From Planctomycetota bacterium (GTDB lineage Bacteria; Planctomycetota; UBA1135; UBA2386): 64,000 bases of DNA. Below the pieces are notes generated by a model. That model did no database searches and was not told the DNA's origin. It saw only the letters and a list, made by a program, of their open reading frames with translations. Location: contig OZ245838.1 in assembly GCA_965228735.1 (NCBI GenBank), positions 2,016,001 to 2,080,000 of the forward strand, read 5' to 3'. This document shows positions 1 through 64,000 of this stretch, piece by piece (the stretch's first letter is position 1; every line of letters starts with the position of its first letter). The translations under genes were made by a program, and so were the position numbers.

Positions 1-123
1 GCCGAGCGGTCGACCACCACGAATTCGTATCCGGTCCAAAGCCCCTCCGAGAGCCAAGAGCCATCGCCCCGCGACCGATTCAGAGAGCAGAATCGCATCC
101 GGGACGAGCCACCGCCACACACG

Positions 124-202
124 GTTGCCTCCACCTCGCTCAGCGGTCGGACCACGAACGAATCGTGGCGTACCGATGAGCGACTGACCGACCGAGGCAA
201 CG
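124..202 (-). other. Long interrupted hairpin in non-coding leader (structured RNA candidate)
   Basis: Nested complementary segments: gttgcctc/gaggcaac, tcgctca/tgagcga, cggt/accg, ccacga/tcgtgg. Confidence 0.4.
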
Positions 203-219
203 GTCTGCGCCGAGTCCCC

Positions 220-247
220 GTTCTACCCATCGTGGAAAAAGACGCAA
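220..247 (-). promoter_or_regulatory. Candidate sigma70-type promoter reading leftward out of the window
   Basis: Minus strand reads TTGCGT-N16-TAGAAC (247-242, 225-220) in a locally AT-richer non-coding stretch just after the permease stop. Confidence 0.35.
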
Positions 248-255
248 GAGCGCAA

Positions 256-1683
256 TCACGATGTTCGTACCTTTCCACGACGCGCGAAGGCGAGCCCCGC
301 GACGACGACCAACGTGCCGACGAGGGAGGCGCTCGTGCGCGCGTAGAACGCGGCGACCGTGACCGCCGCGGCGCCGAGCGTGAAGACGACCGCGGCACTC
401 GTCGCGACCGGCGCGGGCAGCCGCGCCGAGCCGGTGGCCGGACGCAGACGCAGCGCCGCGACCCCGCACAGCGCGAAGAAGAGCCAGTCGACGTAGACTA
501 CGCCCGAACAGACGAAGTCGAGCGTGTCGATCGCGCCGTGATGATGCCCCGCGGCAGCCGCGGCACCCTCACCGGCGGCGTCGCGCCACAGTCGCTGCAC
601 CGCGGCGAGCCCGAAGTGCACCGCGATCACGAGCACGATCGCCCACACGCCCTGCCCGAGCACCCCGAGCACCGGCGTCCCGAACCGCGGGTGCAGCCGA
701 CCGAACGCCGCCGGGAAGCACCCTTCCTGCGCCATCGCGTAGAGCACGTACGGCGGCGCGAGGCAGATGGTGTTGAGGATGCCGGCCGCGGAGACGACGA
801 CGATCGCCGCGAGCACCCGTCCGCCGATGTCGCCGAGTGCCGCCGCCGCCGCGTCCGCGCCGATCGCCGAGCTCGCGCGCGCACCCTCGAACCCGAGCAG
901 GTCGAGGTAGGCGACGTTCACCGACATGTAGGTGAGCACGACGACCGCGACGCCGAAGAGCATGCCGAATGCGACGCTCCATGGCCGCCGCGCGGCGCCC
1001 GCGACGAACGAACCCTGCTGCCAGCCGCCCGTCGCGAACAGCACCGGCAGGATCGCCGCACCGAGCATCGCGAGGGTCGACCGATCGCTCGGCTCCGGTA
1101 CTGCAGCAGCCGTCGGCGCCGGCGCCGGCGCCGGCGCGAACCACGCGACACCGACGAGCCCGGCGAGCGCCAGGACCTTGAGCACGGTCAGCGTGTTCTG
1201 CACGCGCTTGCCCGTGCGCAGCCCGAGCACGTTCAAGGCCGTGAACACCGCGATCGCCCCCGCCGCGATGAACACCTTCGCCGGCGCGGACCACGGCCCG
1301 GCCGGCGCGATGGCCTTCTCGAGGTAGTTGGCGAGCAGCAGCCCGACGATGCCCGCAGCGCCCGCCTGCACGATGAGCCAGTTGCTCCAGCCGTACAGGA
1401 ACGCGGGGATGTCGCCGAACGCTCGCCGCACGTAGCGATACATGCCGCCGTGACCCGGCACGGCGAGTGCGAGCTCCGCGAACACGATCGCGCCGAGCAC
1501 CGCGAGCAGCCCCCCGAGCCCCCAGGCGAGCATGACCTGACCCGGCGTGTCGACGGCCGCCGCCACCTTCTGCGGCGTGAAGAAGATCCCGACGCCGATG
1601 ATGCCGCCGACCACCACGCAACCGATGTCGAATGCCGAGAGTTCACGCGGCTCCGTGCCGCACTCCGGGCGCGGCCCGCTCAC
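256..1683 (-). CDS. APC-family amino acid permease
   Basis: GGIIGVGIFFTP TM1 motif, FAEL...P..GG.Y.Y, about 12 hydrophobic segments, F..LHPRFGTP. GTG start overlaps the upstream stop. Confidence 0.9.
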   Translation of the reverse strand: MSGPRPECGTEPRELSAFDIGCVVVGGIIGVGIFFTPQKVAAAVDTPGQVMLAWGLGGLLAVLGAIVFAELALAVPGHGGMYRYVRRAFGDIPAFLYGWSNWLIVQAGAAGIVGLLLANYLEKAIAPAGPWSAPAKVFIAAGAIAVFTALNVLGLRTGKRVQNTLTVLKVLALAGLVGVAWFAPAPAPAPTAAAVPEPSDRSTLAMLGAAILPVLFATGGWQQGSFVAGAARRPWSVAFGMLFGVAVVVLTYMSVNVAYLDLLGFEGARASSAIGADAAAAALGDIGGRVLAAIVVVSAAGILNTICLAPPYVLYAMAQEGCFPAAFGRLHPRFGTPVLGVLGQGVWAIVLVIAVHFGLAAVQRLWRDAAGEGAAAAAGHHHGAIDTLDFVCSGVVYVDWLFFALCGVAALRLRPATGSARLPAPVATSAAVVFTLGAAAVTVAAFYARTSASLVGTLVVVAGLAFARRGKVRTS

Positions 1684-2567
1684 GGTTCGCTCCGCGGCGG
1701 TTCGAAGTCGTCGAGGTGTTCGGCGAGATCGACGATGCGGGTGTCGAAGTCGAGATCGGGAGTGAAGCGCTGCACGCGTTCCCCGTGGTGGTCGAGCACG
1801 TAGACCCGCCCGCCCTCGTCGACCGTCAGCGCCGTCGGGTCCACGCAGTTCTGCTGCAGTGCATCGGGCACGGGCAGCACGGCACCCGCAGGCGAGAACC
1901 GCCGCAGCCCCGCGTCGTCGCCACGGTCGACGACGAGGATCGAAGCGTCACCCGGACACCGGGCGACGGCGACCGGGCGCGAGAGCGCGCCGGGCCCGCC
2001 GGACGCGAACGCGGCGACGAACGTGCCGTCCGGGCGGAACCGCTGGATCCGACCCGCGAGCGTGTCGGCCACGAGCACTTCCGTATCGGCCCAGATCGCC
2101 TGGGGCGCCCCGAACTCGGCCTCGGGATCGCCGCGGCTCTGCAGCGGCGACAGCACGTTGCCATCGCGGTCGAAGCGCTGCACCGCGAAGCGGCGCGGCT
2201 GATCCCCGCAGGTCACGAGAATCGTTCGCCCGATCACGGCGACGGCGCGCGGCTGATCGAGGATGCCCGCGCGATCACGCGCGACGTCGCCGGTCGGCGG
2301 CGGACTCCGGCCGAAGTCGCCGATATGACGGCCGAACGCGGAGAAGTGCCGCACGCGATGGTTGTGCGCGTCCGCGACGTAGAGATGGAAGTGCTCGTCC
2401 ATCGCGACTCCGGCGGCGTCGGAGAACCCGCGGCCGTCATCGGAGCTCGGCAGCGTCCACGTGGAGACCCGTTCGCGCGCCTCGAGGTCGAACAAGAACA
2501 CGTGCCCTTGTGCTGCGGACCACGTCACGCACAGTAAGTTCGCTCGCACTGCGACCCCGCCGGACAT
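1680..2567 (-). CDS. NHL-repeat (6-bladed beta-propeller) protein
   Basis: Repeats GVAMD..FHLYVADAHNHRVRHF, LVADTLAGRIQRF, VYVLDHHGERVQRF. Start uncertain. Confidence 0.8.
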   Translation of the reverse strand: MSGGVAVRANLLCVTWSAAQGHVFLFDLEARERVSTWTLPSSDDGRGFSDAAGVAMDEHFHLYVADAHNHRVRHFSAFGRHIGDFGRSPPPTGDVARDRAGILDQPRAVAVIGRTILVTCGDQPRRFAVQRFDRDGNVLSPLQSRGDPEAEFGAPQAIWADTEVLVADTLAGRIQRFRPDGTFVAAFASGGPGALSRPVAVARCPGDASILVVDRGDDAGLRRFSPAGAVLPVPDALQQNCVDPTALTVDEGGRVYVLDHHGERVQRFTPDLDFDTRIVDLAEHLDDFEPPRSEP

Positions 2568-2623
2568 CCCCGCATGCTATCCAATCGCCCGACCTCGAAA
2601 ACACCCCGGCAGAAAGTCGGACT

Positions 2624-3008
2624 GATGATGACGGTCGGGCTGCCGGCCGTTCTCGTGCTGACGGTCGGCTGTGGCACGACGCCGCGACCGAGCTATCCGA
2701 CGTTCGTCGACCATCGCGTGCTGGCGACGTTCGAAGTGCCGGCGAGCGGTCTGCTGCGGGTACCGGCGACGACGCGTGATCTCGTCGTGCACGAGCTCGC
2801 CCTCGAGCCGACGCCGCGCGCCGAACGCTACGATGCCGAGGGGCGGCGCTTCCTCGTCTACGACGGCGGCACGACCGTGACGCTCGAGGGCCGGTTCCGG
2901 GTCTACGCGACCGCGACCGGGGTCCCCACCCCGGCGGAGATCCTGCCCGGCGCCGCGACGATCGCGGCCCTGCCCATCGTCGCCCCGCGGAAGCAGGATG
3001 GACCATGA
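2624..3008 (+). CDS. Hypothetical lipoprotein
   Basis: Hydrophobic N-terminus ending LTVG-C. Stop overlaps the next ATG (ATGA). Start could be 2574, 2624 or 2627. Confidence 0.55.
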
Positions 3009-4342
3009 CGAGCGCGGGGCGCTGGCTGCTCGAGAACGTCGTCATCGTGCCGCTGGACGGCCCGCCCACCGCGCCGCTCGGCGACGTTCGACCGGGCGCG
3101 ATCCGGCTCGAAGGCGATCGGATCGTCGCCGTCGGGCAACTCCAGCGAACGACCGGCGAGCGCGTCGTCGACGGCCGCGGCGCCACGGCCACTCCCGGGT
3201 TCGTGCAGGGCCACGTGCACGCGACCCAGACGTTGTTCCGCGGGCTCGCCGACGATCGCCCGCTGCTGCCCTGGTTGCAGGATCGGATCTGGCCGCTCGA
3301 GCACGCGCACGACGCGGAATCGACGCGCCTCAGCGCCCGTCTGACGTTCGGCGAACTGCTCCGGTCCGGCACGACGACGGTCCAGACCATGGAGTCCGTG
3401 CGCCACGCCGAAGTCACGGCGGGGGTCGCCCGGGACTCGGGCATGACGGTGATCACGGGCAACTGCCTCATGGACGTCGCGGCCCCGGACATGCCGGCCG
3501 GCATGGCGACGTCGGCATCCGCAGCCCTGCAGATCACCGACGAACTGCGGCGCGCGTTCGACGGTCAGGGTGACGGTGCGACCCGCATCCACGTCTGTGT
3601 GGCGCCGCGGTTCGTGCTCTCCGTCTCGCCCGGACTCGCCCGCGACGCCGCCGGCTTCGCGGCGCAGCACGATCTGCGCATCCACTCGCATGCGGCCGAA
3701 CACCCGGACGAAGTGGCGGCGGTGCGCGAACGCTTCGGACGCGACTACCTCGAGGTGCTGGCCGAGCAGGGCCTGCTCGGCGCCCGCACCGGCCTCGCCC
3801 ACTGCGTCCACCTGACGGACCGGGAACGCGAACTGCTCGCGGCAACCGGCACCGCGGTGCTGCACTGCCCGAGCACCAACCTCAAGCTCGGCTCGGGGAT
3901 CGCGCGCGTGCGCGACCTCGCGGAGCACGGCATCCCGATCGCGATCGGCACCGACGGCGCGCCGTGCAACAACCGGTTGTCGATGCTCACCGAACTGCGG
4001 CAGGCCGCGTTGCTGCAGAGCCTCGTGGCCGGGCCCGGGGCGTGGCCCGCGGCGCGCGCGCTCTGGACGGCGACGCGCGGCGGCGCCCTCGCGCTCGGCC
4101 TCGACGACACCGGGTCCATCGCGCCGGGGCAGCGCGCCGATCTCCTGTTGTGGGATCTCGACGACCCGACCCTCGGATCGGGGGATGTCGCGAGCCGACT
4201 CGTGTACGCGGCCGACGAACGGCACCTGCAGACCGTGTTCGTCGGCGGCCGCCCCGCCGCCCTGCCCGACTTCACCGAGCTCGCCCGTGAGCGCGACCGG
4301 CACGTGCCAGCGTTGCTCGCGCGGGCCGGCATCGCGCGCTGA
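3005..4342 (+). CDS. Metal-dependent amidohydrolase (MTA/SAH/5'-deoxyadenosine deaminase-like)
   Basis: PGFVQGHVH metal motif, HSHAAE, LAHCVH, HCPSTNLKLGSG, GTDG..CNN, GSIAPGQRADL. Confidence 0.9.
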   Translation: MTSAGRWLLENVVIVPLDGPPTAPLGDVRPGAIRLEGDRIVAVGQLQRTTGERVVDGRGATATPGFVQGHVHATQTLFRGLADDRPLLPWLQDRIWPLEHAHDAESTRLSARLTFGELLRSGTTTVQTMESVRHAEVTAGVARDSGMTVITGNCLMDVAAPDMPAGMATSASAALQITDELRRAFDGQGDGATRIHVCVAPRFVLSVSPGLARDAAGFAAQHDLRIHSHAAEHPDEVAAVRERFGRDYLEVLAEQGLLGARTGLAHCVHLTDRERELLAATGTAVLHCPSTNLKLGSGIARVRDLAEHGIPIAIGTDGAPCNNRLSMLTELRQAALLQSLVAGPGAWPAARALWTATRGGALALGLDDTGSIAPGQRADLLLWDLDDPTLGSGDVASRLVYAADERHLQTVFVGGRPAALPDFTELARERDRHVPALLARAGIAR

Positions 4343-4407
4343 CCGCGGGGCTGGTGTCGGCGATGAAAACCAGCGCGCTCGAGCTGGGCCTGCACTACAG
4401 TCCACGG

Positions 4408-4902
4408 ATGCACGTCCGTCGACCGATCGTCCTCGGCCTCCTCGCCGCCGTCGTCGCGTGTTCGGCCCTGCCCGACGGTTCGAACGGTGGCGGTGACCCG
4501 GCGGGAGCCCAGCCGCAGGCTGGACAGGCTAGGGAGGCCGCGCACGGCGGTCCGGCCGCGCCCCCGCTCGCGCCCACCGATTGGGCGGACGCGATGGAGC
4601 ACCTCGACGCGCGCTTCCAGCAGATCAAGGCCGCGCTCGAACCGACCCCGCCGGGCGACCTCGCGGCCGTGACGCGCGCGGCGACCGAGGGCGCGGCGCT
4701 CGTTCGACTCGGCTACGGCGTGCACCGGGACCGCAAGGTCGACGGCTTCGCGCAGATGGCCCGCGAATGCGAATCGTGGCTGCTGCGGATCGCCGCGGAG
4801 GCCGAACAGGGCCACGGCGGACTGGCGCAGGATCTGTTCCGCGGCGGCGAGGAACGCCACTGCACGCGCTGCCACGAAGCCTGCGACGTCGTGCTGTGGT
4901 GA
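4408..4902 (+). CDS. Class II (cytochrome c'-like) c-type cytochrome, probable lipoprotein
   Basis: Helical protein with C-terminal CxxCH (HCTRCHEAC). N-terminal hydrophobic stretch ending VVA-C. Confidence 0.6.
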   Translation: MHVRRPIVLGLLAAVVACSALPDGSNGGGDPAGAQPQAGQAREAAHGGPAAPPLAPTDWADAMEHLDARFQQIKAALEPTPPGDLAAVTRAATEGAALVRLGYGVHRDRKVDGFAQMARECESWLLRIAAEAEQGHGGLAQDLFRGGEERHCTRCHEACDVVLW

Positions 4903-4948
4903 ATCGTGCTGTGGCGAATCGCTCTGCCGTGAATCGTACTGGGCTGAC
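4889..4948 (+). repeat. Degenerate 4 x 15-bp tandem repeat spanning the cytochrome stop codon
   Basis: tcgtgctgtggtgaa / tcgtgctgtggcgaa / tcgctctgccgtgaa / tcgtactgggctgac. Confidence 0.8.
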
Positions 4949-4967
4949 CCGACGCCCCGCCGCCCCG

Positions 4968-5867
4968 GTGAATCCGACCTCCGACAGCGATCCGCGCACG
5001 GTCCTCGATCGCTCGACCGGGCGCCCGATCCTCATGGCGCCCGTGCGCCGGCACCGGCCGATGCACACGACGAGCGATCGCCGCGGGCTGAGCTGTCCGT
5101 TCTGCCCCGGCGCCGAGGATCAGACCCCGCCCGAGATCGAAGCCGAACGCGGCCCGGACGGCCGCTGGCACGCCCGGGCGTTCGACAATCTCTACCCCGC
5201 GAGTGCCGTGCACGAGGTCGTGGCGGAGGGTCACCACCATGCGGAACATCCGGCCGACCTCGACCTCGACACCTGGCGCGCCGTGATTCGGCTGTGGCAA
5301 CGCCGGGTGGCGGCGCTCGAGACCCGACCCGACGTCGGGTGCACGTTCCTGTTCAAGAACGTCGGCGCCTTCGCCGGCGCCTCGATCGCGCACAATCACA
5401 GCCAGGTGATCGGACTGCCGGAACCGCCGCCCCGCATCCAGCTCGAGGCCGAACTCGCGAAGTCGGCGGCGAGCTGCCCGTGGTGCGATGAGATCGCGAC
5501 GGCAGCGGCGAGCAATCGCGAGATCCTGACGACGCCGAACCACGTCGCGCTGTGTCCGAGCACGCCGAAGATGCCGCTCGAGACGTGGCTGCTGCCGCGC
5601 GACTGCGCCGACGAGTTCCTCACGACGGACGTCGACTCGCTCGCGCAGGCGCTACACCGGCTGTTCTTCGCGGTCGCAGCCCACCTCGATCGCCCGGCCC
5701 TCAACTTCTGGCTCCATCGCCTGCCCGGCGCGGAGTTCCACTGGCACTTCGAACTGCAGCCGCGCACCGGCCAGGTCGCGGGGCTCGAAATCGGCGGTGA
5801 CATGTACATCAACTCGTTCCCGCCCGCCCAGGCCGCACGCGATCTGCGGAACGCGCTCCCGAACTGA
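4968..5867 (+). CDS. GalT-family (galactose-1-phosphate uridylyltransferase-like) nucleotidyltransferase
   Basis: D..TGR.ILMAP.R..RP, CPFCPGAE, N.YP, HEVVAE, FKNVGAFAGASIAHNHSQ (HxHxQ), CPWC, FHWHFEL.PR...AGLEIG. GTG start inferred. Confidence 0.85.
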   Translation: MNPTSDSDPRTVLDRSTGRPILMAPVRRHRPMHTTSDRRGLSCPFCPGAEDQTPPEIEAERGPDGRWHARAFDNLYPASAVHEVVAEGHHHAEHPADLDLDTWRAVIRLWQRRVAALETRPDVGCTFLFKNVGAFAGASIAHNHSQVIGLPEPPPRIQLEAELAKSAASCPWCDEIATAAASNREILTTPNHVALCPSTPKMPLETWLLPRDCADEFLTTDVDSLAQALHRLFFAVAAHLDRPALNFWLHRLPGAEFHWHFELQPRTGQVAGLEIGGDMYINSFPPAQAARDLRNALPN

Positions 5868-5891
5868 AGCCGACGACGTGAGGAGCAACTC

Positions 5892-6701
5892 ATGACGGAG
5901 TACGAACTCACGCCGACGCACCGCCAGGAGTTCCGCGACCGGGGCTGGACGACGCTGCGCGATTTCGTGCCCGAGGCCGTGCTCGCGCAGCTCGAGGTGC
6001 ACTACGAGCGACTGCTGCGGCGCGAGGTGCCGGTCGCTGGGCGCGACTACTGCGACATGACGGGCGACTACGACCGCCCGGTCGAGGAGTACGCGATCCT
6101 CAACGTCATGCTGCCGCGGCGCTACGAGCCGGCGCTGTGCGACAACGGCTACGAGCTGCGCGCCGCCGCGGTCGCCCGCGCCCTCTGCGGCGACGACATG
6201 GCGCTCGACTACGATCAGTTCGTCGCCAAGCCGCCGGGCCAGCCGGACGCCGTCTTCCACTGGCACCAGGACCTCGGCTACTGGCCCGTCACTCCCGACA
6301 CCCGCACGGCGTCGTTCTGGCTCGCGCTCGACGAGGTCGACCTCGACAACGGCTGCGTGCAGTTCGTCGACGGGTCGCACGACGAACCCGAGCTGCGGCC
6401 GCACGAGCCCCTGCTCGGCGACCGCGGCGACAACCACACGATGGTCGCGCGGGTCGACCCGAACGTCGACCGTATCCAGCCGGCCCGGCTGCGGCGCGGG
6501 GACGCCACGGTGCATCACGAACGCACCGTCCACGGCTCGGGCGGCAACGCGAGCACCCGGTGGCGCCGGGGCTACGTCGTCGCGTTCCGCGCCGCGGGCA
6601 CGGTGCAGGCGGAGCGCGCGATGGGGTTCTCGCACTCGCACAACGACGACCCCGCCGTGCTGGCCCGGATCGCGCGCGAGCGCCGCGGCGCCGGCGACTG
6701 A
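5892..6701 (+). CDS. Phytanoyl-CoA dioxygenase (PhyH) family Fe(II)/2OG oxygenase
   Basis: KPP...WHQD, WLALD....NGC..FVDGSH, H...TVHGSGGN....R. RBS aggag upstream. Confidence 0.9.
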   Translation: MTEYELTPTHRQEFRDRGWTTLRDFVPEAVLAQLEVHYERLLRREVPVAGRDYCDMTGDYDRPVEEYAILNVMLPRRYEPALCDNGYELRAAAVARALCGDDMALDYDQFVAKPPGQPDAVFHWHQDLGYWPVTPDTRTASFWLALDEVDLDNGCVQFVDGSHDEPELRPHEPLLGDRGDNHTMVARVDPNVDRIQPARLRRGDATVHHERTVHGSGGNASTRWRRGYVVAFRAAGTVQAERAMGFSHSHNDDPAVLARIARERRGAGD

Positions 6702-6748
6702 CGAACCGCCGGGTATACTTCGATCCGATCGACCCGTTTCACCGGAAT

Positions 6749-6778
6749 TCGCGAACGCGCGCGAGCGCGCGGTCGCTG
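6749..6778 (+). promoter_or_regulatory. Upstream motif shared with 11939-11968 (candidate regulator or ECF promoter site)
   Basis: tcgcgaacgcg-N12-gtcgctg upstream of the ECF gene. The same two blocks with the same spacing occur on the minus strand upstream of the 11909 gene. Confidence 0.35.
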
Positions 6779-6814
6779 CGATCCCAGCGGGACCCGGGGG
6801 TTCGGCCAGCAGTC

Positions 6815-7411
6815 ATGAGCGACAACCACGAGACAGCGACGGGGCGATCGAGCGACGGCGGCGGTCCGGCCCCGAACTACGACGAGCTGTTCGCCCGCAA
6901 CCTGCCGGCGCTGGCCGCCTACGTGCGCGCCCGGGTCGGCAGCGGCCTGGCCGCGCGCGAATCGGTCAGCGATCTGACCCAATCGGTGTGCCGCGAGGTC
7001 CTCGACGACCTCGACGAACTCCGCTTCGAGTCCGACGAGGCGTTCCGCGCCTACCTCTTCCTGCAGGCCTCGCGCAAGGTCGTCGATCGTGCCCGGTTCT
7101 ACCGGATGAAGAAGCGCGACGCGGGGCGCGAGGTGGTGATCCCATCGGACCGGGAGTCCAAGGAGATGCTGAGGAGCCTCGCGATGCTCGTGACGCCGTC
7201 GCGCGCGGCCGGCGCCCGCGAGGAGCTCGACCGGGTCGAGCAGGCCCTCCAGGAATTGCCCGACAACCAGCGCGAGGCCGTTCTCCTGAGCCGTATCGGC
7301 GGCATCTCGTACGGCGATATCGCGCGGCAGATGACGCTGTCCGAGTCCGCCGTGCGCGGACTCGTCGCCCGCGGGCTGGCCCGCCTCGCCGCGATCCTCG
7401 GGCGCGGGTAA
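6815..7411 (+). CDS. ECF sigma factor of the Ser/Thr-kinase-associated type
   Basis: sigma2 (LAAYVRAR...ESVSDLTQSV...FRAYL...RKVVDRAR) and sigma4 (ALQELPDNQREAVLL...SYGDIARQM..SESAVRGLVARGL). TPSR linker. Confidence 0.9.
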   Translation: MSDNHETATGRSSDGGGPAPNYDELFARNLPALAAYVRARVGSGLAARESVSDLTQSVCREVLDDLDELRFESDEAFRAYLFLQASRKVVDRARFYRMKKRDAGREVVIPSDRESKEMLRSLAMLVTPSRAAGAREELDRVEQALQELPDNQREAVLLSRIGGISYGDIARQMTLSESAVRGLVARGLARLAAILGRG

Positions 7412-7435
7412 CCGCCGCGCTACACTTCTGGGCCG

Positions 7436-10400
7436 ATGTCTGGCGAGCCGAAGCTACCTTCCGAGAACGATGCGCTCGCTCGGCTCGTCACCGAGTGCAT
7501 CCTGGCGTTCGAGCGTGACGGGGCCGACGCCGTCCAAGCCATGCTCGCATCGCACCCGGACCTCGCCCCGGCGGCCCGGCAACAGCTCGACGCGCTGCGC
7601 GATGCGGGACTGCTCGTTCCGCCCGCGCCAGACCCCGATCAGGTCGGTCCGTATCGGATCCTGCGGCGTCTCGGCACCGGGGGCGTCGGCACGGTCTACC
7701 TCGCGCAACAGAACGAACCCGTGCAGCGCCAGGTCGCGATCAAGGTCATCCGCCCGGGCATGGACACGCGCGAGGTCCTGGCCCGCTTCGCCGTCGAACG
7801 GCAGGCATTGGCGCTGCTCGAACACCCCAACGTGGCGCGCGTCCTCGACGCCGGGATGACGGCCGACGAACGGCCGTTCCTCTGCATGGACTTCGTGCCC
7901 GGGCAACCGATCACGCGCTATTGCGACGAACGCGCGCTCGACCTGCCGGCGCGCATCGATCTGCTCGCGACCGTCTGCGACGCGATCCAGGCCGCGCACC
8001 AGAAGGGCATCCTGCACCGCGATCTCAAGCCGTCGAACATCCTCGTGAGCGATCGCGACGGCGGTCCCGCGCCGACGGTGATCGACTTCGGAGTCGCGAA
8101 GTCGCTCGGCCCGCGACTGCTCGATGTCACGTTGCTGACGGCGCACCGCGGCCTCGTCGGCACGCTCGAATACATGAGTCCGGAGCAGGCCGCCAACGAG
8201 GTCGACGTCGACACGCGCACGGACGTCCACGCCCTCGGCGTGATGCTCTACGAACTGCTCACGGGCTGTCTGCCGTTCCCGTCCGAACGCCTGCGCCGCG
8301 CCGATACCGGCGAACTCGTGCGCATCCTGCGCGAAGAGACCCCGCCCCGACCGAGCGCCGTCGTCACCGAACGACCGGATGCCGGCCGCCGCGCGCAGCT
8401 TCGCGGTCACAACCCCGCGACCCTGCAACGTGCGCTGCGCCGCGAACTCGACTGGATCGTGCAGCGCGCGATCGAGAAGGATCGCAATCGGCGCTACGGC
8501 ATGGCGGCCGAGCTGGCCAGCGATCTGCGACGTTACCTCAGCGGCGACGCCGTGCACGCCGGGCCGCCGAACGCCTGGTATCGCTGGCGCAAGATGCTCG
8601 GTCGGTATCGCTACCAGGCGAGCTCCGCCGCCGCCGTCGTCCTGGCTCTGGTCGGCGGCCTGGTCACGAGCGTGACCTTCTATTCCGATGCGCACGCCAA
8701 GAGCGTGCAGTCGGCAGCGAGCCTCGACGTCGCGCTCGACGCCGTCGAACGCATGGTCCAGGCCGGCGAGGACCGGCTCAACATCGTGCCGCACATGGAC
8801 GAGGTCCGCCGCGAGCTGCTGCGCGAGGCGCTCGAGCTGCAGCGCCGATTGGCCGCTTCGACGGGCGAAGAACGCCTGCAGCGGCGCACGGCGCGCGCGC
8901 TGGCGGGGCTCGCGAAGGTGCAGGCCGAACTCGGCGATATCGAGCAGGCGCTCGACAGCAGCAGCGAAGCCCTCGCGATGCTCGGCCAGCTCCCGACCGA
9001 GATGCGCGGAGACACCGCCGAGCTGGCGCTGCGCACCCGCCTCCACTTCCAGCAGTTCCGTTGGTCCGAGACGCTCCCGCACAGCGACGCCGACGGCACC
9101 GAACGGATCGAACGCGCCACGAAGCTCGCCGACGAGCTGCTGCAGCGACCCGATATCGCGCCCGACCAGACGTTGCTTGCATCGCAGGTGTTCGTTGCGC
9201 GCGCACTCCGGTTCTCGGCCGGCGAGGTCGGAACGGCGGATGAGCTGTTCTCACGCGTAGCGGCATTGCTCGAACCGATGCTGGCGGACCCGGTCGGCCA
9301 CCGTGAGCGACTGCCGGCCGCACTGCGGGCCATGAGCCACTTCGCGCGCTTCTGCATGGAGCGCGGCGACATCGAGCGCGGCATCGCGCTCGGCGATCGT
9401 CTGCACGAGATCGTGGTCGCCGAGTTCGAGCGCAACGACGACGTGATTCGACGCGCGGGCCTGCTGCCGGCGCTCGAGTCGATCGGCTCCGTCTGGTACC
9501 ACAACGGCAAGTACGGTCGAGTCGTCCGCGAACTGCAGCCGGCGATCGGCACGTATCGCATGCTCGCGCGCTACTTCCCGGCCGTTCCGCACCATCGTGA
9601 GAAGCTCGCTCGAGCGCTGGTCCAGCTGGCGCTCGCGCGCGAATGGACGGCCGATATCGACCCCGCGATCGAGAACAGCACCGAGGCGGCGCAGTTGTTG
9701 GCCGAGCTCGTGCGGGAGTACCCGGAATCACGCGAGTACCGGGCCGGCCTGCTGTGGGCCTACACCAGCCTCGCTCATCACGCCGCGACGGCCCGCCGTC
9801 TGATGCTCGAAGCGGACTGGACCGAGAGCGATCGGGCCATCGCGCTCGGCCTCGAGCTGGCCCGCCACCCGGCGTTCACCGCCGAGCCCGGCACGACCGA
9901 GCTCGAGCGCCTCGCCGAGTTCCATCGCGTGCGCGGAATCGTCGCCGGCTTGCGGGACCGGCACGAAGAGGCGGCGGCGGCCCACAGAGAGGCGCTGCAC
10001 GGCTATCGGAAACTGGCCCGTCAGACGCCCGACGCCCTGCCCCACCAGCAGCGCATCGCCGACGTCGACGAGAAGCTCTCGCAGGCGCTGGTGCAGCTGG
10101 GCCGACACGCGGAGGCCGCACCGCTCCTCGAAGACGCGATCCGGCGGCTCTCCCCACTGCGCGGCAAGCTCGGCCACGAACGCGGATTCGACCGCACGTG
10201 GCGCCGCCTGCACGGCCTGCAGGCGAGCGTGTGGATCGCTCGCGGACAGTTCGAACGCGCCTGGACCGCACTCGACGCGATCGCGGAGATGGTCCAGGCC
10301 GACAACGACTGGATCCTCCATGACCTGCTCGCCAGGCTCGCGTGTGAAGGCGCGCTGCGAGCCCCCGCCGCCTCGGCCTGGCGCGAACGGTTCGCGGGGC

Positions 10401-10726
10401 GCTGTCGCGATGAGATCGAGGCGGCCATCGAGATGGGCCGGTCGATGCCGATGGTGTCACCCGTGACGATCGCCGTCATGGCGAGTCGATCGCTCCACCG
10501 CGTCGTCGAACTGGAACGCGGCATCGGCGACCTCGAAGCCGCGATCGCGACGCAGGACCGGATCGTGCACGGCTACATGATGGCGTTCGACAGCAAGGCC
10601 AGCGATCGCAACCGCGAACGCGCGGCTGCCGGACTTCGGTTGCTCGTCGAACTGCAGGAGGAGCACGGCGACGCGACCGGGGCAACAGCGACGCGAAAGC
10701 GGCTCGAGCGGATGCTCGCCCAGTAG
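7436..10726 (+). CDS. Hanks-type Ser/Thr protein kinase with TM segment and C-terminal TPR-like helical repeats
   Basis: LGTGGVGTVY, VAIK, HRDLKPSN, DFG, GTLEYMSPE, DVHALG. TM ASSAAAVVLALVGGLV, then helical repeats. Confidence 0.95.
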   Translation: MSGEPKLPSENDALARLVTECILAFERDGADAVQAMLASHPDLAPAARQQLDALRDAGLLVPPAPDPDQVGPYRILRRLGTGGVGTVYLAQQNEPVQRQVAIKVIRPGMDTREVLARFAVERQALALLEHPNVARVLDAGMTADERPFLCMDFVPGQPITRYCDERALDLPARIDLLATVCDAIQAAHQKGILHRDLKPSNILVSDRDGGPAPTVIDFGVAKSLGPRLLDVTLLTAHRGLVGTLEYMSPEQAANEVDVDTRTDVHALGVMLYELLTGCLPFPSERLRRADTGELVRILREETPPRPSAVVTERPDAGRRAQLRGHNPATLQRALRRELDWIVQRAIEKDRNRRYGMAAELASDLRRYLSGDAVHAGPPNAWYRWRKMLGRYRYQASSAAAVVLALVGGLVTSVTFYSDAHAKSVQSAASLDVALDAVERMVQAGEDRLNIVPHMDEVRRELLREALELQRRLAASTGEERLQRRTARALAGLAKVQAELGDIEQALDSSSEALAMLGQLPTEMRGDTAELALRTRLHFQQFRWSETLPHSDADGTERIERATKLADELLQRPDIAPDQTLLASQVFVARALRFSAGEVGTADELFSRVAALLEPMLADPVGHRERLPAALRAMSHFARFCMERGDIERGIALGDRLHEIVVAEFERNDDVIRRAGLLPALESIGSVWYHNGKYGRVVRELQPAIGTYRMLARYFPAVPHHREKLARALVQLALAREWTADIDPAIENSTEAAQLLAELVREYPESREYRAGLLWAYTSLAHHAATARRLMLEADWTESDRAIALGLELARHPAFTAEPGTTELERLAEFHRVRGIVAGLRDRHEEAAAAHREALHGYRKLARQTPDALPHQQRIADVDEKLSQALVQLGRHAEAAPLLEDAIRRLSPLRGKLGHERGFDRTWRRLHGLQASVWIARGQFERAWTALDAIAEMVQADNDWILHDLLARLACEGALRAPAASAWRERFAGRCRDEIEAAIEMGRSMPMVSPVTIAVMASRSLHRVVELERGIGDLEAAIATQDRIVHGYMMAFDSKASDRNRERAAAGLRLLVELQEEHGDATGATATRKRLERMLAQ

Positions 10727-10847
10727 AAGCCCTGACCGCCGCTCGCAGCGCCCGAGCTTGCGAGCGACGTCCTGGGCCTCCCCCGAGCTCCCGACCACCC
10801 GACAACCCCGAGCCACCCTGGATTGCCGGGCACTGCGGACAGTCGAC

Positions 10848-11909
10848 CTACTGGTGCACGAACAACGTGATCGGGTTGTAGTTGCGCTGAACCGAGCCCG
10901 TCGTGGCGAACTGCGGCGGCCCCGAGGCTCGCAGAATCGACGTGCGCGGACGGACCCCGGTGAGCACGTGCGCACCGTTGCTGACGATCGCACCACCCGG
11001 CGCGAAGAAGTCGAAGAACACGGCCTGGCTGGCCCAATCGAAGTCGTTGAACGTGGGATCGTTCGGGATCACGAAACTCCAGTTGCGCGCGCCGGAGCTG
11101 CTCGAGATCCCGGTCAGCGTCAGCGCATTCGTGATGTCGATCTGCCCCGTGCAGGTCGGATCGATGCCGGGCAGGAACGACTGCAGGCTGTACGGCGTGA
11201 CCAGGTTGGCACCTGGCTTCATGACGAGCACGCCGAAGCTGCTGCCGGGCGCCGATGTGACGCTCGTCGAGTACGACAGGCCCGGCCGCACCGGCTGAGC
11301 CGTGAGGTTGGGCGTGCCGTTCTGGCCGGCACAACCGACCGGGCCATACGTCACGGGCGAGTAGAAGTCCCCGCGATCGATGCGGTAGGTCCAGGACGTG
11401 CCGCCACCGTTGTTGCCAAAGACCAGATACTCGACGACGAGGTTGCCCTGCGCCGGGTCGTAGGTGAACGGAACCGCGAGGTCGATGAAGAACTGGCCGT
11501 TCGGCAACGGGTTGCTCGGGTCACGCAGATCAGGCAACTGGTAGAGCCCCGGGCCGAACACCGTCACGGGCGTCGACGAGTAGTTGTTGGCGAAGTTGGT
11601 GCCCATCGAGGCCGCAGTTTCCTGCGAGTAGCCCATGCGAATCTCGAGCTGCAGTGCCCGGCCGAGCGAGACCACGGTCGTGCCATCCTCGCGGAAGCCG
11701 ATCTTGCTGATCTGCTGACCCGCCGGAATCGCCAGATCCACGCCCTCGTAGAGCACCTGGACACGGGAGGTTCCGAACGAGAGCGGGAGGTTCGTAGAAC
11801 TGAACGGGCCTTCCGGCACGGCGACGTACTCGTCGGGAAAGATCGTGGTGGTCTGGGCTGTGAGCGCACAGCCGACCATCACGGAGAACAGGGTAGGGAG
11901 TTTGGTCAT
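10848..11909 (-). CDS. Secreted beta-rich protein with shared C-terminal domain
   Basis: Signal peptide MTKLPTLFSVMVGCALTA-Q. C-terminal YGPVGCAGQNGTP...IPNDP...SQAVFFD...SNGAHV. Good codon bias. Confidence 0.8.
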   Translation of the reverse strand: MTKLPTLFSVMVGCALTAQTTTIFPDEYVAVPEGPFSSTNLPLSFGTSRVQVLYEGVDLAIPAGQQISKIGFREDGTTVVSLGRALQLEIRMGYSQETAASMGTNFANNYSSTPVTVFGPGLYQLPDLRDPSNPLPNGQFFIDLAVPFTYDPAQGNLVVEYLVFGNNGGGTSWTYRIDRGDFYSPVTYGPVGCAGQNGTPNLTAQPVRPGLSYSTSVTSAPGSSFGVLVMKPGANLVTPYSLQSFLPGIDPTCTGQIDITNALTLTGISSSSGARNWSFVIPNDPTFNDFDWASQAVFFDFFAPGGAIVSNGAHVLTGVRPRTSILRASGPPQFATTGSVQRNYNPITLFVHQ

Positions 11910-11938
11910 GGTGGTTTCCAGTGTTTACCTCGCCCGAA

Positions 11939-11968
11939 CAGCGACAACTTTTCGCGACGCGTTCGCGA
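11939..11968 (-). promoter_or_regulatory. Upstream motif shared with the ECF gene upstream region
   Basis: Minus strand tcgcgaacgcg-tcgcgaaaagtt-gtcgctg. Confidence 0.35.
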
Positions 11969-12036
11969 TTCGTCGAGAATTCGGTCCACCCCGGACGACT
12001 CCCCAGTCGCCCTGACTCGCTGATCCGACGCCGCGC

Positions 12037-12993
12037 CTAACGCCCGGTTCGATGACCGTCTACGGCTGCCGCGCCCGCGGCGAACTCCTGCCACGCCGCC
12101 TCGATCGCTGCGTCGGCCACCGGACCGCGGCGGATCCAGATGCGATACCGCAGCTCCAACGCGCCGCCCGGCGCGACGACGAGGTCGCCCGTGCCGCGCG
12201 GTGCTCGCGTGAAGTCGTGCAACCCGAACGGGTTGGCCGCGAACAACCCGTAGCCGCGCGCGTGCCAGTGCGTCGGGTGACCGTGATTGCTCGGCGAATC
12301 GAACATCGCGACGGTATGCGGCACCCCGTCGAGGGCGGCCGAGTACGCGACCCAGCGCGCCGGCTTGCCCCACGCCGCCTTGTCGACGTCACCCGCGCTG
12401 TTGCGGATCGACCCCGCGGCGTCCGGGCCGTCGAGACAGAACTCGCTGCGCAGGCGCAGTGCCATCGTGCCTTCCTTCGTGTCCCCGAAGCGCACCTCGT
12501 CATCGCCGGTCACCGTGACGGCGTAGTCGATCGTGCGGGTGTCGCCGTCGACGGCGAACTCCAGCACACGCTGATCGCGGCACACGAGAGTCCCGTCCTC
12601 GGCCCGCCACTCGGAGTCCTGCGTGAGTCGATTGCAGCCCGCTTCGATCCGCGGTTTGCCGACCGCGACGACGCCGCCCTTGCCGGCCCAGAAGTCGATG
12701 CCGTTCACCGCGCCATGCGTGAACCAGCAGCTCTCGTGATGCGGATGGTCCCGGCGTTCGCCCGCGACCTCGGCGAGCGGGAACGCGCGCGTGACCGTCG
12801 CGCCGCCGGTCGCGCACAGCGGCCACAGCACGGGTCCGCGCATCCCGTCGGTGCGATACTCGGCGAACAGGCTGCCGTCCGGCGCGTGGATCGCGACACC
12901 GACGGTCGACGGCTCGAACGTCAGCGGCGGCGCGGACGAACACGCGGCCGCGAGCAGCAGCGGAAGGAGCACGGGGCGAGCACGCCGGGACAT
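12037..12993 (-). CDS. DUF6807 ('PmoA family') lipoprotein
   Basis: Lipobox LAAA-C. P..WPL....G..VTR.FP, DHPHH, NGIDFW, GDTKEG, WHARGYGLFAANPFG. Confidence 0.8.
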   Translation of the reverse strand: MSRRARPVLLPLLLAAACSSAPPLTFEPSTVGVAIHAPDGSLFAEYRTDGMRGPVLWPLCATGGATVTRAFPLAEVAGERRDHPHHESCWFTHGAVNGIDFWAGKGGVVAVGKPRIEAGCNRLTQDSEWRAEDGTLVCRDQRVLEFAVDGDTRTIDYAVTVTGDDEVRFGDTKEGTMALRLRSEFCLDGPDAAGSIRNSAGDVDKAAWGKPARWVAYSAALDGVPHTVAMFDSPSNHGHPTHWHARGYGLFAANPFGLHDFTRAPRGTGDLVVAPGGALELRYRIWIRRGPVADAAIEAAWQEFAAGAAAVDGHRTGR

Positions 12994-13107
12994 GGCAGCA
13001 CTGTCCCGTGCTTGCCGTCGCCGGGCAAGCCGCACCCCGCAATTGCCCACCCCGGCATTTGCCAGTCGAGCATCGTCCGCGACGCCCACGCGAGCCATGA
13101 TGCCGGA

Positions 13108-14535
13108 ATGCAGTTCACCCCGCCCGGACACTTCCGCAGCGTCGCCCAGGTGCGCGAGCGGCTCGCGGAACTCGACCTCGGGATCGAGCTCGCCGACGAG
13201 ATCGCGAGCGCCCCTTTCGCGCAGCCACTCGAGCTCTACGGCAAGGCGGTCGCCAATCGCTTCTGCACCCATCCGATGGAGGGCTGGGACGGCACCACCG
13301 ACGGCCGGCCGTCCGCGCACACGCTGCGACGCTGGCGCGCGTTCGGTCGCTCCGGCGCGGGCCTCGTCTTCGGCGGCGAGGCCTTCGCCGTGCGCCCGGA
13401 CGGCCGGGCGAACCCCAACCAGCTGATGCTCGCCGACCACAGCGAGGCCGACCTCTCGAGCCTGCTCGCGGAGCTGCGCGCCGGCGCCGAAGAGGCCGGC
13501 GGCGGCGAGCCGGTCGTCGGCCTGCAGCTCACCCACTCGGGCCGATTCGCGCGACCCGCCGGCCCACTCGCGCCGAAGATCGCGCAGCAGCATCCGTTGC
13601 TCGCGACGAAGTACGGCCTGCCCTCGGATCAGCCGGTGCTCACCGACGGCGAGCTCGAGGCCATCGGCGAACGCTACGTCCAGGCAGCACGGGTCGCCCA
13701 GCGCGCCGGCTTCGACTTCGTCGACGTCAAGTCGTGCCACGGCTACCTGCTGCACGAGGTCCTCGCGAGCAAGACCCGAACGGGCAGCTACGGCGGCGAA
13801 GGGCTCGCCGACCGGATGCGCCTGTTCGAACGCATCGTCGCCGCGATCCGGACCGCGTGCCCCGGTCTCGGTATCGCCGTGCGGCTGTCCGCGGGCGACA
13901 CCGCGCCGTACGAACCCGCGCCCGAGACCCGCATCGGCCGTGCGATGAGTTCGCCCGACGTCGATCATGCGCGCCATCACTTCGGCATCGACGCCGAGGA
14001 CCCGACCCGCATCGATCTCACGGAAGCAGCCGCGTTCGTTCGCCGCCTCGTCGAGCTCGACATCCCGCTCGTGAACGTCACGCTCGGATCACCCTACTGG
14101 AATCCGCACCTGCAACGGCCGGCGAGCTACCCGCCGAGCGACGGCTACCTCCCACCCGTCGACCCGCTCGCAATGGTCGCGGAGCACCTGCGGGCGACGC
14201 GCGCGCTGGTCGAGGCCGCACCCGAACTGCAGTTCGTCGGCACCGGCTACACCTACCTGCAGGAGTGGCTGCCGCACGTGGCGCAACGCGTGCTCGAGGC
14301 CGGCGGGGCGCACTACATCGGCCTCGGTCGGCTCGTCCTCAGTTACGCCGACCTGCCACGCGACGTGCTCGGCGATCGCCCGCTGCAGAAGAAGCAGATC
14401 TGCCGCACGTTCTCCGACTGCACGACGGGACCGCGCAACGGCATGCTCAGCGGCTGCTTCCCGCTCGACCCGTATTACAAGGCGATGCCAGAGGCCAAGG
14501 CGATCAAGGCGATCCGCAACGCGATGAAGGCATGA
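13108..14535 (+). CDS. NADH:flavin oxidoreductase (Old Yellow Enzyme superfamily)
   Basis: NRFCTHPMEGWDG, LQLTHSGR, AGFDFVDVKSCHGYLLHE, YGG...R.R, IGLGR, C-terminal Cys cluster. Confidence 0.9.
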   Translation: MQFTPPGHFRSVAQVRERLAELDLGIELADEIASAPFAQPLELYGKAVANRFCTHPMEGWDGTTDGRPSAHTLRRWRAFGRSGAGLVFGGEAFAVRPDGRANPNQLMLADHSEADLSSLLAELRAGAEEAGGGEPVVGLQLTHSGRFARPAGPLAPKIAQQHPLLATKYGLPSDQPVLTDGELEAIGERYVQAARVAQRAGFDFVDVKSCHGYLLHEVLASKTRTGSYGGEGLADRMRLFERIVAAIRTACPGLGIAVRLSAGDTAPYEPAPETRIGRAMSSPDVDHARHHFGIDAEDPTRIDLTEAAAFVRRLVELDIPLVNVTLGSPYWNPHLQRPASYPPSDGYLPPVDPLAMVAEHLRATRALVEAAPELQFVGTGYTYLQEWLPHVAQRVLEAGGAHYIGLGRLVLSYADLPRDVLGDRPLQKKQICRTFSDCTTGPRNGMLSGCFPLDPYYKAMPEAKAIKAIRNAMKA

Positions 14536-14539
14536 CCCG

Positions 14540-16018
14540 ATGACCGAACGATTCGACGATCAGGACCTCGCCGACCGGAACCTCGCCGATCGGGACCTCG
14601 CCGATCGGGACCTCGCCGACGTGCGCGAAGGCCTGCGGATGCAGACCCCGCCGGATCCCGACAAGCTCAGGGCGGAGGCCGAGCACCTCGAAGCGCTGGA
14701 CCGTGGGCCGTTCGGCGCGCGCCTCTGGGGCTGGATCAAACTCTCGGGTCCGGGCTACCTGCAGGCCGCGATGACGCTCGGCGCCGGCACCGCGGTGTCG
14801 GCGCTCTACATGGGCTCGGTGTTCGGTTACCGCATGCTTTGGGTCGCACCGCTCGGCATGCTGATCGGCGTCGTGGTGTTCGCCGCGCTCGCCCACCAGA
14901 CCCTGTCGACGGGCGCGCGCCCGCTGCCGGCGATGGCGCGGCACGCCGGCAAGCCGTTCGCGTTCGTCTGGGCCGCCGGCGCGATGCTCGCGTCGGTGAT
15001 CTGGCACCTGCCGCAATACAACCTCGCGGCCGACTCCACGGTCGATCTGATCGATGTGTTCGTGCAGCCGACCGCGGACCCGGCAGCCGGTTCCGACGCG
15101 CCGCCGGCGCGGTCGATCCCGCCGATCGTCGCGAGCCTCGGACTCGCGGTCATCGCCGTGCTGCTGTCGTGGAACTACGGCCGCTCGCCGCGGCTCGTGC
15201 GCACGTTCGAACGGGTGATCAAGTACATGATCTGGTCCATCGTGCTGTGCATGGGCTGGGTCGTCCTCAACACGGACACCGACTGGGGCGCGGTCGCGGC
15301 CGGTTTCTTCGCGTTCGAACTCCCCGAACCGATCGGCGATGTGTCGTCGACCACGCTCGCGGTCGGCGGCCTCGCCGCCGCCGTCGGCATCAACATGGTG
15401 TTCCTCTACCCCTACTCGCTGCTCGCGCGCGGTTGGGGTCGGGCGCATCGCGGGCTCGCGCGCTGCGATCTCGTGCTCGGCACGCTCGTGCCGTACGTCC
15501 TCGCGGCCAGCCTGATCTGCATCGCCGCCGCGAACACGCTGCACGACAGCGGCGTGGAGGTCACGAAGGGAACGGCGGTGAAGGAAATGGGCGCCGTGCT
15601 CGGGCAGGTCATGGGGCCGATCGCCGGTCGCGTGATCTTCGACCTCGGCGTCATCGGCATGGCGTTCAGCACGATCGCGCTGCACATGCTGGTGTGCGGC
15701 TTCGTCGCGATGGAGTGGTTCGACGCGCCGGTCGGCAGCCGCAAGCAGCGGCTGTGGACGATGCTGCCCGTGCCCGCGTGCCTCGCGCCGCTGTTCTGGG
15801 GCGACTACGCGGTCTACCTCGCGATCCCGACGAGCATCATCTGCGCGGCGTTCCTGCCGCTGACGTACATCGGCGTGCTCATCCTGCAGCGCAGCCGCGC
15901 GTTCCTCGACAAGGATCGGCCCGAGGGTATTGCGGGCGTAGTCTGGGTCGTGCTCCTGTTGCTCGGCACGGCGATCGTCGTCGCGGGACTGTGGCAGGTG
16001 CTGGCGCGATTCTTCTGA
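14540..16018 (+). CDS. NRAMP-related (MntH-like fold) membrane transporter lacking the DPGN motif
   Basis: LSGPGYLQAAMTLGAGT, G..FGYRMLWV, about 11 TM segments, AAVGINMVFLYPYS. Start may be 14639. Confidence 0.75.
   Translation: MTERFDDQDLADRNLADRDLADRDLADVREGLRMQTPPDPDKLRAEAEHLEALDRGPFGARLWGWIKLSGPGYLQAAMTLGAGTAVSALYMGSVFGYRMLWVAPLGMLIGVVVFAALAHQTLSTGARPLPAMARHAGKPFAFVWAAGAMLASVIWHLPQYNLAADSTVDLIDVFVQPTADPAAGSDAPPARSIPPIVASLGLAVIAVLLSWNYGRSPRLVRTFERVIKYMIWSIVLCMGWVVLNTDTDWGAVAAGFFAFELPEPIGDVSSTTLAVGGLAAAVGINMVFLYPYSLLARGWGRAHRGLARCDLVLGTLVPYVLAASLICIAAANTLHDSGVEVTKGTAVKEMGAVLGQVMGPIAGRVIFDLGVIGMAFSTIALHMLVCGFVAMEWFDAPVGSRKQRLWTMLPVPACLAPLFWGDYAVYLAIPTSIICAAFLPLTYIGVLILQRSRAFLDKDRPEGIAGVVWVVLLLLGTAIVVAGLWQVLARFF
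14558..14617 (+). repeat. 4 x 15-bp tandem repeat (encodes DQDLA-DRNLA-DRDLA-DRDLA)
   Basis: gatcaggacctcgcc / gaccggaacctcgcc / gatcgggacctcgcc / gatcgggacctcgcc. Confidence 0.9.
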
Positions 16019-16090
16019 CCTCGTGCCACGGTGACCCGGTCAGTTCAGGACGTCGGCGATGGCCTTCTCGCGCATCGCGACCGTCGGCGA

Positions 16091-16260
16091 TCACGCCAGA
16101 GCTTCCGCCAAGGTCTTCGTTCTCGGGACAGAGTGCGAGCGTGCGCCAGTCGAGCTCGGCAACGGTGTCGGCACCGAGAACGCTACGCAGGAGCGGCCCG
16201 GTGTGCGCCCGCTGCGAGAACGTGAAACGGAACAGGCCGTCGTGCCGCGCCCGCAGCGCG
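16091..16260 (-). pseudogene. Remnant of an Rpn/YhgA-like (transposase_31, PD-(D/E)XK) nuclease gene
   Basis: Intergenic minus-strand peptide RHDGLFRFTFSQRAHTGPLLRSVLGADTVAELDWRTLALCPE matches the HD.LF...FS......LL...L......LDW.TL.L N-terminus of the Rpn family, then breaks off. Confidence 0.65.
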
Positions 16261-16423
16261 CGCTTGCTGGAGCCGGAGTATGCCACACATGAGAAGTGGG
16301 GCGAAACGGCCAACGGTTACACCGAACCGTCCCATCTCTGGTGAATCGCCGTGTTTCCAACCGATTGGGTTGATTTGACCGCGGCATCGAGGACAGTCCG
16401 CGGTGGCACCCTCTCGTTCGCCC

Positions 16424-18043
16424 ATGACGAATCAAAACCAGCAGTGGGGCTCGCGCCTCGGCGTCATCCTCGCGGTCTCCGGCTCGGCGGTCGGCCTCGG
16501 CAACTTCCTCCGGTTCCCGGGCCAGGCGGCGGCCAACGGCGGCGGGGCCTTCATGATCCCGTACATCCTGGCGTTCCTGCTGCTCGGCATCCCGATCGGC
16601 TGGGCGGAGTGGACGATGGGGCGCTACGGCGGCCGCAAGGGCTTCCACAGCGCGCCGGCGATCATCGGCATCTGGTGCAAGGGCGCGATCGGCCGCTACC
16701 TGGGCGGCTTCGGCGTGCTGATCCCGCTCGGCGTCTACTTCTGGTACGTGCTCGTGGAGACGTGGTGCCTCTACTACGTCGTGCAGTACCTGAGCGGCGG
16801 CATCGGCATCGACCCGGCCGCCAAGATCGACGTGCAGAGCGCGGCGTCCAACGGGTTCTTCGACGAGATCACGGGCGGCAAGGAGAACGGCATCCTCTTC
16901 ACGAGCGAGGACGGCATCCATCCGATCGTCTGGACGTTCGTGCTCGTCGCCGCGATCAACATCTTCTTCGTGTTCCGCGGCATCAGCAAGGGCATCGAGA
17001 AGGTCTGCAAGGCCGCGATGCCGATCATGGCCGTGCTCGGGGTCATCATGCTGATCCGCGTGCTGACGCTGCCCGACAACACGCCCGAGGGCTACGACGA
17101 GGCGATCGGTGTATCGCACGGCCTCGGGTTCATCTGGAACCCGCAGCTCGACGCGCTGTGGAACCCGGCGACCTGGCTCGCCGCGGCCGGTCAGATCTTC
17201 TTCAGCCTGTCCGTCGGCTTCGGCGTGATCATCAACTACGCCAGCTACATGAAGAAGAGCGACGACGTGGTGCTGTCCGGCATCACGGCGTCTGCCACCA
17301 ACGAGTTCTTCGAAGTCGTGCTCGGCGGCCTCATCACGATCACGGCGTCGATCGTGTTCGTCGGCGTCGCGGCGACGATGGAAGGCGCGAGCGGCGGCTC
17401 GGTGAGCCTCGGCTTCAAGACGCTGCCGATGGTGTTCGCCTCGATGCCGGGCGGCAACTTCTTCGGCGGCGCGTTCTTCCTGATCCTGTTCCTCGCAGCG
17501 ATCACGAGCTCCCTGTCGATGCTGCAGCCGACCAAGGCGTTCTTCGAGGAGAGCCTCGGTGTCAACCGCACGGTCTCGACGACGATCGTCACCGCGTGGG
17601 GCCTCATCGGGAACGTCTTCGTGCTGTGGTTCAGCCGCGAACTCGTCGCGCTCGACACGATCGACTTCTGGGTCGGCACGTTCTTCATCCTGATCGTCGC
17701 GGGCATCCAGATCGTCGCGTTCGGTTGGGTCACGGGCGTCGACAAGGGCCTCGAGGAGGCGCATCAGGGCGCCAACATGCGAATCCCGCGGATCTTCCGC
17801 TTCATCATCAAGTACGTCTCCCCGGCGTTCCTCGGCATCGTCATCCTGTTCTTCTGCATCAACAACGTCCCGGGCTACCTGGAGAAGCTGTTCGGTGAAG
17901 GTGAGGTCGCAGCCGACCGCCGCATCACCTGGGTCCTGATCCTCGCTACGATCGGCGGCATCGTCGCGATCACGGCGATCGGCGCGAAACGCTGGCGCGC
18001 GCAGGGCCTCGACCTCGACGGCAAGCTGCCAGCGGACGACTGA
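16424..18043 (+). CDS. Sodium-dependent transporter, neurotransmitter:sodium symporter (NSS) family
   Basis: WGSRLGVILAVSGSAVGLGNFLRFP, NGGGAFMIPY, KGIEK, WLAAAGQIFFSLSVGFG..INYASY. Confidence 0.95.
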   Translation: MTNQNQQWGSRLGVILAVSGSAVGLGNFLRFPGQAAANGGGAFMIPYILAFLLLGIPIGWAEWTMGRYGGRKGFHSAPAIIGIWCKGAIGRYLGGFGVLIPLGVYFWYVLVETWCLYYVVQYLSGGIGIDPAAKIDVQSAASNGFFDEITGGKENGILFTSEDGIHPIVWTFVLVAAINIFFVFRGISKGIEKVCKAAMPIMAVLGVIMLIRVLTLPDNTPEGYDEAIGVSHGLGFIWNPQLDALWNPATWLAAAGQIFFSLSVGFGVIINYASYMKKSDDVVLSGITASATNEFFEVVLGGLITITASIVFVGVAATMEGASGGSVSLGFKTLPMVFASMPGGNFFGGAFFLILFLAAITSSLSMLQPTKAFFEESLGVNRTVSTTIVTAWGLIGNVFVLWFSRELVALDTIDFWVGTFFILIVAGIQIVAFGWVTGVDKGLEEAHQGANMRIPRIFRFIIKYVSPAFLGIVILFFCINNVPGYLEKLFGEGEVAADRRITWVLILATIGGIVAITAIGAKRWRAQGLDLDGKLPADD

Positions 18044-18051
18044 GAACCACC

Positions 18052-18237
18052 ATGATTGCACTCATCCAAGAAGCGGCCGAGCAGGCCCGCGAAGCCGAAG
18101 AGCTGAGCGCCGGTGGCTGGATCATGATGATCCTGTCGATCGCGACGGTGACGGCGCTCGTGATCTACTGCTACAAGCGGATCCTCACCCATCCCGAAAT
18201 GGACGAGCCGGATCTGCCCGGCGGCCTCGGCCCGTAG
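18052..18237 (+). CDS. Small single-TM protein, candidate NSS transporter small subunit
   Basis: 61 aa, TM GWIMMILSIATVTALVIYCY followed by KR. Sits 8 bp after the NSS stop and 3 bp before the ZIP gene. Confidence 0.65.
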   Translation: MIALIQEAAEQAREAEELSAGGWIMMILSIATVTALVIYCYKRILTHPEMDEPDLPGGLGP

Positions 18238-18240
18238 GCG

Positions 18241-19044
18241 ATGCCGACGGTGCCGGCGGACGCGAGCGGCTCGCTCGGCCTCGCGTTCGCGCACAGCATG
18301 ATCGCGGGCGCCGGCGGCACCGCCATCGGTGCCGTTCCCGTGCTGTTCGTCGCCCGCATCGGTGACCGGCTCGAGAGCGCGCTCGCCGGCTTCAGCGCCG
18401 GCGTGATGCTCGCCGCCGCGTTCTTCGGGCTGCTGCTGCCGGCACTCGAGGACCTCGGCGCGCCGACCGATGCCGGCCCGCTCGCCATCTGGCCGGCGCT
18501 CGTCGGGATCACGCTCGGCGGTCTCGTGATCGCGTCGATCGAGCGCTTCGCCCCGCACGAGCACTTCGCCAAGGGCGCCGAAGGCCGGGCCAGCAATCGC
18601 CTGCACCGCGTCTGGCTCTTCGCCATCGCGTTGAGCCTGCACAACCTGCCCGAGGGCCTCGCGGTCGGCGTCGGGGTCGCTACGGGTGACGATTCCCTGA
18701 GCCTGCCGGTCACGATCGCGATCGGCGTGCAGAACGCCCCCGAGGGCCTGATCGTCGCGGTCGCGTTCCTCACGGCCGGCTACCGGAAATCCACGGCGAT
18801 GCTCGTAACCCTCGCGACCGGGCTCGTCGAGCCGATCGGCGCGATGCTCGGCTACCTCGCGCTACAGGTCGCGACCGCGGCGATGCCGGCGGCGCTCGCG
18901 TTCGCGGCCGGCGCGATGATCTACGTCGTGTCCCACGAGATCATCCCGGAGTCGCATCGCGACGGGCGCTCCGCGATCGCGACGGGGGGCGTGATGGTCG
19001 GCGTGCTCGCGATGCTGCTGATCGATGCGCTGATCGGCGGCTGA
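18241..19044 (+). CDS. ZIP family zinc/divalent metal transporter
   Basis: GFSAGVMLAAAF, PHEH, LHNLPEGLAVG, QNAPEG, TGLVEPIG, AAGAMIYVVSHEIIPESH. Confidence 0.95.
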   Translation: MPTVPADASGSLGLAFAHSMIAGAGGTAIGAVPVLFVARIGDRLESALAGFSAGVMLAAAFFGLLLPALEDLGAPTDAGPLAIWPALVGITLGGLVIASIERFAPHEHFAKGAEGRASNRLHRVWLFAIALSLHNLPEGLAVGVGVATGDDSLSLPVTIAIGVQNAPEGLIVAVAFLTAGYRKSTAMLVTLATGLVEPIGAMLGYLALQVATAAMPAALAFAAGAMIYVVSHEIIPESHRDGRSAIATGGVMVGVLAMLLIDALIGG

Positions 19045-19105
19045 CCGCCGGTCCGCGCGCACGCGCCGCACCCGCGCGCGAACTGCGGCGGACGGCCGGT
19101 GACGC

Positions 19106-19633
19106 CTACCCGCCCTCCCGGATCGCGCGCTTGCTCGCGCGATGCCCGGCCACCGCGAGCACGATGGCGGTCACGAGCAGCAGCCCGACGAGCCCGTAGA
19201 TCCCGATCGGCGGCAGCGCGTCCCAGTCGCCGGTAGCGACGCGCACAGTGCCGAGCATCAGGAACGCCATGAGCACCTGCAGCTCGATGCCGATGACCGC
19301 GACCCCGATCCCGACGGGCCGCAGCGCGCGAATCCGCGCCGCTTCGGGCAGCGCGAAGAAGCGCTCCCGGTCCGGGACGTTGAGCAGACTCGACTTGTTG
19401 CGCGCGAGGCGCTCCGCGAGCGGCGGGATGCCGTAGCCGAGCGCCGCGCCGAAGAGCGCGAGGAGCGCCGGGATCAAGAACCACTCGACGGCGTCGCTCG
19501 GCCCCCAGCGATCGGGGCGGCCGAGCTCGTCGAAGTGCAGCGGGATCTCCTCGGGCAGTCCGGGGTAGAGCGCGCCGGCAAGCGCGAGCTGCCCGGCGAT
19601 CGCGAGACCGAGAACGACCCGCAGCACGAGCAC
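19106..19633 (-). CDS. DUF1648/SdpI-like membrane protein
   Basis: YPGLPEEIPLHFD..GRPDRWG motif and four TM helices. GTG start inferred 8 bp after the asnS stop. Confidence 0.8.
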   Translation of the reverse strand: MLVLRVVLGLAIAGQLALAGALYPGLPEEIPLHFDELGRPDRWGPSDAVEWFLIPALLALFGAALGYGIPPLAERLARNKSSLLNVPDRERFFALPEAARIRALRPVGIGVAVIGIELQVLMAFLMLGTVRVATGDWDALPPIGIYGLVGLLLVTAIVLAVAGHRASKRAIREGG

Positions 19634-19641
19634 GGCGCCGA

Positions 19642-21042
<1,401 letters not shown>

Positions 21043-21204
21043 GGCGGGACTGTGGCTGGTGGGTGACCGGAATCAACCCCCGACGCTCCGTTTGTGCCGG
21101 GGCGTCGAGAATCAGGCGCCAGAGAAACCCGTCGCCCGCGCATCCGCTGCGCGCGCCGCGCCGCGCCGAAGCCCCCCACGACAATTCACACGGAGAACAA
21201 CACC

Positions 21205-21267
21205 ATGCTCAACCGTCTTGCCCCCCTCTTCGCGGCTGCCGCGCTCACGCTCCCGGCGCCCATCGCC
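21205..21267 (+). pseudogene. Orphan RBS plus signal-peptide-coding fragment (possible truncated secreted-protein gene)
   Basis: ggagaacaacacc-ATG, then MLNRLAPLFAAAALTLPAPIA. It runs directly into the stop of the convergent Kelch gene, and the frame beyond looks like an antisense shadow. Confidence 0.4.
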
Positions 21268-22172
21268 TACTCGATGCGACGCCACGCACCGGCCGCCGGC
21301 TCGAGGATCTCCAGACGCGCGGCCGGCTCGCTTGGCACCATGCCGCCGAGCAGCCACATCTCGCCGCCGACCGCCACGGCCGCCGGCATCGCGACGAACG
21401 GCTCGCGGGCCGGCCCGAACTGCCATCCGGCGGTTGCCCGCCAGCTCATGGTCGATGACTCGTCGGTGACCCATAGCGCATCGCCGAGCACGACCGAGCC
21501 GCCGAACTTCGCCCACGTCGGCGCTGGCGGCGCGGGCAACGTCCGCCAGTCCCCAGCCGGGCCGCGAACGGAGTGCCGCGCATGCGGTCCGAACGGCTGG
21601 CCGCCGACCCCGCCCACGACGTGCACCGCACCATCGAGCACGGCGACGTGGTGCAGGTGGTCACCGGGCTCGAAGCCGGGCGGCGGCGCCGCCCGTTCGA
21701 CCGAGCCGCGGTCGACGTCGACGAGCAGGCAACCGCTGCTCGCGAGCGGATGCCCGCCGAGCACGAGGATGCGCCGGCCGAGCGCCACCGCCCCGTGGTG
21801 GGACCGCGGCAGCTCGGGCGTCGCCATGACGTCGACCCAGCGATCGGCCGAGAAGTCGTAGCGTTCGACCCCAGCGCTGATCGCGAACACGGCGCCGTCG
21901 ATGACGACCGAGGCGAAGAAGCTGCCGCCGCGCACCATGTCGGCTCGCCGCTCCCAGTTCGCCGCCCCGGGCGCCAGCCAGAAGGTCTGCACGCGCGCGT
22001 CCTCGCCGGCGCGCGCAGCGGAGCCGCCGAACGCGAGCAGGCCACCGTGCAGCGGCTCGACCCGATGCCCGTGGCGCGGGTGCGGCAACGGCACGGCGCG
22101 CAGCAGCGCCGCGCGCCCCGGCATGACCGAACAGGCCACGGTCGAGAGCATCACGATCAGAGCGCTGCGCAT
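21267..22172 (-). CDS. Kelch-repeat protein, probable lipoprotein
   Basis: Repeats PRHGH....LLAFGG, PRSHHGAVALGRRILVLGG, VHVVGG, MWLLGG with W spacing. N-terminus ...STVA-C. Confidence 0.8.
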   Translation of the reverse strand: MRSALIVMLSTVACSVMPGRAALLRAVPLPHPRHGHRVEPLHGGLLAFGGSAARAGEDARVQTFWLAPGAANWERRADMVRGGSFFASVVIDGAVFAISAGVERYDFSADRWVDVMATPELPRSHHGAVALGRRILVLGGHPLASSGCLLVDVDRGSVERAAPPPGFEPGDHLHHVAVLDGAVHVVGGVGGQPFGPHARHSVRGPAGDWRTLPAPPAPTWAKFGGSVVLGDALWVTDESSTMSWRATAGWQFGPAREPFVAMPAAVAVGGEMWLLGGMVPSEPAARLEILEPAAGAWRRIE

Positions 22173-22237
22173 CGCCGATCGGACGCGCGCCGGGCTCAGG
22201 CTGTTAACCCGCTTCTCGGGTCGGACGCCGATGCTCC

Positions 22238-22318
22238 AGCCCGCTTCGCTCACCAGGATCACGCGCCCCCACGCCGTAATCGCCCGTTGGCCCGCGATCC
22301 TGGTGAGCGAAGCGGGCT
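22238..22318. repeat. Perfect 23-bp inverted repeat with 35-bp spacer
   Basis: agcccgcttcgctcaccaggatc (22238-22260) and its exact reverse complement gatcctggtgagcgaagcgggct (22296-22318). Confidence 0.9.
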
Positions 22319-24542
22319 ACAGCTGCAGGTAGGACGCGCGGTCGGCGCCATCGCAGGCGAGCCGGATCGGATCGCTTCCGATCAACACGAAGCGCTCGGG
22401 CGCGTCGCTCCAGTCGGCCGAGAAGCGATGACGGACCTGCCACGACGCCCCGGCATCGTCCGAGGTCAGCACGCAGGCTCGCCGCCCCCGCCGCAGATCC
22501 GCGAGGTTCTCATCGGCCGAGCACAACGCCACGAGACTCATCGCGGAGACCGCTTCGAGCTGACGGACCTGCAGATCCAAGTGCTCCGGGAACGGACGAA
22601 ACTCGACGGCAGGCTCGGCCGCGCCGACCGCGGCGAGGGGCACGCGCACGAGTCCGTTGGAGTTCTCCAGATCGGTGCCGAAATGCACGAAGTCCGCCGT
22701 CTCGGCCACCGCGGTGAATCCGCTCCAGGGGGCGAGCCACCGTTCGAGCCGCTCGCCGCGTGACGCCACGAGGTGCGTCGCGCGTTCAGGCCCGAAGTCG
22801 CCGGTCGTCACGAACACCTGCCGGCTCGAGGCACCCGCCTCGACCGCGTGCACATGGCGCGCTTCCAGGACATGGTCGAACCTGGTGAACGTGGCCCCCG
22901 CGTCGTGGCTGCGGTACAGGACCGCGCAACGCACCCCGGGAGCCGTGCCGTATTCTCCCACCCAGACCACACCGTCACGGTCGACGGCGACGCCGCCCGC
23001 GCGAACGTGCGAGCGGCCATCCGAGAGCGCGAGGACGGAACGTGCCTGGGTGCGCGCCGACGCGGACACGACGACTCGCAGCAACTCGCCGCTCTCCTCG
23101 AACGACGCGAGGAGCGTGTCACCGGCGACGAAGGTCAGGAGGGCACACCGCCGCCCCTGTTCGTCGAGATTCACGACCGGCGCCGGCCGGGCGAGCGGCT
23201 CCGAGGCCGCGAAGAGCTGCCCATCCGCGACGAACCAGAATCGACCATCCGCACCGAGCGCGCTCGCATCGCGGGCGTGCGACAAGGCCTCGACGTGCCG
23301 AGCCAGCTCGCCATCCGAGAACGCATTCTCGACCCGCTCATGGGTTGGCGCGGGCTGCGACGCCGACCGCACCGGTTGCCCGGCTCGCCGCCGGCGCTGG
23401 TGCGACGTCGAGAGCCGACCGAGCCAGAGCCGCCCACGTCTCATCACGTCCTGCACGGGCGCGGCCCGACGCTTCGGCAGATGCGGCGCATACTCGCAAC
23501 CCGAGCAGAACACCGTACCGCGCCGGTCGTAGTGCGCCTGCCGCAGCCGACGCAGCGGTTCGCCGTTCCAGATCGCGAGCGGGCTCTCGTAGCGCACGTC
23601 GCCGAGCATGTAATCGGTAGGCTTGCAGCACGGGTAGACCTCACCCGTGTACATGACCGAGAAGCTCTGCGAGAGGAAGTAGCACACCCCCGCATCGTCG
23701 ATCGTCGGCGGGACCTTGGCGCGGATCGGACGCACCCAGACCGGCGCGCGACCGAGCGAAGTCGCGAGCAGATTCACGCCGACGTCGCGCGCCGCGTCCT
23801 CCGCGGCGGCCAGGTGGCGGTCGATCTCCGCCGCGGAGAAGTGGCGCGTCGGTTCCTCGTCGCGGGACGACGGCACCTCGTGGCGCAGGCGCTGCAGCGC
23901 GACCCCGTCGACCCCGAACTTCGCGGCGAAGCGCACGAGGTCCGCCAGGTGCGGCAGATTGCTCGCCATGACGACGCCACTCAACGAGAACAGCATGTCG
24001 TCCTCGCCATCGCGCCGGCGCTCCCGAACCATCGTCAGGCGCTCGACGAGCTTGTCGAACGACGACCCGAGCCGGATCTTCTCGTAGATCGCAGGCACCG
24101 CGCAGTCGACCGAGATGTTGAGGTGGTCGAGCACCGGCCGCATCAGATCGAACTTCCGCTCGTCCATCAGGATGCCGTTCGTCACGACATCGAGGCGCGT
24201 CTCGTGGCGCCGCGCCGCGTCGACGATCGCCTCGAACCCGACTCCGAGCGGCTCACCGCCGGCCGTCGTCATGACGACCTTCATCGCCGTCGGCAGCAAC
24301 TCCGCGGCGACGAGCTCCACGACACCATCGTCGAGCCGATGCTTGCCCTGCTCATAGTGGCGCGGACACATCACGCAACGCAGGTTGCAGATGTCGGTGC
24401 TGTTGAAGGTGACGATCTCGGGCAGCCCGCGCAACTCGACCCGTCCGGCCGCGATCTCCTCGCGCAGAAGTCGACTGTTCTCGAGCTTGAGGCGGGCGGC
24501 CGCGCTGCCGTTCCTGGCCCGGACTTGCAGGTTCTGCGTCAT
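22317..24542 (-). CDS. Radical SAM/SPASM(twitch) protein fused to C-terminal Asp-box beta-propeller
   Basis: CNLRCVMC, GGEP, TNG, ISVD. SPASM-like CYF...GEVYPCC...GD......IWNG....LR...CSGC. Asp-boxes RSHDAGATF and TSDDAGASW. Confidence 0.85.
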   Translation of the reverse strand: MTQNLQVRARNGSAAARLKLENSRLLREEIAAGRVELRGLPEIVTFNSTDICNLRCVMCPRHYEQGKHRLDDGVVELVAAELLPTAMKVVMTTAGGEPLGVGFEAIVDAARRHETRLDVVTNGILMDERKFDLMRPVLDHLNISVDCAVPAIYEKIRLGSSFDKLVERLTMVRERRRDGEDDMLFSLSGVVMASNLPHLADLVRFAAKFGVDGVALQRLRHEVPSSRDEEPTRHFSAAEIDRHLAAAEDAARDVGVNLLATSLGRAPVWVRPIRAKVPPTIDDAGVCYFLSQSFSVMYTGEVYPCCKPTDYMLGDVRYESPLAIWNGEPLRRLRQAHYDRRGTVFCSGCEYAPHLPKRRAAPVQDVMRRGRLWLGRLSTSHQRRRRAGQPVRSASQPAPTHERVENAFSDGELARHVEALSHARDASALGADGRFWFVADGQLFAASEPLARPAPVVNLDEQGRRCALLTFVAGDTLLASFEESGELLRVVVSASARTQARSVLALSDGRSHVRAGGVAVDRDGVVWVGEYGTAPGVRCAVLYRSHDAGATFTRFDHVLEARHVHAVEAGASSRQVFVTTGDFGPERATHLVASRGERLERWLAPWSGFTAVAETADFVHFGTDLENSNGLVRVPLAAVGAAEPAVEFRPFPEHLDLQVRQLEAVSAMSLVALCSADENLADLRRGRRACVLTSDDAGASWQVRHRFSADWSDAPERFVLIGSDPIRLACDGADRASYLQL

Positions 24543-24677
24543 GCGTGCACTCGGTTGGTCCCCGCGCGCACGATAGTCGCATCCACCGGACGCCGCGACT
24601 CCCCTCGGTCCAACCACGCAGTCGGAAACCCGCCGCCGTGCCGGCGAACCGATGCACAGGCAGCGACGGGGAACGCG

Positions 24678-26291
24678 CTACGAGAAGAAGTCGTTGCCCT
24701 TGTCGTCGACCACCATGAACGCCGGGAAGTCCTTCACCTGGATCTTCCACACGGCCTCCATGCCGAGTTCTTCGTAGTCGAGCACCTCGACCTTGGTGAT
24801 CGAGTCGCGGGCGAGGATCGCGGCCGGGCCGCCGATCGAGCCGAGATAGAACCCGCCGTGCTCCTTGCATGCGGCCGTGACCGCCTTGCTGCGGTTGCCC
24901 TTCGCGAGCATGACGAAGCTGCCGCCGGCCGCCTGGAACTCATCGACGTAGGCGTCCATGCGCCCCGCCGTCGTCGGGCCGAACGAACCCGACGCCATGC
25001 CCGCCGGCGTCTTCGCGGGCCCGGCGTAGTAGACGACGTTGTCCTTGATGTAGTCCGGCAGGCCCTGGCCGTTCTGCAGCCGTTCGCGCAGCCGCGCGTG
25101 GGCGATGTCCCGCGCCACGACCATCGTGCCGGACAGCTTGAAGCGCGTCTTGATCGGATACTTGCTCAACGTCGCGCGAATCGCGCTCATCGGCTGCTCG
25201 AGATCGATCGCGACGACCTCGCCGTCGAGCTGCGACTCGTCGACCTCGGGCAGGAAGCGCGCAGGGTTGGTCTCGAGCTGCTCGAGGAAGACACCGTCCT
25301 TCGTGATCTTGCCCTTCGCCTGCCGGTCCGCGCTGCACGACACGCCGATGCCAACGGGGCAGCTCGCGCCGTGGCGCGGGAGCCGGATCACGCGCACGTC
25401 GTGACAGAAGTACTTGCCGCCGAACTGGGCGCCGATGCCGTTCTGCCGCGTGATGTCGAGCACCTGCTGCTCGAGCTCGAGGTCACGGAACGCCCGCCCG
25501 CGCTCGTTGCCCGTCGTCGGCAGCGTATCGAGGTAGCGCGCGCTCGCGAGCTTGACGGTCTTGAGCGTGAACTCGGCCGACATGCCGCCGATGACGATCG
25601 CGAGGTGATAGGGCGGGCACGCCGCGGTGCCGAGCCGACGCGTCTCGCGGTCGATCCACGCGAGCAGCTTCTCGGGGTTGAGCAGCGCCTTGGTCTCCTG
25701 GAACAGGAACGTCTTGTTCGCCGACCCCCCGCCCTTGGTCATGAACAGGAAGTGGTACTCGTCCGCATGCGCGCCGCCGTCCGCCGCGTAGAGCTCGATC
25801 TGCGCGGGCAGGTTGTCGCCCGTGTTCTGCTCGCGGTAGACGTCGAGCGGAGCCATCTGCGAGTACCGCAGGCTGGTCTCCGTGAACGTGCGGTGCACTC
25901 CCGAACTGATCGCCTCCTCGTCGCTCCCCGTGGTCCAGACGTTCTGGCCCTTCTTCCCGATGACGATCGCCGTCCCGGTGTCCTGACACCCGGGCAAGAC
26001 CATGCCCGCCGCGACGTTCGCGTTCTGCAGCAGCTGCAGGGCCACGAACCGGTCGTTCGCCGAAGCCTCGGAGTCGTCGAGAATGTCGCGCAGCTGCTGC
26101 AGGTGGCCGGGCCGCAACAGGTGGCTGATGTCCCGCACGGCCGCGAACGTCAATTCGTGCAGCGCCGCCGGCGCGACCTGCAGGATGGTGCGGCCGAGGG
26201 CCTCGACGGTCGCCACGTGATCGGTCGTGAGCAGGCGATACGGAGTGTCGTCGGCGCCGAGTTCGAAGATCGGTTGGAACGAGAACGACAT
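24678..26291 (-). CDS. fumA: Class I (Fe-S) fumarate hydratase
   Basis: [85 protein letters not shown]. Confidence 0.95.
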
Positions 26292-26499
26292 CGCCGCAGC
26301 TTGACCGCTGGGATCGACCGATTCCAGTCGACGGAAAACGCCGATCGCCGCTGTCAGATTGCGGCCGCCCGCATCGGCCGCGAGCGAAACTTCATCCTGC
26401 CGGAGACGAGAAACTGCCGGTGCTGGCGCTATTCTGGGGGGGCGATCCAGTCCCGCAAGAACCGCAAACTCGCCACATCGCAAAGAGGGGAACCAACCA

Positions 26500-28209
26500 A
26501 TGCTGACGACATCTCTGCTGCTCGCCACCACCATGATGCCGCAGGGGCCGGGCACCTCGACGGCTCCGATCGTCATCAACGAATTTAGCTACGACGACAC
26601 CGGCGCCAACGACCGCGTGTTCGTCGAACTCTACAACCGCTCGAACTCCCGGGTCGACATCTCGGGCTGGATCCTCCAGGGCTACGACGGCACCTCCACC
26701 ACGCCGACGAACGCCAACGTCACGATCCAGGCCAACACCATTCTCGTCCCCGGTCAGTTCTTCGTCGTCGGTCAGGCCGCCGGAGTGCCCAACGTCGACC
26801 AGGACGTGCCGACGATGAACACGGTCCTCGAGACCGGCCCGGACGGGCTGGCGCTCGAGATGCCGACCGGCGCCGTCGTCGACGCGGTGGCGTGGGAATA
26901 TGCGGGCTGGTCCAACCCGGTGCCGGCCTGGCTCGAGGGCGACGGACTCTTCGGTGACACGCTCAACTCGGACAGCAACCCGCAGTCCGCGAGCCGCGTG
27001 TTCGACGGCTACGACACCGACAGCAACGGCTGCGACTTCCGCGTCGCGCGCTGGTCGCCCGGCACGGCGAACGACGCCGCGCACAGTTCGCCCCCGAACT
27101 ACGAGAACAACTTCGACGGCGCGATCGGCAGCGATGTGAGCGCCGACTTCAACTACTCGTTCGTGCCGGGCACGGTCGAGGACCCGGCGGCGCTCGGCGT
27201 CCCGACCTCGCCGCAGGGCGGCAACGTCTCGACGTGGTACGACGCGACCGGCGGCGGCAACGCGAACTACTTCAGCGCCCCGACGAAGAGCGACTGGGTC
27301 GTCGAGTTCTACGCCTACCTGCGCGGCCCGACGCCGTCCATGGACGCCGATGACGTCGAGACCTGGGCGGTCGGCGTGCGCGGCTCGACCGATTCGTTCG
27401 GTGAACCGGCCGACATCGGCGGGCTCTACAACTACGTCGGATTCAGCTCGTGGGATCCGGGCTGCACGGGCCTGGCCTACTTCATGGACATCCGGAAGAA
27501 CAACTCCAACCTCTACCTCGTCGACTTCAACGACGGCGGCACCGACCCGACGGTCCTCGTCGGCCCGATCTCCGTGCTGCAGGACGGTTGGATGCGCCTG
27601 CGCGTCAGCGTGCTCGGCGACACGGTCAAGTGCAACGTCGGCGGCACCTACGGCTGCGACGACGGCAACCGGTTCGCGTCGAGCGGCATCAGCAACAACC
27701 CGGGCAGCGTCTACATCCAGTACCGCGAGAACGTGAGCGCCTCCGGCGTTCACCGCCCGCTCACGATCGACGCGCTCTGCATCAACGAGAACTTCGCGGC
27801 CAGCTTCACGAGCGTCGGCACCGGCTCCCCGACTTCCGTCGGCATCCCGGTGATCGCCCCCGTCAGCGCCCCGACGATCGGCAACCTCGTGTTCCAGCTC
27901 GCGGGCAGCAACCTCGTGCCGAACAGCTTCAGCTTCATGCTGCTGACCGTCGGTGACGCCACCCTGCCGGGCACCCAGATCCCGGGCGCCCAGGCCGGCG
28001 CGTTGCTCTTCGTCGACAACGTCGGCGCGGCGACGTTCTTCAACGCGAACGACGCCCAGGGCAACTCGGTCAACGGTTGCCCGTTGGCGTGCTCCGCCAC
28101 GTTCACGGGCCTGCCGCTCGCGGCGCAGATCATCGACTTCGACCTGAGCCTGCCGGACGCGGTGCCGGTCGGCACGTCGGCCGGGCTCGACATCACGTTG
28201 GGCAACTGA
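26500..28209 (+). CDS. Secreted lamin-tail-domain protein with shared C-terminal domain
   Basis: IVINEFSYD.....FVELYN.....VDISGWIL (LTD), DTDSN..DF....SPG..N. C-terminal VGTGS....P...P.IG...G....AQ..D...[13 protein letters not shown] gagggg. Confidence 0.85.
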
Positions 28210-28304
28210 TCGGCGACTCGGTCCGGCCAGCTGTCGCGTGAAATCGCGTGGCGGCCGCGGAACGTCCGATGGTCGCCCCGTCACGCATCTCGTAGGCTGC
28301 GGCG

Positions 28305-29414
28305 ATGGCAGCTCCATCGCCCGCCCGCCTGTGCTTCGCCGCCGCGCACGTCGCGCTGCACGACAGCTACGAGCACACTGGCCACACGCTCGCGCGCCCC
28401 GGCCTCCCCGCCGAGTTCGCGGAGCACATCGACTGGCCCACGACGATGGGCATCCGGCGGCGGCTCGCCGAGCACGGTTTCGGCATCGCCGAGGCGATGG
28501 ACACCGCGCAGCGGTTCTTCCTCGGCTGGGATCTCGCCGAGGAGCTCATCCGACGCTGCGCCGGCGAACGGCTCGCGACCGGGTTCTGCGCGGGCGCCGG
28601 GGTCGATCACCTCCGCTCCATCGCGGGACCCGACGACCTCGTCGCCGGGGTCGTGTTCCAGGCCGAGCGCATTCACGAACTCGGCGGCATCCCGGTACTC
28701 CTGCCGATGCCGTGGCTCAGCCAGAACGGTTGCGCTGCCGCCGTCTACGTCGACGTCTACCGCCGGATCATCGAGCGCGCACCCGGCCCGCTCTTCCTGC
28801 ACTGGCTCGGACCGATGTTCCTGCCGAGCCTCGCGGGCTACTTCCCCGGCGACTCGTTCCTGCAGATCATGGGCCTCGATCGCAGGAAGGTCCGCGGCTG
28901 CAAGCTGTCGCTGCTCGACGACGCGCTCGAACTGCGGGTGCGGCGCGAACTCCTGCCGCACGACCAGATCGTCCTCACCGGCGACGACTTCCACTTCGGC
29001 CGCCTGATCCTCGGCGGCGATCCGCAGGGTGAGGCGCCGACCGCGCCACCGGCCATCGAACGGTGGACCGAGATCGGTGGCCATCGCGTCGCGCTCGGCG
29101 ACTTCAGCCACGCGCTGCTCGGTGTGCTCGACGGCATCGCGACGCCGGCAGGACGTGCACTGCAGGCGCTGCAGAGCGGCGATGCCAGCACGTATCTCGA
29201 GCTCATGCGGCCATGCGAGGAGCTCTCCCGTCACGTGTTCGCCGAACCGACGCAGCACTACAAGGCGGGCCTCGCCTACCTCGCGCACCAGAACGGCTGG
29301 CAACCCAACGCGATGCTGCTGAATCGCGAGGACCTCGCGCGCGATGCGGCCCACTATCGACGCTGCGCCGAGCTCGCGCGCGCCGCCGGCGTCCTCGACG
29401 GATCGGTGCGGTGA
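28305..29414 (+). CDS. DUF993 family protein (DHDPS-like TIM barrel)
   Basis: FAAAHV, IDW..T...R, GFGIAEAMDTAQR, GAGVDHL, LHWLGPMF.P.L.GY, KLSLLD, TGDDF, FSHALLG, P..HYKAG. Confidence 0.85.
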   Translation: MAAPSPARLCFAAAHVALHDSYEHTGHTLARPGLPAEFAEHIDWPTTMGIRRRLAEHGFGIAEAMDTAQRFFLGWDLAEELIRRCAGERLATGFCAGAGVDHLRSIAGPDDLVAGVVFQAERIHELGGIPVLLPMPWLSQNGCAAAVYVDVYRRIIERAPGPLFLHWLGPMFLPSLAGYFPGDSFLQIMGLDRRKVRGCKLSLLDDALELRVRRELLPHDQIVLTGDDFHFGRLILGGDPQGEAPTAPPAIERWTEIGGHRVALGDFSHALLGVLDGIATPAGRALQALQSGDASTYLELMRPCEELSRHVFAEPTQHYKAGLAYLAHQNGWQPNAMLLNREDLARDAAHYRRCAELARAAGVLDGSVR

Positions 29415-30403
29415 TGCCGAGCCGAGTCCTCGTCAGCCGCCACGTCTACCCCGCGACCATCGCGATCCTGCAGGACGCGGGCTGCACCGTCGACTACCAC
29501 GACTCGAGCGACGGTCTGGAGCCCGAGTCGTTCGCCAAGAAACTCGCGCTCGCGGACGGCCTCGTCTGCCAGCTCACCGACCCGATCACGCGCGACCTGA
29601 TCGACGGCGCGCCCAGCCTGAAGGTCATCTCGCAGGTCGCCGTCGGCTACGACAACATCGACGTCGGGGCGGCAACGGAACGCGGCATCGTCGTGACCAA
29701 CACCCCCGGTGTGCTGACCGAGGCGACCGCGGATCTGACGTTCGCGTTGCTGCTCGCGGCGGCGCGCCGCGTTCCCGAGGCCGAGCGCTACCTGCGAGCC
29801 GGCCGCTGGCAACGCTGGGAGATCGACCTCCTGTGCGGTGCCGACGTGCACGGCGCGACCATCGGCATCGTCGGCTTCGGCCGCATCGGCCAGGCCATGG
29901 CCAGGCGGGCCCGCGGGTTCGACATGCGCGTCCTCTACGCGAGCCGATCTCGCGCGGACGCCGCGGTCGAGGACGAGCTGCAGGCCACCCACGTGCCGCT
30001 CGACGCCCTGCTCGCACGCAGCGACTTCGTCTCGCTCCACGTGCCGCTGACGGACGAGACGCGCCATCTCATCAGCGTCCCCGAGCTCAGCCGCATGAAG
30101 CAGAGCGCGATCCTGATCAACACGGCGCGCGGCCCCGTCGTCGACGAACGCGCGCTCGTGGCGACGCTCTCCGAAGGCGTGATCGCGGGAGCTGCGCTCG
30201 ACGTGTTCGAGGACGAGCCCGCTGTCCCGCGCGAGTTGCTCGAGCTGCCGAACGTCGTCGTCCTGCCGCACATCGGCAGCGCCACGGTTTCCGTCCGCAG
30301 CCGGATGTGCGCCATGGCGGCCAAGAACTGCGCGGCCGTGCTGACCGGTGAACGCCCCGAGCATCCGGTCAACCCCGAGGCCTTGGACGAGAGCCCGCGG
30401 TGA
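29414..30403 (+). CDS. D-2-hydroxyacid dehydrogenase (glyoxylate/hydroxypyruvate reductase, D-glycerate dehydrogenase)
   Basis: AVGYDNID, TNTPGVLTEATAD, GIVGFGRIG, LINTARG.VVDE, LDVFE.EP, LPHIGSAT. Confidence 0.93.
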   Translation: MPSRVLVSRHVYPATIAILQDAGCTVDYHDSSDGLEPESFAKKLALADGLVCQLTDPITRDLIDGAPSLKVISQVAVGYDNIDVGAATERGIVVTNTPGVLTEATADLTFALLLAAARRVPEAERYLRAGRWQRWEIDLLCGADVHGATIGIVGFGRIGQAMARRARGFDMRVLYASRSRADAAVEDELQATHVPLDALLARSDFVSLHVPLTDETRHLISVPELSRMKQSAILINTARGPVVDERALVATLSEGVIAGAALDVFEDEPAVPRELLELPNVVVLPHIGSATVSVRSRMCAMAAKNCAAVLTGERPEHPVNPEALDESPR

Positions 30404-31689
30404 GCCTGCGGCGGCGCCTCGTCGACGCGTTCGTCGCGACGCTCGGAGACATCGACGTCGCCCGGGTGATGCGACAGCAGCTCGAGACGTCGCCGCTGCG
30501 CGCCTGCGAATCGTGCATCGTGATCGCGTTCGGCAAGGCGGCGCGACCGATGGCATCCGCCCTCCTCACCAGCGTGCCAAAGGCCACCGCGGTGCGCGGC
30601 CTGCTCGTCCCGCCGGCGCCCGATGAGGCGCCACTCGACCCGTTGACCGTGATTCCGGGTGGCCACCCCTTGCCGACCGACGATTCGGTGCGCGCCGCGC
30701 GGGCGGCGCTGGCGCTCGCCCGGTCGGCCGGCCCGACCGACGACGTCGTCTTCCTCGTGTCCGGCGGCGGGTCCGCGATGCTCGAACTCCCGGCGATCGA
30801 CGGCGTGCCGGTGGCCGCGATGCGCGAGCTGTACTCGCGGCTCGTCGGCTGCGGCGGCGACATCGTCGAGATCAACACCGTCAGGCGCTGGTTCTCCGCG
30901 GTGAAGGGCGGCCGCCTGGCGGCCGCGGCCCGCCGCGCGAGGTTCGTCACCACGCTCGCCGTGTCCGACGTCCCCGAGGACCAGCCGGCAGCACTCGCGT
31001 CGGGCCCGACGATCGCCGACTCCTCGACCGTCGACGACTGCCGCGCCGTGCTCGACCGCTTCGAGCTCTGGAACCACGTCCCGGAAGCGCTGCGCCGCGC
31101 CCTGCGCGACGGCGCGCTGCCCGCGCCGCTGCGCAACGGCGACGAGCCGCTGACTCGCACCGAGCATCGGGAGATCCTCGCCAACCGCCATGCCCGCGAG
31201 GCGCTGACCCGGCACGTCGCGGCACTCGATATCGAGACCACGGAGGACCTCGGCGTCGACGACCAGCCGTTCGATGTCGCGGCGCACCGGCTGCTCGACC
31301 GCGTCGACGAGATGGCGCAGCAGCGGCCTGACCGGCCCGTGGCTTTGCTGACCGGCGGCGAGGTCACCGTGCGGCTGCCCGCGACGCCCGGCGTCGGCGG
31401 TCGCAACCAGCAGTTCGTCCTCGCGTGCGTCGAGCGCATCGCCGGTCGCCCGATCACCGTGCTCAGCGCGGGCACCGACGGCATCGACGGCAACTCCGAT
31501 GCCGCAGGCGCCGTCGCCGACGGGACGACCCTCGAACGCGCACGCGCCGCGGGCATCGATCCGGGCGACCACCTACGGCGTTGCGATGCGCAGCCGCTGT
31601 TCGAAGCGCTCGGCGACACCGTGGTCACGGGTCCGACTGGCCAGAATGTCCGCGACCTGCGGCTGATCGTCCATACGCCGAAAGCGTAG
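30400..31689 (+). CDS. Glycerate 2-kinase (MOFRL/DUF4147 family)
   Basis: AFGKAA..MA, GGHPLP, LVSGGGSA, EINTVR...SAVKGG, SDV, ASGPT, GGE.TV, GGRNQ, GTDGIDG, TGPTG.NV.D. Confidence 0.93.
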   Translation: MSLRRRLVDAFVATLGDIDVARVMRQQLETSPLRACESCIVIAFGKAARPMASALLTSVPKATAVRGLLVPPAPDEAPLDPLTVIPGGHPLPTDDSVRAARAALALARSAGPTDDVVFLVSGGGSAMLELPAIDGVPVAAMRELYSRLVGCGGDIVEINTVRRWFSAVKGGRLAAAARRARFVTTLAVSDVPEDQPAALASGPTIADSSTVDDCRAVLDRFELWNHVPEALRRALRDGALPAPLRNGDEPLTRTEHREILANRHAREALTRHVAALDIETTEDLGVDDQPFDVAAHRLLDRVDEMAQQRPDRPVALLTGGEVTVRLPATPGVGGRNQQFVLACVERIAGRPITVLSAGTDGIDGNSDAAGAVADGTTLERARAAGIDPGDHLRRCDAQPLFEALGDTVVTGPTGQNVRDLRLIVHTPKA

Positions 31690-31805
31690 GTCGCTCGCGC
31701 CCATGGCACTGGCGGCGCGGGAACGCCTCAGTCTGGGACTACAACCCTGGCGGTCCTCAAGTCGATGTCTCCCACGCAACAGGGAGACGAGCAACGGGGA
31801 CCAAA

Positions 31806-34787
31806 TTGCGCAACTACGCGACAGCAGCGGCATGCGCCGTGGTGTTTTCCGCGTGCAGCGGCAGCGGCGGCAGTTCTGCCGACGGCAGCACGCAGTTCGC
31901 GGGCTACGGCTTGATCGAACTCACGACGCACGTGCCGGCCGACGGCGCGGTGCAGGTCGCGCCCGAGGCGGCAATCACGCTCGGTTTCGACACCGCGGTC
32001 GCGCTCGACAGCCTCGGCGACGAGGACACGTGGCTGCGCCGCGCCGGTTCGACCGCCAACGTCGCCGGCAGCTGGGCCGTCCAGGACACGGGCAAGACCG
32101 TGGTCTTCCGGCCGAGCACGCCGCTCGCGATTGAATCGGACTACGTCTTCCAGGTCTCCGGCCTGACGTGTGACAACACGGGCCGCCTGCTCGACGAGAC
32201 CATCCAGTTCTCGTTCCGCACGCTCGACGAAACGCCGCCGACGTTCGAGTCGGTCAACGTCACGCCGAACGCCACGGGTCATTCGCGTACGGACGCGTTC
32301 ACGTTCACGTTCTCCGAAGCGATCGACCCGGGCACGCTGTCCGTCGACACGCTCGAGTTGCGCGATGTGTTCGGCGCCGTCTACGCCGGCGCCCGCACCA
32401 CAGCGGCCAACACCGTCGTCTTCGACCCGCACGCCGACCTGCCCGGCAATCGACAGTTCACGCTCACGCTCACGGGCGCCGTGACCGATCGCGCCGGGAA
32501 CGCAATCGCCACGCCCGTGTCCCGCGCGTTCACGACCGAGGGTGACGCCACGAAGCCGTCCGTCGTCACGTTCTGGCCGCCGCAGAGCAGCACGGGGATC
32601 TCCCCGGAGGTCGAACCCACGTACACGTTCTCCGAGTCGATGGACCCCGGCACGGTCGAACCGTCGTCATTGTCGTTCCAGGATGAGTTCGGCAGCATCA
32701 TCCCGTTCGCGATCCACGCGACCGATGATCAGCGCAGCCTGCGCGTCGAACCGCGCGTGCAGCTGCAACCCAACCGCACGTACACCCTCGCGTTCCTGCT
32801 CGGCAGCTCCGCCGCGACGGACGTGAGCGGCAACGTGCTCGAGGCGACCGCCGCACTGCAGTTCACGACGGGAACCGACGCGGCGGCTCCCGTCGTCGTC
32901 GCGAGCACGCCGACGCCCGGCGAGACGCGGGTCTCGCTCAACGCGATCCTCGAGATCACGATGGACGGCGGGCTCGACCCGGCCTGGGTCAACGACCAGA
33001 CCGTGCAGCTCACGGCCGGCGGCCAGTCCGCGGTCGTCATTGTCGAGCAGCCAACCGCCGACGTGATCCGCGTCACGCCCGTGCTCGAACTGCCGACGGA
33101 CACGACCTGCACGCTGACGCTCCGCGGCGGCCACGACGGTCTGCACGACGTCGCCGGCAACGTCATGCCGACGGACCACGAGCTGACGTTCACCACGTCC
33201 GCTGACAGCGATCTGCCGCGGGCGTTGATGATGCCGCCCGACGGCGCCACGGGCGTCCCGGTCTCCGTGCACATGAGCGTCGTGTTCGATGCGGCGATGG
33301 ATCCGTCGACGATGAACTCGTCCACGATCCTCGTCACCGACGATTCGCTCAACCCGGTGGCGGGCACGCTCGAGGTCCTCGCGCAGAACCGCGTCGCGCG
33401 CTTCACGCCGACGACGCAGCTCGCGCCGAGCGCGTACTACCGCATGCGGGTGGTCGGCGGCAGCAACGGCGTCCGGCGACTCTCGGGCAACTGGTTCTCG
33501 ACGGACCGTGAAGCCCGCTTCCGCACCGGCACGAGCAGCGATCAGACGCCGCCGTTCGTCGACGTGTCGGTGAACGGCATCGACGAATCGCGGACCGAAG
33601 GCCTCGTGTTGCCGCCGTTCGGCTTCACGATCGATGTCTCGATCACGGATCCGATCGACCAGTCGATCGACATGAGCTCGGTCGAGATCCTGCTGCAGGG
33701 CACCGGCGTCGGTCCTGGGAGCAGCGAGCTCTACGCCGTCGCGGACGTGCAGTACAACACCCTGCAGGTCCAGGTGCCCGAGTCAGCGGCTCTGCCCGCC
33801 GGTGACTGGGTGCTCACGGTGCGAGCCAACGACCTGAGCGGCAACTCGTCGAGTTCGCCCCAGCTCGCGTTCACCGTCGAGGACTTCTCGCCCAACCTGC
33901 AACCGTTCGAACGCATCCAGGTCGTCTGGGTCCGCCACGACCTCGACCGCGACGGGACCGGGGCGGACGACTTCAGCGAAGACCTGCTTCGCCTCGGCCT
34001 CACGACCGCGGGCGACCCGATCGGCACGAACGCGCGCATGCGCTCGATCGTCCTCGACGGCATCATCGGCAAGGCGAACGAGCTCTACGGGCGCGGCAGC
34101 CGGGGCGAACCGCTCGACAGTGGGTCCGTGTGGCTGCGCTTCACGAAGCGCGCGCCGATCGCGATCCCGCACATGCAAATCGCCATGGGCGGCTTCGATC
34201 CCGAAGGCCCGAGCAACCGCAGCTACGGCGACGAGAGCTCCGGCGTGCTCGGGCGGGCCTACTACGACTACCGCAACGGCAACTTCACCGAGCGCAACAC
34301 CGGCCAGAGCCCGGGCCTCGGGGTCTTCCCGAGTGAGATGTGGCTCTATCAGACCAACATCCACGAGCAGGTGTGGCCGTCGTATCAGACGACCTTCGCG
34401 CAGCGTTTCCGGCCTCTCGCACCGGACATGGGTGGCGTGCCGGCCGGCAGTGGCCCGCTCGATGCGGTCGTCCTCGCCGAGGGTTTCGACTACGCGAGCG
34501 CGAACTCGTCCGAACAGGCCCGCTACCTGTCGATCATGTCGGCCGCGGACGACTGGGCGACCGTGATGGGCATCATTCTCGCGCACGAGGTCGGCCACTC
34601 GGTCGGACTCGTCGCGCCGGGCCCGGCTCCGGGTGGTCTGTTCGGTGACGAGTCGCTGCACAACTCGTTCGCCAGCGCGGCCGAAGTCATGGCCCCGGCC
34701 GTCGGCTACGAGGCGATGCTGACGCTCGACTACGCCTTCCGGGATCTCGACCTCGCCTACCTCCGCCAACGGGTGCTGCTGCGATGA
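31806..34787 (+). CDS. Large lipoprotein: tandem bacterial Ig-like (Big_5-type) repeats plus C-terminal zinc-metalloprotease-like domain
   Basis: Lipobox VFSA-C. Five repeats P..GA..V.....F...MDP...D.aGN.....FTT plus a sixth Ig-like unit. AHEVGHSVGL at ~34584 with downstream His and VM. TTG start inferred. Confidence 0.8.
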   Translation: MRNYATAAACAVVFSACSGSGGSSADGSTQFAGYGLIELTTHVPADGAVQVAPEAAITLGFDTAVALDSLGDEDTWLRRAGSTANVAGSWAVQDTGKTVVFRPSTPLAIESDYVFQVSGLTCDNTGRLLDETIQFSFRTLDETPPTFESVNVTPNATGHSRTDAFTFTFSEAIDPGTLSVDTLELRDVFGAVYAGARTTAANTVVFDPHADLPGNRQFTLTLTGAVTDRAGNAIATPVSRAFTTEGDATKPSVVTFWPPQSSTGISPEVEPTYTFSESMDPGTVEPSSLSFQDEFGSIIPFAIHATDDQRSLRVEPRVQLQPNRTYTLAFLLGSSAATDVSGNVLEATAALQFTTGTDAAAPVVVASTPTPGETRVSLNAILEITMDGGLDPAWVNDQTVQLTAGGQSAVVIVEQPTADVIRVTPVLELPTDTTCTLTLRGGHDGLHDVAGNVMPTDHELTFTTSADSDLPRALMMPPDGATGVPVSVHMSVVFDAAMDPSTMNSSTILVTDDSLNPVAGTLEVLAQNRVARFTPTTQLAPSAYYRMRVVGGSNGVRRLSGNWFSTDREARFRTGTSSDQTPPFVDVSVNGIDESRTEGLVLPPFGFTIDVSITDPIDQSIDMSSVEILLQGTGVGPGSSELYAVADVQYNTLQVQVPESAALPAGDWVLTVRANDLSGNSSSSPQLAFTVEDFSPNLQPFERIQVVWVRHDLDRDGTGADDFSEDLLRLGLTTAGDPIGTNARMRSIVLDGIIGKANELYGRGSRGEPLDSGSVWLRFTKRAPIAIPHMQIAMGGFDPEGPSNRSYGDESSGVLGRAYYDYRNGNFTERNTGQSPGLGVFPSEMWLYQTNIHEQVWPSYQTTFAQRFRPLAPDMGGVPAGSGPLDAVVLAEGFDYASANSSEQARYLSIMSAADDWATVMGIILAHEVGHSVGLVAPGPAPGGLFGDESLHNSFASAAEVMAPAVGYEAMLTLDYAFRDLDLAYLRQRVLLR

Positions 34788-35785
34788 ACCGCTTCTTCTT
34801 CGACCTGGTCTCACGCGGCGCGCTCGCCGGCGCGCTCGTCGCCATCGTCCCCGCCCAACAGCAGGCGACGACGCTCGCGCGCGCCGTCGACCGCGCACCG
34901 GTGGTCGTCGTCGCGACGGTCACGGCAGCGACCGACCCGTCGCCGATGTGGCATCGCCTCGAGTGGCGCACGGATCGGGTGCTCAAGGGTCAGGTCGCAC
35001 CGACGTTCGCGTTGCTCGAGCCCGCGGGAGCCTGCTGCGGCCGCAGCCTCTTCGCGTTGCGAACCGGCGAACAGCGGCTGCTGTTCCTCGACCGCCGGGG
35101 CCCCCGGCTCCATCCGTTCGGCGGCAATCGCGGCGTCCTCTCGGTCGACGCCAGCCTGCTCGCCCACGTGCAGGCGCTGCTGCTGAACGACACCCCCGCC
35201 ACGCGTGGGCGCCTGCTCGCTCGCAGCCTCGACCATCCGAGCGCAAGGGTCGCGATGGACGCGGCCCTGGCGCTCACGGAACTGCCGAGCCTCGACCTCG
35301 ACGCGTCGTCGCGCGGCCACGTCGGACGCGCACTCCGACTCGCCGTGCAGCGGTGCCAGACCTCGTCCCCGGCGCTGCTCGACGTCGCCCTGCGAACCAC
35401 GGACCCAGGCCTGCTCGACACCGCACTCGGTCTCTACGTCACCACCAAGGACCGTGGCCAGGCCCGCCAGCTGCGCCGCGGCCTGCTGCGCGCGAACGCG
35501 GGCCAGATCGCCACTCGCCTGCCGGTCGTGCTGACACAGGAGGCGGCCGTCGAGATGCGCGCGGCCGAACTCTTGCGGGCGCTGCCCACCCACCAAGGAG
35601 GCCCGGCGCTGCAGAGCCTGCTGGCCCGCACGTCGTGCCCGCGGGTGAAGCTCTGCGCGACGGAAGGTCTGCTCGCAGCCGGCCACCCACCGCGCTCCCT
35701 GACCGGCAGCGTGCCGGCCGCGATCCTCGAACTCGCAAAGCGTCGGGTCTCCGCGCTCCGCTTCCGCACCATCGGCCGCGACTGA
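34784..35785 (+). CDS. Secreted hypothetical protein with HEAT-like helical C-terminus
   Basis: Signal ...ALVAIVPA-QQQ. TL...VDRA.VVV.ATV...VLKG N-terminal unit, then Leu/Ala/Arg helices. ATGA overlap with the upstream gene. Confidence 0.65.
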   Translation: MNRFFFDLVSRGALAGALVAIVPAQQQATTLARAVDRAPVVVVATVTAATDPSPMWHRLEWRTDRVLKGQVAPTFALLEPAGACCGRSLFALRTGEQRLLFLDRRGPRLHPFGGNRGVLSVDASLLAHVQALLLNDTPATRGRLLARSLDHPSARVAMDAALALTELPSLDLDASSRGHVGRALRLAVQRCQTSSPALLDVALRTTDPGLLDTALGLYVTTKDRGQARQLRRGLLRANAGQIATRLPVVLTQEAAVEMRAAELLRALPTHQGGPALQSLLARTSCPRVKLCATEGLLAAGHPPRSLTGSVPAAILELAKRRVSALRFRTIGRD

Positions 35786-35787
35786 GG

Positions 35788-37638
35788 ATGACCGACGGCT
35801 CCGACTACCCGGCGAACGCCGCGCTGCGCCTGCTGCCCGAGCGACTGCTCCGGCTGCCGCTCACCGATCTCGGCCTCACCTCGGCCGCGGTCGCGCTCGC
35901 GCACGAGCACGGGGCCGAGATCGTCGGCGACCTGCTGCCGGCAGACCCGACGAAGGAACACGACTGGCTCAACGAGACCACGATCGACGCGATCCGGCGC
36001 GGCCTCGACAACCTCCTCGTGCGAGGTCTCCCCGAACCGTCGGCGACCCGGCCGTTCGACCCGCTCGATTGGCCGTCGCTGCAGGGCCACCTGCTGCTGC
36101 CGCTCGATGACGATCAGCGGGCGCTGCTGCGTGCGGTGACGGGCCTCGACGAACCGCCGGTCTCACTCGTGCACTATGCCCGCGTGGCAACCATGGACCT
36201 GCGCGCCGCGACCGAGCTCGCGGAACGCACCCGCGCTCAGCTGCACGAACGGTCACGCGAGCTGCTGCCGCGGCTGCGCGACGAGATCATGCGCGAGATC
36301 GAGACGTTCGACGGTGTCGTCGACCCGCTGAAGATCGCGTGCGGCTCGATGCTCGCCACGATGGCGGAGGCCAACGGCGACCCGGCGTTCCCGATGCGGC
36401 TCGCGGCGTTCTGCCTGCCGACCGAGGTCCACCTCCGCCAGGGCTACCTCGTCGGCATGTCGCCGAGCGGGCTCAACCGGCTCATCGATCAACTGCGCGC
36501 GGCGATCGCGCGCCGTCAGCTGCCGGTCCCGCTCACGGAGATCGCGGCCGAGGTGCAGGGCGGGCGGGACGTGCCGACGGGGCTCCTGACGCACCTGCTG
36601 CGGAAGGAGCTGCGCCTGTCGTTCGAGATCCGGGAGGAGGGCGAGGTCATCGTCCCCGATCCGCGTTCGCCCGCGACCCGTCTCGCCGAGATCCTCGACG
36701 AGGACCGCGCCGCGATGCGGCTCAACGACCTCGTGTTCGCCTATCGCGACCGCTACCGCCGCGCCAACCCGCGCCACCTCGAACAGATCCTGCGCAGCAA
36801 CGATACGTTCGTCGTGGTCGGCCCCGACCTCTTCGCGCTGCGCCAGTGGCACGAGGACGAGTTCGAGGCCGCGGAGGCGGTCGCCGACCGCGCCGCCCGC
36901 TGGATCGTCGCCGAAGACGGCAAGCAGGACGTGTTGAAGTGGCTACGGGACGACGGCTGCACCGACACGGCCGCCTGGCTCGTGATGGACGTGCTGCGCC
37001 GCGACGAACGCGTGCGCCTGCTCGGTCGCGGCGAAGCCTGTCCGGCGACCGAACGCCGCTCACAGGTCATGGTCAAGTTGCTCGCCGACTTCCGCCGCGC
37101 ATCGGGCGATGTCGTCGAGAGCCTGTTCGTCGAGAACCAGCCCGACGATCGCCGCCGCCTCGTGCAGCGCCTGCTCGACGAGAACCGGCTCTTCGTCCGA
37201 CCCGAACCCGACCGCGTCGATACGCTCACGAACTACCCGTTCAACGAGGAGCGGCTGCGGCGGACGCAGACGCTCGTGCAGAAGGTGCTCGACGACCGAG
37301 GTGGCTATGCGCCGACCGACGTCGTGAAGAAGGGGGTCGACCAGACCGACCTCGGCGGCACCTGGCTCACGCCGATGTTGCTCGAGGACCTGATCCGGCG
37401 ACACGGCTGGTTCGACGTGCTGCCCGGCGGCGTGATCGCGCTGCGCGACCGCAAACTCGCGGCCCGCCTGACCTGGCTCGCGCGGCAGGAGCTCCGCGAC
37501 GCGGGCGTCCAGCTCACGGTCGACGAGATCCTGCGCCAGCGCACGGACCTCGCGGAGTTCGCCGACTGCCTCGCCGGCCTGCTGCACGCGGACCCGCTCG
37601 TGCACTCGCAGGACGGCAAGCGGTTCTGCCTCGTCTGA
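35788..37638 (+). CDS. Cytoplasmic protein with alpha-CTD-like, sigma-region-4-like and winged-helix (HARE-HTH-like) segments
   Basis: LLRLPLTDLGLTSAAVALAHEHGAEIVGDLL, LDDDQRALLRAVTGLDEPPVSL, LAEIL..DRAAMRLNDL...LEQILRSNDTFVVVGPDLFALRQW. Starts 2 bp after the upstream stop. Confidence 0.65.
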   Translation: MTDGSDYPANAALRLLPERLLRLPLTDLGLTSAAVALAHEHGAEIVGDLLPADPTKEHDWLNETTIDAIRRGLDNLLVRGLPEPSATRPFDPLDWPSLQGHLLLPLDDDQRALLRAVTGLDEPPVSLVHYARVATMDLRAATELAERTRAQLHERSRELLPRLRDEIMREIETFDGVVDPLKIACGSMLATMAEANGDPAFPMRLAAFCLPTEVHLRQGYLVGMSPSGLNRLIDQLRAAIARRQLPVPLTEIAAEVQGGRDVPTGLLTHLLRKELRLSFEIREEGEVIVPDPRSPATRLAEILDEDRAAMRLNDLVFAYRDRYRRANPRHLEQILRSNDTFVVVGPDLFALRQWHEDEFEAAEAVADRAARWIVAEDGKQDVLKWLRDDGCTDTAAWLVMDVLRRDERVRLLGRGEACPATERRSQVMVKLLADFRRASGDVVESLFVENQPDDRRRLVQRLLDENRLFVRPEPDRVDTLTNYPFNEERLRRTQTLVQKVLDDRGGYAPTDVVKKGVDQTDLGGTWLTPMLLEDLIRRHGWFDVLPGGVIALRDRKLAARLTWLARQELRDAGVQLTVDEILRQRTDLAEFADCLAGLLHADPLVHSQDGKRFCLV

Positions 37639-37654
37639 GGGTCAGCGCGTCGAT

Positions 37655-40108
37655 TCAGAAGACGCCGATCGTCAGCTCGAGCGCGTTGGAGGCGCTCAGC
37701 GTGAGCAGCGTGTTGCCGGCACCGACCTCGAACTGCAGAAACTGGTGGTACAGGGCAAGACCGGCGAACGCCGTCGTGTCGGGCACGTCGAACGCGAACG
37801 TCCCCACCCCGGTCGGCGGCTGCGTGAGCAGGATCGCCTCCTGACTCGCGAGCTGATTGCAGTGCGGCAGCGTGTTGGGCCACAGCCAGGTCAACGGCAC
37901 GTTGGGCGAACTCAGGCCGATCAGGGCGACGGCGAGGCTGCCGCTCGCGAACCCGGTCGCGGTCGACGTGAACGATCGCCCGGCCCAGGGCCGCTCCTGA
38001 GCGGTCAGGGTCAAGGGCCCCGCCGGCCCGATACAGGAGGTCGGCAGGTCGACCCGATCGGCCGCACACGGCGTCGAGAGGCGGGCGAAATAGGCCGCGA
38101 ACTCGTCGCCCACCTCGAAGAACGTGCCGGCAAACGCGAGTTCACCGTGATCGCCCCACGCCACGTCCAGGACCTCCACACCCGACGTGCCGCCGAGCGC
38201 GAGTTCCGTCCAGGTCGTGCCGTCCCACCGGGCCGGCTGGATCCGCGGCGCGGGGTACGGCTGCCCGAGCCAGCCGGCGGCCACCAGATCACCGTCGGGC
38301 AACACGGCCAGGTCGCGGACCGGCTGCGGCATCCCGGCGCCGAGCGGTGACCACACAGCGCCGTCCCAGCGCGCGACGAAGCGGGCCGGCGCGCCGCCGG
38401 CGTTCACGAAGTTGCCGCCCGCAACCAGGTCGCCGTCACGCAGCACGGCGAGCGCCAGCACGTTGTCCTCGATGCCGCTGCCGAGCGGCGACCAGGTCGC
38501 GCCGTCCCAACGCGCGATGTTCCGACAACCGACGCCGCCGGCCGACATGAACCGCCCCCCGGCGACGACGTCGCCGTTCGGCATGACGGCGAGGGCATAC
38601 ACGTACCAACTCGGCCACGCCCCGAGACTCGACCACGCGGTCCCGTTCCATCGCGCCACGAACGGAGCCCACGCGCCACCGGCATGGAGGAACTCACCGC
38701 CGGCGAGCACGTCACCACCCGGCAGCTCGAGGAGCGCGTGCACGGTGCCGTCGAGGCCGGCTCCGAGCGGCAGCCACTGGGCGCCGTCCCAACGCGCGAT
38801 GCGGTTCGCCGGCGCGTTGCCCGCGGTGAGGAACGCACCCGCGACGATCAGGCTGCCATCGGAGTGCCGCAGCATGGCGTTGGGAGCCCCGCCGAGGCCG
38901 GCCCCGAGCGGCGACCACGAGCCCCCGACGAGACGCGCGATGTGCGACAGCGGCTGGCCACGGATCGACTCGAAGTCACCGCCGACGATCCAGCCGCCGT
39001 CCGGCGTCGCGACCGCCGCCGTGGTCCGCCGATCGAGCCCCGTGCCGCGCGCGAACGGCGTCCACTGCGTCCCGTCGAACCGCCCCACCCCGTAGAAGTC
39101 CTCCGATTGGGACGACGTGTTGCCGCCCGCGAACAGGTCACCGTTCGGCAGCTCCGCCACCGCGTAGATCCACCAGCGGACGTCGGGGACGCTGGTCCAA
39201 CCGTTCCCGTCCCAGATGCCCGACCGGATCTTCCCGGCGGCGTAGAGGTTGCCGTTCTGCAACAACGTGAACGCGAGCGGCTGCGTCCCCATCCCGCCGA
39301 TCCCGACCCAGCCCTGACCGTCCCACGACACGATGCCGGGCGCCGGAACCGTACCTGCCATCGAGAAGGATCCGCCGACGACCAGGTCGCCGTTCGGCAT
39401 CATGATCATGTCCGAGACGCCGCCGTTGAGGCCGCCGCCCATCGTCTGCCACAGTGCGCCGTCGAACCGCCGGATCGCGAACGACGGCGTGATGTACGTC
39501 TCGAAGTGGCCGCCGGCCACGATGTCGCCGTTGTTGAGGCGCGCGAGCGCGTTCACCGTCGGCGAGAACCCGGTGATCCCGCCGCCGAACTCCGACCACG
39601 ACGTGCCGTTCCAGCGCGCGATCGCGCGCGCCGGCACGCCACCGATGTCGGTGAACGATCCGCCCGCGAGCAGATCCCCGCCCGGCAGCGGCAGCAGCGC
39701 GTTCACCCCGCCGCTGACGGCGGGCGCGGCGCCGAGCAGGTGCCACGCCGTCCCGTCGAACCGCCAGACCCCGCCGGCGCTTGCCACGAGCTCGCCGTTG
39801 CCGAGCACCGCGAGCGCCGTGCCGCGGGCCGGCAGGCCGTCGCCGAGGCTCGCCCACAACCCCGTCGCCGGGTCGTAGGCCGCCACGTGATTGGCGACGA
39901 GCCCGAACGCGACGACGAAGGAGCCGGTGATCACGAGCCGACGCGGCACGGGTCCGGCGCCGTCCGGGTCCCACCACGTCGCGGCCGCGACCGCGCCGAC
40001 GACGCCCGGGAAGTCCTCGCCGGGCTCTCCCTGCAGGGTGCACTGACCACGCGCGGACGCGGCGAAGGACAGTAGAACGACGAGGACGGCTGCTTGGGTC
40101 GTGCGCAT
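37655..40108 (-). CDS. Secreted double beta-propeller repeat protein with shared C-terminal domain
   Basis: About 13 repeats of V.AL..LPNGDLVAGG.F..AGG..A..IARWDG..W.PLG.G. Signal ...ASARG-Q. C-terminal ...GLALYHQ...ASNALELTIG. Confidence 0.9.
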   Translation of the reverse strand: MRTTQAAVLVVLLSFAASARGQCTLQGEPGEDFPGVVGAVAAATWWDPDGAGPVPRRLVITGSFVVAFGLVANHVAAYDPATGLWASLGDGLPARGTALAVLGNGELVASAGGVWRFDGTAWHLLGAAPAVSGGVNALLPLPGGDLLAGGSFTDIGGVPARAIARWNGTSWSEFGGGITGFSPTVNALARLNNGDIVAGGHFETYITPSFAIRRFDGALWQTMGGGLNGGVSDMIMMPNGDLVVGGSFSMAGTVPAPGIVSWDGQGWVGIGGMGTQPLAFTLLQNGNLYAAGKIRSGIWDGNGWTSVPDVRWWIYAVAELPNGDLFAGGNTSSQSEDFYGVGRFDGTQWTPFARGTGLDRRTTAAVATPDGGWIVGGDFESIRGQPLSHIARLVGGSWSPLGAGLGGAPNAMLRHSDGSLIVAGAFLTAGNAPANRIARWDGAQWLPLGAGLDGTVHALLELPGGDVLAGGEFLHAGGAWAPFVARWNGTAWSSLGAWPSWYVYALAVMPNGDVVAGGRFMSAGGVGCRNIARWDGATWSPLGSGIEDNVLALAVLRDGDLVAGGNFVNAGGAPARFVARWDGAVWSPLGAGMPQPVRDLAVLPDGDLVAAGWLGQPYPAPRIQPARWDGTTWTELALGGTSGVEVLDVAWGDHGELAFAGTFFEVGDEFAAYFARLSTPCAADRVDLPTSCIGPAGPLTLTAQERPWAGRSFTSTATGFASGSLAVALIGLSSPNVPLTWLWPNTLPHCNQLASQEAILLTQPPTGVGTFAFDVPDTTAFAGLALYHQFLQFEVGAGNTLLTLSASNALELTIGVF

Positions 40109-40222
40109 GGAGATCCTTCGCCGGGGTGGTGACCTGGCGCCCCCATCCTACCGCGGTTCGCGCTGGCACGCGGCCGCTGCCAGCGTCGGGCGGGGTGCCC
40201 GGTCCGGGCCCCTCTGCACCAT

Positions 40223-41785
40223 CTAGCCCTCTTCGGACTCCGCTTCGGCCGCGGCCTCGCTGCCGACGCCGACGCGCCCCGTCACCGGGTGCGAGCTCGT
40301 GACCTCGCTCGTCGTCGCCTCCTCGCCATCGAAGCTCAGCAGCCGCCCCTTGCCGTCCTGCACGGTCTCGATGTGCACCGGCCGCTTCCACATCTGGAAC
40401 AACCCCTGCAACGTGAGCATCGCCTCGTCGAGCTGCAGGTCGCCCTTCACCCACTGGTGCACGAGGTAGAGCTCGCCGCGGTTCTTGTGGTTGGCGTCGA
40501 CCACCTTGATGATCGGGTTGCCGTGGTTCGTCAGAGCCTCGAGCAGCTGCGTCTTCACCTTGGTGTAGTCGCGGTCGAGGATCACGACCTCGCCGGTCTG
40601 CGGGTCCTGCCCGTAGACGAACATCTTCTGCGCCTCGGCGAACTCCGGCGTCACGAACTCGTCGACGAACGTGATGTCGTTGTAGATCCGCCGCACCTCG
40701 AAGACCTTGGCGCGCCCCTCGTTGGTCGGGCGGTGCCAGTTCTTGCGCACGTCCGGATCGTCGCAGCTCTGGTACTCGACCCCGAACTTGCCCGTGTTCC
40801 AGCGTTCCTCGATGTCGCGGAAGAGCTCGACACCGAGCTTGTACGGGTTGATCTGACCCGGCGCCGTGCCGAGCGTGCCGCTGTGCGTGTCGCAGTAGTT
40901 GATGATCTCGGTCGCGTCGCACAGGTGGCGGGTCATCAGGTGGCTGTGCCAGAACACGGCCCAGCCCTCGTTCATGATCTTCGTCATGCCCTGCGGCGCG
41001 AAGTAGTAGGCCTCCTCGCGCAACATCGCGAGCACGTCCTGCTCCCACGTCTCGAGCGGCGCGTAGTCGAGCAAGAACTTGAGGACGTCGCGCTCCGGCC
41101 TGGCCGGGAACTGACGGGCCGCCTGGTCCTCCTCGTCGAGCCGCTCGCGCTCCCGCTCGAGGAACTCGGGCGGGTTGATGTAGCGGTCCATGTAGTCCTT
41201 GGCCGCGATCTTCTGCACCTCGCGCTGCGGCGCATCGTCCTTCTTCGGCGGCGCCGACCGCCGGTTCGTGCCGCGGTCGAAGTACGGCGAGTACGGGTCG
41301 ATCAGGTTGTCGAGCGACTGCACGAGGTCGATGAAGTTCTCGACGCGCTCCTGACCGTGGCGGTCCATGTAGCGCCGGATGCGCGAACCGTGGTTCGCCA
41401 TCACGTCCATCATCTTGCGCGACGTGTGACCGAACCACGCGTTGTTCTTGAAGAAGTCGCAGTGGCCGTAGACGTGCGCCATCACGAGCTTCTGCTCCGT
41501 GATCGCGTTGCTGCGCATCAGGTACGCGTAGCACGGGTCGTTGTTGATCACGAGCTCGTAGATCTTCGACAACCCGTATGCGTAGCTCTTGCTGAGCTGC
41601 TCGTACTCCATGCCGAAGCGCCAGTGCGGGTATCGCGTCGGGAAGCCGCCGTAGCTCGCGATCATGTTGAGCTCGTCGTAGTCGACGAGCTCGAAGATGA
41701 CCTCGTAGAAGTCGAGCCCGTAGCTCTTCGCGAGATCGCGGGTCTCGTCACGGAGCGCGGCGAGTTCGGGGGTGAGGTTGCCCAT
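40223..41785 (-). CDS. spoVR: SpoVR/YcgB family protein
   Basis: YGGFPTRYPHWRFG, SKIYELVINNDPCYAYL, MAHVYGHCDFFKNN, EAYYFAPQGMTKIMNEGWA, NPYKLG. Confidence 0.95.
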   Translation of the reverse strand: MGNLTPELAALRDETRDLAKSYGLDFYEVIFELVDYDELNMIASYGGFPTRYPHWRFGMEYEQLSKSYAYGLSKIYELVINNDPCYAYLMRSNAITEQKLVMAHVYGHCDFFKNNAWFGHTSRKMMDVMANHGSRIRRYMDRHGQERVENFIDLVQSLDNLIDPYSPYFDRGTNRRSAPPKKDDAPQREVQKIAAKDYMDRYINPPEFLERERERLDEEDQAARQFPARPERDVLKFLLDYAPLETWEQDVLAMLREEAYYFAPQGMTKIMNEGWAVFWHSHLMTRHLCDATEIINYCDTHSGTLGTAPGQINPYKLGVELFRDIEERWNTGKFGVEYQSCDDPDVRKNWHRPTNEGRAKVFEVRRIYNDITFVDEFVTPEFAEAQKMFVYGQDPQTGEVVILDRDYTKVKTQLLEALTNHGNPIIKVVDANHKNRGELYLVHQWVKGDLQLDEAMLTLQGLFQMWKRPVHIETVQDGKGRLLSFDGEEATTSEVTSSHPVTGRVGVGSEAAAEAESEEG

Positions 41786-41799
41786 GGTTCTGTCCTGGC

Positions 41800-42903
41800 T
41801 CAGCGCCCCTTCTTCAGGAACTCCTTGATGCTCGGCAGGATGCCCTCGCGATCGAGGATGTCGGTCGTCACGACCTTCTCCTCGCCGCGGAACGCGCTGT
41901 CGAGGTCCTTCTTGAACTGACCGCTGCCGTAGGCGCTCTTGACCTGGCCGTAGCAGAACTGATTGCACACCGGCAGGACCGAGTCCTTGAGCAGCGACAT
42001 GCAGTGCTCGGTGTCGCGCGCGCTCCAGTTGTCGCCGTCGCTGAAGTGGAACGGATACACGTTCCATTCCTGCGCCGGATACTTGTCGCGCATGATCTGC
42101 ATGCAGAGCTCGTAGGCCGAGCTGATCTTCGTGCCGCCGCTCTCGCGCAGGTGGAAGAACGTGTGCTGGTCGACCTCGTGCGCGACCGCGTCGTGCACGA
42201 TGTAGTGCACTTCGAGGTTCTTGTATTGGTGCCGGAGCCAGGTATCGATCCAGAACGCCTCGATGCGGACGATCTCCTTCTGCTCGCGCCCCATCGAGCC
42301 CGACACGTCCATCATGTAGATGATCGCGGCGCTCGCCTGCGGCATCTCGCGGGTCTCGAGCGAGCGGAAGCGCATGTCCTCGCGGATCGGCACGACGACC
42401 GGATGCTCCGGGTCGTAGGTGCCGGACGCGATCTGCCGCTTGAGCGCCTCGCGGAACGTGCGCTTGAAGTGCCGCAGCGAGTTGGGCCCCGACCGCGAGA
42501 TGCCGGTGTAGCGCCCGCCCAGCGTGCGGACGTTCTTCTTGCCCTTCGGCTCGATGTTGGGGAGCTCGAGCTCTTCGCCGAGGATCTTCGCGAGGTCTTC
42601 GAGCGAGACCTCGACCTCGAGCATGTGCTGGCCCTCGTTCTCGCCCGCTTCGCCGGCACCCTCGCCGTCCTGCCCCGGCACGCCCTGGCCGTCCTCGCCC
42701 TCACCCTGGCCGACGCCGCCCTTGTTCTCGCCGTGGCGGAACCGCGGCAGCTGGATCTGCGGCAACGGGATCGTGACGTACTTCTGCCCCTGCTTGCCGA
42801 TGAGCTCGCCAGAGCTGACGAAGCGCTTGAGGTTGCGCTTCACGCGACCCCGAACGATGTTGCGGAACCGCGTGTGGTCCTGGTCGATGCGTCGAACGGA
42901 CAC
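41800..42903 (-). CDS. yeaH: YeaH/YhbH (DUF444) vWA-like protein
   Basis: [49 protein letters not shown]. Confidence 0.93.
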
Positions 42904-42910
42904 GCCGGCC

Positions 42911-44938
<2,028 letters not shown>

Positions 44939-45097
44939 GACTTCGGATCCCTGTGGGTCACCGCGCGGCTGACCCCGCGGCAGTTGCCTGTTCTGCCCAT
45001 GGTATCGGAGCCCGCCTACCACGGCATGAGCCAATCTTGACCCGAACGGAAGGGGAAAAGCGCCGATGCGCACCGGCGGTTGCGCTACGTTGCCCGG

Positions 45098-46231
45098 ATG
45101 TCCGGTCGCACCCCGACTCCCTCATCCTCCGTGGCGCGCCCCTCGAGGCGCGCAGCGGCGCGCGCGCGCGGGCTCGCGCTGGCGTTTCCGCTGCTCCTGC
45201 CGTTGTCCGCCTGCGGCGGCAGCGCTGGCCCGATCGACGGCAGCAAGACCCTCACGCACGTGCAGAAGTTCGTCGAGATCGGACCCCGCCCGTTCGGCTC
45301 CGACGCGCTCGGCAAGACGGCGGACTACATCACGAGCCAGCTCACGGCCATGGGGCTCGAGCCGAAGCGCCACGAGGTGATGCACGAGCAGGAGAAGAAG
45401 CTGATCCGGAACCTCTACGTCGAGATTCCGGGTGGATCGGATCTCGCGGCTGGCAAGCCCGAGGAGCGCGACGGCCCGATCCTGATGATCGGCGGGCACT
45501 ACGACACCAAGGTCGCCACCGGTCACAGCGACGCCGCGCACAACTTCCCGTTCGTCGGCGCGATCGACGGCGGCGGCGCGCCGGCCGTGCTCATCGAGCT
45601 CGCGCGCCATCTCGCCGACCCGAAGAACCGACCGGACTGCACGGTCTGGCTCTACTGGATCGATGCCGAGGAGTCGATCGACTGGAACTGGAACGACGAC
45701 CGCGCGCTGCTCGGCAGCAAGGCGTTCTGCAAGTGGCTCAGCGAGACGAAGGTGCTCAAGCGGGTCAAGGCGTTCGTGCTGCTCGACCTGATCGGGAGCA
45801 AGAACTTCAAGATCGACAAGGACGGCAACTCGGTGCCGGATCTGCAGGACATCTTCGCGCGGGCCGCGGACGCGCTCGGCGAGCGCCACCGGCTCTACGA
45901 GTTTCCGACCGACCGGGACATCGCGGCGTACTCGGCGCGCAACCTCAAGTGGGGCACCAAGGACGACCACGAGATCTTCACGAACTACGGCGTCTCGTCG
46001 GTGCTGCTGATCGACTTCGCGCGCCGCATTCCGCCGGCCCTGCAGAACCTCGGCGAGGGCCAGGAGCCGCTCGTCGATCCCGACTACGAGCAATGGTGGC
46101 ACACGCCGGACGACAACCTCGACGCCGTCGATCCGGCCGCGCTCGCGTTCGCCGGCAACCTCGTCGTCAAGGCGCTGCCCGAGCTGGCGAAGTTCGTGCA
46201 GAGCAAGGTACGACGCCGGAAGTCGAAGTAG
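45098..46231 (+). CDS. M28-family glutaminyl-cyclase-like zinc lipoprotein, paralog 1
   Basis: Lipobox LSA-C. GPRPFGS, HYDTK, VGAIDG, DAEES, LLDLIG, DDH, WWHTPDD. Confidence 0.85.
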
Positions 46232-46282
46232 CCTGGAGACCGCAGGACTCGCGACCATAGGCCACAGAGCGGGAGGTCAGAC

Positions 46283-47359
46283 ATGCAAAGGAGCCTCGTG
46301 ATCGGAGCGGTGATCATCGTCGCGCTCGCGGCGTGCTTCGGCGCGGCCGCAGCCGGCGGCGCCGCCGAGGGTCGCGGCATCGACGCCAGCGCCGGGAACC
46401 GCGCCGGCACGCCGCAGGACGACCGCGGCGTGCGCGTGCTGCCGGCGATCGTGAAGTCCGAGCCGGTGCCGCTGACCGCGGTGCGCGCGCCGAAGGGCTT
46501 CGGCGAACGTGCATTCATGCGGGTCAAGGAGATCGTGAGTTTCGGGCCGCGCTACTCCGCCAAAGAGGCGGGCCTGCCCGGCTGGACCCGGCAGCTCGGC
46601 TACATCGAAGAAGCCCTCGAGTCCCACGGGCTGAAGGTGCTGCGTGACACGTGGACGGATCGCAAAGAGCTGATCACGTTCACCAACCTGTCGGCGCGGA
46701 TCCCCGGCACGCGCGAGGAGCGCATCCTCATCGCGTGCCACCACGACACGAAGTGCACGATCGACCACCCCGACAAGCGCCACAACTTCGACTTCGTCGG
46801 CGCCAACGACGGCGCCAGCGCCGTCGCCGTGCTGCTCGAGCTCGTCCCCGTGCTGCTCCGCAGCAAGCGCGAGGCGACGATCGAGCTCGTGTTCTTCGAC
46901 GGCGAGGAGAGTCTCGACTGGAACTGGAACGACGCCAAACGCGCGCTGTTCGGCAGCAAACGCTACGTGAAGCGGCACCGCGAGGCCGAGCTGCTCGGTG
47001 AATCGAGTCGCATCGCTGCCGTGATCCTGCTCGACATGGTCGGCCGCAAGTACCTGCACATCCAGGACGAGCTCTACTCGACGCCGCGCCTGCGCAAACT
47101 GCTGTGGAGCGCGGCGGTCGCGACCGGCCACGAAGAGCACGTCTTCCAGCGCGCCGAGAGCGCGGCCGACGACCACGTGCCGTTCCTCGAGGTCGGCATC
47201 CCGGCCGTGGACCTGATCGATCTCAACGGCAACGTGTTCTGGCACACGCCGATGGACACGGTGGAGAACATGAGCGCGGAGAGCCTGCAGACCACCGCGG
47301 ACCTCGTGCTCACGATGCTGCCTGCGGTCGAGAAGGAATACGTGCTCGAGCGCGACTGA
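46283..47359 (+). CDS. M28-family glutaminyl-cyclase-like zinc protein, paralog 2
   Basis: LAA-C after hydrophobic stretch. FGPR, HHDTK, FVGANDGAS, FFDGEES, LFGS, LLDMVG, DDHVPF, FWHTPMD. Confidence 0.88.
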   Translation: MQRSLVIGAVIIVALAACFGAAAAGGAAEGRGIDASAGNRAGTPQDDRGVRVLPAIVKSEPVPLTAVRAPKGFGERAFMRVKEIVSFGPRYSAKEAGLPGWTRQLGYIEEALESHGLKVLRDTWTDRKELITFTNLSARIPGTREERILIACHHDTKCTIDHPDKRHNFDFVGANDGASAVAVLLELVPVLLRSKREATIELVFFDGEESLDWNWNDAKRALFGSKRYVKRHREAELLGESSRIAAVILLDMVGRKYLHIQDELYSTPRLRKLLWSAAVATGHEEHVFQRAESAADDHVPFLEVGIPAVDLIDLNGNVFWHTPMDTVENMSAESLQTTADLVLTMLPAVEKEYVLERD

Positions 47360-47376
47360 GCCCTGGGCAAGAGAAC

Positions 47377-48195
47377 ATGCCATCCTTGGAACGCGCGGGC
47401 CGCACGGTCCACTTCACTCGCGAGGGCGACGGCCCCGGGGTCGTTCTCGTCCCCGGACTCGGCTCCAACTCGCGATTGTTCGGCACGCTGCCGCGGCGCT
47501 TCGCCCGCAGCGGGTTCACGTGCGCAGCGATCGACCCGGTCGGGCTGGAGCCCTCGAGCGCGCTGCCGGAGAACGAGTTCGACTTCGAGCAGGCCGCGCT
47601 CGACGTGCTCGCCGTGGCGGCAGAGCTGCCAGCGCCGGTCGCGCTCGTCGGCACATCGCTGGGCGGCAAGGTCGCGTTGCAGGCAGCGGCGCTCGCCGCC
47701 GACGGCCCCTCCGACAGTGCCGCCGATCGCCTCGTGATGCTGTGCAGCGCCGCGCAGCAGACCCCGCGCAGTCAGCGCATCTACCGCTGGTTCGAACTGC
47801 TGTGCACCGAGGTGCCCGGCCACTTGCTCGGCGAACTCACGGCCCCGTTCCTGTTCGGCGCCACGTTCCTGAATCAGAAACAGACCGTGGTCGACAACAT
47901 CATCCGCAGCACGAAGCCGACTCCCGAGTCCCGCGCGTTCATGCAGGCGCAGTGCCGCGCGCTGCTCGACTTCGACGGTTCGGACCTGTGCCGGAGGGTC
48001 ACCTGGCCGACCCTCTGCCTCGCCGGCGCCGAGGACGGCCTGACCCTGCCAACCGAAGTCGAAACCACTGCAAACGGCATCCCGGGATCCGTTTACGAGT
48101 GCGTCCCGAACGCGGGCCACAGCCTGCTGCTCGAATCTGCCGGCGCGTTCGACCGCGTGACCCGCTTCCTGGAGAACCCACGGTCGGAGCGGTAG
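47377..48195 (+). CDS. Alpha/beta hydrolase
   Basis: VVLVPGLG, nucleophile elbow GTSLGG, PTL.LAGAEDGL, AGHS. Confidence 0.9.
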   Translation: MPSLERAGRTVHFTREGDGPGVVLVPGLGSNSRLFGTLPRRFARSGFTCAAIDPVGLEPSSALPENEFDFEQAALDVLAVAAELPAPVALVGTSLGGKVALQAAALAADGPSDSAADRLVMLCSAAQQTPRSQRIYRWFELLCTEVPGHLLGELTAPFLFGATFLNQKQTVVDNIIRSTKPTPESRAFMQAQCRALLDFDGSDLCRRVTWPTLCLAGAEDGLTLPTEVETTANGIPGSVYECVPNAGHSLLLESAGAFDRVTRFLENPRSER

Positions 48196-48263
48196 GGTGG
48201 CCGGCCGAACGGCCTGATCGCGCGAATTGAGTCAGCGGGGGTCGCTTCCCGATAGGCCACGGC

Positions 48264-50240
48264 ATGAACGATTCGCGGCAGAGCAACGGCGACGATCCGG
48301 GCCCAGCACCCGGGGCCGCGAATGCCGCATTCGGCCCCGGCACCGCTGACGAAGAGCAGTCGCTCTATCGCGATTTCCTCGAGGCCGCGCCCGACCCGGT
48401 CTTCATCCTCGGCATCGACGGCGAGCAGCGCGGCCGGATCCTCGACCTCAACGCGATCGCCGCGAGAACGCACGGCTACGAGGTCGACGAGCTGATCGGG
48501 GAGCCGATCGCCACGCTCGACGTGCCGGACGACGCCAAGCTCGCCGCGCCGCGCATCGACAACCTGTTGCGCACCGGGCACACGACGTTCGAAGTGACGC
48601 ACCTGCGCAAGGACGGCACGCAGTTCCCGGTCGAGGTCACGGCCCGGCTCGCCACGATCGGTGGCCAGCGCTGCATCGTCTCGTTCAACCGCGACATCAC
48701 GGATCGCAAGCGGATCACGGCGGAGCTGCGGGAGTCGCAGCTGCAGCTCGAGGTCGCCGCGCGCTCGAGCCAGGTCGGCTTCTGGAACTGGGAGATCGCG
48801 ACCAACAAGGTCTACTTCAGCCCCGAATGGAAGCTGCAGATCGGCTACCAGCCGGACGAGCTCGAAGACTCGTTCGAGACCTGGCACGATCGCGTGCATC
48901 CGGACGACCTCGACCGGGCGCTGGAGATCGTGCGCGACCAAATGGACCGGCCCGAGTCGCACTACGAGAACGAGTTCCGGCTGCGCCACAAGGACGGCAG
49001 CTACCGCTGGATCCTCGCCCACGGCGCCGCGGTCCGGAGCGCCGACGGCAATCCGTTGCGGCTCGTTGGCTGCCACCTCGACATCACCTCGCGCAAGCAG
49101 GCGGAGAACGAACGCACCGAGATGTCCGAGCGCTTGAGTCAGATGCAGCGGCTCGAGGCGATCGGCACGCTGGCCGGCGGCATCGCGCACGACTTCAACA
49201 ACATCCTCTCGATCATCGGCGGCAACGTCGAGCTCGCGCTGGACGAGCTGCCCATGGCTTCCCCGGAACGCGAACCCGTCGAGGAGATCGGTCGCGCCGC
49301 CGAACGTGCCCGCTCGCTCGTGCGGCAGATCCTGGCCTTCAGCCGGAACGAGCCGTCCCAGCTGCGCCACGTCCTCGTGCGGCCCGTCGTCGAGGAGGCG
49401 GTGCGACTGCTGCGATCCTCGATCCCGAAGAACGTCGACCTCGCGGTCGAGTTGCCGTCCGAGGAGCTCGCGGTCCAGGCCGATCAGCACCAGCTGCATC
49501 AGATCTTCGTCAACCTCGCCACCAACGCGTGGCATGCGATCGGCGACCGCAGTGGCACGATCACGATCCGGGCGATGCGGACGGGCTCCGAGCGCATCGC
49601 CGTCGAGGTATCGGACGACGGTCCGGGCATGACCGAGTCCGTGGCTCGCCGCATCTTCGAACCGTTCTTCACGACCAAGCCGCCGGGGAAGGGCTCGGGT
49701 CTCGGCCTGTCCGTCGTGCACGGCATCGTCGAGAATCATCAGGGCACGATCGAAGTCGCGAGCACCCCTGGCGAGGGCACGACGTTCCGCATCGACCTGC
49801 CCGCGGCCGCCGAAGCCGACCCCACGGCTGCGGCCGACGACGGTCCGCAACGAGTCCGGGCCCGCCTGTTGCTGGTCGACGACGACAGCAACCTGCTTCG
49901 CACGTTGACCCGCGGGCTGCGACGCCGCGAATTCGCGGTCACCGAGTTCACCGATCCCGAGGAAGCCCTCGCCGCGGTCGAGGCCGGCGGCTCGTTCGAC
50001 GTGCTGATCACCGATCAGAGCATGCCGAAGCTCTCGGGCGTCGAACTCGCGCGGGCGATCCGGCGCTCGAACCCGACGCTGCCGATCGTGCTCTGCTCGG
50101 GCTTCCTCCGCAACAGCGCCGCGGACGACGCGGCGGCGATGGGTGTCGACCTCGTCGTCGAGAAGCCCGCGATGCCGAGCGAGATCGCGACTGCCATCGC
50201 GAAGCTCTTGCCGGGCCTCGACGGTGACCCGGTCGACTGA
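48264..50240 (+). CDS. Hybrid sensor histidine kinase (PAS-PAS-HisKA-HATPase-REC)
   Basis: RKDGTQFPVEV, HPDD, HKDGSYRW, IAHDFNNIL, NLATNA, DDGPGM, FEPFFTTK..GKGSGLGL, LLLVDDD...TDQSMP...KP. Confidence 0.95.
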   Translation: MNDSRQSNGDDPGPAPGAANAAFGPGTADEEQSLYRDFLEAAPDPVFILGIDGEQRGRILDLNAIAARTHGYEVDELIGEPIATLDVPDDAKLAAPRIDNLLRTGHTTFEVTHLRKDGTQFPVEVTARLATIGGQRCIVSFNRDITDRKRITAELRESQLQLEVAARSSQVGFWNWEIATNKVYFSPEWKLQIGYQPDELEDSFETWHDRVHPDDLDRALEIVRDQMDRPESHYENEFRLRHKDGSYRWILAHGAAVRSADGNPLRLVGCHLDITSRKQAENERTEMSERLSQMQRLEAIGTLAGGIAHDFNNILSIIGGNVELALDELPMASPEREPVEEIGRAAERARSLVRQILAFSRNEPSQLRHVLVRPVVEEAVRLLRSSIPKNVDLAVELPSEELAVQADQHQLHQIFVNLATNAWHAIGDRSGTITIRAMRTGSERIAVEVSDDGPGMTESVARRIFEPFFTTKPPGKGSGLGLSVVHGIVENHQGTIEVASTPGEGTTFRIDLPAAAEADPTAAADDGPQRVRARLLLVDDDSNLLRTLTRGLRRREFAVTEFTDPEEALAAVEAGGSFDVLITDQSMPKLSGVELARAIRRSNPTLPIVLCSGFLRNSAADDAAAMGVDLVVEKPAMPSEIATAIAKLLPGLDGDPVD

Positions 50241-50284
50241 GGAGCGCTGGCCGCGACCACACCGCTATGGTCGCGACTCTCGGA

Positions 50285-51829
50285 TCAAGGGCGAACGGTC
50301 GCCGTGCCCTCCCAGTAGGCCTGGCACCGCGGCCATAGCCAGTCCGCGATCTCGCGCCCGATGCGCAGCCCGACGTCGTTGTCGATCGGGATGTGGTAGC
50401 CGCCGAGCGCACGCGATCGGGCCGCCATCGCGGACGTGCCCGAGAACGTCTCGAGATCGAGCCGCGCGATGTCCGCGGTGCCGAGCTCGGTCAAGGCGCA
50501 GCACGGCCGGACCTCCACCGCGCCATACTCGTCACTGCCGGTGAAGTGCTCGAGCACCCTGGCGCACGCCCCGCTCACCGTGGCGTGCCCGCTCGTGTAG
50601 CCGGGGAACGGCGGCGTGACGAATGCGTACGGCGAGTACGGGTGCCAAACCTCTGCCGGCATCTCCACGACACCGCCCTTTGGCCCGGCCCATCCGCGAA
50701 CGGTCCGGCCGCGATAGTAATGCCGTACGAGTGTCCAGGGCCGGGAGCTGTCGTAGTGCATCTTGGTGTCCCAGCACGCGATGAACGCGTCGAATGCCGC
50801 GACGGCGACCGCGAAGTAGAGGCGCACGTCGGTGTCGAGATCGTTGCCGTCGCGGCGCGACACGTCCTGGGCGAACCGCAGCCAGTGCCCGCTCTGGCCC
50901 GTCGACCGCGGGCCGTCGCGCATGAACTCGACGAGCGCCTTCTCGTCCTGCGTGAGCTCCTGGTTGAACTGGAGCACGAGGTCCGTCTGCCGCCGCAGGA
51001 GCGCGTCGTCCGTGCGGGTCGTCGGCGGCGGTTCGGCCCGGAACTGATCGCCCGACTCGAGCGCGAACGGGCGAACCCGACCCCAGTGCGGCGTGAGACA
51101 ACCCGGCGCGAACTTCGAACCGTCGGCCCGGGTGAACGCGATCGGCTGCCAGCGGTCCGGATCGACGATGCGATCGACGGTGTTCACCGGCCGATAACCC
51201 GTGTAGTCCGACCACGGCGTGCCGTCACTGCCGGGCTCGTCGCCCCGCCAGTTGGAGCCGTCGCGAGCGCGATACTCGAGCACGGCGCGCGCCGCGAGGT
51301 TGCCGATGCCGACGGGAGTCTCGGGGTCCTCGGACGCGTCCTCGGGGTCGTAGCCGAGCCGTCGCATCTCGTGGTGCAGCAGGTCGCGGTCGGCCGGGAA
51401 CACCGCCTCGAGCGCCCGCAGGCTCGCGAAGCTGATCGCCGTTCGCTTGTGCGCCAGGGTCCGCTCGGCAGCGGGTCGCCGCAACGCCGACCCGAGCCGC
51501 GTTCCGACCGCCCGCGCGTCGTAGGCCGCCCACGCGTCGAACATCGCGACCGCCCACACCATCATCTGATGCGACAGCACGGTCGGCTGCGCCCCGACGC
51601 GCTCCACTTCGCGCGCGGCGACCTCCTGCATGATGTCGAGCCAGCGGAACGCGTAGTTCTGCAGCTCGTACGGCACGGGCTCGGCGGTCGTCCGCGCGTA
51701 CTGCGGGCCACTTCCCATGCCGCCGACGACCCGATCGGGGTCGGGCGCTCCGCCGCCGATCAGGCCGCAGCCGGCAGTGCTGGCCAGGAGGAGAAGAGCG
51801 GAAACGCCGCCCCGCACGGTCAATTGCAT
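50285..51829 (-). CDS. Vanadium-dependent haloperoxidase family lipoprotein
   Basis: K.HYDSSRP, TPPFPGYTSGH, SRALGGYH...D vanadate-binding motifs. Lipobox TAG-C. Confidence 0.85.
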   Translation of the reverse strand: MQLTVRGGVSALLLLASTAGCGLIGGGAPDPDRVVGGMGSGPQYARTTAEPVPYELQNYAFRWLDIMQEVAAREVERVGAQPTVLSHQMMVWAVAMFDAWAAYDARAVGTRLGSALRRPAAERTLAHKRTAISFASLRALEAVFPADRDLLHHEMRRLGYDPEDASEDPETPVGIGNLAARAVLEYRARDGSNWRGDEPGSDGTPWSDYTGYRPVNTVDRIVDPDRWQPIAFTRADGSKFAPGCLTPHWGRVRPFALESGDQFRAEPPPTTRTDDALLRRQTDLVLQFNQELTQDEKALVEFMRDGPRSTGQSGHWLRFAQDVSRRDGNDLDTDVRLYFAVAVAAFDAFIACWDTKMHYDSSRPWTLVRHYYRGRTVRGWAGPKGGVVEMPAEVWHPYSPYAFVTPPFPGYTSGHATVSGACARVLEHFTGSDEYGAVEVRPCCALTELGTADIARLDLETFSGTSAMAARSRALGGYHIPIDNDVGLRIGREIADWLWPRCQAYWEGTATVRP

Positions 51830-51896
51830 GCCCGCGATTAGACCGCTCGCAGCGCGCCGTAACAGCCCCACGGCGGCGGCAGCTCCCGCGCGCGCG

Positions 51897-53906
51897 TCAG
51901 CGCAACGGCGCGATCCACGTGGTTGCCAGCCACGGATCGCCGCGATCGGCGATGGTGCGACAGAGCGTGCGCAACGCCGGCGCCGGCGTCAGCGAGTAGG
52001 GCTCGCCATCCGCGGGGACGAAGGTCACGGGCCGCGTCAGATCGACGAGCCGGACATCGAGCCACGCTTCGGCCGCGGCGATCTCCGTCAGCTCGTACTC
52101 GACGGCCTGGTCGGCACACCGCACCGCGGCGTGCTGCCCGCTGCGCGGGTCCGCCACGCGCAGCCAGTAGTGCTGACGCACGACGCCGTCGCTGGGCCGC
52201 CAGGTCAGGTGCCGCGGCAGTTCGGATCTCTGCAACGGCACGAGCTCGGCCAGCAGGTCGCGGTCCGGCAAGCCGCCGTGACCGTTGCCCTCGACGAGCG
52301 TGAACCTCGTCGGGTAGCGCCCCGAGGATTCGGCCTGCAGCTTCGCGAGTGCTGCGGCGAACCGTTCGCAGCGCTCGCGCCGTCCGTACGCGGTGTCCTT
52401 GCCGCCCACCATGAACGAGAACCGCAGCGAGTGCAGTCCGTCCGGCAGGCTCTGTCCGTCGGTCGGCGCGGCCGCGCTGCTGTGCACCGCCGCGAAGCGG
52501 TGTGGCAGCTTGGGGCCGAGCGCGAACGCGCCATAACCGCCGTGGCTGTAGCCGATCGCGACGACGCGGTTCGGATCGACGCCGTCACAGGCGACGAACT
52601 GCCGGATGAGCTTCTCGAGCACCGGGTAGAAGTAGTCGGTGTAGAAGCCGTTCCACTCGTCGGTCGGCGCCCGCAACGCGCAGTAGAGGTAACCGCCGGC
52701 CTCGGGATGGTCGTGGTAGTAGACCTGCATGTGGCGCCACTGCGAGTCGTTGAACCTCTTCGGGACGCCACCGCCGCCGTGCATCGCGATCACGAGCCCC
52801 CAGCCGTCGTCCGGCCGGTCGCCGACCTGCTCGACCGTGAACGGGCTCGTCTTGCCCCCCGCCGTGACGCGCCGGGCTTCGTGATCCTCGATCAGTCGCG
52901 GTCGCTCACTGCGCCGCCACGCCGCGAACGCCAGCCGCCGCAACCGCGCGTCGCCTTCGACGGTCAGAAGCTCGGCATCGAGGTTGCGATCGAACTCGAA
53001 CGTCGCGCGGCGGTCCGCGTCGGCCGCGAAGTAACGGTCGAGCTGCGCGTTCAAGGCATCGTCCGCCGAACCGGTAGCCGCCGCCGGGCCCGGAGCCGCG
53101 GCGGCAGTCCCGGGATCCTGCGGCGCGTAGCGCGCCGTCACGTCGATCCCCCAGAGCTCGATCCCGCGACCCCAGCCCGCGCGGAACCGCTGCCCGGTCG
53201 GCGCGAACGACACCGCCCAGATGCGATGCTCCGGGTCGGCGTCGGCGCACTTGCTCGCGTCCCCGACGAACCACGCGCGGTCGAGACCCTGCGGGTCGGG
53301 CTCGTCCGCCCCGCAGAAGCGCCAGCGTTCGCCGTCCCAGACCTCGACCCAGGTGTGGTTGCCGCGCTTGTGCGGCCATCGCACGGAGACGAGCCGGGCC
53401 GGCACGCAGCACGCCCGACACGCGTCGGCCAACAGGATCGACAAGCCGGTGCAGCTCGCCTTGCCCTGCGCGATCGACTCGCTCGGCGCCTGATCGGCGC
53501 GCCGGCGCGCGGTCGAGTAGTGCACGTTCAACTCGTCGAAGACGATCTCGTTGAGCCGGCGCGCGGCCGCGCCCGGCGTCTGGCAGTCGAGCACGCGCGG
53601 CAGGAACCGACGCTGCAGATCCGAGCGCCAGTCCTCGCGCTTCTCGTTGGCCTGGGCGTAGGGCACGACGTAGTTGAGAAACAGCTGCTCGCCGAGCGCC
53701 GCGCCCCACGGGACCTGCTGCCGCGCCTCGAACGCGAGCCGGACCTCGCGGGCGAGCGCGGCGTCGTCGACCCGTTCGCGGTCCGCGGTCGACTGATGGC
53801 GCCGCAGGAACGCGACCGCCGCGGCCTCCGCCGACTCGTCGGTCTGCGCCACGGCGGGAACCGCGACGGAGAACACCAGGATGGACAGCGCGAGGGTGGT
53901 CCGCAT
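51897..53906 (-). CDS. Secreted transglutaminase-like domain fused to alpha/beta-hydrolase (esterase) domain
   Basis: ASCTGLS...VPAR...NHTWVEVWD (C-H-D triad). LVIAMHGGG, GYSHGG, GGKD, GNGH. Signal ...PAVA-Q. Confidence 0.85.
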   Translation of the reverse strand: MRTTLALSILVFSVAVPAVAQTDESAEAAAVAFLRRHQSTADRERVDDAALAREVRLAFEARQQVPWGAALGEQLFLNYVVPYAQANEKREDWRSDLQRRFLPRVLDCQTPGAAARRLNEIVFDELNVHYSTARRRADQAPSESIAQGKASCTGLSILLADACRACCVPARLVSVRWPHKRGNHTWVEVWDGERWRFCGADEPDPQGLDRAWFVGDASKCADADPEHRIWAVSFAPTGQRFRAGWGRGIELWGIDVTARYAPQDPGTAAAAPGPAAATGSADDALNAQLDRYFAADADRRATFEFDRNLDAELLTVEGDARLRRLAFAAWRRSERPRLIEDHEARRVTAGGKTSPFTVEQVGDRPDDGWGLVIAMHGGGGVPKRFNDSQWRHMQVYYHDHPEAGGYLYCALRAPTDEWNGFYTDYFYPVLEKLIRQFVACDGVDPNRVVAIGYSHGGYGAFALGPKLPHRFAAVHSSAAAPTDGQSLPDGLHSLRFSFMVGGKDTAYGRRERCERFAAALAKLQAESSGRYPTRFTLVEGNGHGGLPDRDLLAELVPLQRSELPRHLTWRPSDGVVRQHYWLRVADPRSGQHAAVRCADQAVEYELTEIAAAEAWLDVRLVDLTRPVTFVPADGEPYSLTPAPALRTLCRTIADRGDPWLATTWIAPLR

Positions 53907-54090
53907 GCCGTGGTCATACCGCACGGTCGAACACCGCGGAATCATCCCCCATCGCCGGGTCGCAATACGCTCGCCCGTCGCCCACCGGTCGAGAGGCGTG
54001 AGCCGATCGGTCACACCGCGAGTCGCGACCGTTTACAGTGCGAGAGGCTCGACCGCCGGTCTCGCCCTACCGATCCGACCACGCCTTCGC

Positions 54091-55323
54091 ATGCGCCACC
54101 ACCTCATCGCCGCCGTCCTGTCCTGCTCCACGACCGTCGTCGCCCAGACCATCGACCCGACGTTCGCTGGCGTCTACACCGCGACGGATCTCGGTTTCGT
54201 GCCGGGCGTCCCCACGCCGTACGGCGGCATCGTGTTCAAGGCGAACGCGCCGAACACTCTGTTGATCGGGGGCTTCGCCAACCAGACGAGCGCCGCGATC
54301 TACGAGATCGACGTGACCCGCGACAGCCAGGGGTTCATCACCGGCTTCGTCGGCACGGCTACCCAGTTCGCGACGGCCCCGCAGATCGACGGGGGCCTGT
54401 GCTACGGCCCGAATGGCGTGCTGTTCTTCACGACGTACAACAACAATACCCTCGGCCAGATCAAGCCGGGCAGCACGTCGCCCGACAAGACCATCGCGCT
54501 CACTGCGCTCGGGGTCGCGTCATCGACCGGCACGTGCAACTTCGCGCCCGCCAACTTCCCCGGCGCCGGCGAACTCAAGGTCGCGTCGTTCAGCAGCTGG
54601 GGCTTTTACAGCTTCCAGGTCACGCCCGATGGCACCGGCACGTTCGACATCACGCCGACCACGGGCCCGGTCAGCGTGAACGGCGGCCCCGAAGGCATCC
54701 TCTACGTCCCGCCCGGCTCGGCACTGATCCCGGACTACCAGTACGTGCTCATCAGCGAATGGGGCGCGGGTGCGGTCGGGCTCTACCGGATCGACGGCAA
54801 CGGCGATCCGATCCTGGCCTCACGAATCCCGTTCATCACGGGGCTGACCGGCGCCGAAGGCGCGTGCACGGACCCGATCACGGGCGACCTCGTGTTCTCG
54901 ACGTTCGGCGGCGGTGATCGGGTGCTCCGGATCACCGGTTTCGGCGTCTGCGGCAGTCACACGAACTACGGCACCGGCATCGCGGGCCAGAACGGCGCTC
55001 CCGCGATCGCCGGCGGCGGCTGCGCCGGCCGCGGTCAGATCACGACGATCGACGTGACCAACGGCCCGCCCGGCGCGACTGGTTTGCTGGCCGTCGGCTT
55101 CACGCAGGCCAACATCCCCGTGCTCGGCGGCGCGCTGCTCGTGAACCCGGTGAACAACTTCTTCCACTTCCTCGACGGCGCGGGCCAGTGGAGCCTCACG
55201 GTGTTGCTGCCGGTCGACCCCAGCTGGAACGGGCTCAACATCTACTCGCAGAGCTTCTACCTCGACCCGGGCGCGAGCCAGGGCATCGCAGCCACGAACG
55301 GGCTGCACACGCTCGTGCGTTGA
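54091..55323 (+). CDS. Secreted beta-propeller-like protein with shared C-terminal domain
   Basis: Signal ...STTVVA-Q. IDGGL.YGPNGVLFFT.Y, GPEG..YVP, GAEGA..DP.TGD..FSTFGG. C-terminal YGTG.AGQNGAP...PVDP...G....SQ...D...TNGL. Confidence 0.85.
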   Translation: MRHHLIAAVLSCSTTVVAQTIDPTFAGVYTATDLGFVPGVPTPYGGIVFKANAPNTLLIGGFANQTSAAIYEIDVTRDSQGFITGFVGTATQFATAPQIDGGLCYGPNGVLFFTTYNNNTLGQIKPGSTSPDKTIALTALGVASSTGTCNFAPANFPGAGELKVASFSSWGFYSFQVTPDGTGTFDITPTTGPVSVNGGPEGILYVPPGSALIPDYQYVLISEWGAGAVGLYRIDGNGDPILASRIPFITGLTGAEGACTDPITGDLVFSTFGGGDRVLRITGFGVCGSHTNYGTGIAGQNGAPAIAGGGCAGRGQITTIDVTNGPPGATGLLAVGFTQANIPVLGGALLVNPVNNFFHFLDGAGQWSLTVLLPVDPSWNGLNIYSQSFYLDPGASQGIAATNGLHTLVR

Positions 55324-55355
55324 CGGCCGGTTCCGCGGTCGACCTGCACCCCCGC

Positions 55356-55769
55356 TCAGGCGGGGCGCAGGACGCCGGTCGAGAACATCCAGAACCCGGT
55401 GCCCGTCGCGACCAGGGTCGCCACGAGCCAGATCACGACCGTCGCGAGATGCCAACGCCGCACGCGCGGGTTGCGCCAGAGCCAGATGCCCGACCCGATC
55501 ACGGGCAGCGCGAGGAACGCGGCAGTCTTGGCGAACACCAGGTGGAACGCCAGGTTGTCGGGCGGGAACTCGTACTGTTGCGCGAGCTGCTCGGTGAAGA
55601 CGATGGCGAACGTCAGCGCGACCATGGCCGCCGGCCCGAGCACGAGGTGCAGGCGGCGGCCCTTGCGAAAGCCGGAGATCAACGCGCCGACGATGCAGAC
55701 GAGGGTCGCCACGAACGCGATCCAGAACGGCAGGGACGAAGGAGGAGCAGCGTCGTTCTGGGCCAGCAT
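55356..55769 (-). CDS. Small 4-TM membrane protein with His residues in/near TM helices
   Basis: Four hydrophobic segments with RRLHL, AFHL, RRWHL. Function unknown. Confidence 0.65.
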   Translation of the reverse strand: MLAQNDAAPPSSLPFWIAFVATLVCIVGALISGFRKGRRLHLVLGPAAMVALTFAIVFTEQLAQQYEFPPDNLAFHLVFAKTAAFLALPVIGSGIWLWRNPRVRRWHLATVVIWLVATLVATGTGFWMFSTGVLRPA

Positions 55770-55823
55770 GCGGTTGGAGGCAACGAATTGGAGCCGGGCG
55801 GATTTCACGCTACGTTCGACACC

Positions 55824-56297
55824 ATGGCCAACGAAAACCCCGGATCCATCGACGGCAACGGCAAGCGCGTCGGCATCGCGGTCGCACGCTTCAACGAGAT
55901 GGTTACCGGCGAGCTGCTGCGCGGCGCGCGCTCGGCGCTCACCGAGGCCGGAGTCGCGCCGGCGGCGATCGAAGTCGTGTGGGTTCCCGGCGCGTTCGAG
56001 TTGCCCGCGGCCGGGCGCCTGCTCTGGGACACCGGGCGGCTCGACGCCATCGTCCTGCTCGGGGCCGTCGTGCGCGGCGAGACCGACCACTACGACTTCG
56101 TCTGCGCGGCCGTATCCGACGGCGCGATGCGACTGGGGGAAGCCGGCATCCCGACGGGCTTCGGCGTGCTGACCTGCGGCACGATGGAGCTCGCGCTGGA
56201 CCGCGCCGGCGGCGCCGCCGGCAACAAGGGCGTCGACGCCGCCCAGGCCGCCCTCGCCATGGCCAACCTGCGCGCCGATCTCGCCCCGGTTGCGTGA
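55824..56297 (+). CDS. ribH: 6,7-dimethyl-8-ribityllumazine synthase
   Basis: IAVARFN, VPGAFELP, LGAVVRGETDHYDFV, FGVLT, A.DRAGG..GNKG. Confidence 0.97.
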   Translation: MANENPGSIDGNGKRVGIAVARFNEMVTGELLRGARSALTEAGVAPAAIEVVWVPGAFELPAAGRLLWDTGRLDAIVLLGAVVRGETDHYDFVCAAVSDGAMRLGEAGIPTGFGVLTCGTMELALDRAGGAAGNKGVDAAQAALAMANLRADLAPVA

Positions 56298-56375
56298 GGG
56301 TCGGTTGCGTGATCTTCGGGCCGTGTTACCCTTCGCTCCCGACGCGCCGGACCGGCGCGCCCCCTGCTCCTTGCC

Positions 56376-56966
56376 ATGACCGCCCCATCCCGTAACGGCC
56401 GCGGCGCGCCGCCGCGCCGCCGCACCCGCGCTCGCGAGATCGCGATGCAGCTGCTCTTCCAAGTCGACCTGCGTGGCGGTAGCCGGCGTATCGCTGAGCG
56501 GCGCGGCGGGGACCAGGAAGGCGGGGACTACTTCGAGCAGATCGGGCGCACGATCGCCGAGGCCTGCGCCGATGCGAGTCCGGACGAAGCCGAGGTGGCG
56601 CGCTTCGCCCAGGGGCTGATCGAAGGCACGCTCGAGCACCAGGCGCAGATCGATCAACGGCTGCAGGCCGTGACCCGCAACTGGGACCTGCGGCGCATGG
56701 CGGCGATCGATCGCAACGTGCTCCGGATGGCGATCTACGAGCTCATGCACGTGGCGGACGTCCCGCCCAAGGTCGCGATCAACGAGGCGATCGAGCTCGC
56801 CAAGAAGTTCTCGACCAAGAACTCGGGCGGCTTCGTGAACGGCATCCTCGATCGCGTCCGCATCGACCTCGAACGCGAGCGCGCGCAGCCGAAGGACGGC
56901 ACCGAAGCGGCGCCGGCCGCGGACGCCAGCGCCCCGAGCGTGGATTCCGACGGCGCCAGCGCGTAG
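56376..56966 (+). CDS. nusB: Transcription antitermination factor NusB
   Basis: RRRTRAREIAMQLLFQ, NWDL.RMAAIDRNVLR, VPPKVAINEAIELAKKFS, FVNGILD. Follows ribH. Confidence 0.96.
   Translation: MTAPSRNGRGAPPRRRTRAREIAMQLLFQVDLRGGSRRIAERRGGDQEGGDYFEQIGRTIAEACADASPDEAEVARFAQGLIEGTLEHQAQIDQRLQAVTRNWDLRRMAAIDRNVLRMAIYELMHVADVPPKVAINEAIELAKKFSTKNSGGFVNGILDRVRIDLERERAQPKDGTEAAPAADASAPSVDSDGASA
56472..56531 (+). repeat. Degenerate 4 x 15-bp repeat forming an insertion in nusB
   Basis: cgtggcggtagccgg / cgtatcgctgagcgg / cgcggcggggaccag / gaaggcggggactac (RGGSR-RIAER-RGGDQ-EGGDY). Confidence 0.55.
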
Positions 56967-56980
56967 ACCTCTGGCCGTTC

Positions 56981-57898
56981 ATGGTGTTCGGCAAGCTCCT
57001 CGGCGCGCTCAAGAAGACGCGCGAAGTCCTCACGAAGGGCCTCAATCGCCTCTTCAAGGGTCGCCAGCTCGACGAGGACCTGCTCGACGAGCTCGAAGAG
57101 GTGCTCTACCAGAGTGACCTCGGCCCGCTCGGCACCCGCATCGTCGACGACCTCAAGGCGGCGTATCGCAAGAAGGAGATCAAGACGACCGAGGAGGTCC
57201 CCGCCTTCTTGCGGGAACGCCTGCTCACGATCCTCGACGGCGCCGCGGCGCCGCTCGCGACCGCGCCGAAGAAGCCGACCGTGCTGCTCATCGTCGGCGT
57301 GAACGGCTCGGGCAAGACGACGTCGATCGCCAAGCTCGCGTGCCACCTCAAGCGGCAGGGCAACTCCGTGCTGCTGGGTGCCGGCGACACGTTCCGCGCC
57401 GCCGCGGTCGAACAGCTCACGATGTGGGCCGAGCGGCTCGAGATCCCGATCATCAAGCAGGCGACGGGCGCCGACCCGGCCGCGGTGGCGTTCGACGCCG
57501 TCGCCGCCGCCGTCGCGCGCAACGTCGACTACCTCGTGCTCGACACCGCCGGCCGTCTGCACACGCAGAAGAACCTCATGACGGAGCTCGAGAAGATCGT
57601 GCGCGTCGTGCAGAAGCAGCTGCCGGACGCGCCGCACGAGACCCTGCTCGTGATCGACGCGACGACCGGGCAGAACGCGATCCGCCAGGCCAGCGAGTTC
57701 GCGAAGGCGGCGCCGGTCTCCGGCCTCATCCTGTCCAAGATGGACGGCACGGCCAAGGGCGGCGCGGTGTTCGGCATCCGCGACGTGCTGCCGGTCCCGG
57801 TCAAGTTCCTCGGCGTCGGCGAAGGCATGGAAGACCTCGAACCGTTCGCCGTCGAAAGCTACGTCGACGCCATCCTGCAGTTCGACGAACCGTCATGA
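56981..57898 (+). CDS. ftsY: Signal recognition particle receptor FtsY (NG domain only)
   Basis: GVNGSGKTTSIAKLA, DTFRAAAVEQL, DPAAVAFDA, DTAGRLH, DATTGQNA, KMDGTAKGG, GVGE..EDL. Confidence 0.98.
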   Translation: MVFGKLLGALKKTREVLTKGLNRLFKGRQLDEDLLDELEEVLYQSDLGPLGTRIVDDLKAAYRKKEIKTTEEVPAFLRERLLTILDGAAAPLATAPKKPTVLLIVGVNGSGKTTSIAKLACHLKRQGNSVLLGAGDTFRAAAVEQLTMWAERLEIPIIKQATGADPAAVAFDAVAAAVARNVDYLVLDTAGRLHTQKNLMTELEKIVRVVQKQLPDAPHETLLVIDATTGQNAIRQASEFAKAAPVSGLILSKMDGTAKGGAVFGIRDVLPVPVKFLGVGEGMEDLEPFAVESYVDAILQFDEPS

Positions 57899-59946
57899 CC
57901 GAGCGCCCGGCCGAGCCCGCCACCCCACCCGGTTGGCTGCTGTGGCTGTTCCTCGGCCTGCTCGTGCTGCCCTTCTGGCCCTACTGGGTCGACTTCGAAC
58001 AGGTCCGCCGCGGCTTGCTCCTCGCGCTCTGCGGCGCGACCCTGCTGCTGCTGCCGCGGCTGCCGCGCGCGCGCGGCGAGAACGCGTTCCTCGTGTTCCT
58101 CGCATTCTCGGGCGTCGCGGCGCTCATCAGCTACCGCTCGCTGCAGCCGTTCGAAGCGCTGTATCGCGTCGCGCACTTCGCCAGTCTGCTCGTCGTCCTG
58201 CGCCTCGGCGCGGCGTTCGGCAACCGACTCGGCACACCGCTCGCGACCGCGGTGCTCTCGACCTCGGTGTTCGGCGTGCTGCAGCGCCTCGGCCTCTGCG
58301 GCATCGGCTGGTACGGGATCGCGGCCGAACCCGTGTCCGTGTTCGGCAATCTCAACGTCGCGTCCGAGTGGACCGCGGTCGCCGCGATGGCCGTCGCTGT
58401 CCTGCCCGTGCGCAATCGCGCGCTGCAACTCGCGGCCCTCGCGTTCGCCGGCTGCTACCTCGTCGGCAACGGCTCGCGGTCCGGCATGATCGCGTTCGCG
58501 ATCGGCCTCACCGTCCTGCTGCTGCGGCATCGCCAGCTCGATCAGGTCGTGCGCTCCGCCGCCGCGCTCGGGGGGGCCGGCATCGGCCTGCTGCTCGCGC
58601 TCGCGGTCGCGCAACCGCCTCCCGCCGACCAGGACGCCGCGGACGCGATCGCCCAGCGCTCGTCGCGCACTCTCGAGGTGCGATTCGAGATCGCGCGCGG
58701 CTGCACCGATCTGCTCCGCGAGCGCCCCGTGTTCGGCTTCGGCCCCGGCCAGTTCGCCGTCCAGTACCCGCGCGTCCGCACCCAGCGCGAGATCGAACTC
58801 TCGACGCAGGAACGGCGGTTCGCCGCGGAGGTCCGCACGGCCCACGACGACTGGCTCGAGCTGCTCGTCGAAGGCGGCCTGCCACTCGCGCTGGCGTTCG
58901 CCTGCGCGCTGTTCGCGCTGCAGCGCGGCACGACGCGGAAGGAACGACTGCTGCCGCTCCTCGTGCTGTTGCTCATCATGTTCGCCCGGTCGCCGCTCGC
59001 GAACGCGCCGGCCATCGTCGCCGCGTTGCTGCCGATCGCGACGACCGCGACCGCCGCGCGGCCGCTGCCGAACTGGCTGCCGTGGCTCCGCCGCGCGTTC
59101 GGCGTTCTGCTCCTGTATCTGGGCGTGCTGCCGATCGTCGCCCACCAGGCGTTCGCCCCGTACGTGCGGGCCATCGCACTCGGCCGTCAGCCGGACGTGC
59201 GGTGCGCCCAGACGGCGCACGCGTGGATGTGGTGGGAGCCGCGCTGGCTGCAGGTGCTCGCGCAGGAATACGAGACCGCCGGCGAACCACGCGCGGCGCA
59301 GAAGGCCGCCGCGATGGCCGCCGAGCTGCGCCCCCACGATCCGCAGCTGCTCGCGCTGCTCGGCCGCCTGCTGTCGAACGAGGGCCGGTACGAAGAAGCG
59401 GCGAAGGTCGCGCGCCACGGCCTGAGCATCGACCCGATGCATCCGGAGCTGCGGGTCCTGCTGAGCATCGCGCTGCTGCTCGACGGCCAGCACGACGCCG
59501 CGATCCGGGTGGTGATGAGCAACCCCCACCCGTCACTGCGTGCGCAACTGCGATCGCACTTCGCTGACCTCGCGCGCGTCGCCGAGTCCCGCGGCGACGA
59601 CCAGGGTGCCGCGCGGTGCCGCATGGAGCACGCGTTCTTGTCGACGCTCGACGCGCTCGGCGGCGCCGGGGTGAACGCATGGCTCACGGCGAAGGAGCAA
59701 CTGCGCGAGTTCTTCGCGACATCGCAGGCAGCGGGCCAGCTCCGGCACGACGTGCGCCCGTTCCTGCTCGCGGCTTTGCAGCTGCTGGCGCTTGACGACG
59801 TCGAGGAAGCGGGCACCTACGGTGAGACGGCGAAAAAGCGCGGCCTGTGGCTGCGCGACTGGCAGCGCGAGATGCTCGGCGACCGCATCGAACCGCTGCT
59901 CGCGATGGAGTCCTGGTTCGAGGTCCTGCGGCGACGCGGCCGCTGA
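57895..59946 (+). CDS. O-antigen-ligase (Wzy_C)-like membrane protein with C-terminal TPRs
   Basis: Multi-TM. SVFGN.N, GSRSG, P.FGFGPGQF...YP, AHDDWLELLVEGG. TPR-like helices. ATGA overlap with ftsY. Confidence 0.85.
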   Translation: MTERPAEPATPPGWLLWLFLGLLVLPFWPYWVDFEQVRRGLLLALCGATLLLLPRLPRARGENAFLVFLAFSGVAALISYRSLQPFEALYRVAHFASLLVVLRLGAAFGNRLGTPLATAVLSTSVFGVLQRLGLCGIGWYGIAAEPVSVFGNLNVASEWTAVAAMAVAVLPVRNRALQLAALAFAGCYLVGNGSRSGMIAFAIGLTVLLLRHRQLDQVVRSAAALGGAGIGLLLALAVAQPPPADQDAADAIAQRSSRTLEVRFEIARGCTDLLRERPVFGFGPGQFAVQYPRVRTQREIELSTQERRFAAEVRTAHDDWLELLVEGGLPLALAFACALFALQRGTTRKERLLPLLVLLLIMFARSPLANAPAIVAALLPIATTATAARPLPNWLPWLRRAFGVLLLYLGVLPIVAHQAFAPYVRAIALGRQPDVRCAQTAHAWMWWEPRWLQVLAQEYETAGEPRAAQKAAAMAAELRPHDPQLLALLGRLLSNEGRYEEAAKVARHGLSIDPMHPELRVLLSIALLLDGQHDAAIRVVMSNPHPSLRAQLRSHFADLARVAESRGDDQGAARCRMEHAFLSTLDALGGAGVNAWLTAKEQLREFFATSQAAGQLRHDVRPFLLAALQLLALDDVEEAGTYGETAKKRGLWLRDWQREMLGDRIEPLLAMESWFEVLRRRGR

Positions 59947-59966
59947 CCCGCGATCGCGCGCCGGCG

Positions 59967-60905
59967 CTACTTGCCGCTGCCAGCGCCCTGCCGCTGGCCC
60001 GCGCCTCGCTCCGACGATCGGGCCCGTTCCTCGATGACCTCCAGTTCGCCATCGGCTCCCGCCGCCGTGATGAACTCGTCGAGACTCCAGGCCCGCTGCC
60101 GCAACGGGTGATCCTCGGGGAACAGTTCCTGCAGCTGCGGCTGAATCGTGTAGCCGAGCAGCGCCATACCGAGTCGGGTCGGGTGCAGTCGATCTTCCTG
60201 CAACAGCGCGAATCGCGGCACGGGCACCTTGCGGTCCGTCAGCTCCAGCTCGAGCTCGGCCCCGCGCATCCGACGGACGGTGTCACCGAGCCCCACGAGA
60301 TGAACGTTCGGCCGCGCAGCCACCCACGCCGCGAGGTCCGCGTTCAACGCCTTCAGCGTCGTTGGTTCCGGGATCTGCGCCTCACTCAGTCGACTCTTCC
60401 TCGCGCCGGTCATGTCCGGCAGATCGCCGAGCAGAATCTGGGCGTCGATGTCCTGCAGCAGTGCGAGTCCGGCCGCGAGCCGCCGGCGTCGCAGCTCCAG
60501 TTCGTCGCCCGGGCCGATGTAGCCGTAGGCGAACCAGAACGGGAAGTCGATCGCAACCACGACGGCCGGCCGCTTGCGCTCGAGTTGCGCGATCTGCCGC
60601 TTGCCGATCGCCATCGGTCGCGTGAACATCACCGTCATCTCAACGGTGTTGTGCGTCGAGATCCGCGCCTCCCCGTCGGCCCACCGTCGAAGCAGGCGGT
60701 GCAGCGTGATCGTGTCACCAGCGCGCCTGGCGCCGAACGCCGGCCCATCCGCGAAGCCGCCACTCACGCTCGCGCCGACGATGTGGACCTTCAGGTCCTC
60801 CGACTGCGCGACAGCGGGCCGACCGAGGACGGCGGCGGTCGCGAAGGTGAACACGACCAGGCTCGCGATCGCCGCGGCATCCATCCGTGAATTCATGGCT
60901 GTCAT
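59967..60905 (-). CDS. Secreted SGNH/GDSL-like hydrolase
   Basis: Block I IVGASVSGGF and block V QEDRLHP. Signal ...PAVA-Q. Confidence 0.7.
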   Translation of the reverse strand: MTAMNSRMDAAAIASLVVFTFATAAVLGRPAVAQSEDLKVHIVGASVSGGFADGPAFGARRAGDTITLHRLLRRWADGEARISTHNTVEMTVMFTRPMAIGKRQIAQLERKRPAVVVAIDFPFWFAYGYIGPGDELELRRRRLAAGLALLQDIDAQILLGDLPDMTGARKSRLSEAQIPEPTTLKALNADLAAWVAARPNVHLVGLGDTVRRMRGAELELELTDRKVPVPRFALLQEDRLHPTRLGMALLGYTIQPQLQELFPEDHPLRQRAWSLDEFITAAGADGELEVIEERARSSERGAGQRQGAGSGK

Positions 60906-60999
60906 CTATACCGCAGGCATCGTGATCACACCGGCCTCCGGGCGCGGGATCGCGAGCAACCCCGCGACCTACACGCACGGCTGACGTTGCCAGCCGGCC

Positions 61000-63837
61000 T
61001 CACCGCATCGCGCCGCGCACGAGGTCGTGCACGGCGCGGCGCACCGCGGTGATCTTGCGATTCTTGCGCGTCGGGTGCACCCGGTTGGTCAACAGCACGA
61101 CGCAGTAGTCGAGTTCGGGATCGCAGACGAGCGACGTCCCCGTGAACCCCGTGTGCCCGAACGCACCCGGGGAAACCTCGGTGCCGGCCCACGAGCCGGC
61201 GCGCAACATCCCGAGCCCGATCGCGCGCGAGTCGTCGCCCGGCACGATGCCGACCGGCCGCGTCGCGAGCGCCGCGACCGCGGGCGGCAGGCTCTCGCGG
61301 CCGCCGCCGAGGTAGTCGAGACCGACCGTGAGCACGTCGCGCGCCGTCGCGAACAGGCCCGCGTGCCCCGAGATGCCGCCCATCGCGAACGCGTTCTCGT
61401 CGTGGACGTAGCCCTCGACGAGCCGACCACGCCACGCGCATTCCTCGGTCGGCGCGGCGCCGGCCGACCAGCCGCCCGTCGGCACGAAGCGCGCGCGGTG
61501 GCCCGGCCGCCAGAACGACGCCTCGCGAACGTTGTCCTCGAAGGACTGCCCGCTCGCCGCCTCGACGATGGCCATGAGCAGGATGAAGCCGATGTCGGAG
61601 TACACGGTCTCGGTCCCCGGCGCGTGCCGCAACGGCGTCGCAGCCGCAGCCTCGACGATCTCGGCCTTGCCCTCGAAGTCCTTGTAGTACTGCAGGAACG
61701 GCGGCAAACCGCTGCAGTGCGCGAGCAGGTGACGCACCTGCACGTCGTCCTTGCCGTCCCCGCGGAACGCGGGCACCCACTTGCTGACCGGGTCCTCGAG
61801 CTGGAGACGGCTCGCCGCGACGAGCCGGAGAACCGCGGGCGTGGTCGCGCAGACCTTGGTCAGCGACGCGAGGTCATAGAGCGTGTCGGGGCGCACGGGG
61901 CGCGCGTCCGCACCGTAGCTCGTGCTGCCGACCGCGACCTCGGCCACGACTTCGCCGTGCCGCGCGACGAGACAGACCGCGCCGGGGAACGCGCCGTCCG
62001 CGACCGCGGCAGTGAGTCGTTCGCGCAGCGCCGCACCGAGGCCGGGATCGACGTCGTAGCCCGCGTGCTTCGCCGCCGGCGCGCGTTCGTCCCCGAGCAA
62101 CCGATAGCGCACGAGCCCGGTGCCGGCCTCCGCGACTCCGGGGATCGAGACCGGCAATCGCCCGCTCACGGGCTGCAGACCGCGCAGGACATCGACCGCC
62201 GCGCGCTGCGAATACGCGGTGTCGACGTAGGTGCAGAGATAGGTGTCGATCGCGGGCAGATCGGAGATCAGGTACGGGTTCCCGAACGACACGCCGACGA
62301 TCTGTTGGTCGTCCCGCAGCGCCGCGAGCACGGGCTGCACGCTCGGCGGCAGGGCGACACCGCCGCTGTAGGCCCGCACCTTGACGTGCAGCGACAGGAT
62401 CACGCGTTCGGCACCGGCGACCGCGGCTCGCGCCGCCTCGATCGCCTCGTTCGCACTCTTCGCCGCCACGCGATGCACGCTCGCAACGCAACAGCGCATC
62501 GCGGCCTCGAACTCGTGCTCCTCGCCGTCGTCGCGATCGAACACCATGACGAGCGCCGCCTTGCTGGCCTGCCCCTCGTCCCACGACAGCCACGGCCACT
62601 CCCCGCCGCGATCGCGCACGAGCGTCACACCGCGCGCCGCGAGGTCGCGCGCGAGCTGCTGCCCGGCCGGTGTGTTCACCCGCGCCCGCCAGTCCGCCGC
62701 CACGCGGCCACGGTCGCCAGCACTCAGCAGGCCGACCCGTTCCTTGGCCCGCAGGATCCGCAACACGGCGTCGTCGAGCCGGGCGAGCGGCACCCGGCCG
62801 CTCGCCACCGCCTCGACGACGGCCGCCCGCGCGGCGATCGGATCCGGCGGCATGAGCAGGACGTCGGCGCCGGCGAGCAGGGCGCGCACCGCGACCTCGC
62901 CGGGTGCGAACGCGTTCTTCACCCCGCCCATCTCGAGCGCATCCGTGACCACGAGACCGGTGAACCCGAGTTCGTCGCGCAGCACGTCGCCGAGGATCAA
63001 CTTGCTCAGGGTCGCTGGCAGCTTCGGGTCCTCGCCGAGGCCCGGCACCGCGAGGTGTCCCGTCATCACGGAGCCGAGGCCCGCCTTCGCCGCCGCGCCG
63101 AACGGGCGCAACTCGACGCGCCGCAGTCGGTCGCCGTCACCGGGCACCGTCGGCAGCTCGAGGTGACTGTCCGACGACACGTCGCCGTGACCCGGGAAGT
63201 GCTTGCCGCACGCGATCTGCCCCGCGCCCTGCACGCCGCGCACGAACGCCGCGCCGAGCCGCGCGACGAGCTCCGGATCCTCGCCGAAGCTGCGCACGTT
63301 GATGATCGGGTTGTCCGGGTTGCTGTTGACGTCGAGCACGGGCGCGAAGACCCAGTGGAACCCGAGTGCCGCGGCCTCTTCGCCCGTGACGCGGCCGGCC
63401 TGTTCCGTGAGCCACTCCGAGCGCCCGGCCCCCATCAGCATGTTGTTCCCGAGCTCGGTCGCGCCGTCGAGCCGGAACCAGACGCCGCCCTCGAAGTCGC
63501 CGGCCATGAGCAACGGCACCCTGGACGCCTGCTGCAGTTCGGGCACGAGCTTCGCCGCCTGTTCGACGTCGCCGAGACTCAGGATGATCCCGCCGAGCTC
63601 CGCTTCGCGGATCCACTGCAGCAGCTGCTCGTGATTCGCCCCGTCGGCCGTCGGTCGCGTGAGACTCCACGACATGAAGAGCTGCCCGGCCTTCTGCGGC
63701 AGCGTCAGTTCGGCGAGCAGTTCCTCGGCGGAACGCGAAGTGACGCCGTCGTCCTGGGCGGATGCGACGGGCAGGAGAACCGCTGCGGTGGCGAGGATCG
63801 CAACGCAGCGAGAACGGGCGGCGAGGGGAGCGTTCAC
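61000..63837 (-). CDS. GH3 beta-N-acetylglucosaminidase (NagZ-like) fused to beta-lactamase-fold serine hydrolase
   Basis: D.EGG, APVLDVN.NP.NPII.RSFG, KHFPGHG...DSH, TDALEM. C-terminal ASLTK (SxxK), LLAHCSGL, YSDIGF, VHDENA, GHTGFTG, LLTNR. Signal ...VASA-Q. Confidence 0.93.
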   Translation of the reverse strand: MNAPLAARSRCVAILATAAVLLPVASAQDDGVTSRSAEELLAELTLPQKAGQLFMSWSLTRPTADGANHEQLLQWIREAELGGIILSLGDVEQAAKLVPELQQASRVPLLMAGDFEGGVWFRLDGATELGNNMLMGAGRSEWLTEQAGRVTGEEAAALGFHWVFAPVLDVNSNPDNPIINVRSFGEDPELVARLGAAFVRGVQGAGQIACGKHFPGHGDVSSDSHLELPTVPGDGDRLRRVELRPFGAAAKAGLGSVMTGHLAVPGLGEDPKLPATLSKLILGDVLRDELGFTGLVVTDALEMGGVKNAFAPGEVAVRALLAGADVLLMPPDPIAARAAVVEAVASGRVPLARLDDAVLRILRAKERVGLLSAGDRGRVAADWRARVNTPAGQQLARDLAARGVTLVRDRGGEWPWLSWDEGQASKAALVMVFDRDDGEEHEFEAAMRCCVASVHRVAAKSANEAIEAARAAVAGAERVILSLHVKVRAYSGGVALPPSVQPVLAALRDDQQIVGVSFGNPYLISDLPAIDTYLCTYVDTAYSQRAAVDVLRGLQPVSGRLPVSIPGVAEAGTGLVRYRLLGDERAPAAKHAGYDVDPGLGAALRERLTAAVADGAFPGAVCLVARHGEVVAEVAVGSTSYGADARPVRPDTLYDLASLTKVCATTPAVLRLVAASRLQLEDPVSKWVPAFRGDGKDDVQVRHLLAHCSGLPPFLQYYKDFEGKAEIVEAAAATPLRHAPGTETVYSDIGFILLMAIVEAASGQSFEDNVREASFWRPGHRARFVPTGGWSAGAAPTEECAWRGRLVEGYVHDENAFAMGGISGHAGLFATARDVLTVGLDYLGGGRESLPPAVAALATRPVGIVPGDDSRAIGLGMLRAGSWAGTEVSPGAFGHTGFTGTSLVCDPELDYCVVLLTNRVHPTRKNRKITAVRRAVHDLVRGAMR

Positions 63838-63873
63838 GCGCCCCAGGCTACCGTGCGGTGCGCGCGGCAGCGA

Positions 63874-64000
63874 CTACGCGCCGAGCTCGTCCGTCAGGCC
63901 GTTCGCCGCGGCCTCGTCGAGCAGGACGAGCACGTCGTTGTGCTGCCGGATCGCGGACGCCGGGCACGCCGGGCCGATGTCCCCGTGCAGCATCGCGCGC
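63874..64000 (-). CDS. nagB: Glucosamine-6-phosphate deaminase, C-terminal end (partial)
   Basis: Minus strand reads ...AMLHGDIGPACPASAIRQHNDVLVLLDEAAANGL..., the NagB C-terminal G......PAS....H......LD..AA pattern. Directly upstream of the GH3 gene. Confidence 0.75.
   Translation of the reverse strand, partial: RAMLHGDIGPACPASAIRQHNDVLVLLDEAAANGLTDELGA

Follow-up and report, generated by a model that had tools for sequence, protein, structure and literature searches.

Four otherwise unrelated proteins encoded in a 64-kb stretch of planctomycete DNA (the window, meaning the whole stretch analysed) share a single domain of ~135 residues that belongs to a very large family, is absent from every library that we searched and recurs on hundreds of proteins of the source genome (G000; 7.19 Mb, 69% G+C, 93% complete). 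We propose, with about even confidence, that this predicted Ig-like module is a docking tether, not cleaved, that would hold Sec-exported passengers at the envelope through a hydrophobic patch predicted to pair.

Recovery and size of the domain family

The domain had originally been matched by eye at the C-termini of the four proteins, P0001 to P0004. This match needed a profile test, since only the P0001-P0004 pair is significant in pairwise comparison (E 0.001-0.002; all other pairs E ≥ 0.9). Profile iteration started from any one of P0001, P0003 and P0004 retrieves the remaining two of these three. P0002, which as sole seed finds itself only, is picked up midway in every one of the three runs (E 1e-8 to 1e-13) and is lost from the last round in two of them. 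In the final profile P0001 to P0004 score E 3e-19, 1e-15, 2e-28 and 3e-25, all four being in the training set by then, and reversed six-frame decoys gave no matches, which rules out a chance or composition artefact. The proposal of one domain common to all four is therefore upheld by a significant profile alignment reached from three separate seeds, and the spans drawn by eye agree with the profile spans to within about 30 bases.

The refined profile has 145 positions and matches 295 six-frame ORFs with HMMER filters and 345 of 5,393 gene models without them, within the tens to hundreds of copies foreseen by the original prediction. Some 6% of the genes in G000 encode carriers, which together make up about 9% of its coded residues; no protein of this genome has two full copies of the domain, and mean identity among the paralogous copies is 22%. 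A database search found 28,397 clusters (50% identity) at E ≤ 0.001 among 1.84 billion representatives. Neither Pfam nor NCBIfam has a match to the domain on the four proteins or on 63 aligned members, and the PDB has no sequence match, which rules out an already-catalogued domain; in particular, no characterised carbohydrate-binding or Ig domain, the identity against which the original prediction had been set, matches it. ESM Atlas matches are Planctomycetota clusters without names. We found no description of the domain in the literature covered (subscription papers and bioRxiv supplements lay outside this coverage), and it is unmentioned in the accessible portions of PMC12419801, 10.1101/817700, PMC1569441, PMC11032199 and 10.64898/2026.10.26.761892.

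The four window proteins

The ORFs of all four proteins are present with signal-peptide-like N-termini and the endings quoted for them in the original prediction, and their starts are identical in independently made gene models. P0002 (569 aa; 26500..28209, plus strand) consists of a signal peptide, a lamin-tail domain (residues 19-132; PF00932), a middle region and the shared domain (residues ~433-569; 27796..28206), which is the most divergent of the four copies and lacks both cysteines described below. P0003 (817 aa; 37655..40108, minus strand) carries DUF5122/Rax2-type propeller repeats by Pfam between its signal peptide and the shared domain (residues ~681-817; 37658..38068). The lamin-tail and WDG-repeat propeller passengers first read from these two sequences are thus borne out. 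In P0004 (410 aa; 54091..55323, plus strand), a signal peptide and a passenger first read by eye as another propeller, for which Pfam has no match, precede the shared domain (residues 287-410; 54949..55320), the copy that we used for fold and dimer models; homologues of this passenger in other bacteria bear PEP-CTERM, dockerin or T9SS tails.

P0001 (353 aa; 10848..11909, minus strand) differs in that its shared domain (residues ~186-320; 10950..11354), delimited by the profile and by Ig-like matches over the same model residues, is predicted to be inserted in the jelly-roll fold of the passenger. Single jelly-roll chains of 130-161 aa align with the P0001 model from residue 15-40 through 353, which would make residues 321-353 (10851..10949) the last jelly-roll strands. 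In a paralogue at G000:5088387, a segment like this tail lies directly after the N-terminal part and ahead of the terminal domain (a weak match, E 0.5, with the motif visible), and the inserted arrangement is kept in 119 of 119 homologues among the matches listed. The beta character first assigned to the P0001 passenger holds, as a modelled jelly-roll that the domain splits, and the tail of ~35 aa taken for an appendix after the domain is instead the modelled end of the passenger.

The profile search found no fifth member in the window. Adjoining the P0001 gene is an ECF sigma/Ser-Thr kinase pair (6815-10726). On the plus strand, 31839-37638 spans a large gene for a lipoprotein-like product of 982 aa and, after it, two genes whose products look exported; the C-terminus of the 982-aa product is common to one paralogue, and similar lipoproteins of 900-1,300 aa occur elsewhere in the genome. 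At 40223-44938 (minus strand) lie three adjacent genes that, labelled by eye, we take to resemble a PrkA/YeaH/SpoVR module.

Position, passengers and composition of carriers

As anticipated for a domain nearly always C-terminal on varied exported proteins, 317 of the 345 copies (92%) have no more than 15 aa between domain and stop; a tail of 16-50 aa follows the domain in 14 more, and one of more than 50 aa in another 14. In nine of 12 inspected long-tail ORFs the domain directly follows the signal peptide, and seven genes encode a signal peptide and the domain only, with no passenger. The best 150 database matches comprise 149 terminal copies and one N-terminal copy. A terminal signal that is cut off does not fit the N-terminal, stand-alone and inserted copies.

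Composition and signal counts were made on 301 filtered hits rather than on all 345. By a simple heuristic, a Sec-type signal peptide is present in 214 of these 301 carriers and in 1,345 of 4,314 other genes; six carriers have a TM-like window (also heuristic), only one or two are lipoprotein-like and none has a Tat motif. Glutamine directly follows the signal-peptide cleavage site in 196 of the 301 carriers and in many other exported proteins, a pattern like the Bacteroidota Q-rule. Carriers are low in Lys/Arg (lysine 0.5% vs 2.7% in other proteins) and rich in Ser/Thr/Asn, a pattern reported for PEP-CTERM and LPXTG proteins in the accessible part of PMC1569441.

The 282 passengers long enough for comparison form 102 clusters, of which 78 have a single member. 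Pfam scanning of 88 carriers, drawn from carrier-dense regions and not at random, left about half without a match and named Kelch, DUF5122/Rax2, FG-GAP and BNR/sortilin propellers, LamG, an esterase, peptidases S1, S8, M14 and M43, beta-lactamase-family (serine) hydrolases and di-haem peroxidases. The family offers a direct means of listing exported enzymes and adhesin-like proteins in several little-known planctomycete lineages. Genes adjoining carriers are enriched only for ECF-type sigma factors and for Ser/Thr kinases, of which 33 out of 71 lie no more than two genes from a carrier against a background of 17%; this suggests that carriers may be outputs of ECF sigma/Ser-Thr kinase signalling modules. 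One lipoprotein, at G000:C1:5826957-5828531 (plus strand; FG-GAP-like repeats by eye), also bears the domain and is a candidate membrane anchor if paralogues pair.

Predicted fold and pairing

The AlphaFold2 model of the P0004 copy (pLDDT 95, pTM 0.87) is all-beta; to an Ig-like sandwich it adds a strand at the N-terminus and a long C-C' hairpin. Foldseek found nothing at E ≤ 0.001 in the PDB or viral libraries, its weaker matches including lipid-binding ML-domain proteins (E about 0.01). VIA-align ranks macroglobulin (MG) domains and Ig domains of the LILR/LAIR type highest, with Z of 8-9 (7q1y_A, Z 9.3, rmsd 2.7, 101 aligned; 7s62_A, Z 8.2, rmsd 3.0, 101 aligned); at ~10-17% identity, these matches score near the level of a common fold and carry no functional inference. 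No T9SS CTD structure is among the best 50 matches of either VIA search with the Ig-like model.

Both conserved cysteines are present in 174 of 285 paralogues, neither in 50 and a single one in 22, with gaps in 39. Because the two co-occur and form the top covarying pair, the domain likely bears a disulfide. Covariation also couples the added N-terminal strand to the final one, so that the two termini would lie together at one end of the domain, with the patch toward the other. Of the two sheets, one has polar outward residues, and the second is hydrophobic on its two faces and nearly free of charged residues.

We modelled a homodimer for the P0004 copy. The two-copy model scores 0.51 vs 0.02 for the best control, with 100% contact agreement between runs and pLDDT ≥ 94; the mark that we applied was reached by 20 of 30 solved true pairs and one of 23 monomers, counts that are roughly valid here, as the domain's own paralogue alignment was used. 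The modelled dimer is two-fold, with an interface formed by the hairpin tip, the C' edge strand and the F-G loop. Seven of the 19 columns that make up the interface are hydrophobic in ≥ 73% of the 285 paralogues and charged in ≤ 4%, and the interface taken whole is only modestly richer in hydrophobic residues than the other columns (50% vs 45%). The conserved hydrophobic patch is thus predicted to pair with another copy.

Distribution and exchange with other tails

The domain is lineage-restricted, as had been supposed. It is present in 150 of the 151 genomes of the order. In a phylum-wide sample, 67 of 301 genomes have it, 59 of them with at least four matches and eight with one to three; at most 13 candidates for the domain and 20 for dockerins were scored per genome in this sample. 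In the phylum sample the 59 domain-rich genomes, none of which has more than five dockerin matches, do not overlap with the 32 dockerin-rich ones, an exclusion that is largely one split among kin and hence non-independent.

The informative case is the exception within the order, G015 (91% complete, 240 contigs), with no copies of the shared domain and 39 dockerin matches. In 20 of its regions chosen around dockerins, G+C is uniform at 47-51% and all 32 dockerins are C-terminal. Eight of the nine dockerin passengers with a relative in G000 match a shared-domain carrier, vs none of 61 other ORFs; the best such pair is 50% identical over 454 aa. Dockerins therefore stand in for the shared domain in G015, a within-order swap seen in this one 240-contig MAG.

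Homologous passengers also show interchange with known sorting and anchoring tails. Among the 119 P0004-passenger homologues listed, 48 end in the shared domain and 10 in a sister form (hhalign 95.9% against the shared domain), 20 have PEP-CTERM/VPDSG tails by Pfam and 19 more by a loose pattern, three have dockerins by Pfam and more by pattern or eye, and one (P0114) has a T9SS tail; none has two tail types.

Search for machinery and partners

No machine gene recurs beside carrier genes. PorV (NF033709) gave no match over the cut-off in five domain-rich genomes including G000, its control being matched in Bacteroides, and SLH (PF00395) was found in none of five genomes, on carriers or elsewhere, with the control matched in four. 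Cohesin (PF00963) gave no match in G000, its control being matched, although divergent cohesins could escape this search, and none in three of four dockerin-rich genomes. Searches for SprA and PorP/SprF had no match, their controls being equally without one, as were those of the PF18962 genome searches. A single exosortase and three PEP-CTERM tags are encoded in G000, along with three Omp85 and seven secretin genes; exosortase is present in two of four domain-rich genomes tested and was not found in the other two (G017 and G115).

An operon phylum-wide in distribution (in G000, locus L060, G000:C1:6765856-6784599; orthologous loci L165-L184) encodes a secretin lipoprotein with TPR, a 949-aa TPR protein, a 390-aa exported protein, ExbB, two to four ExbD, a second secretin and a HAD-like hydrolase, followed in G000 by a gene that is actin-like by motif (by eye). 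It brings together two secretins and a proton-motive stator, with neither an ATPase nor pilins adjacent, and we found no literature on such a secretin-pair/ExbBD operon. We rejected it (G000:6769699-6784599) as a dedicated exporter of carriers for want of specificity: 59 of 64 genomes tested have it, whatever their tail type, and genomes that lack the shared domain are among them. Among 30 heuristic barrel candidates, those with names are porins, a TonB receptor, Omp85, secretins and others, nine have no Pfam match, and none above 1,250 aa resembles a giant translocon by eye. Large Ig-rich lipoproteins were likewise set aside as scaffolds, their C-termini forming families of only two or three members. 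A Pel-type exopolysaccharide cluster (label by eye) with a TPR-barrel gene lies at G000:C1:178610-192474.

Proposed role

The original prediction cast the domain as a sorting or anchoring signal. Its surface attachment or assembly option stands, whereas the analogy with T9SS, PEP-CTERM and sortase tags fits less well, because the domain also occurs N-terminal, alone and inserted, dockerin is its closest stand-in and no dedicated machine was found. In the tether that we favour, passengers would be exported by Sec, carriers would fold in the periplasm, the folded carrier would cross by a general route (secretins are present), and retention, at the outer surface or in the periplasm, would come from domain-to-domain pairing among paralogues or on an envelope partner. 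Position independence, the dockerin swap, the exclusion of dockerins in the phylum sample, the exchange of tails on homologous passengers, the dimer model, the cysteine pair and carrier composition speak for this reading. Against it, 92% of copies being C-terminal and none occurring twice in a protein would suit an export address too, a hydrophobic patch might serve to bind lipid, and simple dimers give pairs, not anchoring, with so few carriers lipoprotein-like.

An export address, in our view doubtful but possible, would be a folded, uncleaved handle that a translocon of the outer membrane, either type II secretion or the product of the secretin/TPR/ExbBD operon, recognises in the periplasm, with dockerins in the same role in other lineages. 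The single, mostly C-terminal copy per protein, the exchanges with T9SS and PEP-CTERM tails and the need of large folded passengers for a way out, in a genome with seven secretin genes, are all as expected of it, and cohesins are largely missing from dockerin-rich planctomycetes. The dimer does not decide between tether and address, since the T9SS signal, as described in the accessible part of PMC4804311, is an Ig-like sandwich that also dimerises. Passenger-less genes and N-terminal or inserted copies sit poorly with an address, as do the lack of PorV in G000, the lack of a machine gene recurrent beside carriers and the occurrence of the two-secretin operon in genomes without the domain. Should the patch instead meet lipid, the hairpin tip and F-G loop would enter the outer membrane or bind lipid directly, and the predicted dimer would only bury the patch; we think this distinctly unlikely. 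A sheet hydrophobic on both faces and almost free of charges, a patch that would point away from the termini and the ML-domain proteins among the weak Foldseek matches fit such an anchor, which needs no protein partner, consistent with none being found. However, the ML-domain matches are non-significant, the dimer model passes its controls, and a Ca-binding dockerin would be an improbable substitute for a lipid finger. Least credible, and very improbable to us, is a generic accessory domain (for substrate binding, spacing or folding) that expanded in the clade with no sorting or docking role: the fold is generically Ig-like (best Z 8.2-9.3) and paralogues are as divergent as stated above, yet the domain is never repeated, nearly always terminal and found on passengers from at least 102 clusters, and its occurrence is mutually exclusive with that of known tails, both on the same passenger and across genomes.

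Returning to the tether, an unlikely extension of it is a mixed protein coat, free of any scaffold, into which hundreds of different exported proteins would assemble by means of one self-complementary domain. Any carrier could pair with any other, carriers without a passenger and lipoprotein carriers would fill and anchor the coat, and neither a sortase nor a cohesin nor a dedicated translocon would be required. If true, surface display would here follow a new principle, one that covers ~9% of the coding capacity of these uncultured planctomycetes. Tether or export address, either would be an envelope system for which we found no published description, and the exchange with dockerins in a cohesin-less relative bears on the role of non-cellulosomal dockerins.

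Comparison with known systems

Like PEP-CTERM/exosortase tags (PF07589, PF09721), the shared domain occurs many times per genome, at the C-terminus of signal-peptide proteins with the same compositional bias and the same passengers; unlike them, it has no PEP motif, transmembrane helix or basic tail. The T9SS CTD of type A (PF18962/TIGR04183) is likewise placed C-terminally on many Sec cargoes, and the Ig-like sandwich predicted for the shared domain, with its additional elements, recalls the T9SS fold. However, hhalign against one T9SS tail gives 0.1%, none of the 63 members has a Pfam match, and the shared domain is longer and has the extra N-terminal strand, the hairpin and the cysteine pair. 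In contrast to the T9SS CTD, it is also not strictly C-terminal, with 28 of 345 copies followed by more than 15 aa and with N-terminal, inserted and stand-alone forms.

Dockerin type I (PF00404), including the non-cellulosomal planctomycete form, shares with the domain a single, mostly C-terminal copy on diverse exported proteins and the same slot on homologous passengers. Dockerin is a Ca-binding helical module of ~65 aa, whereas the shared domain is modelled as all-beta and ~135 aa; hhalign between the two gives 0.2%, and G000 has no PF00404 match. The shared domain is predicted to self-pair, unlike dockerin, and G000 has no cohesin that we could find. In slot and scale, the shared domain resembles both the dockerin and the T9SS tail, and it is a member of neither family.
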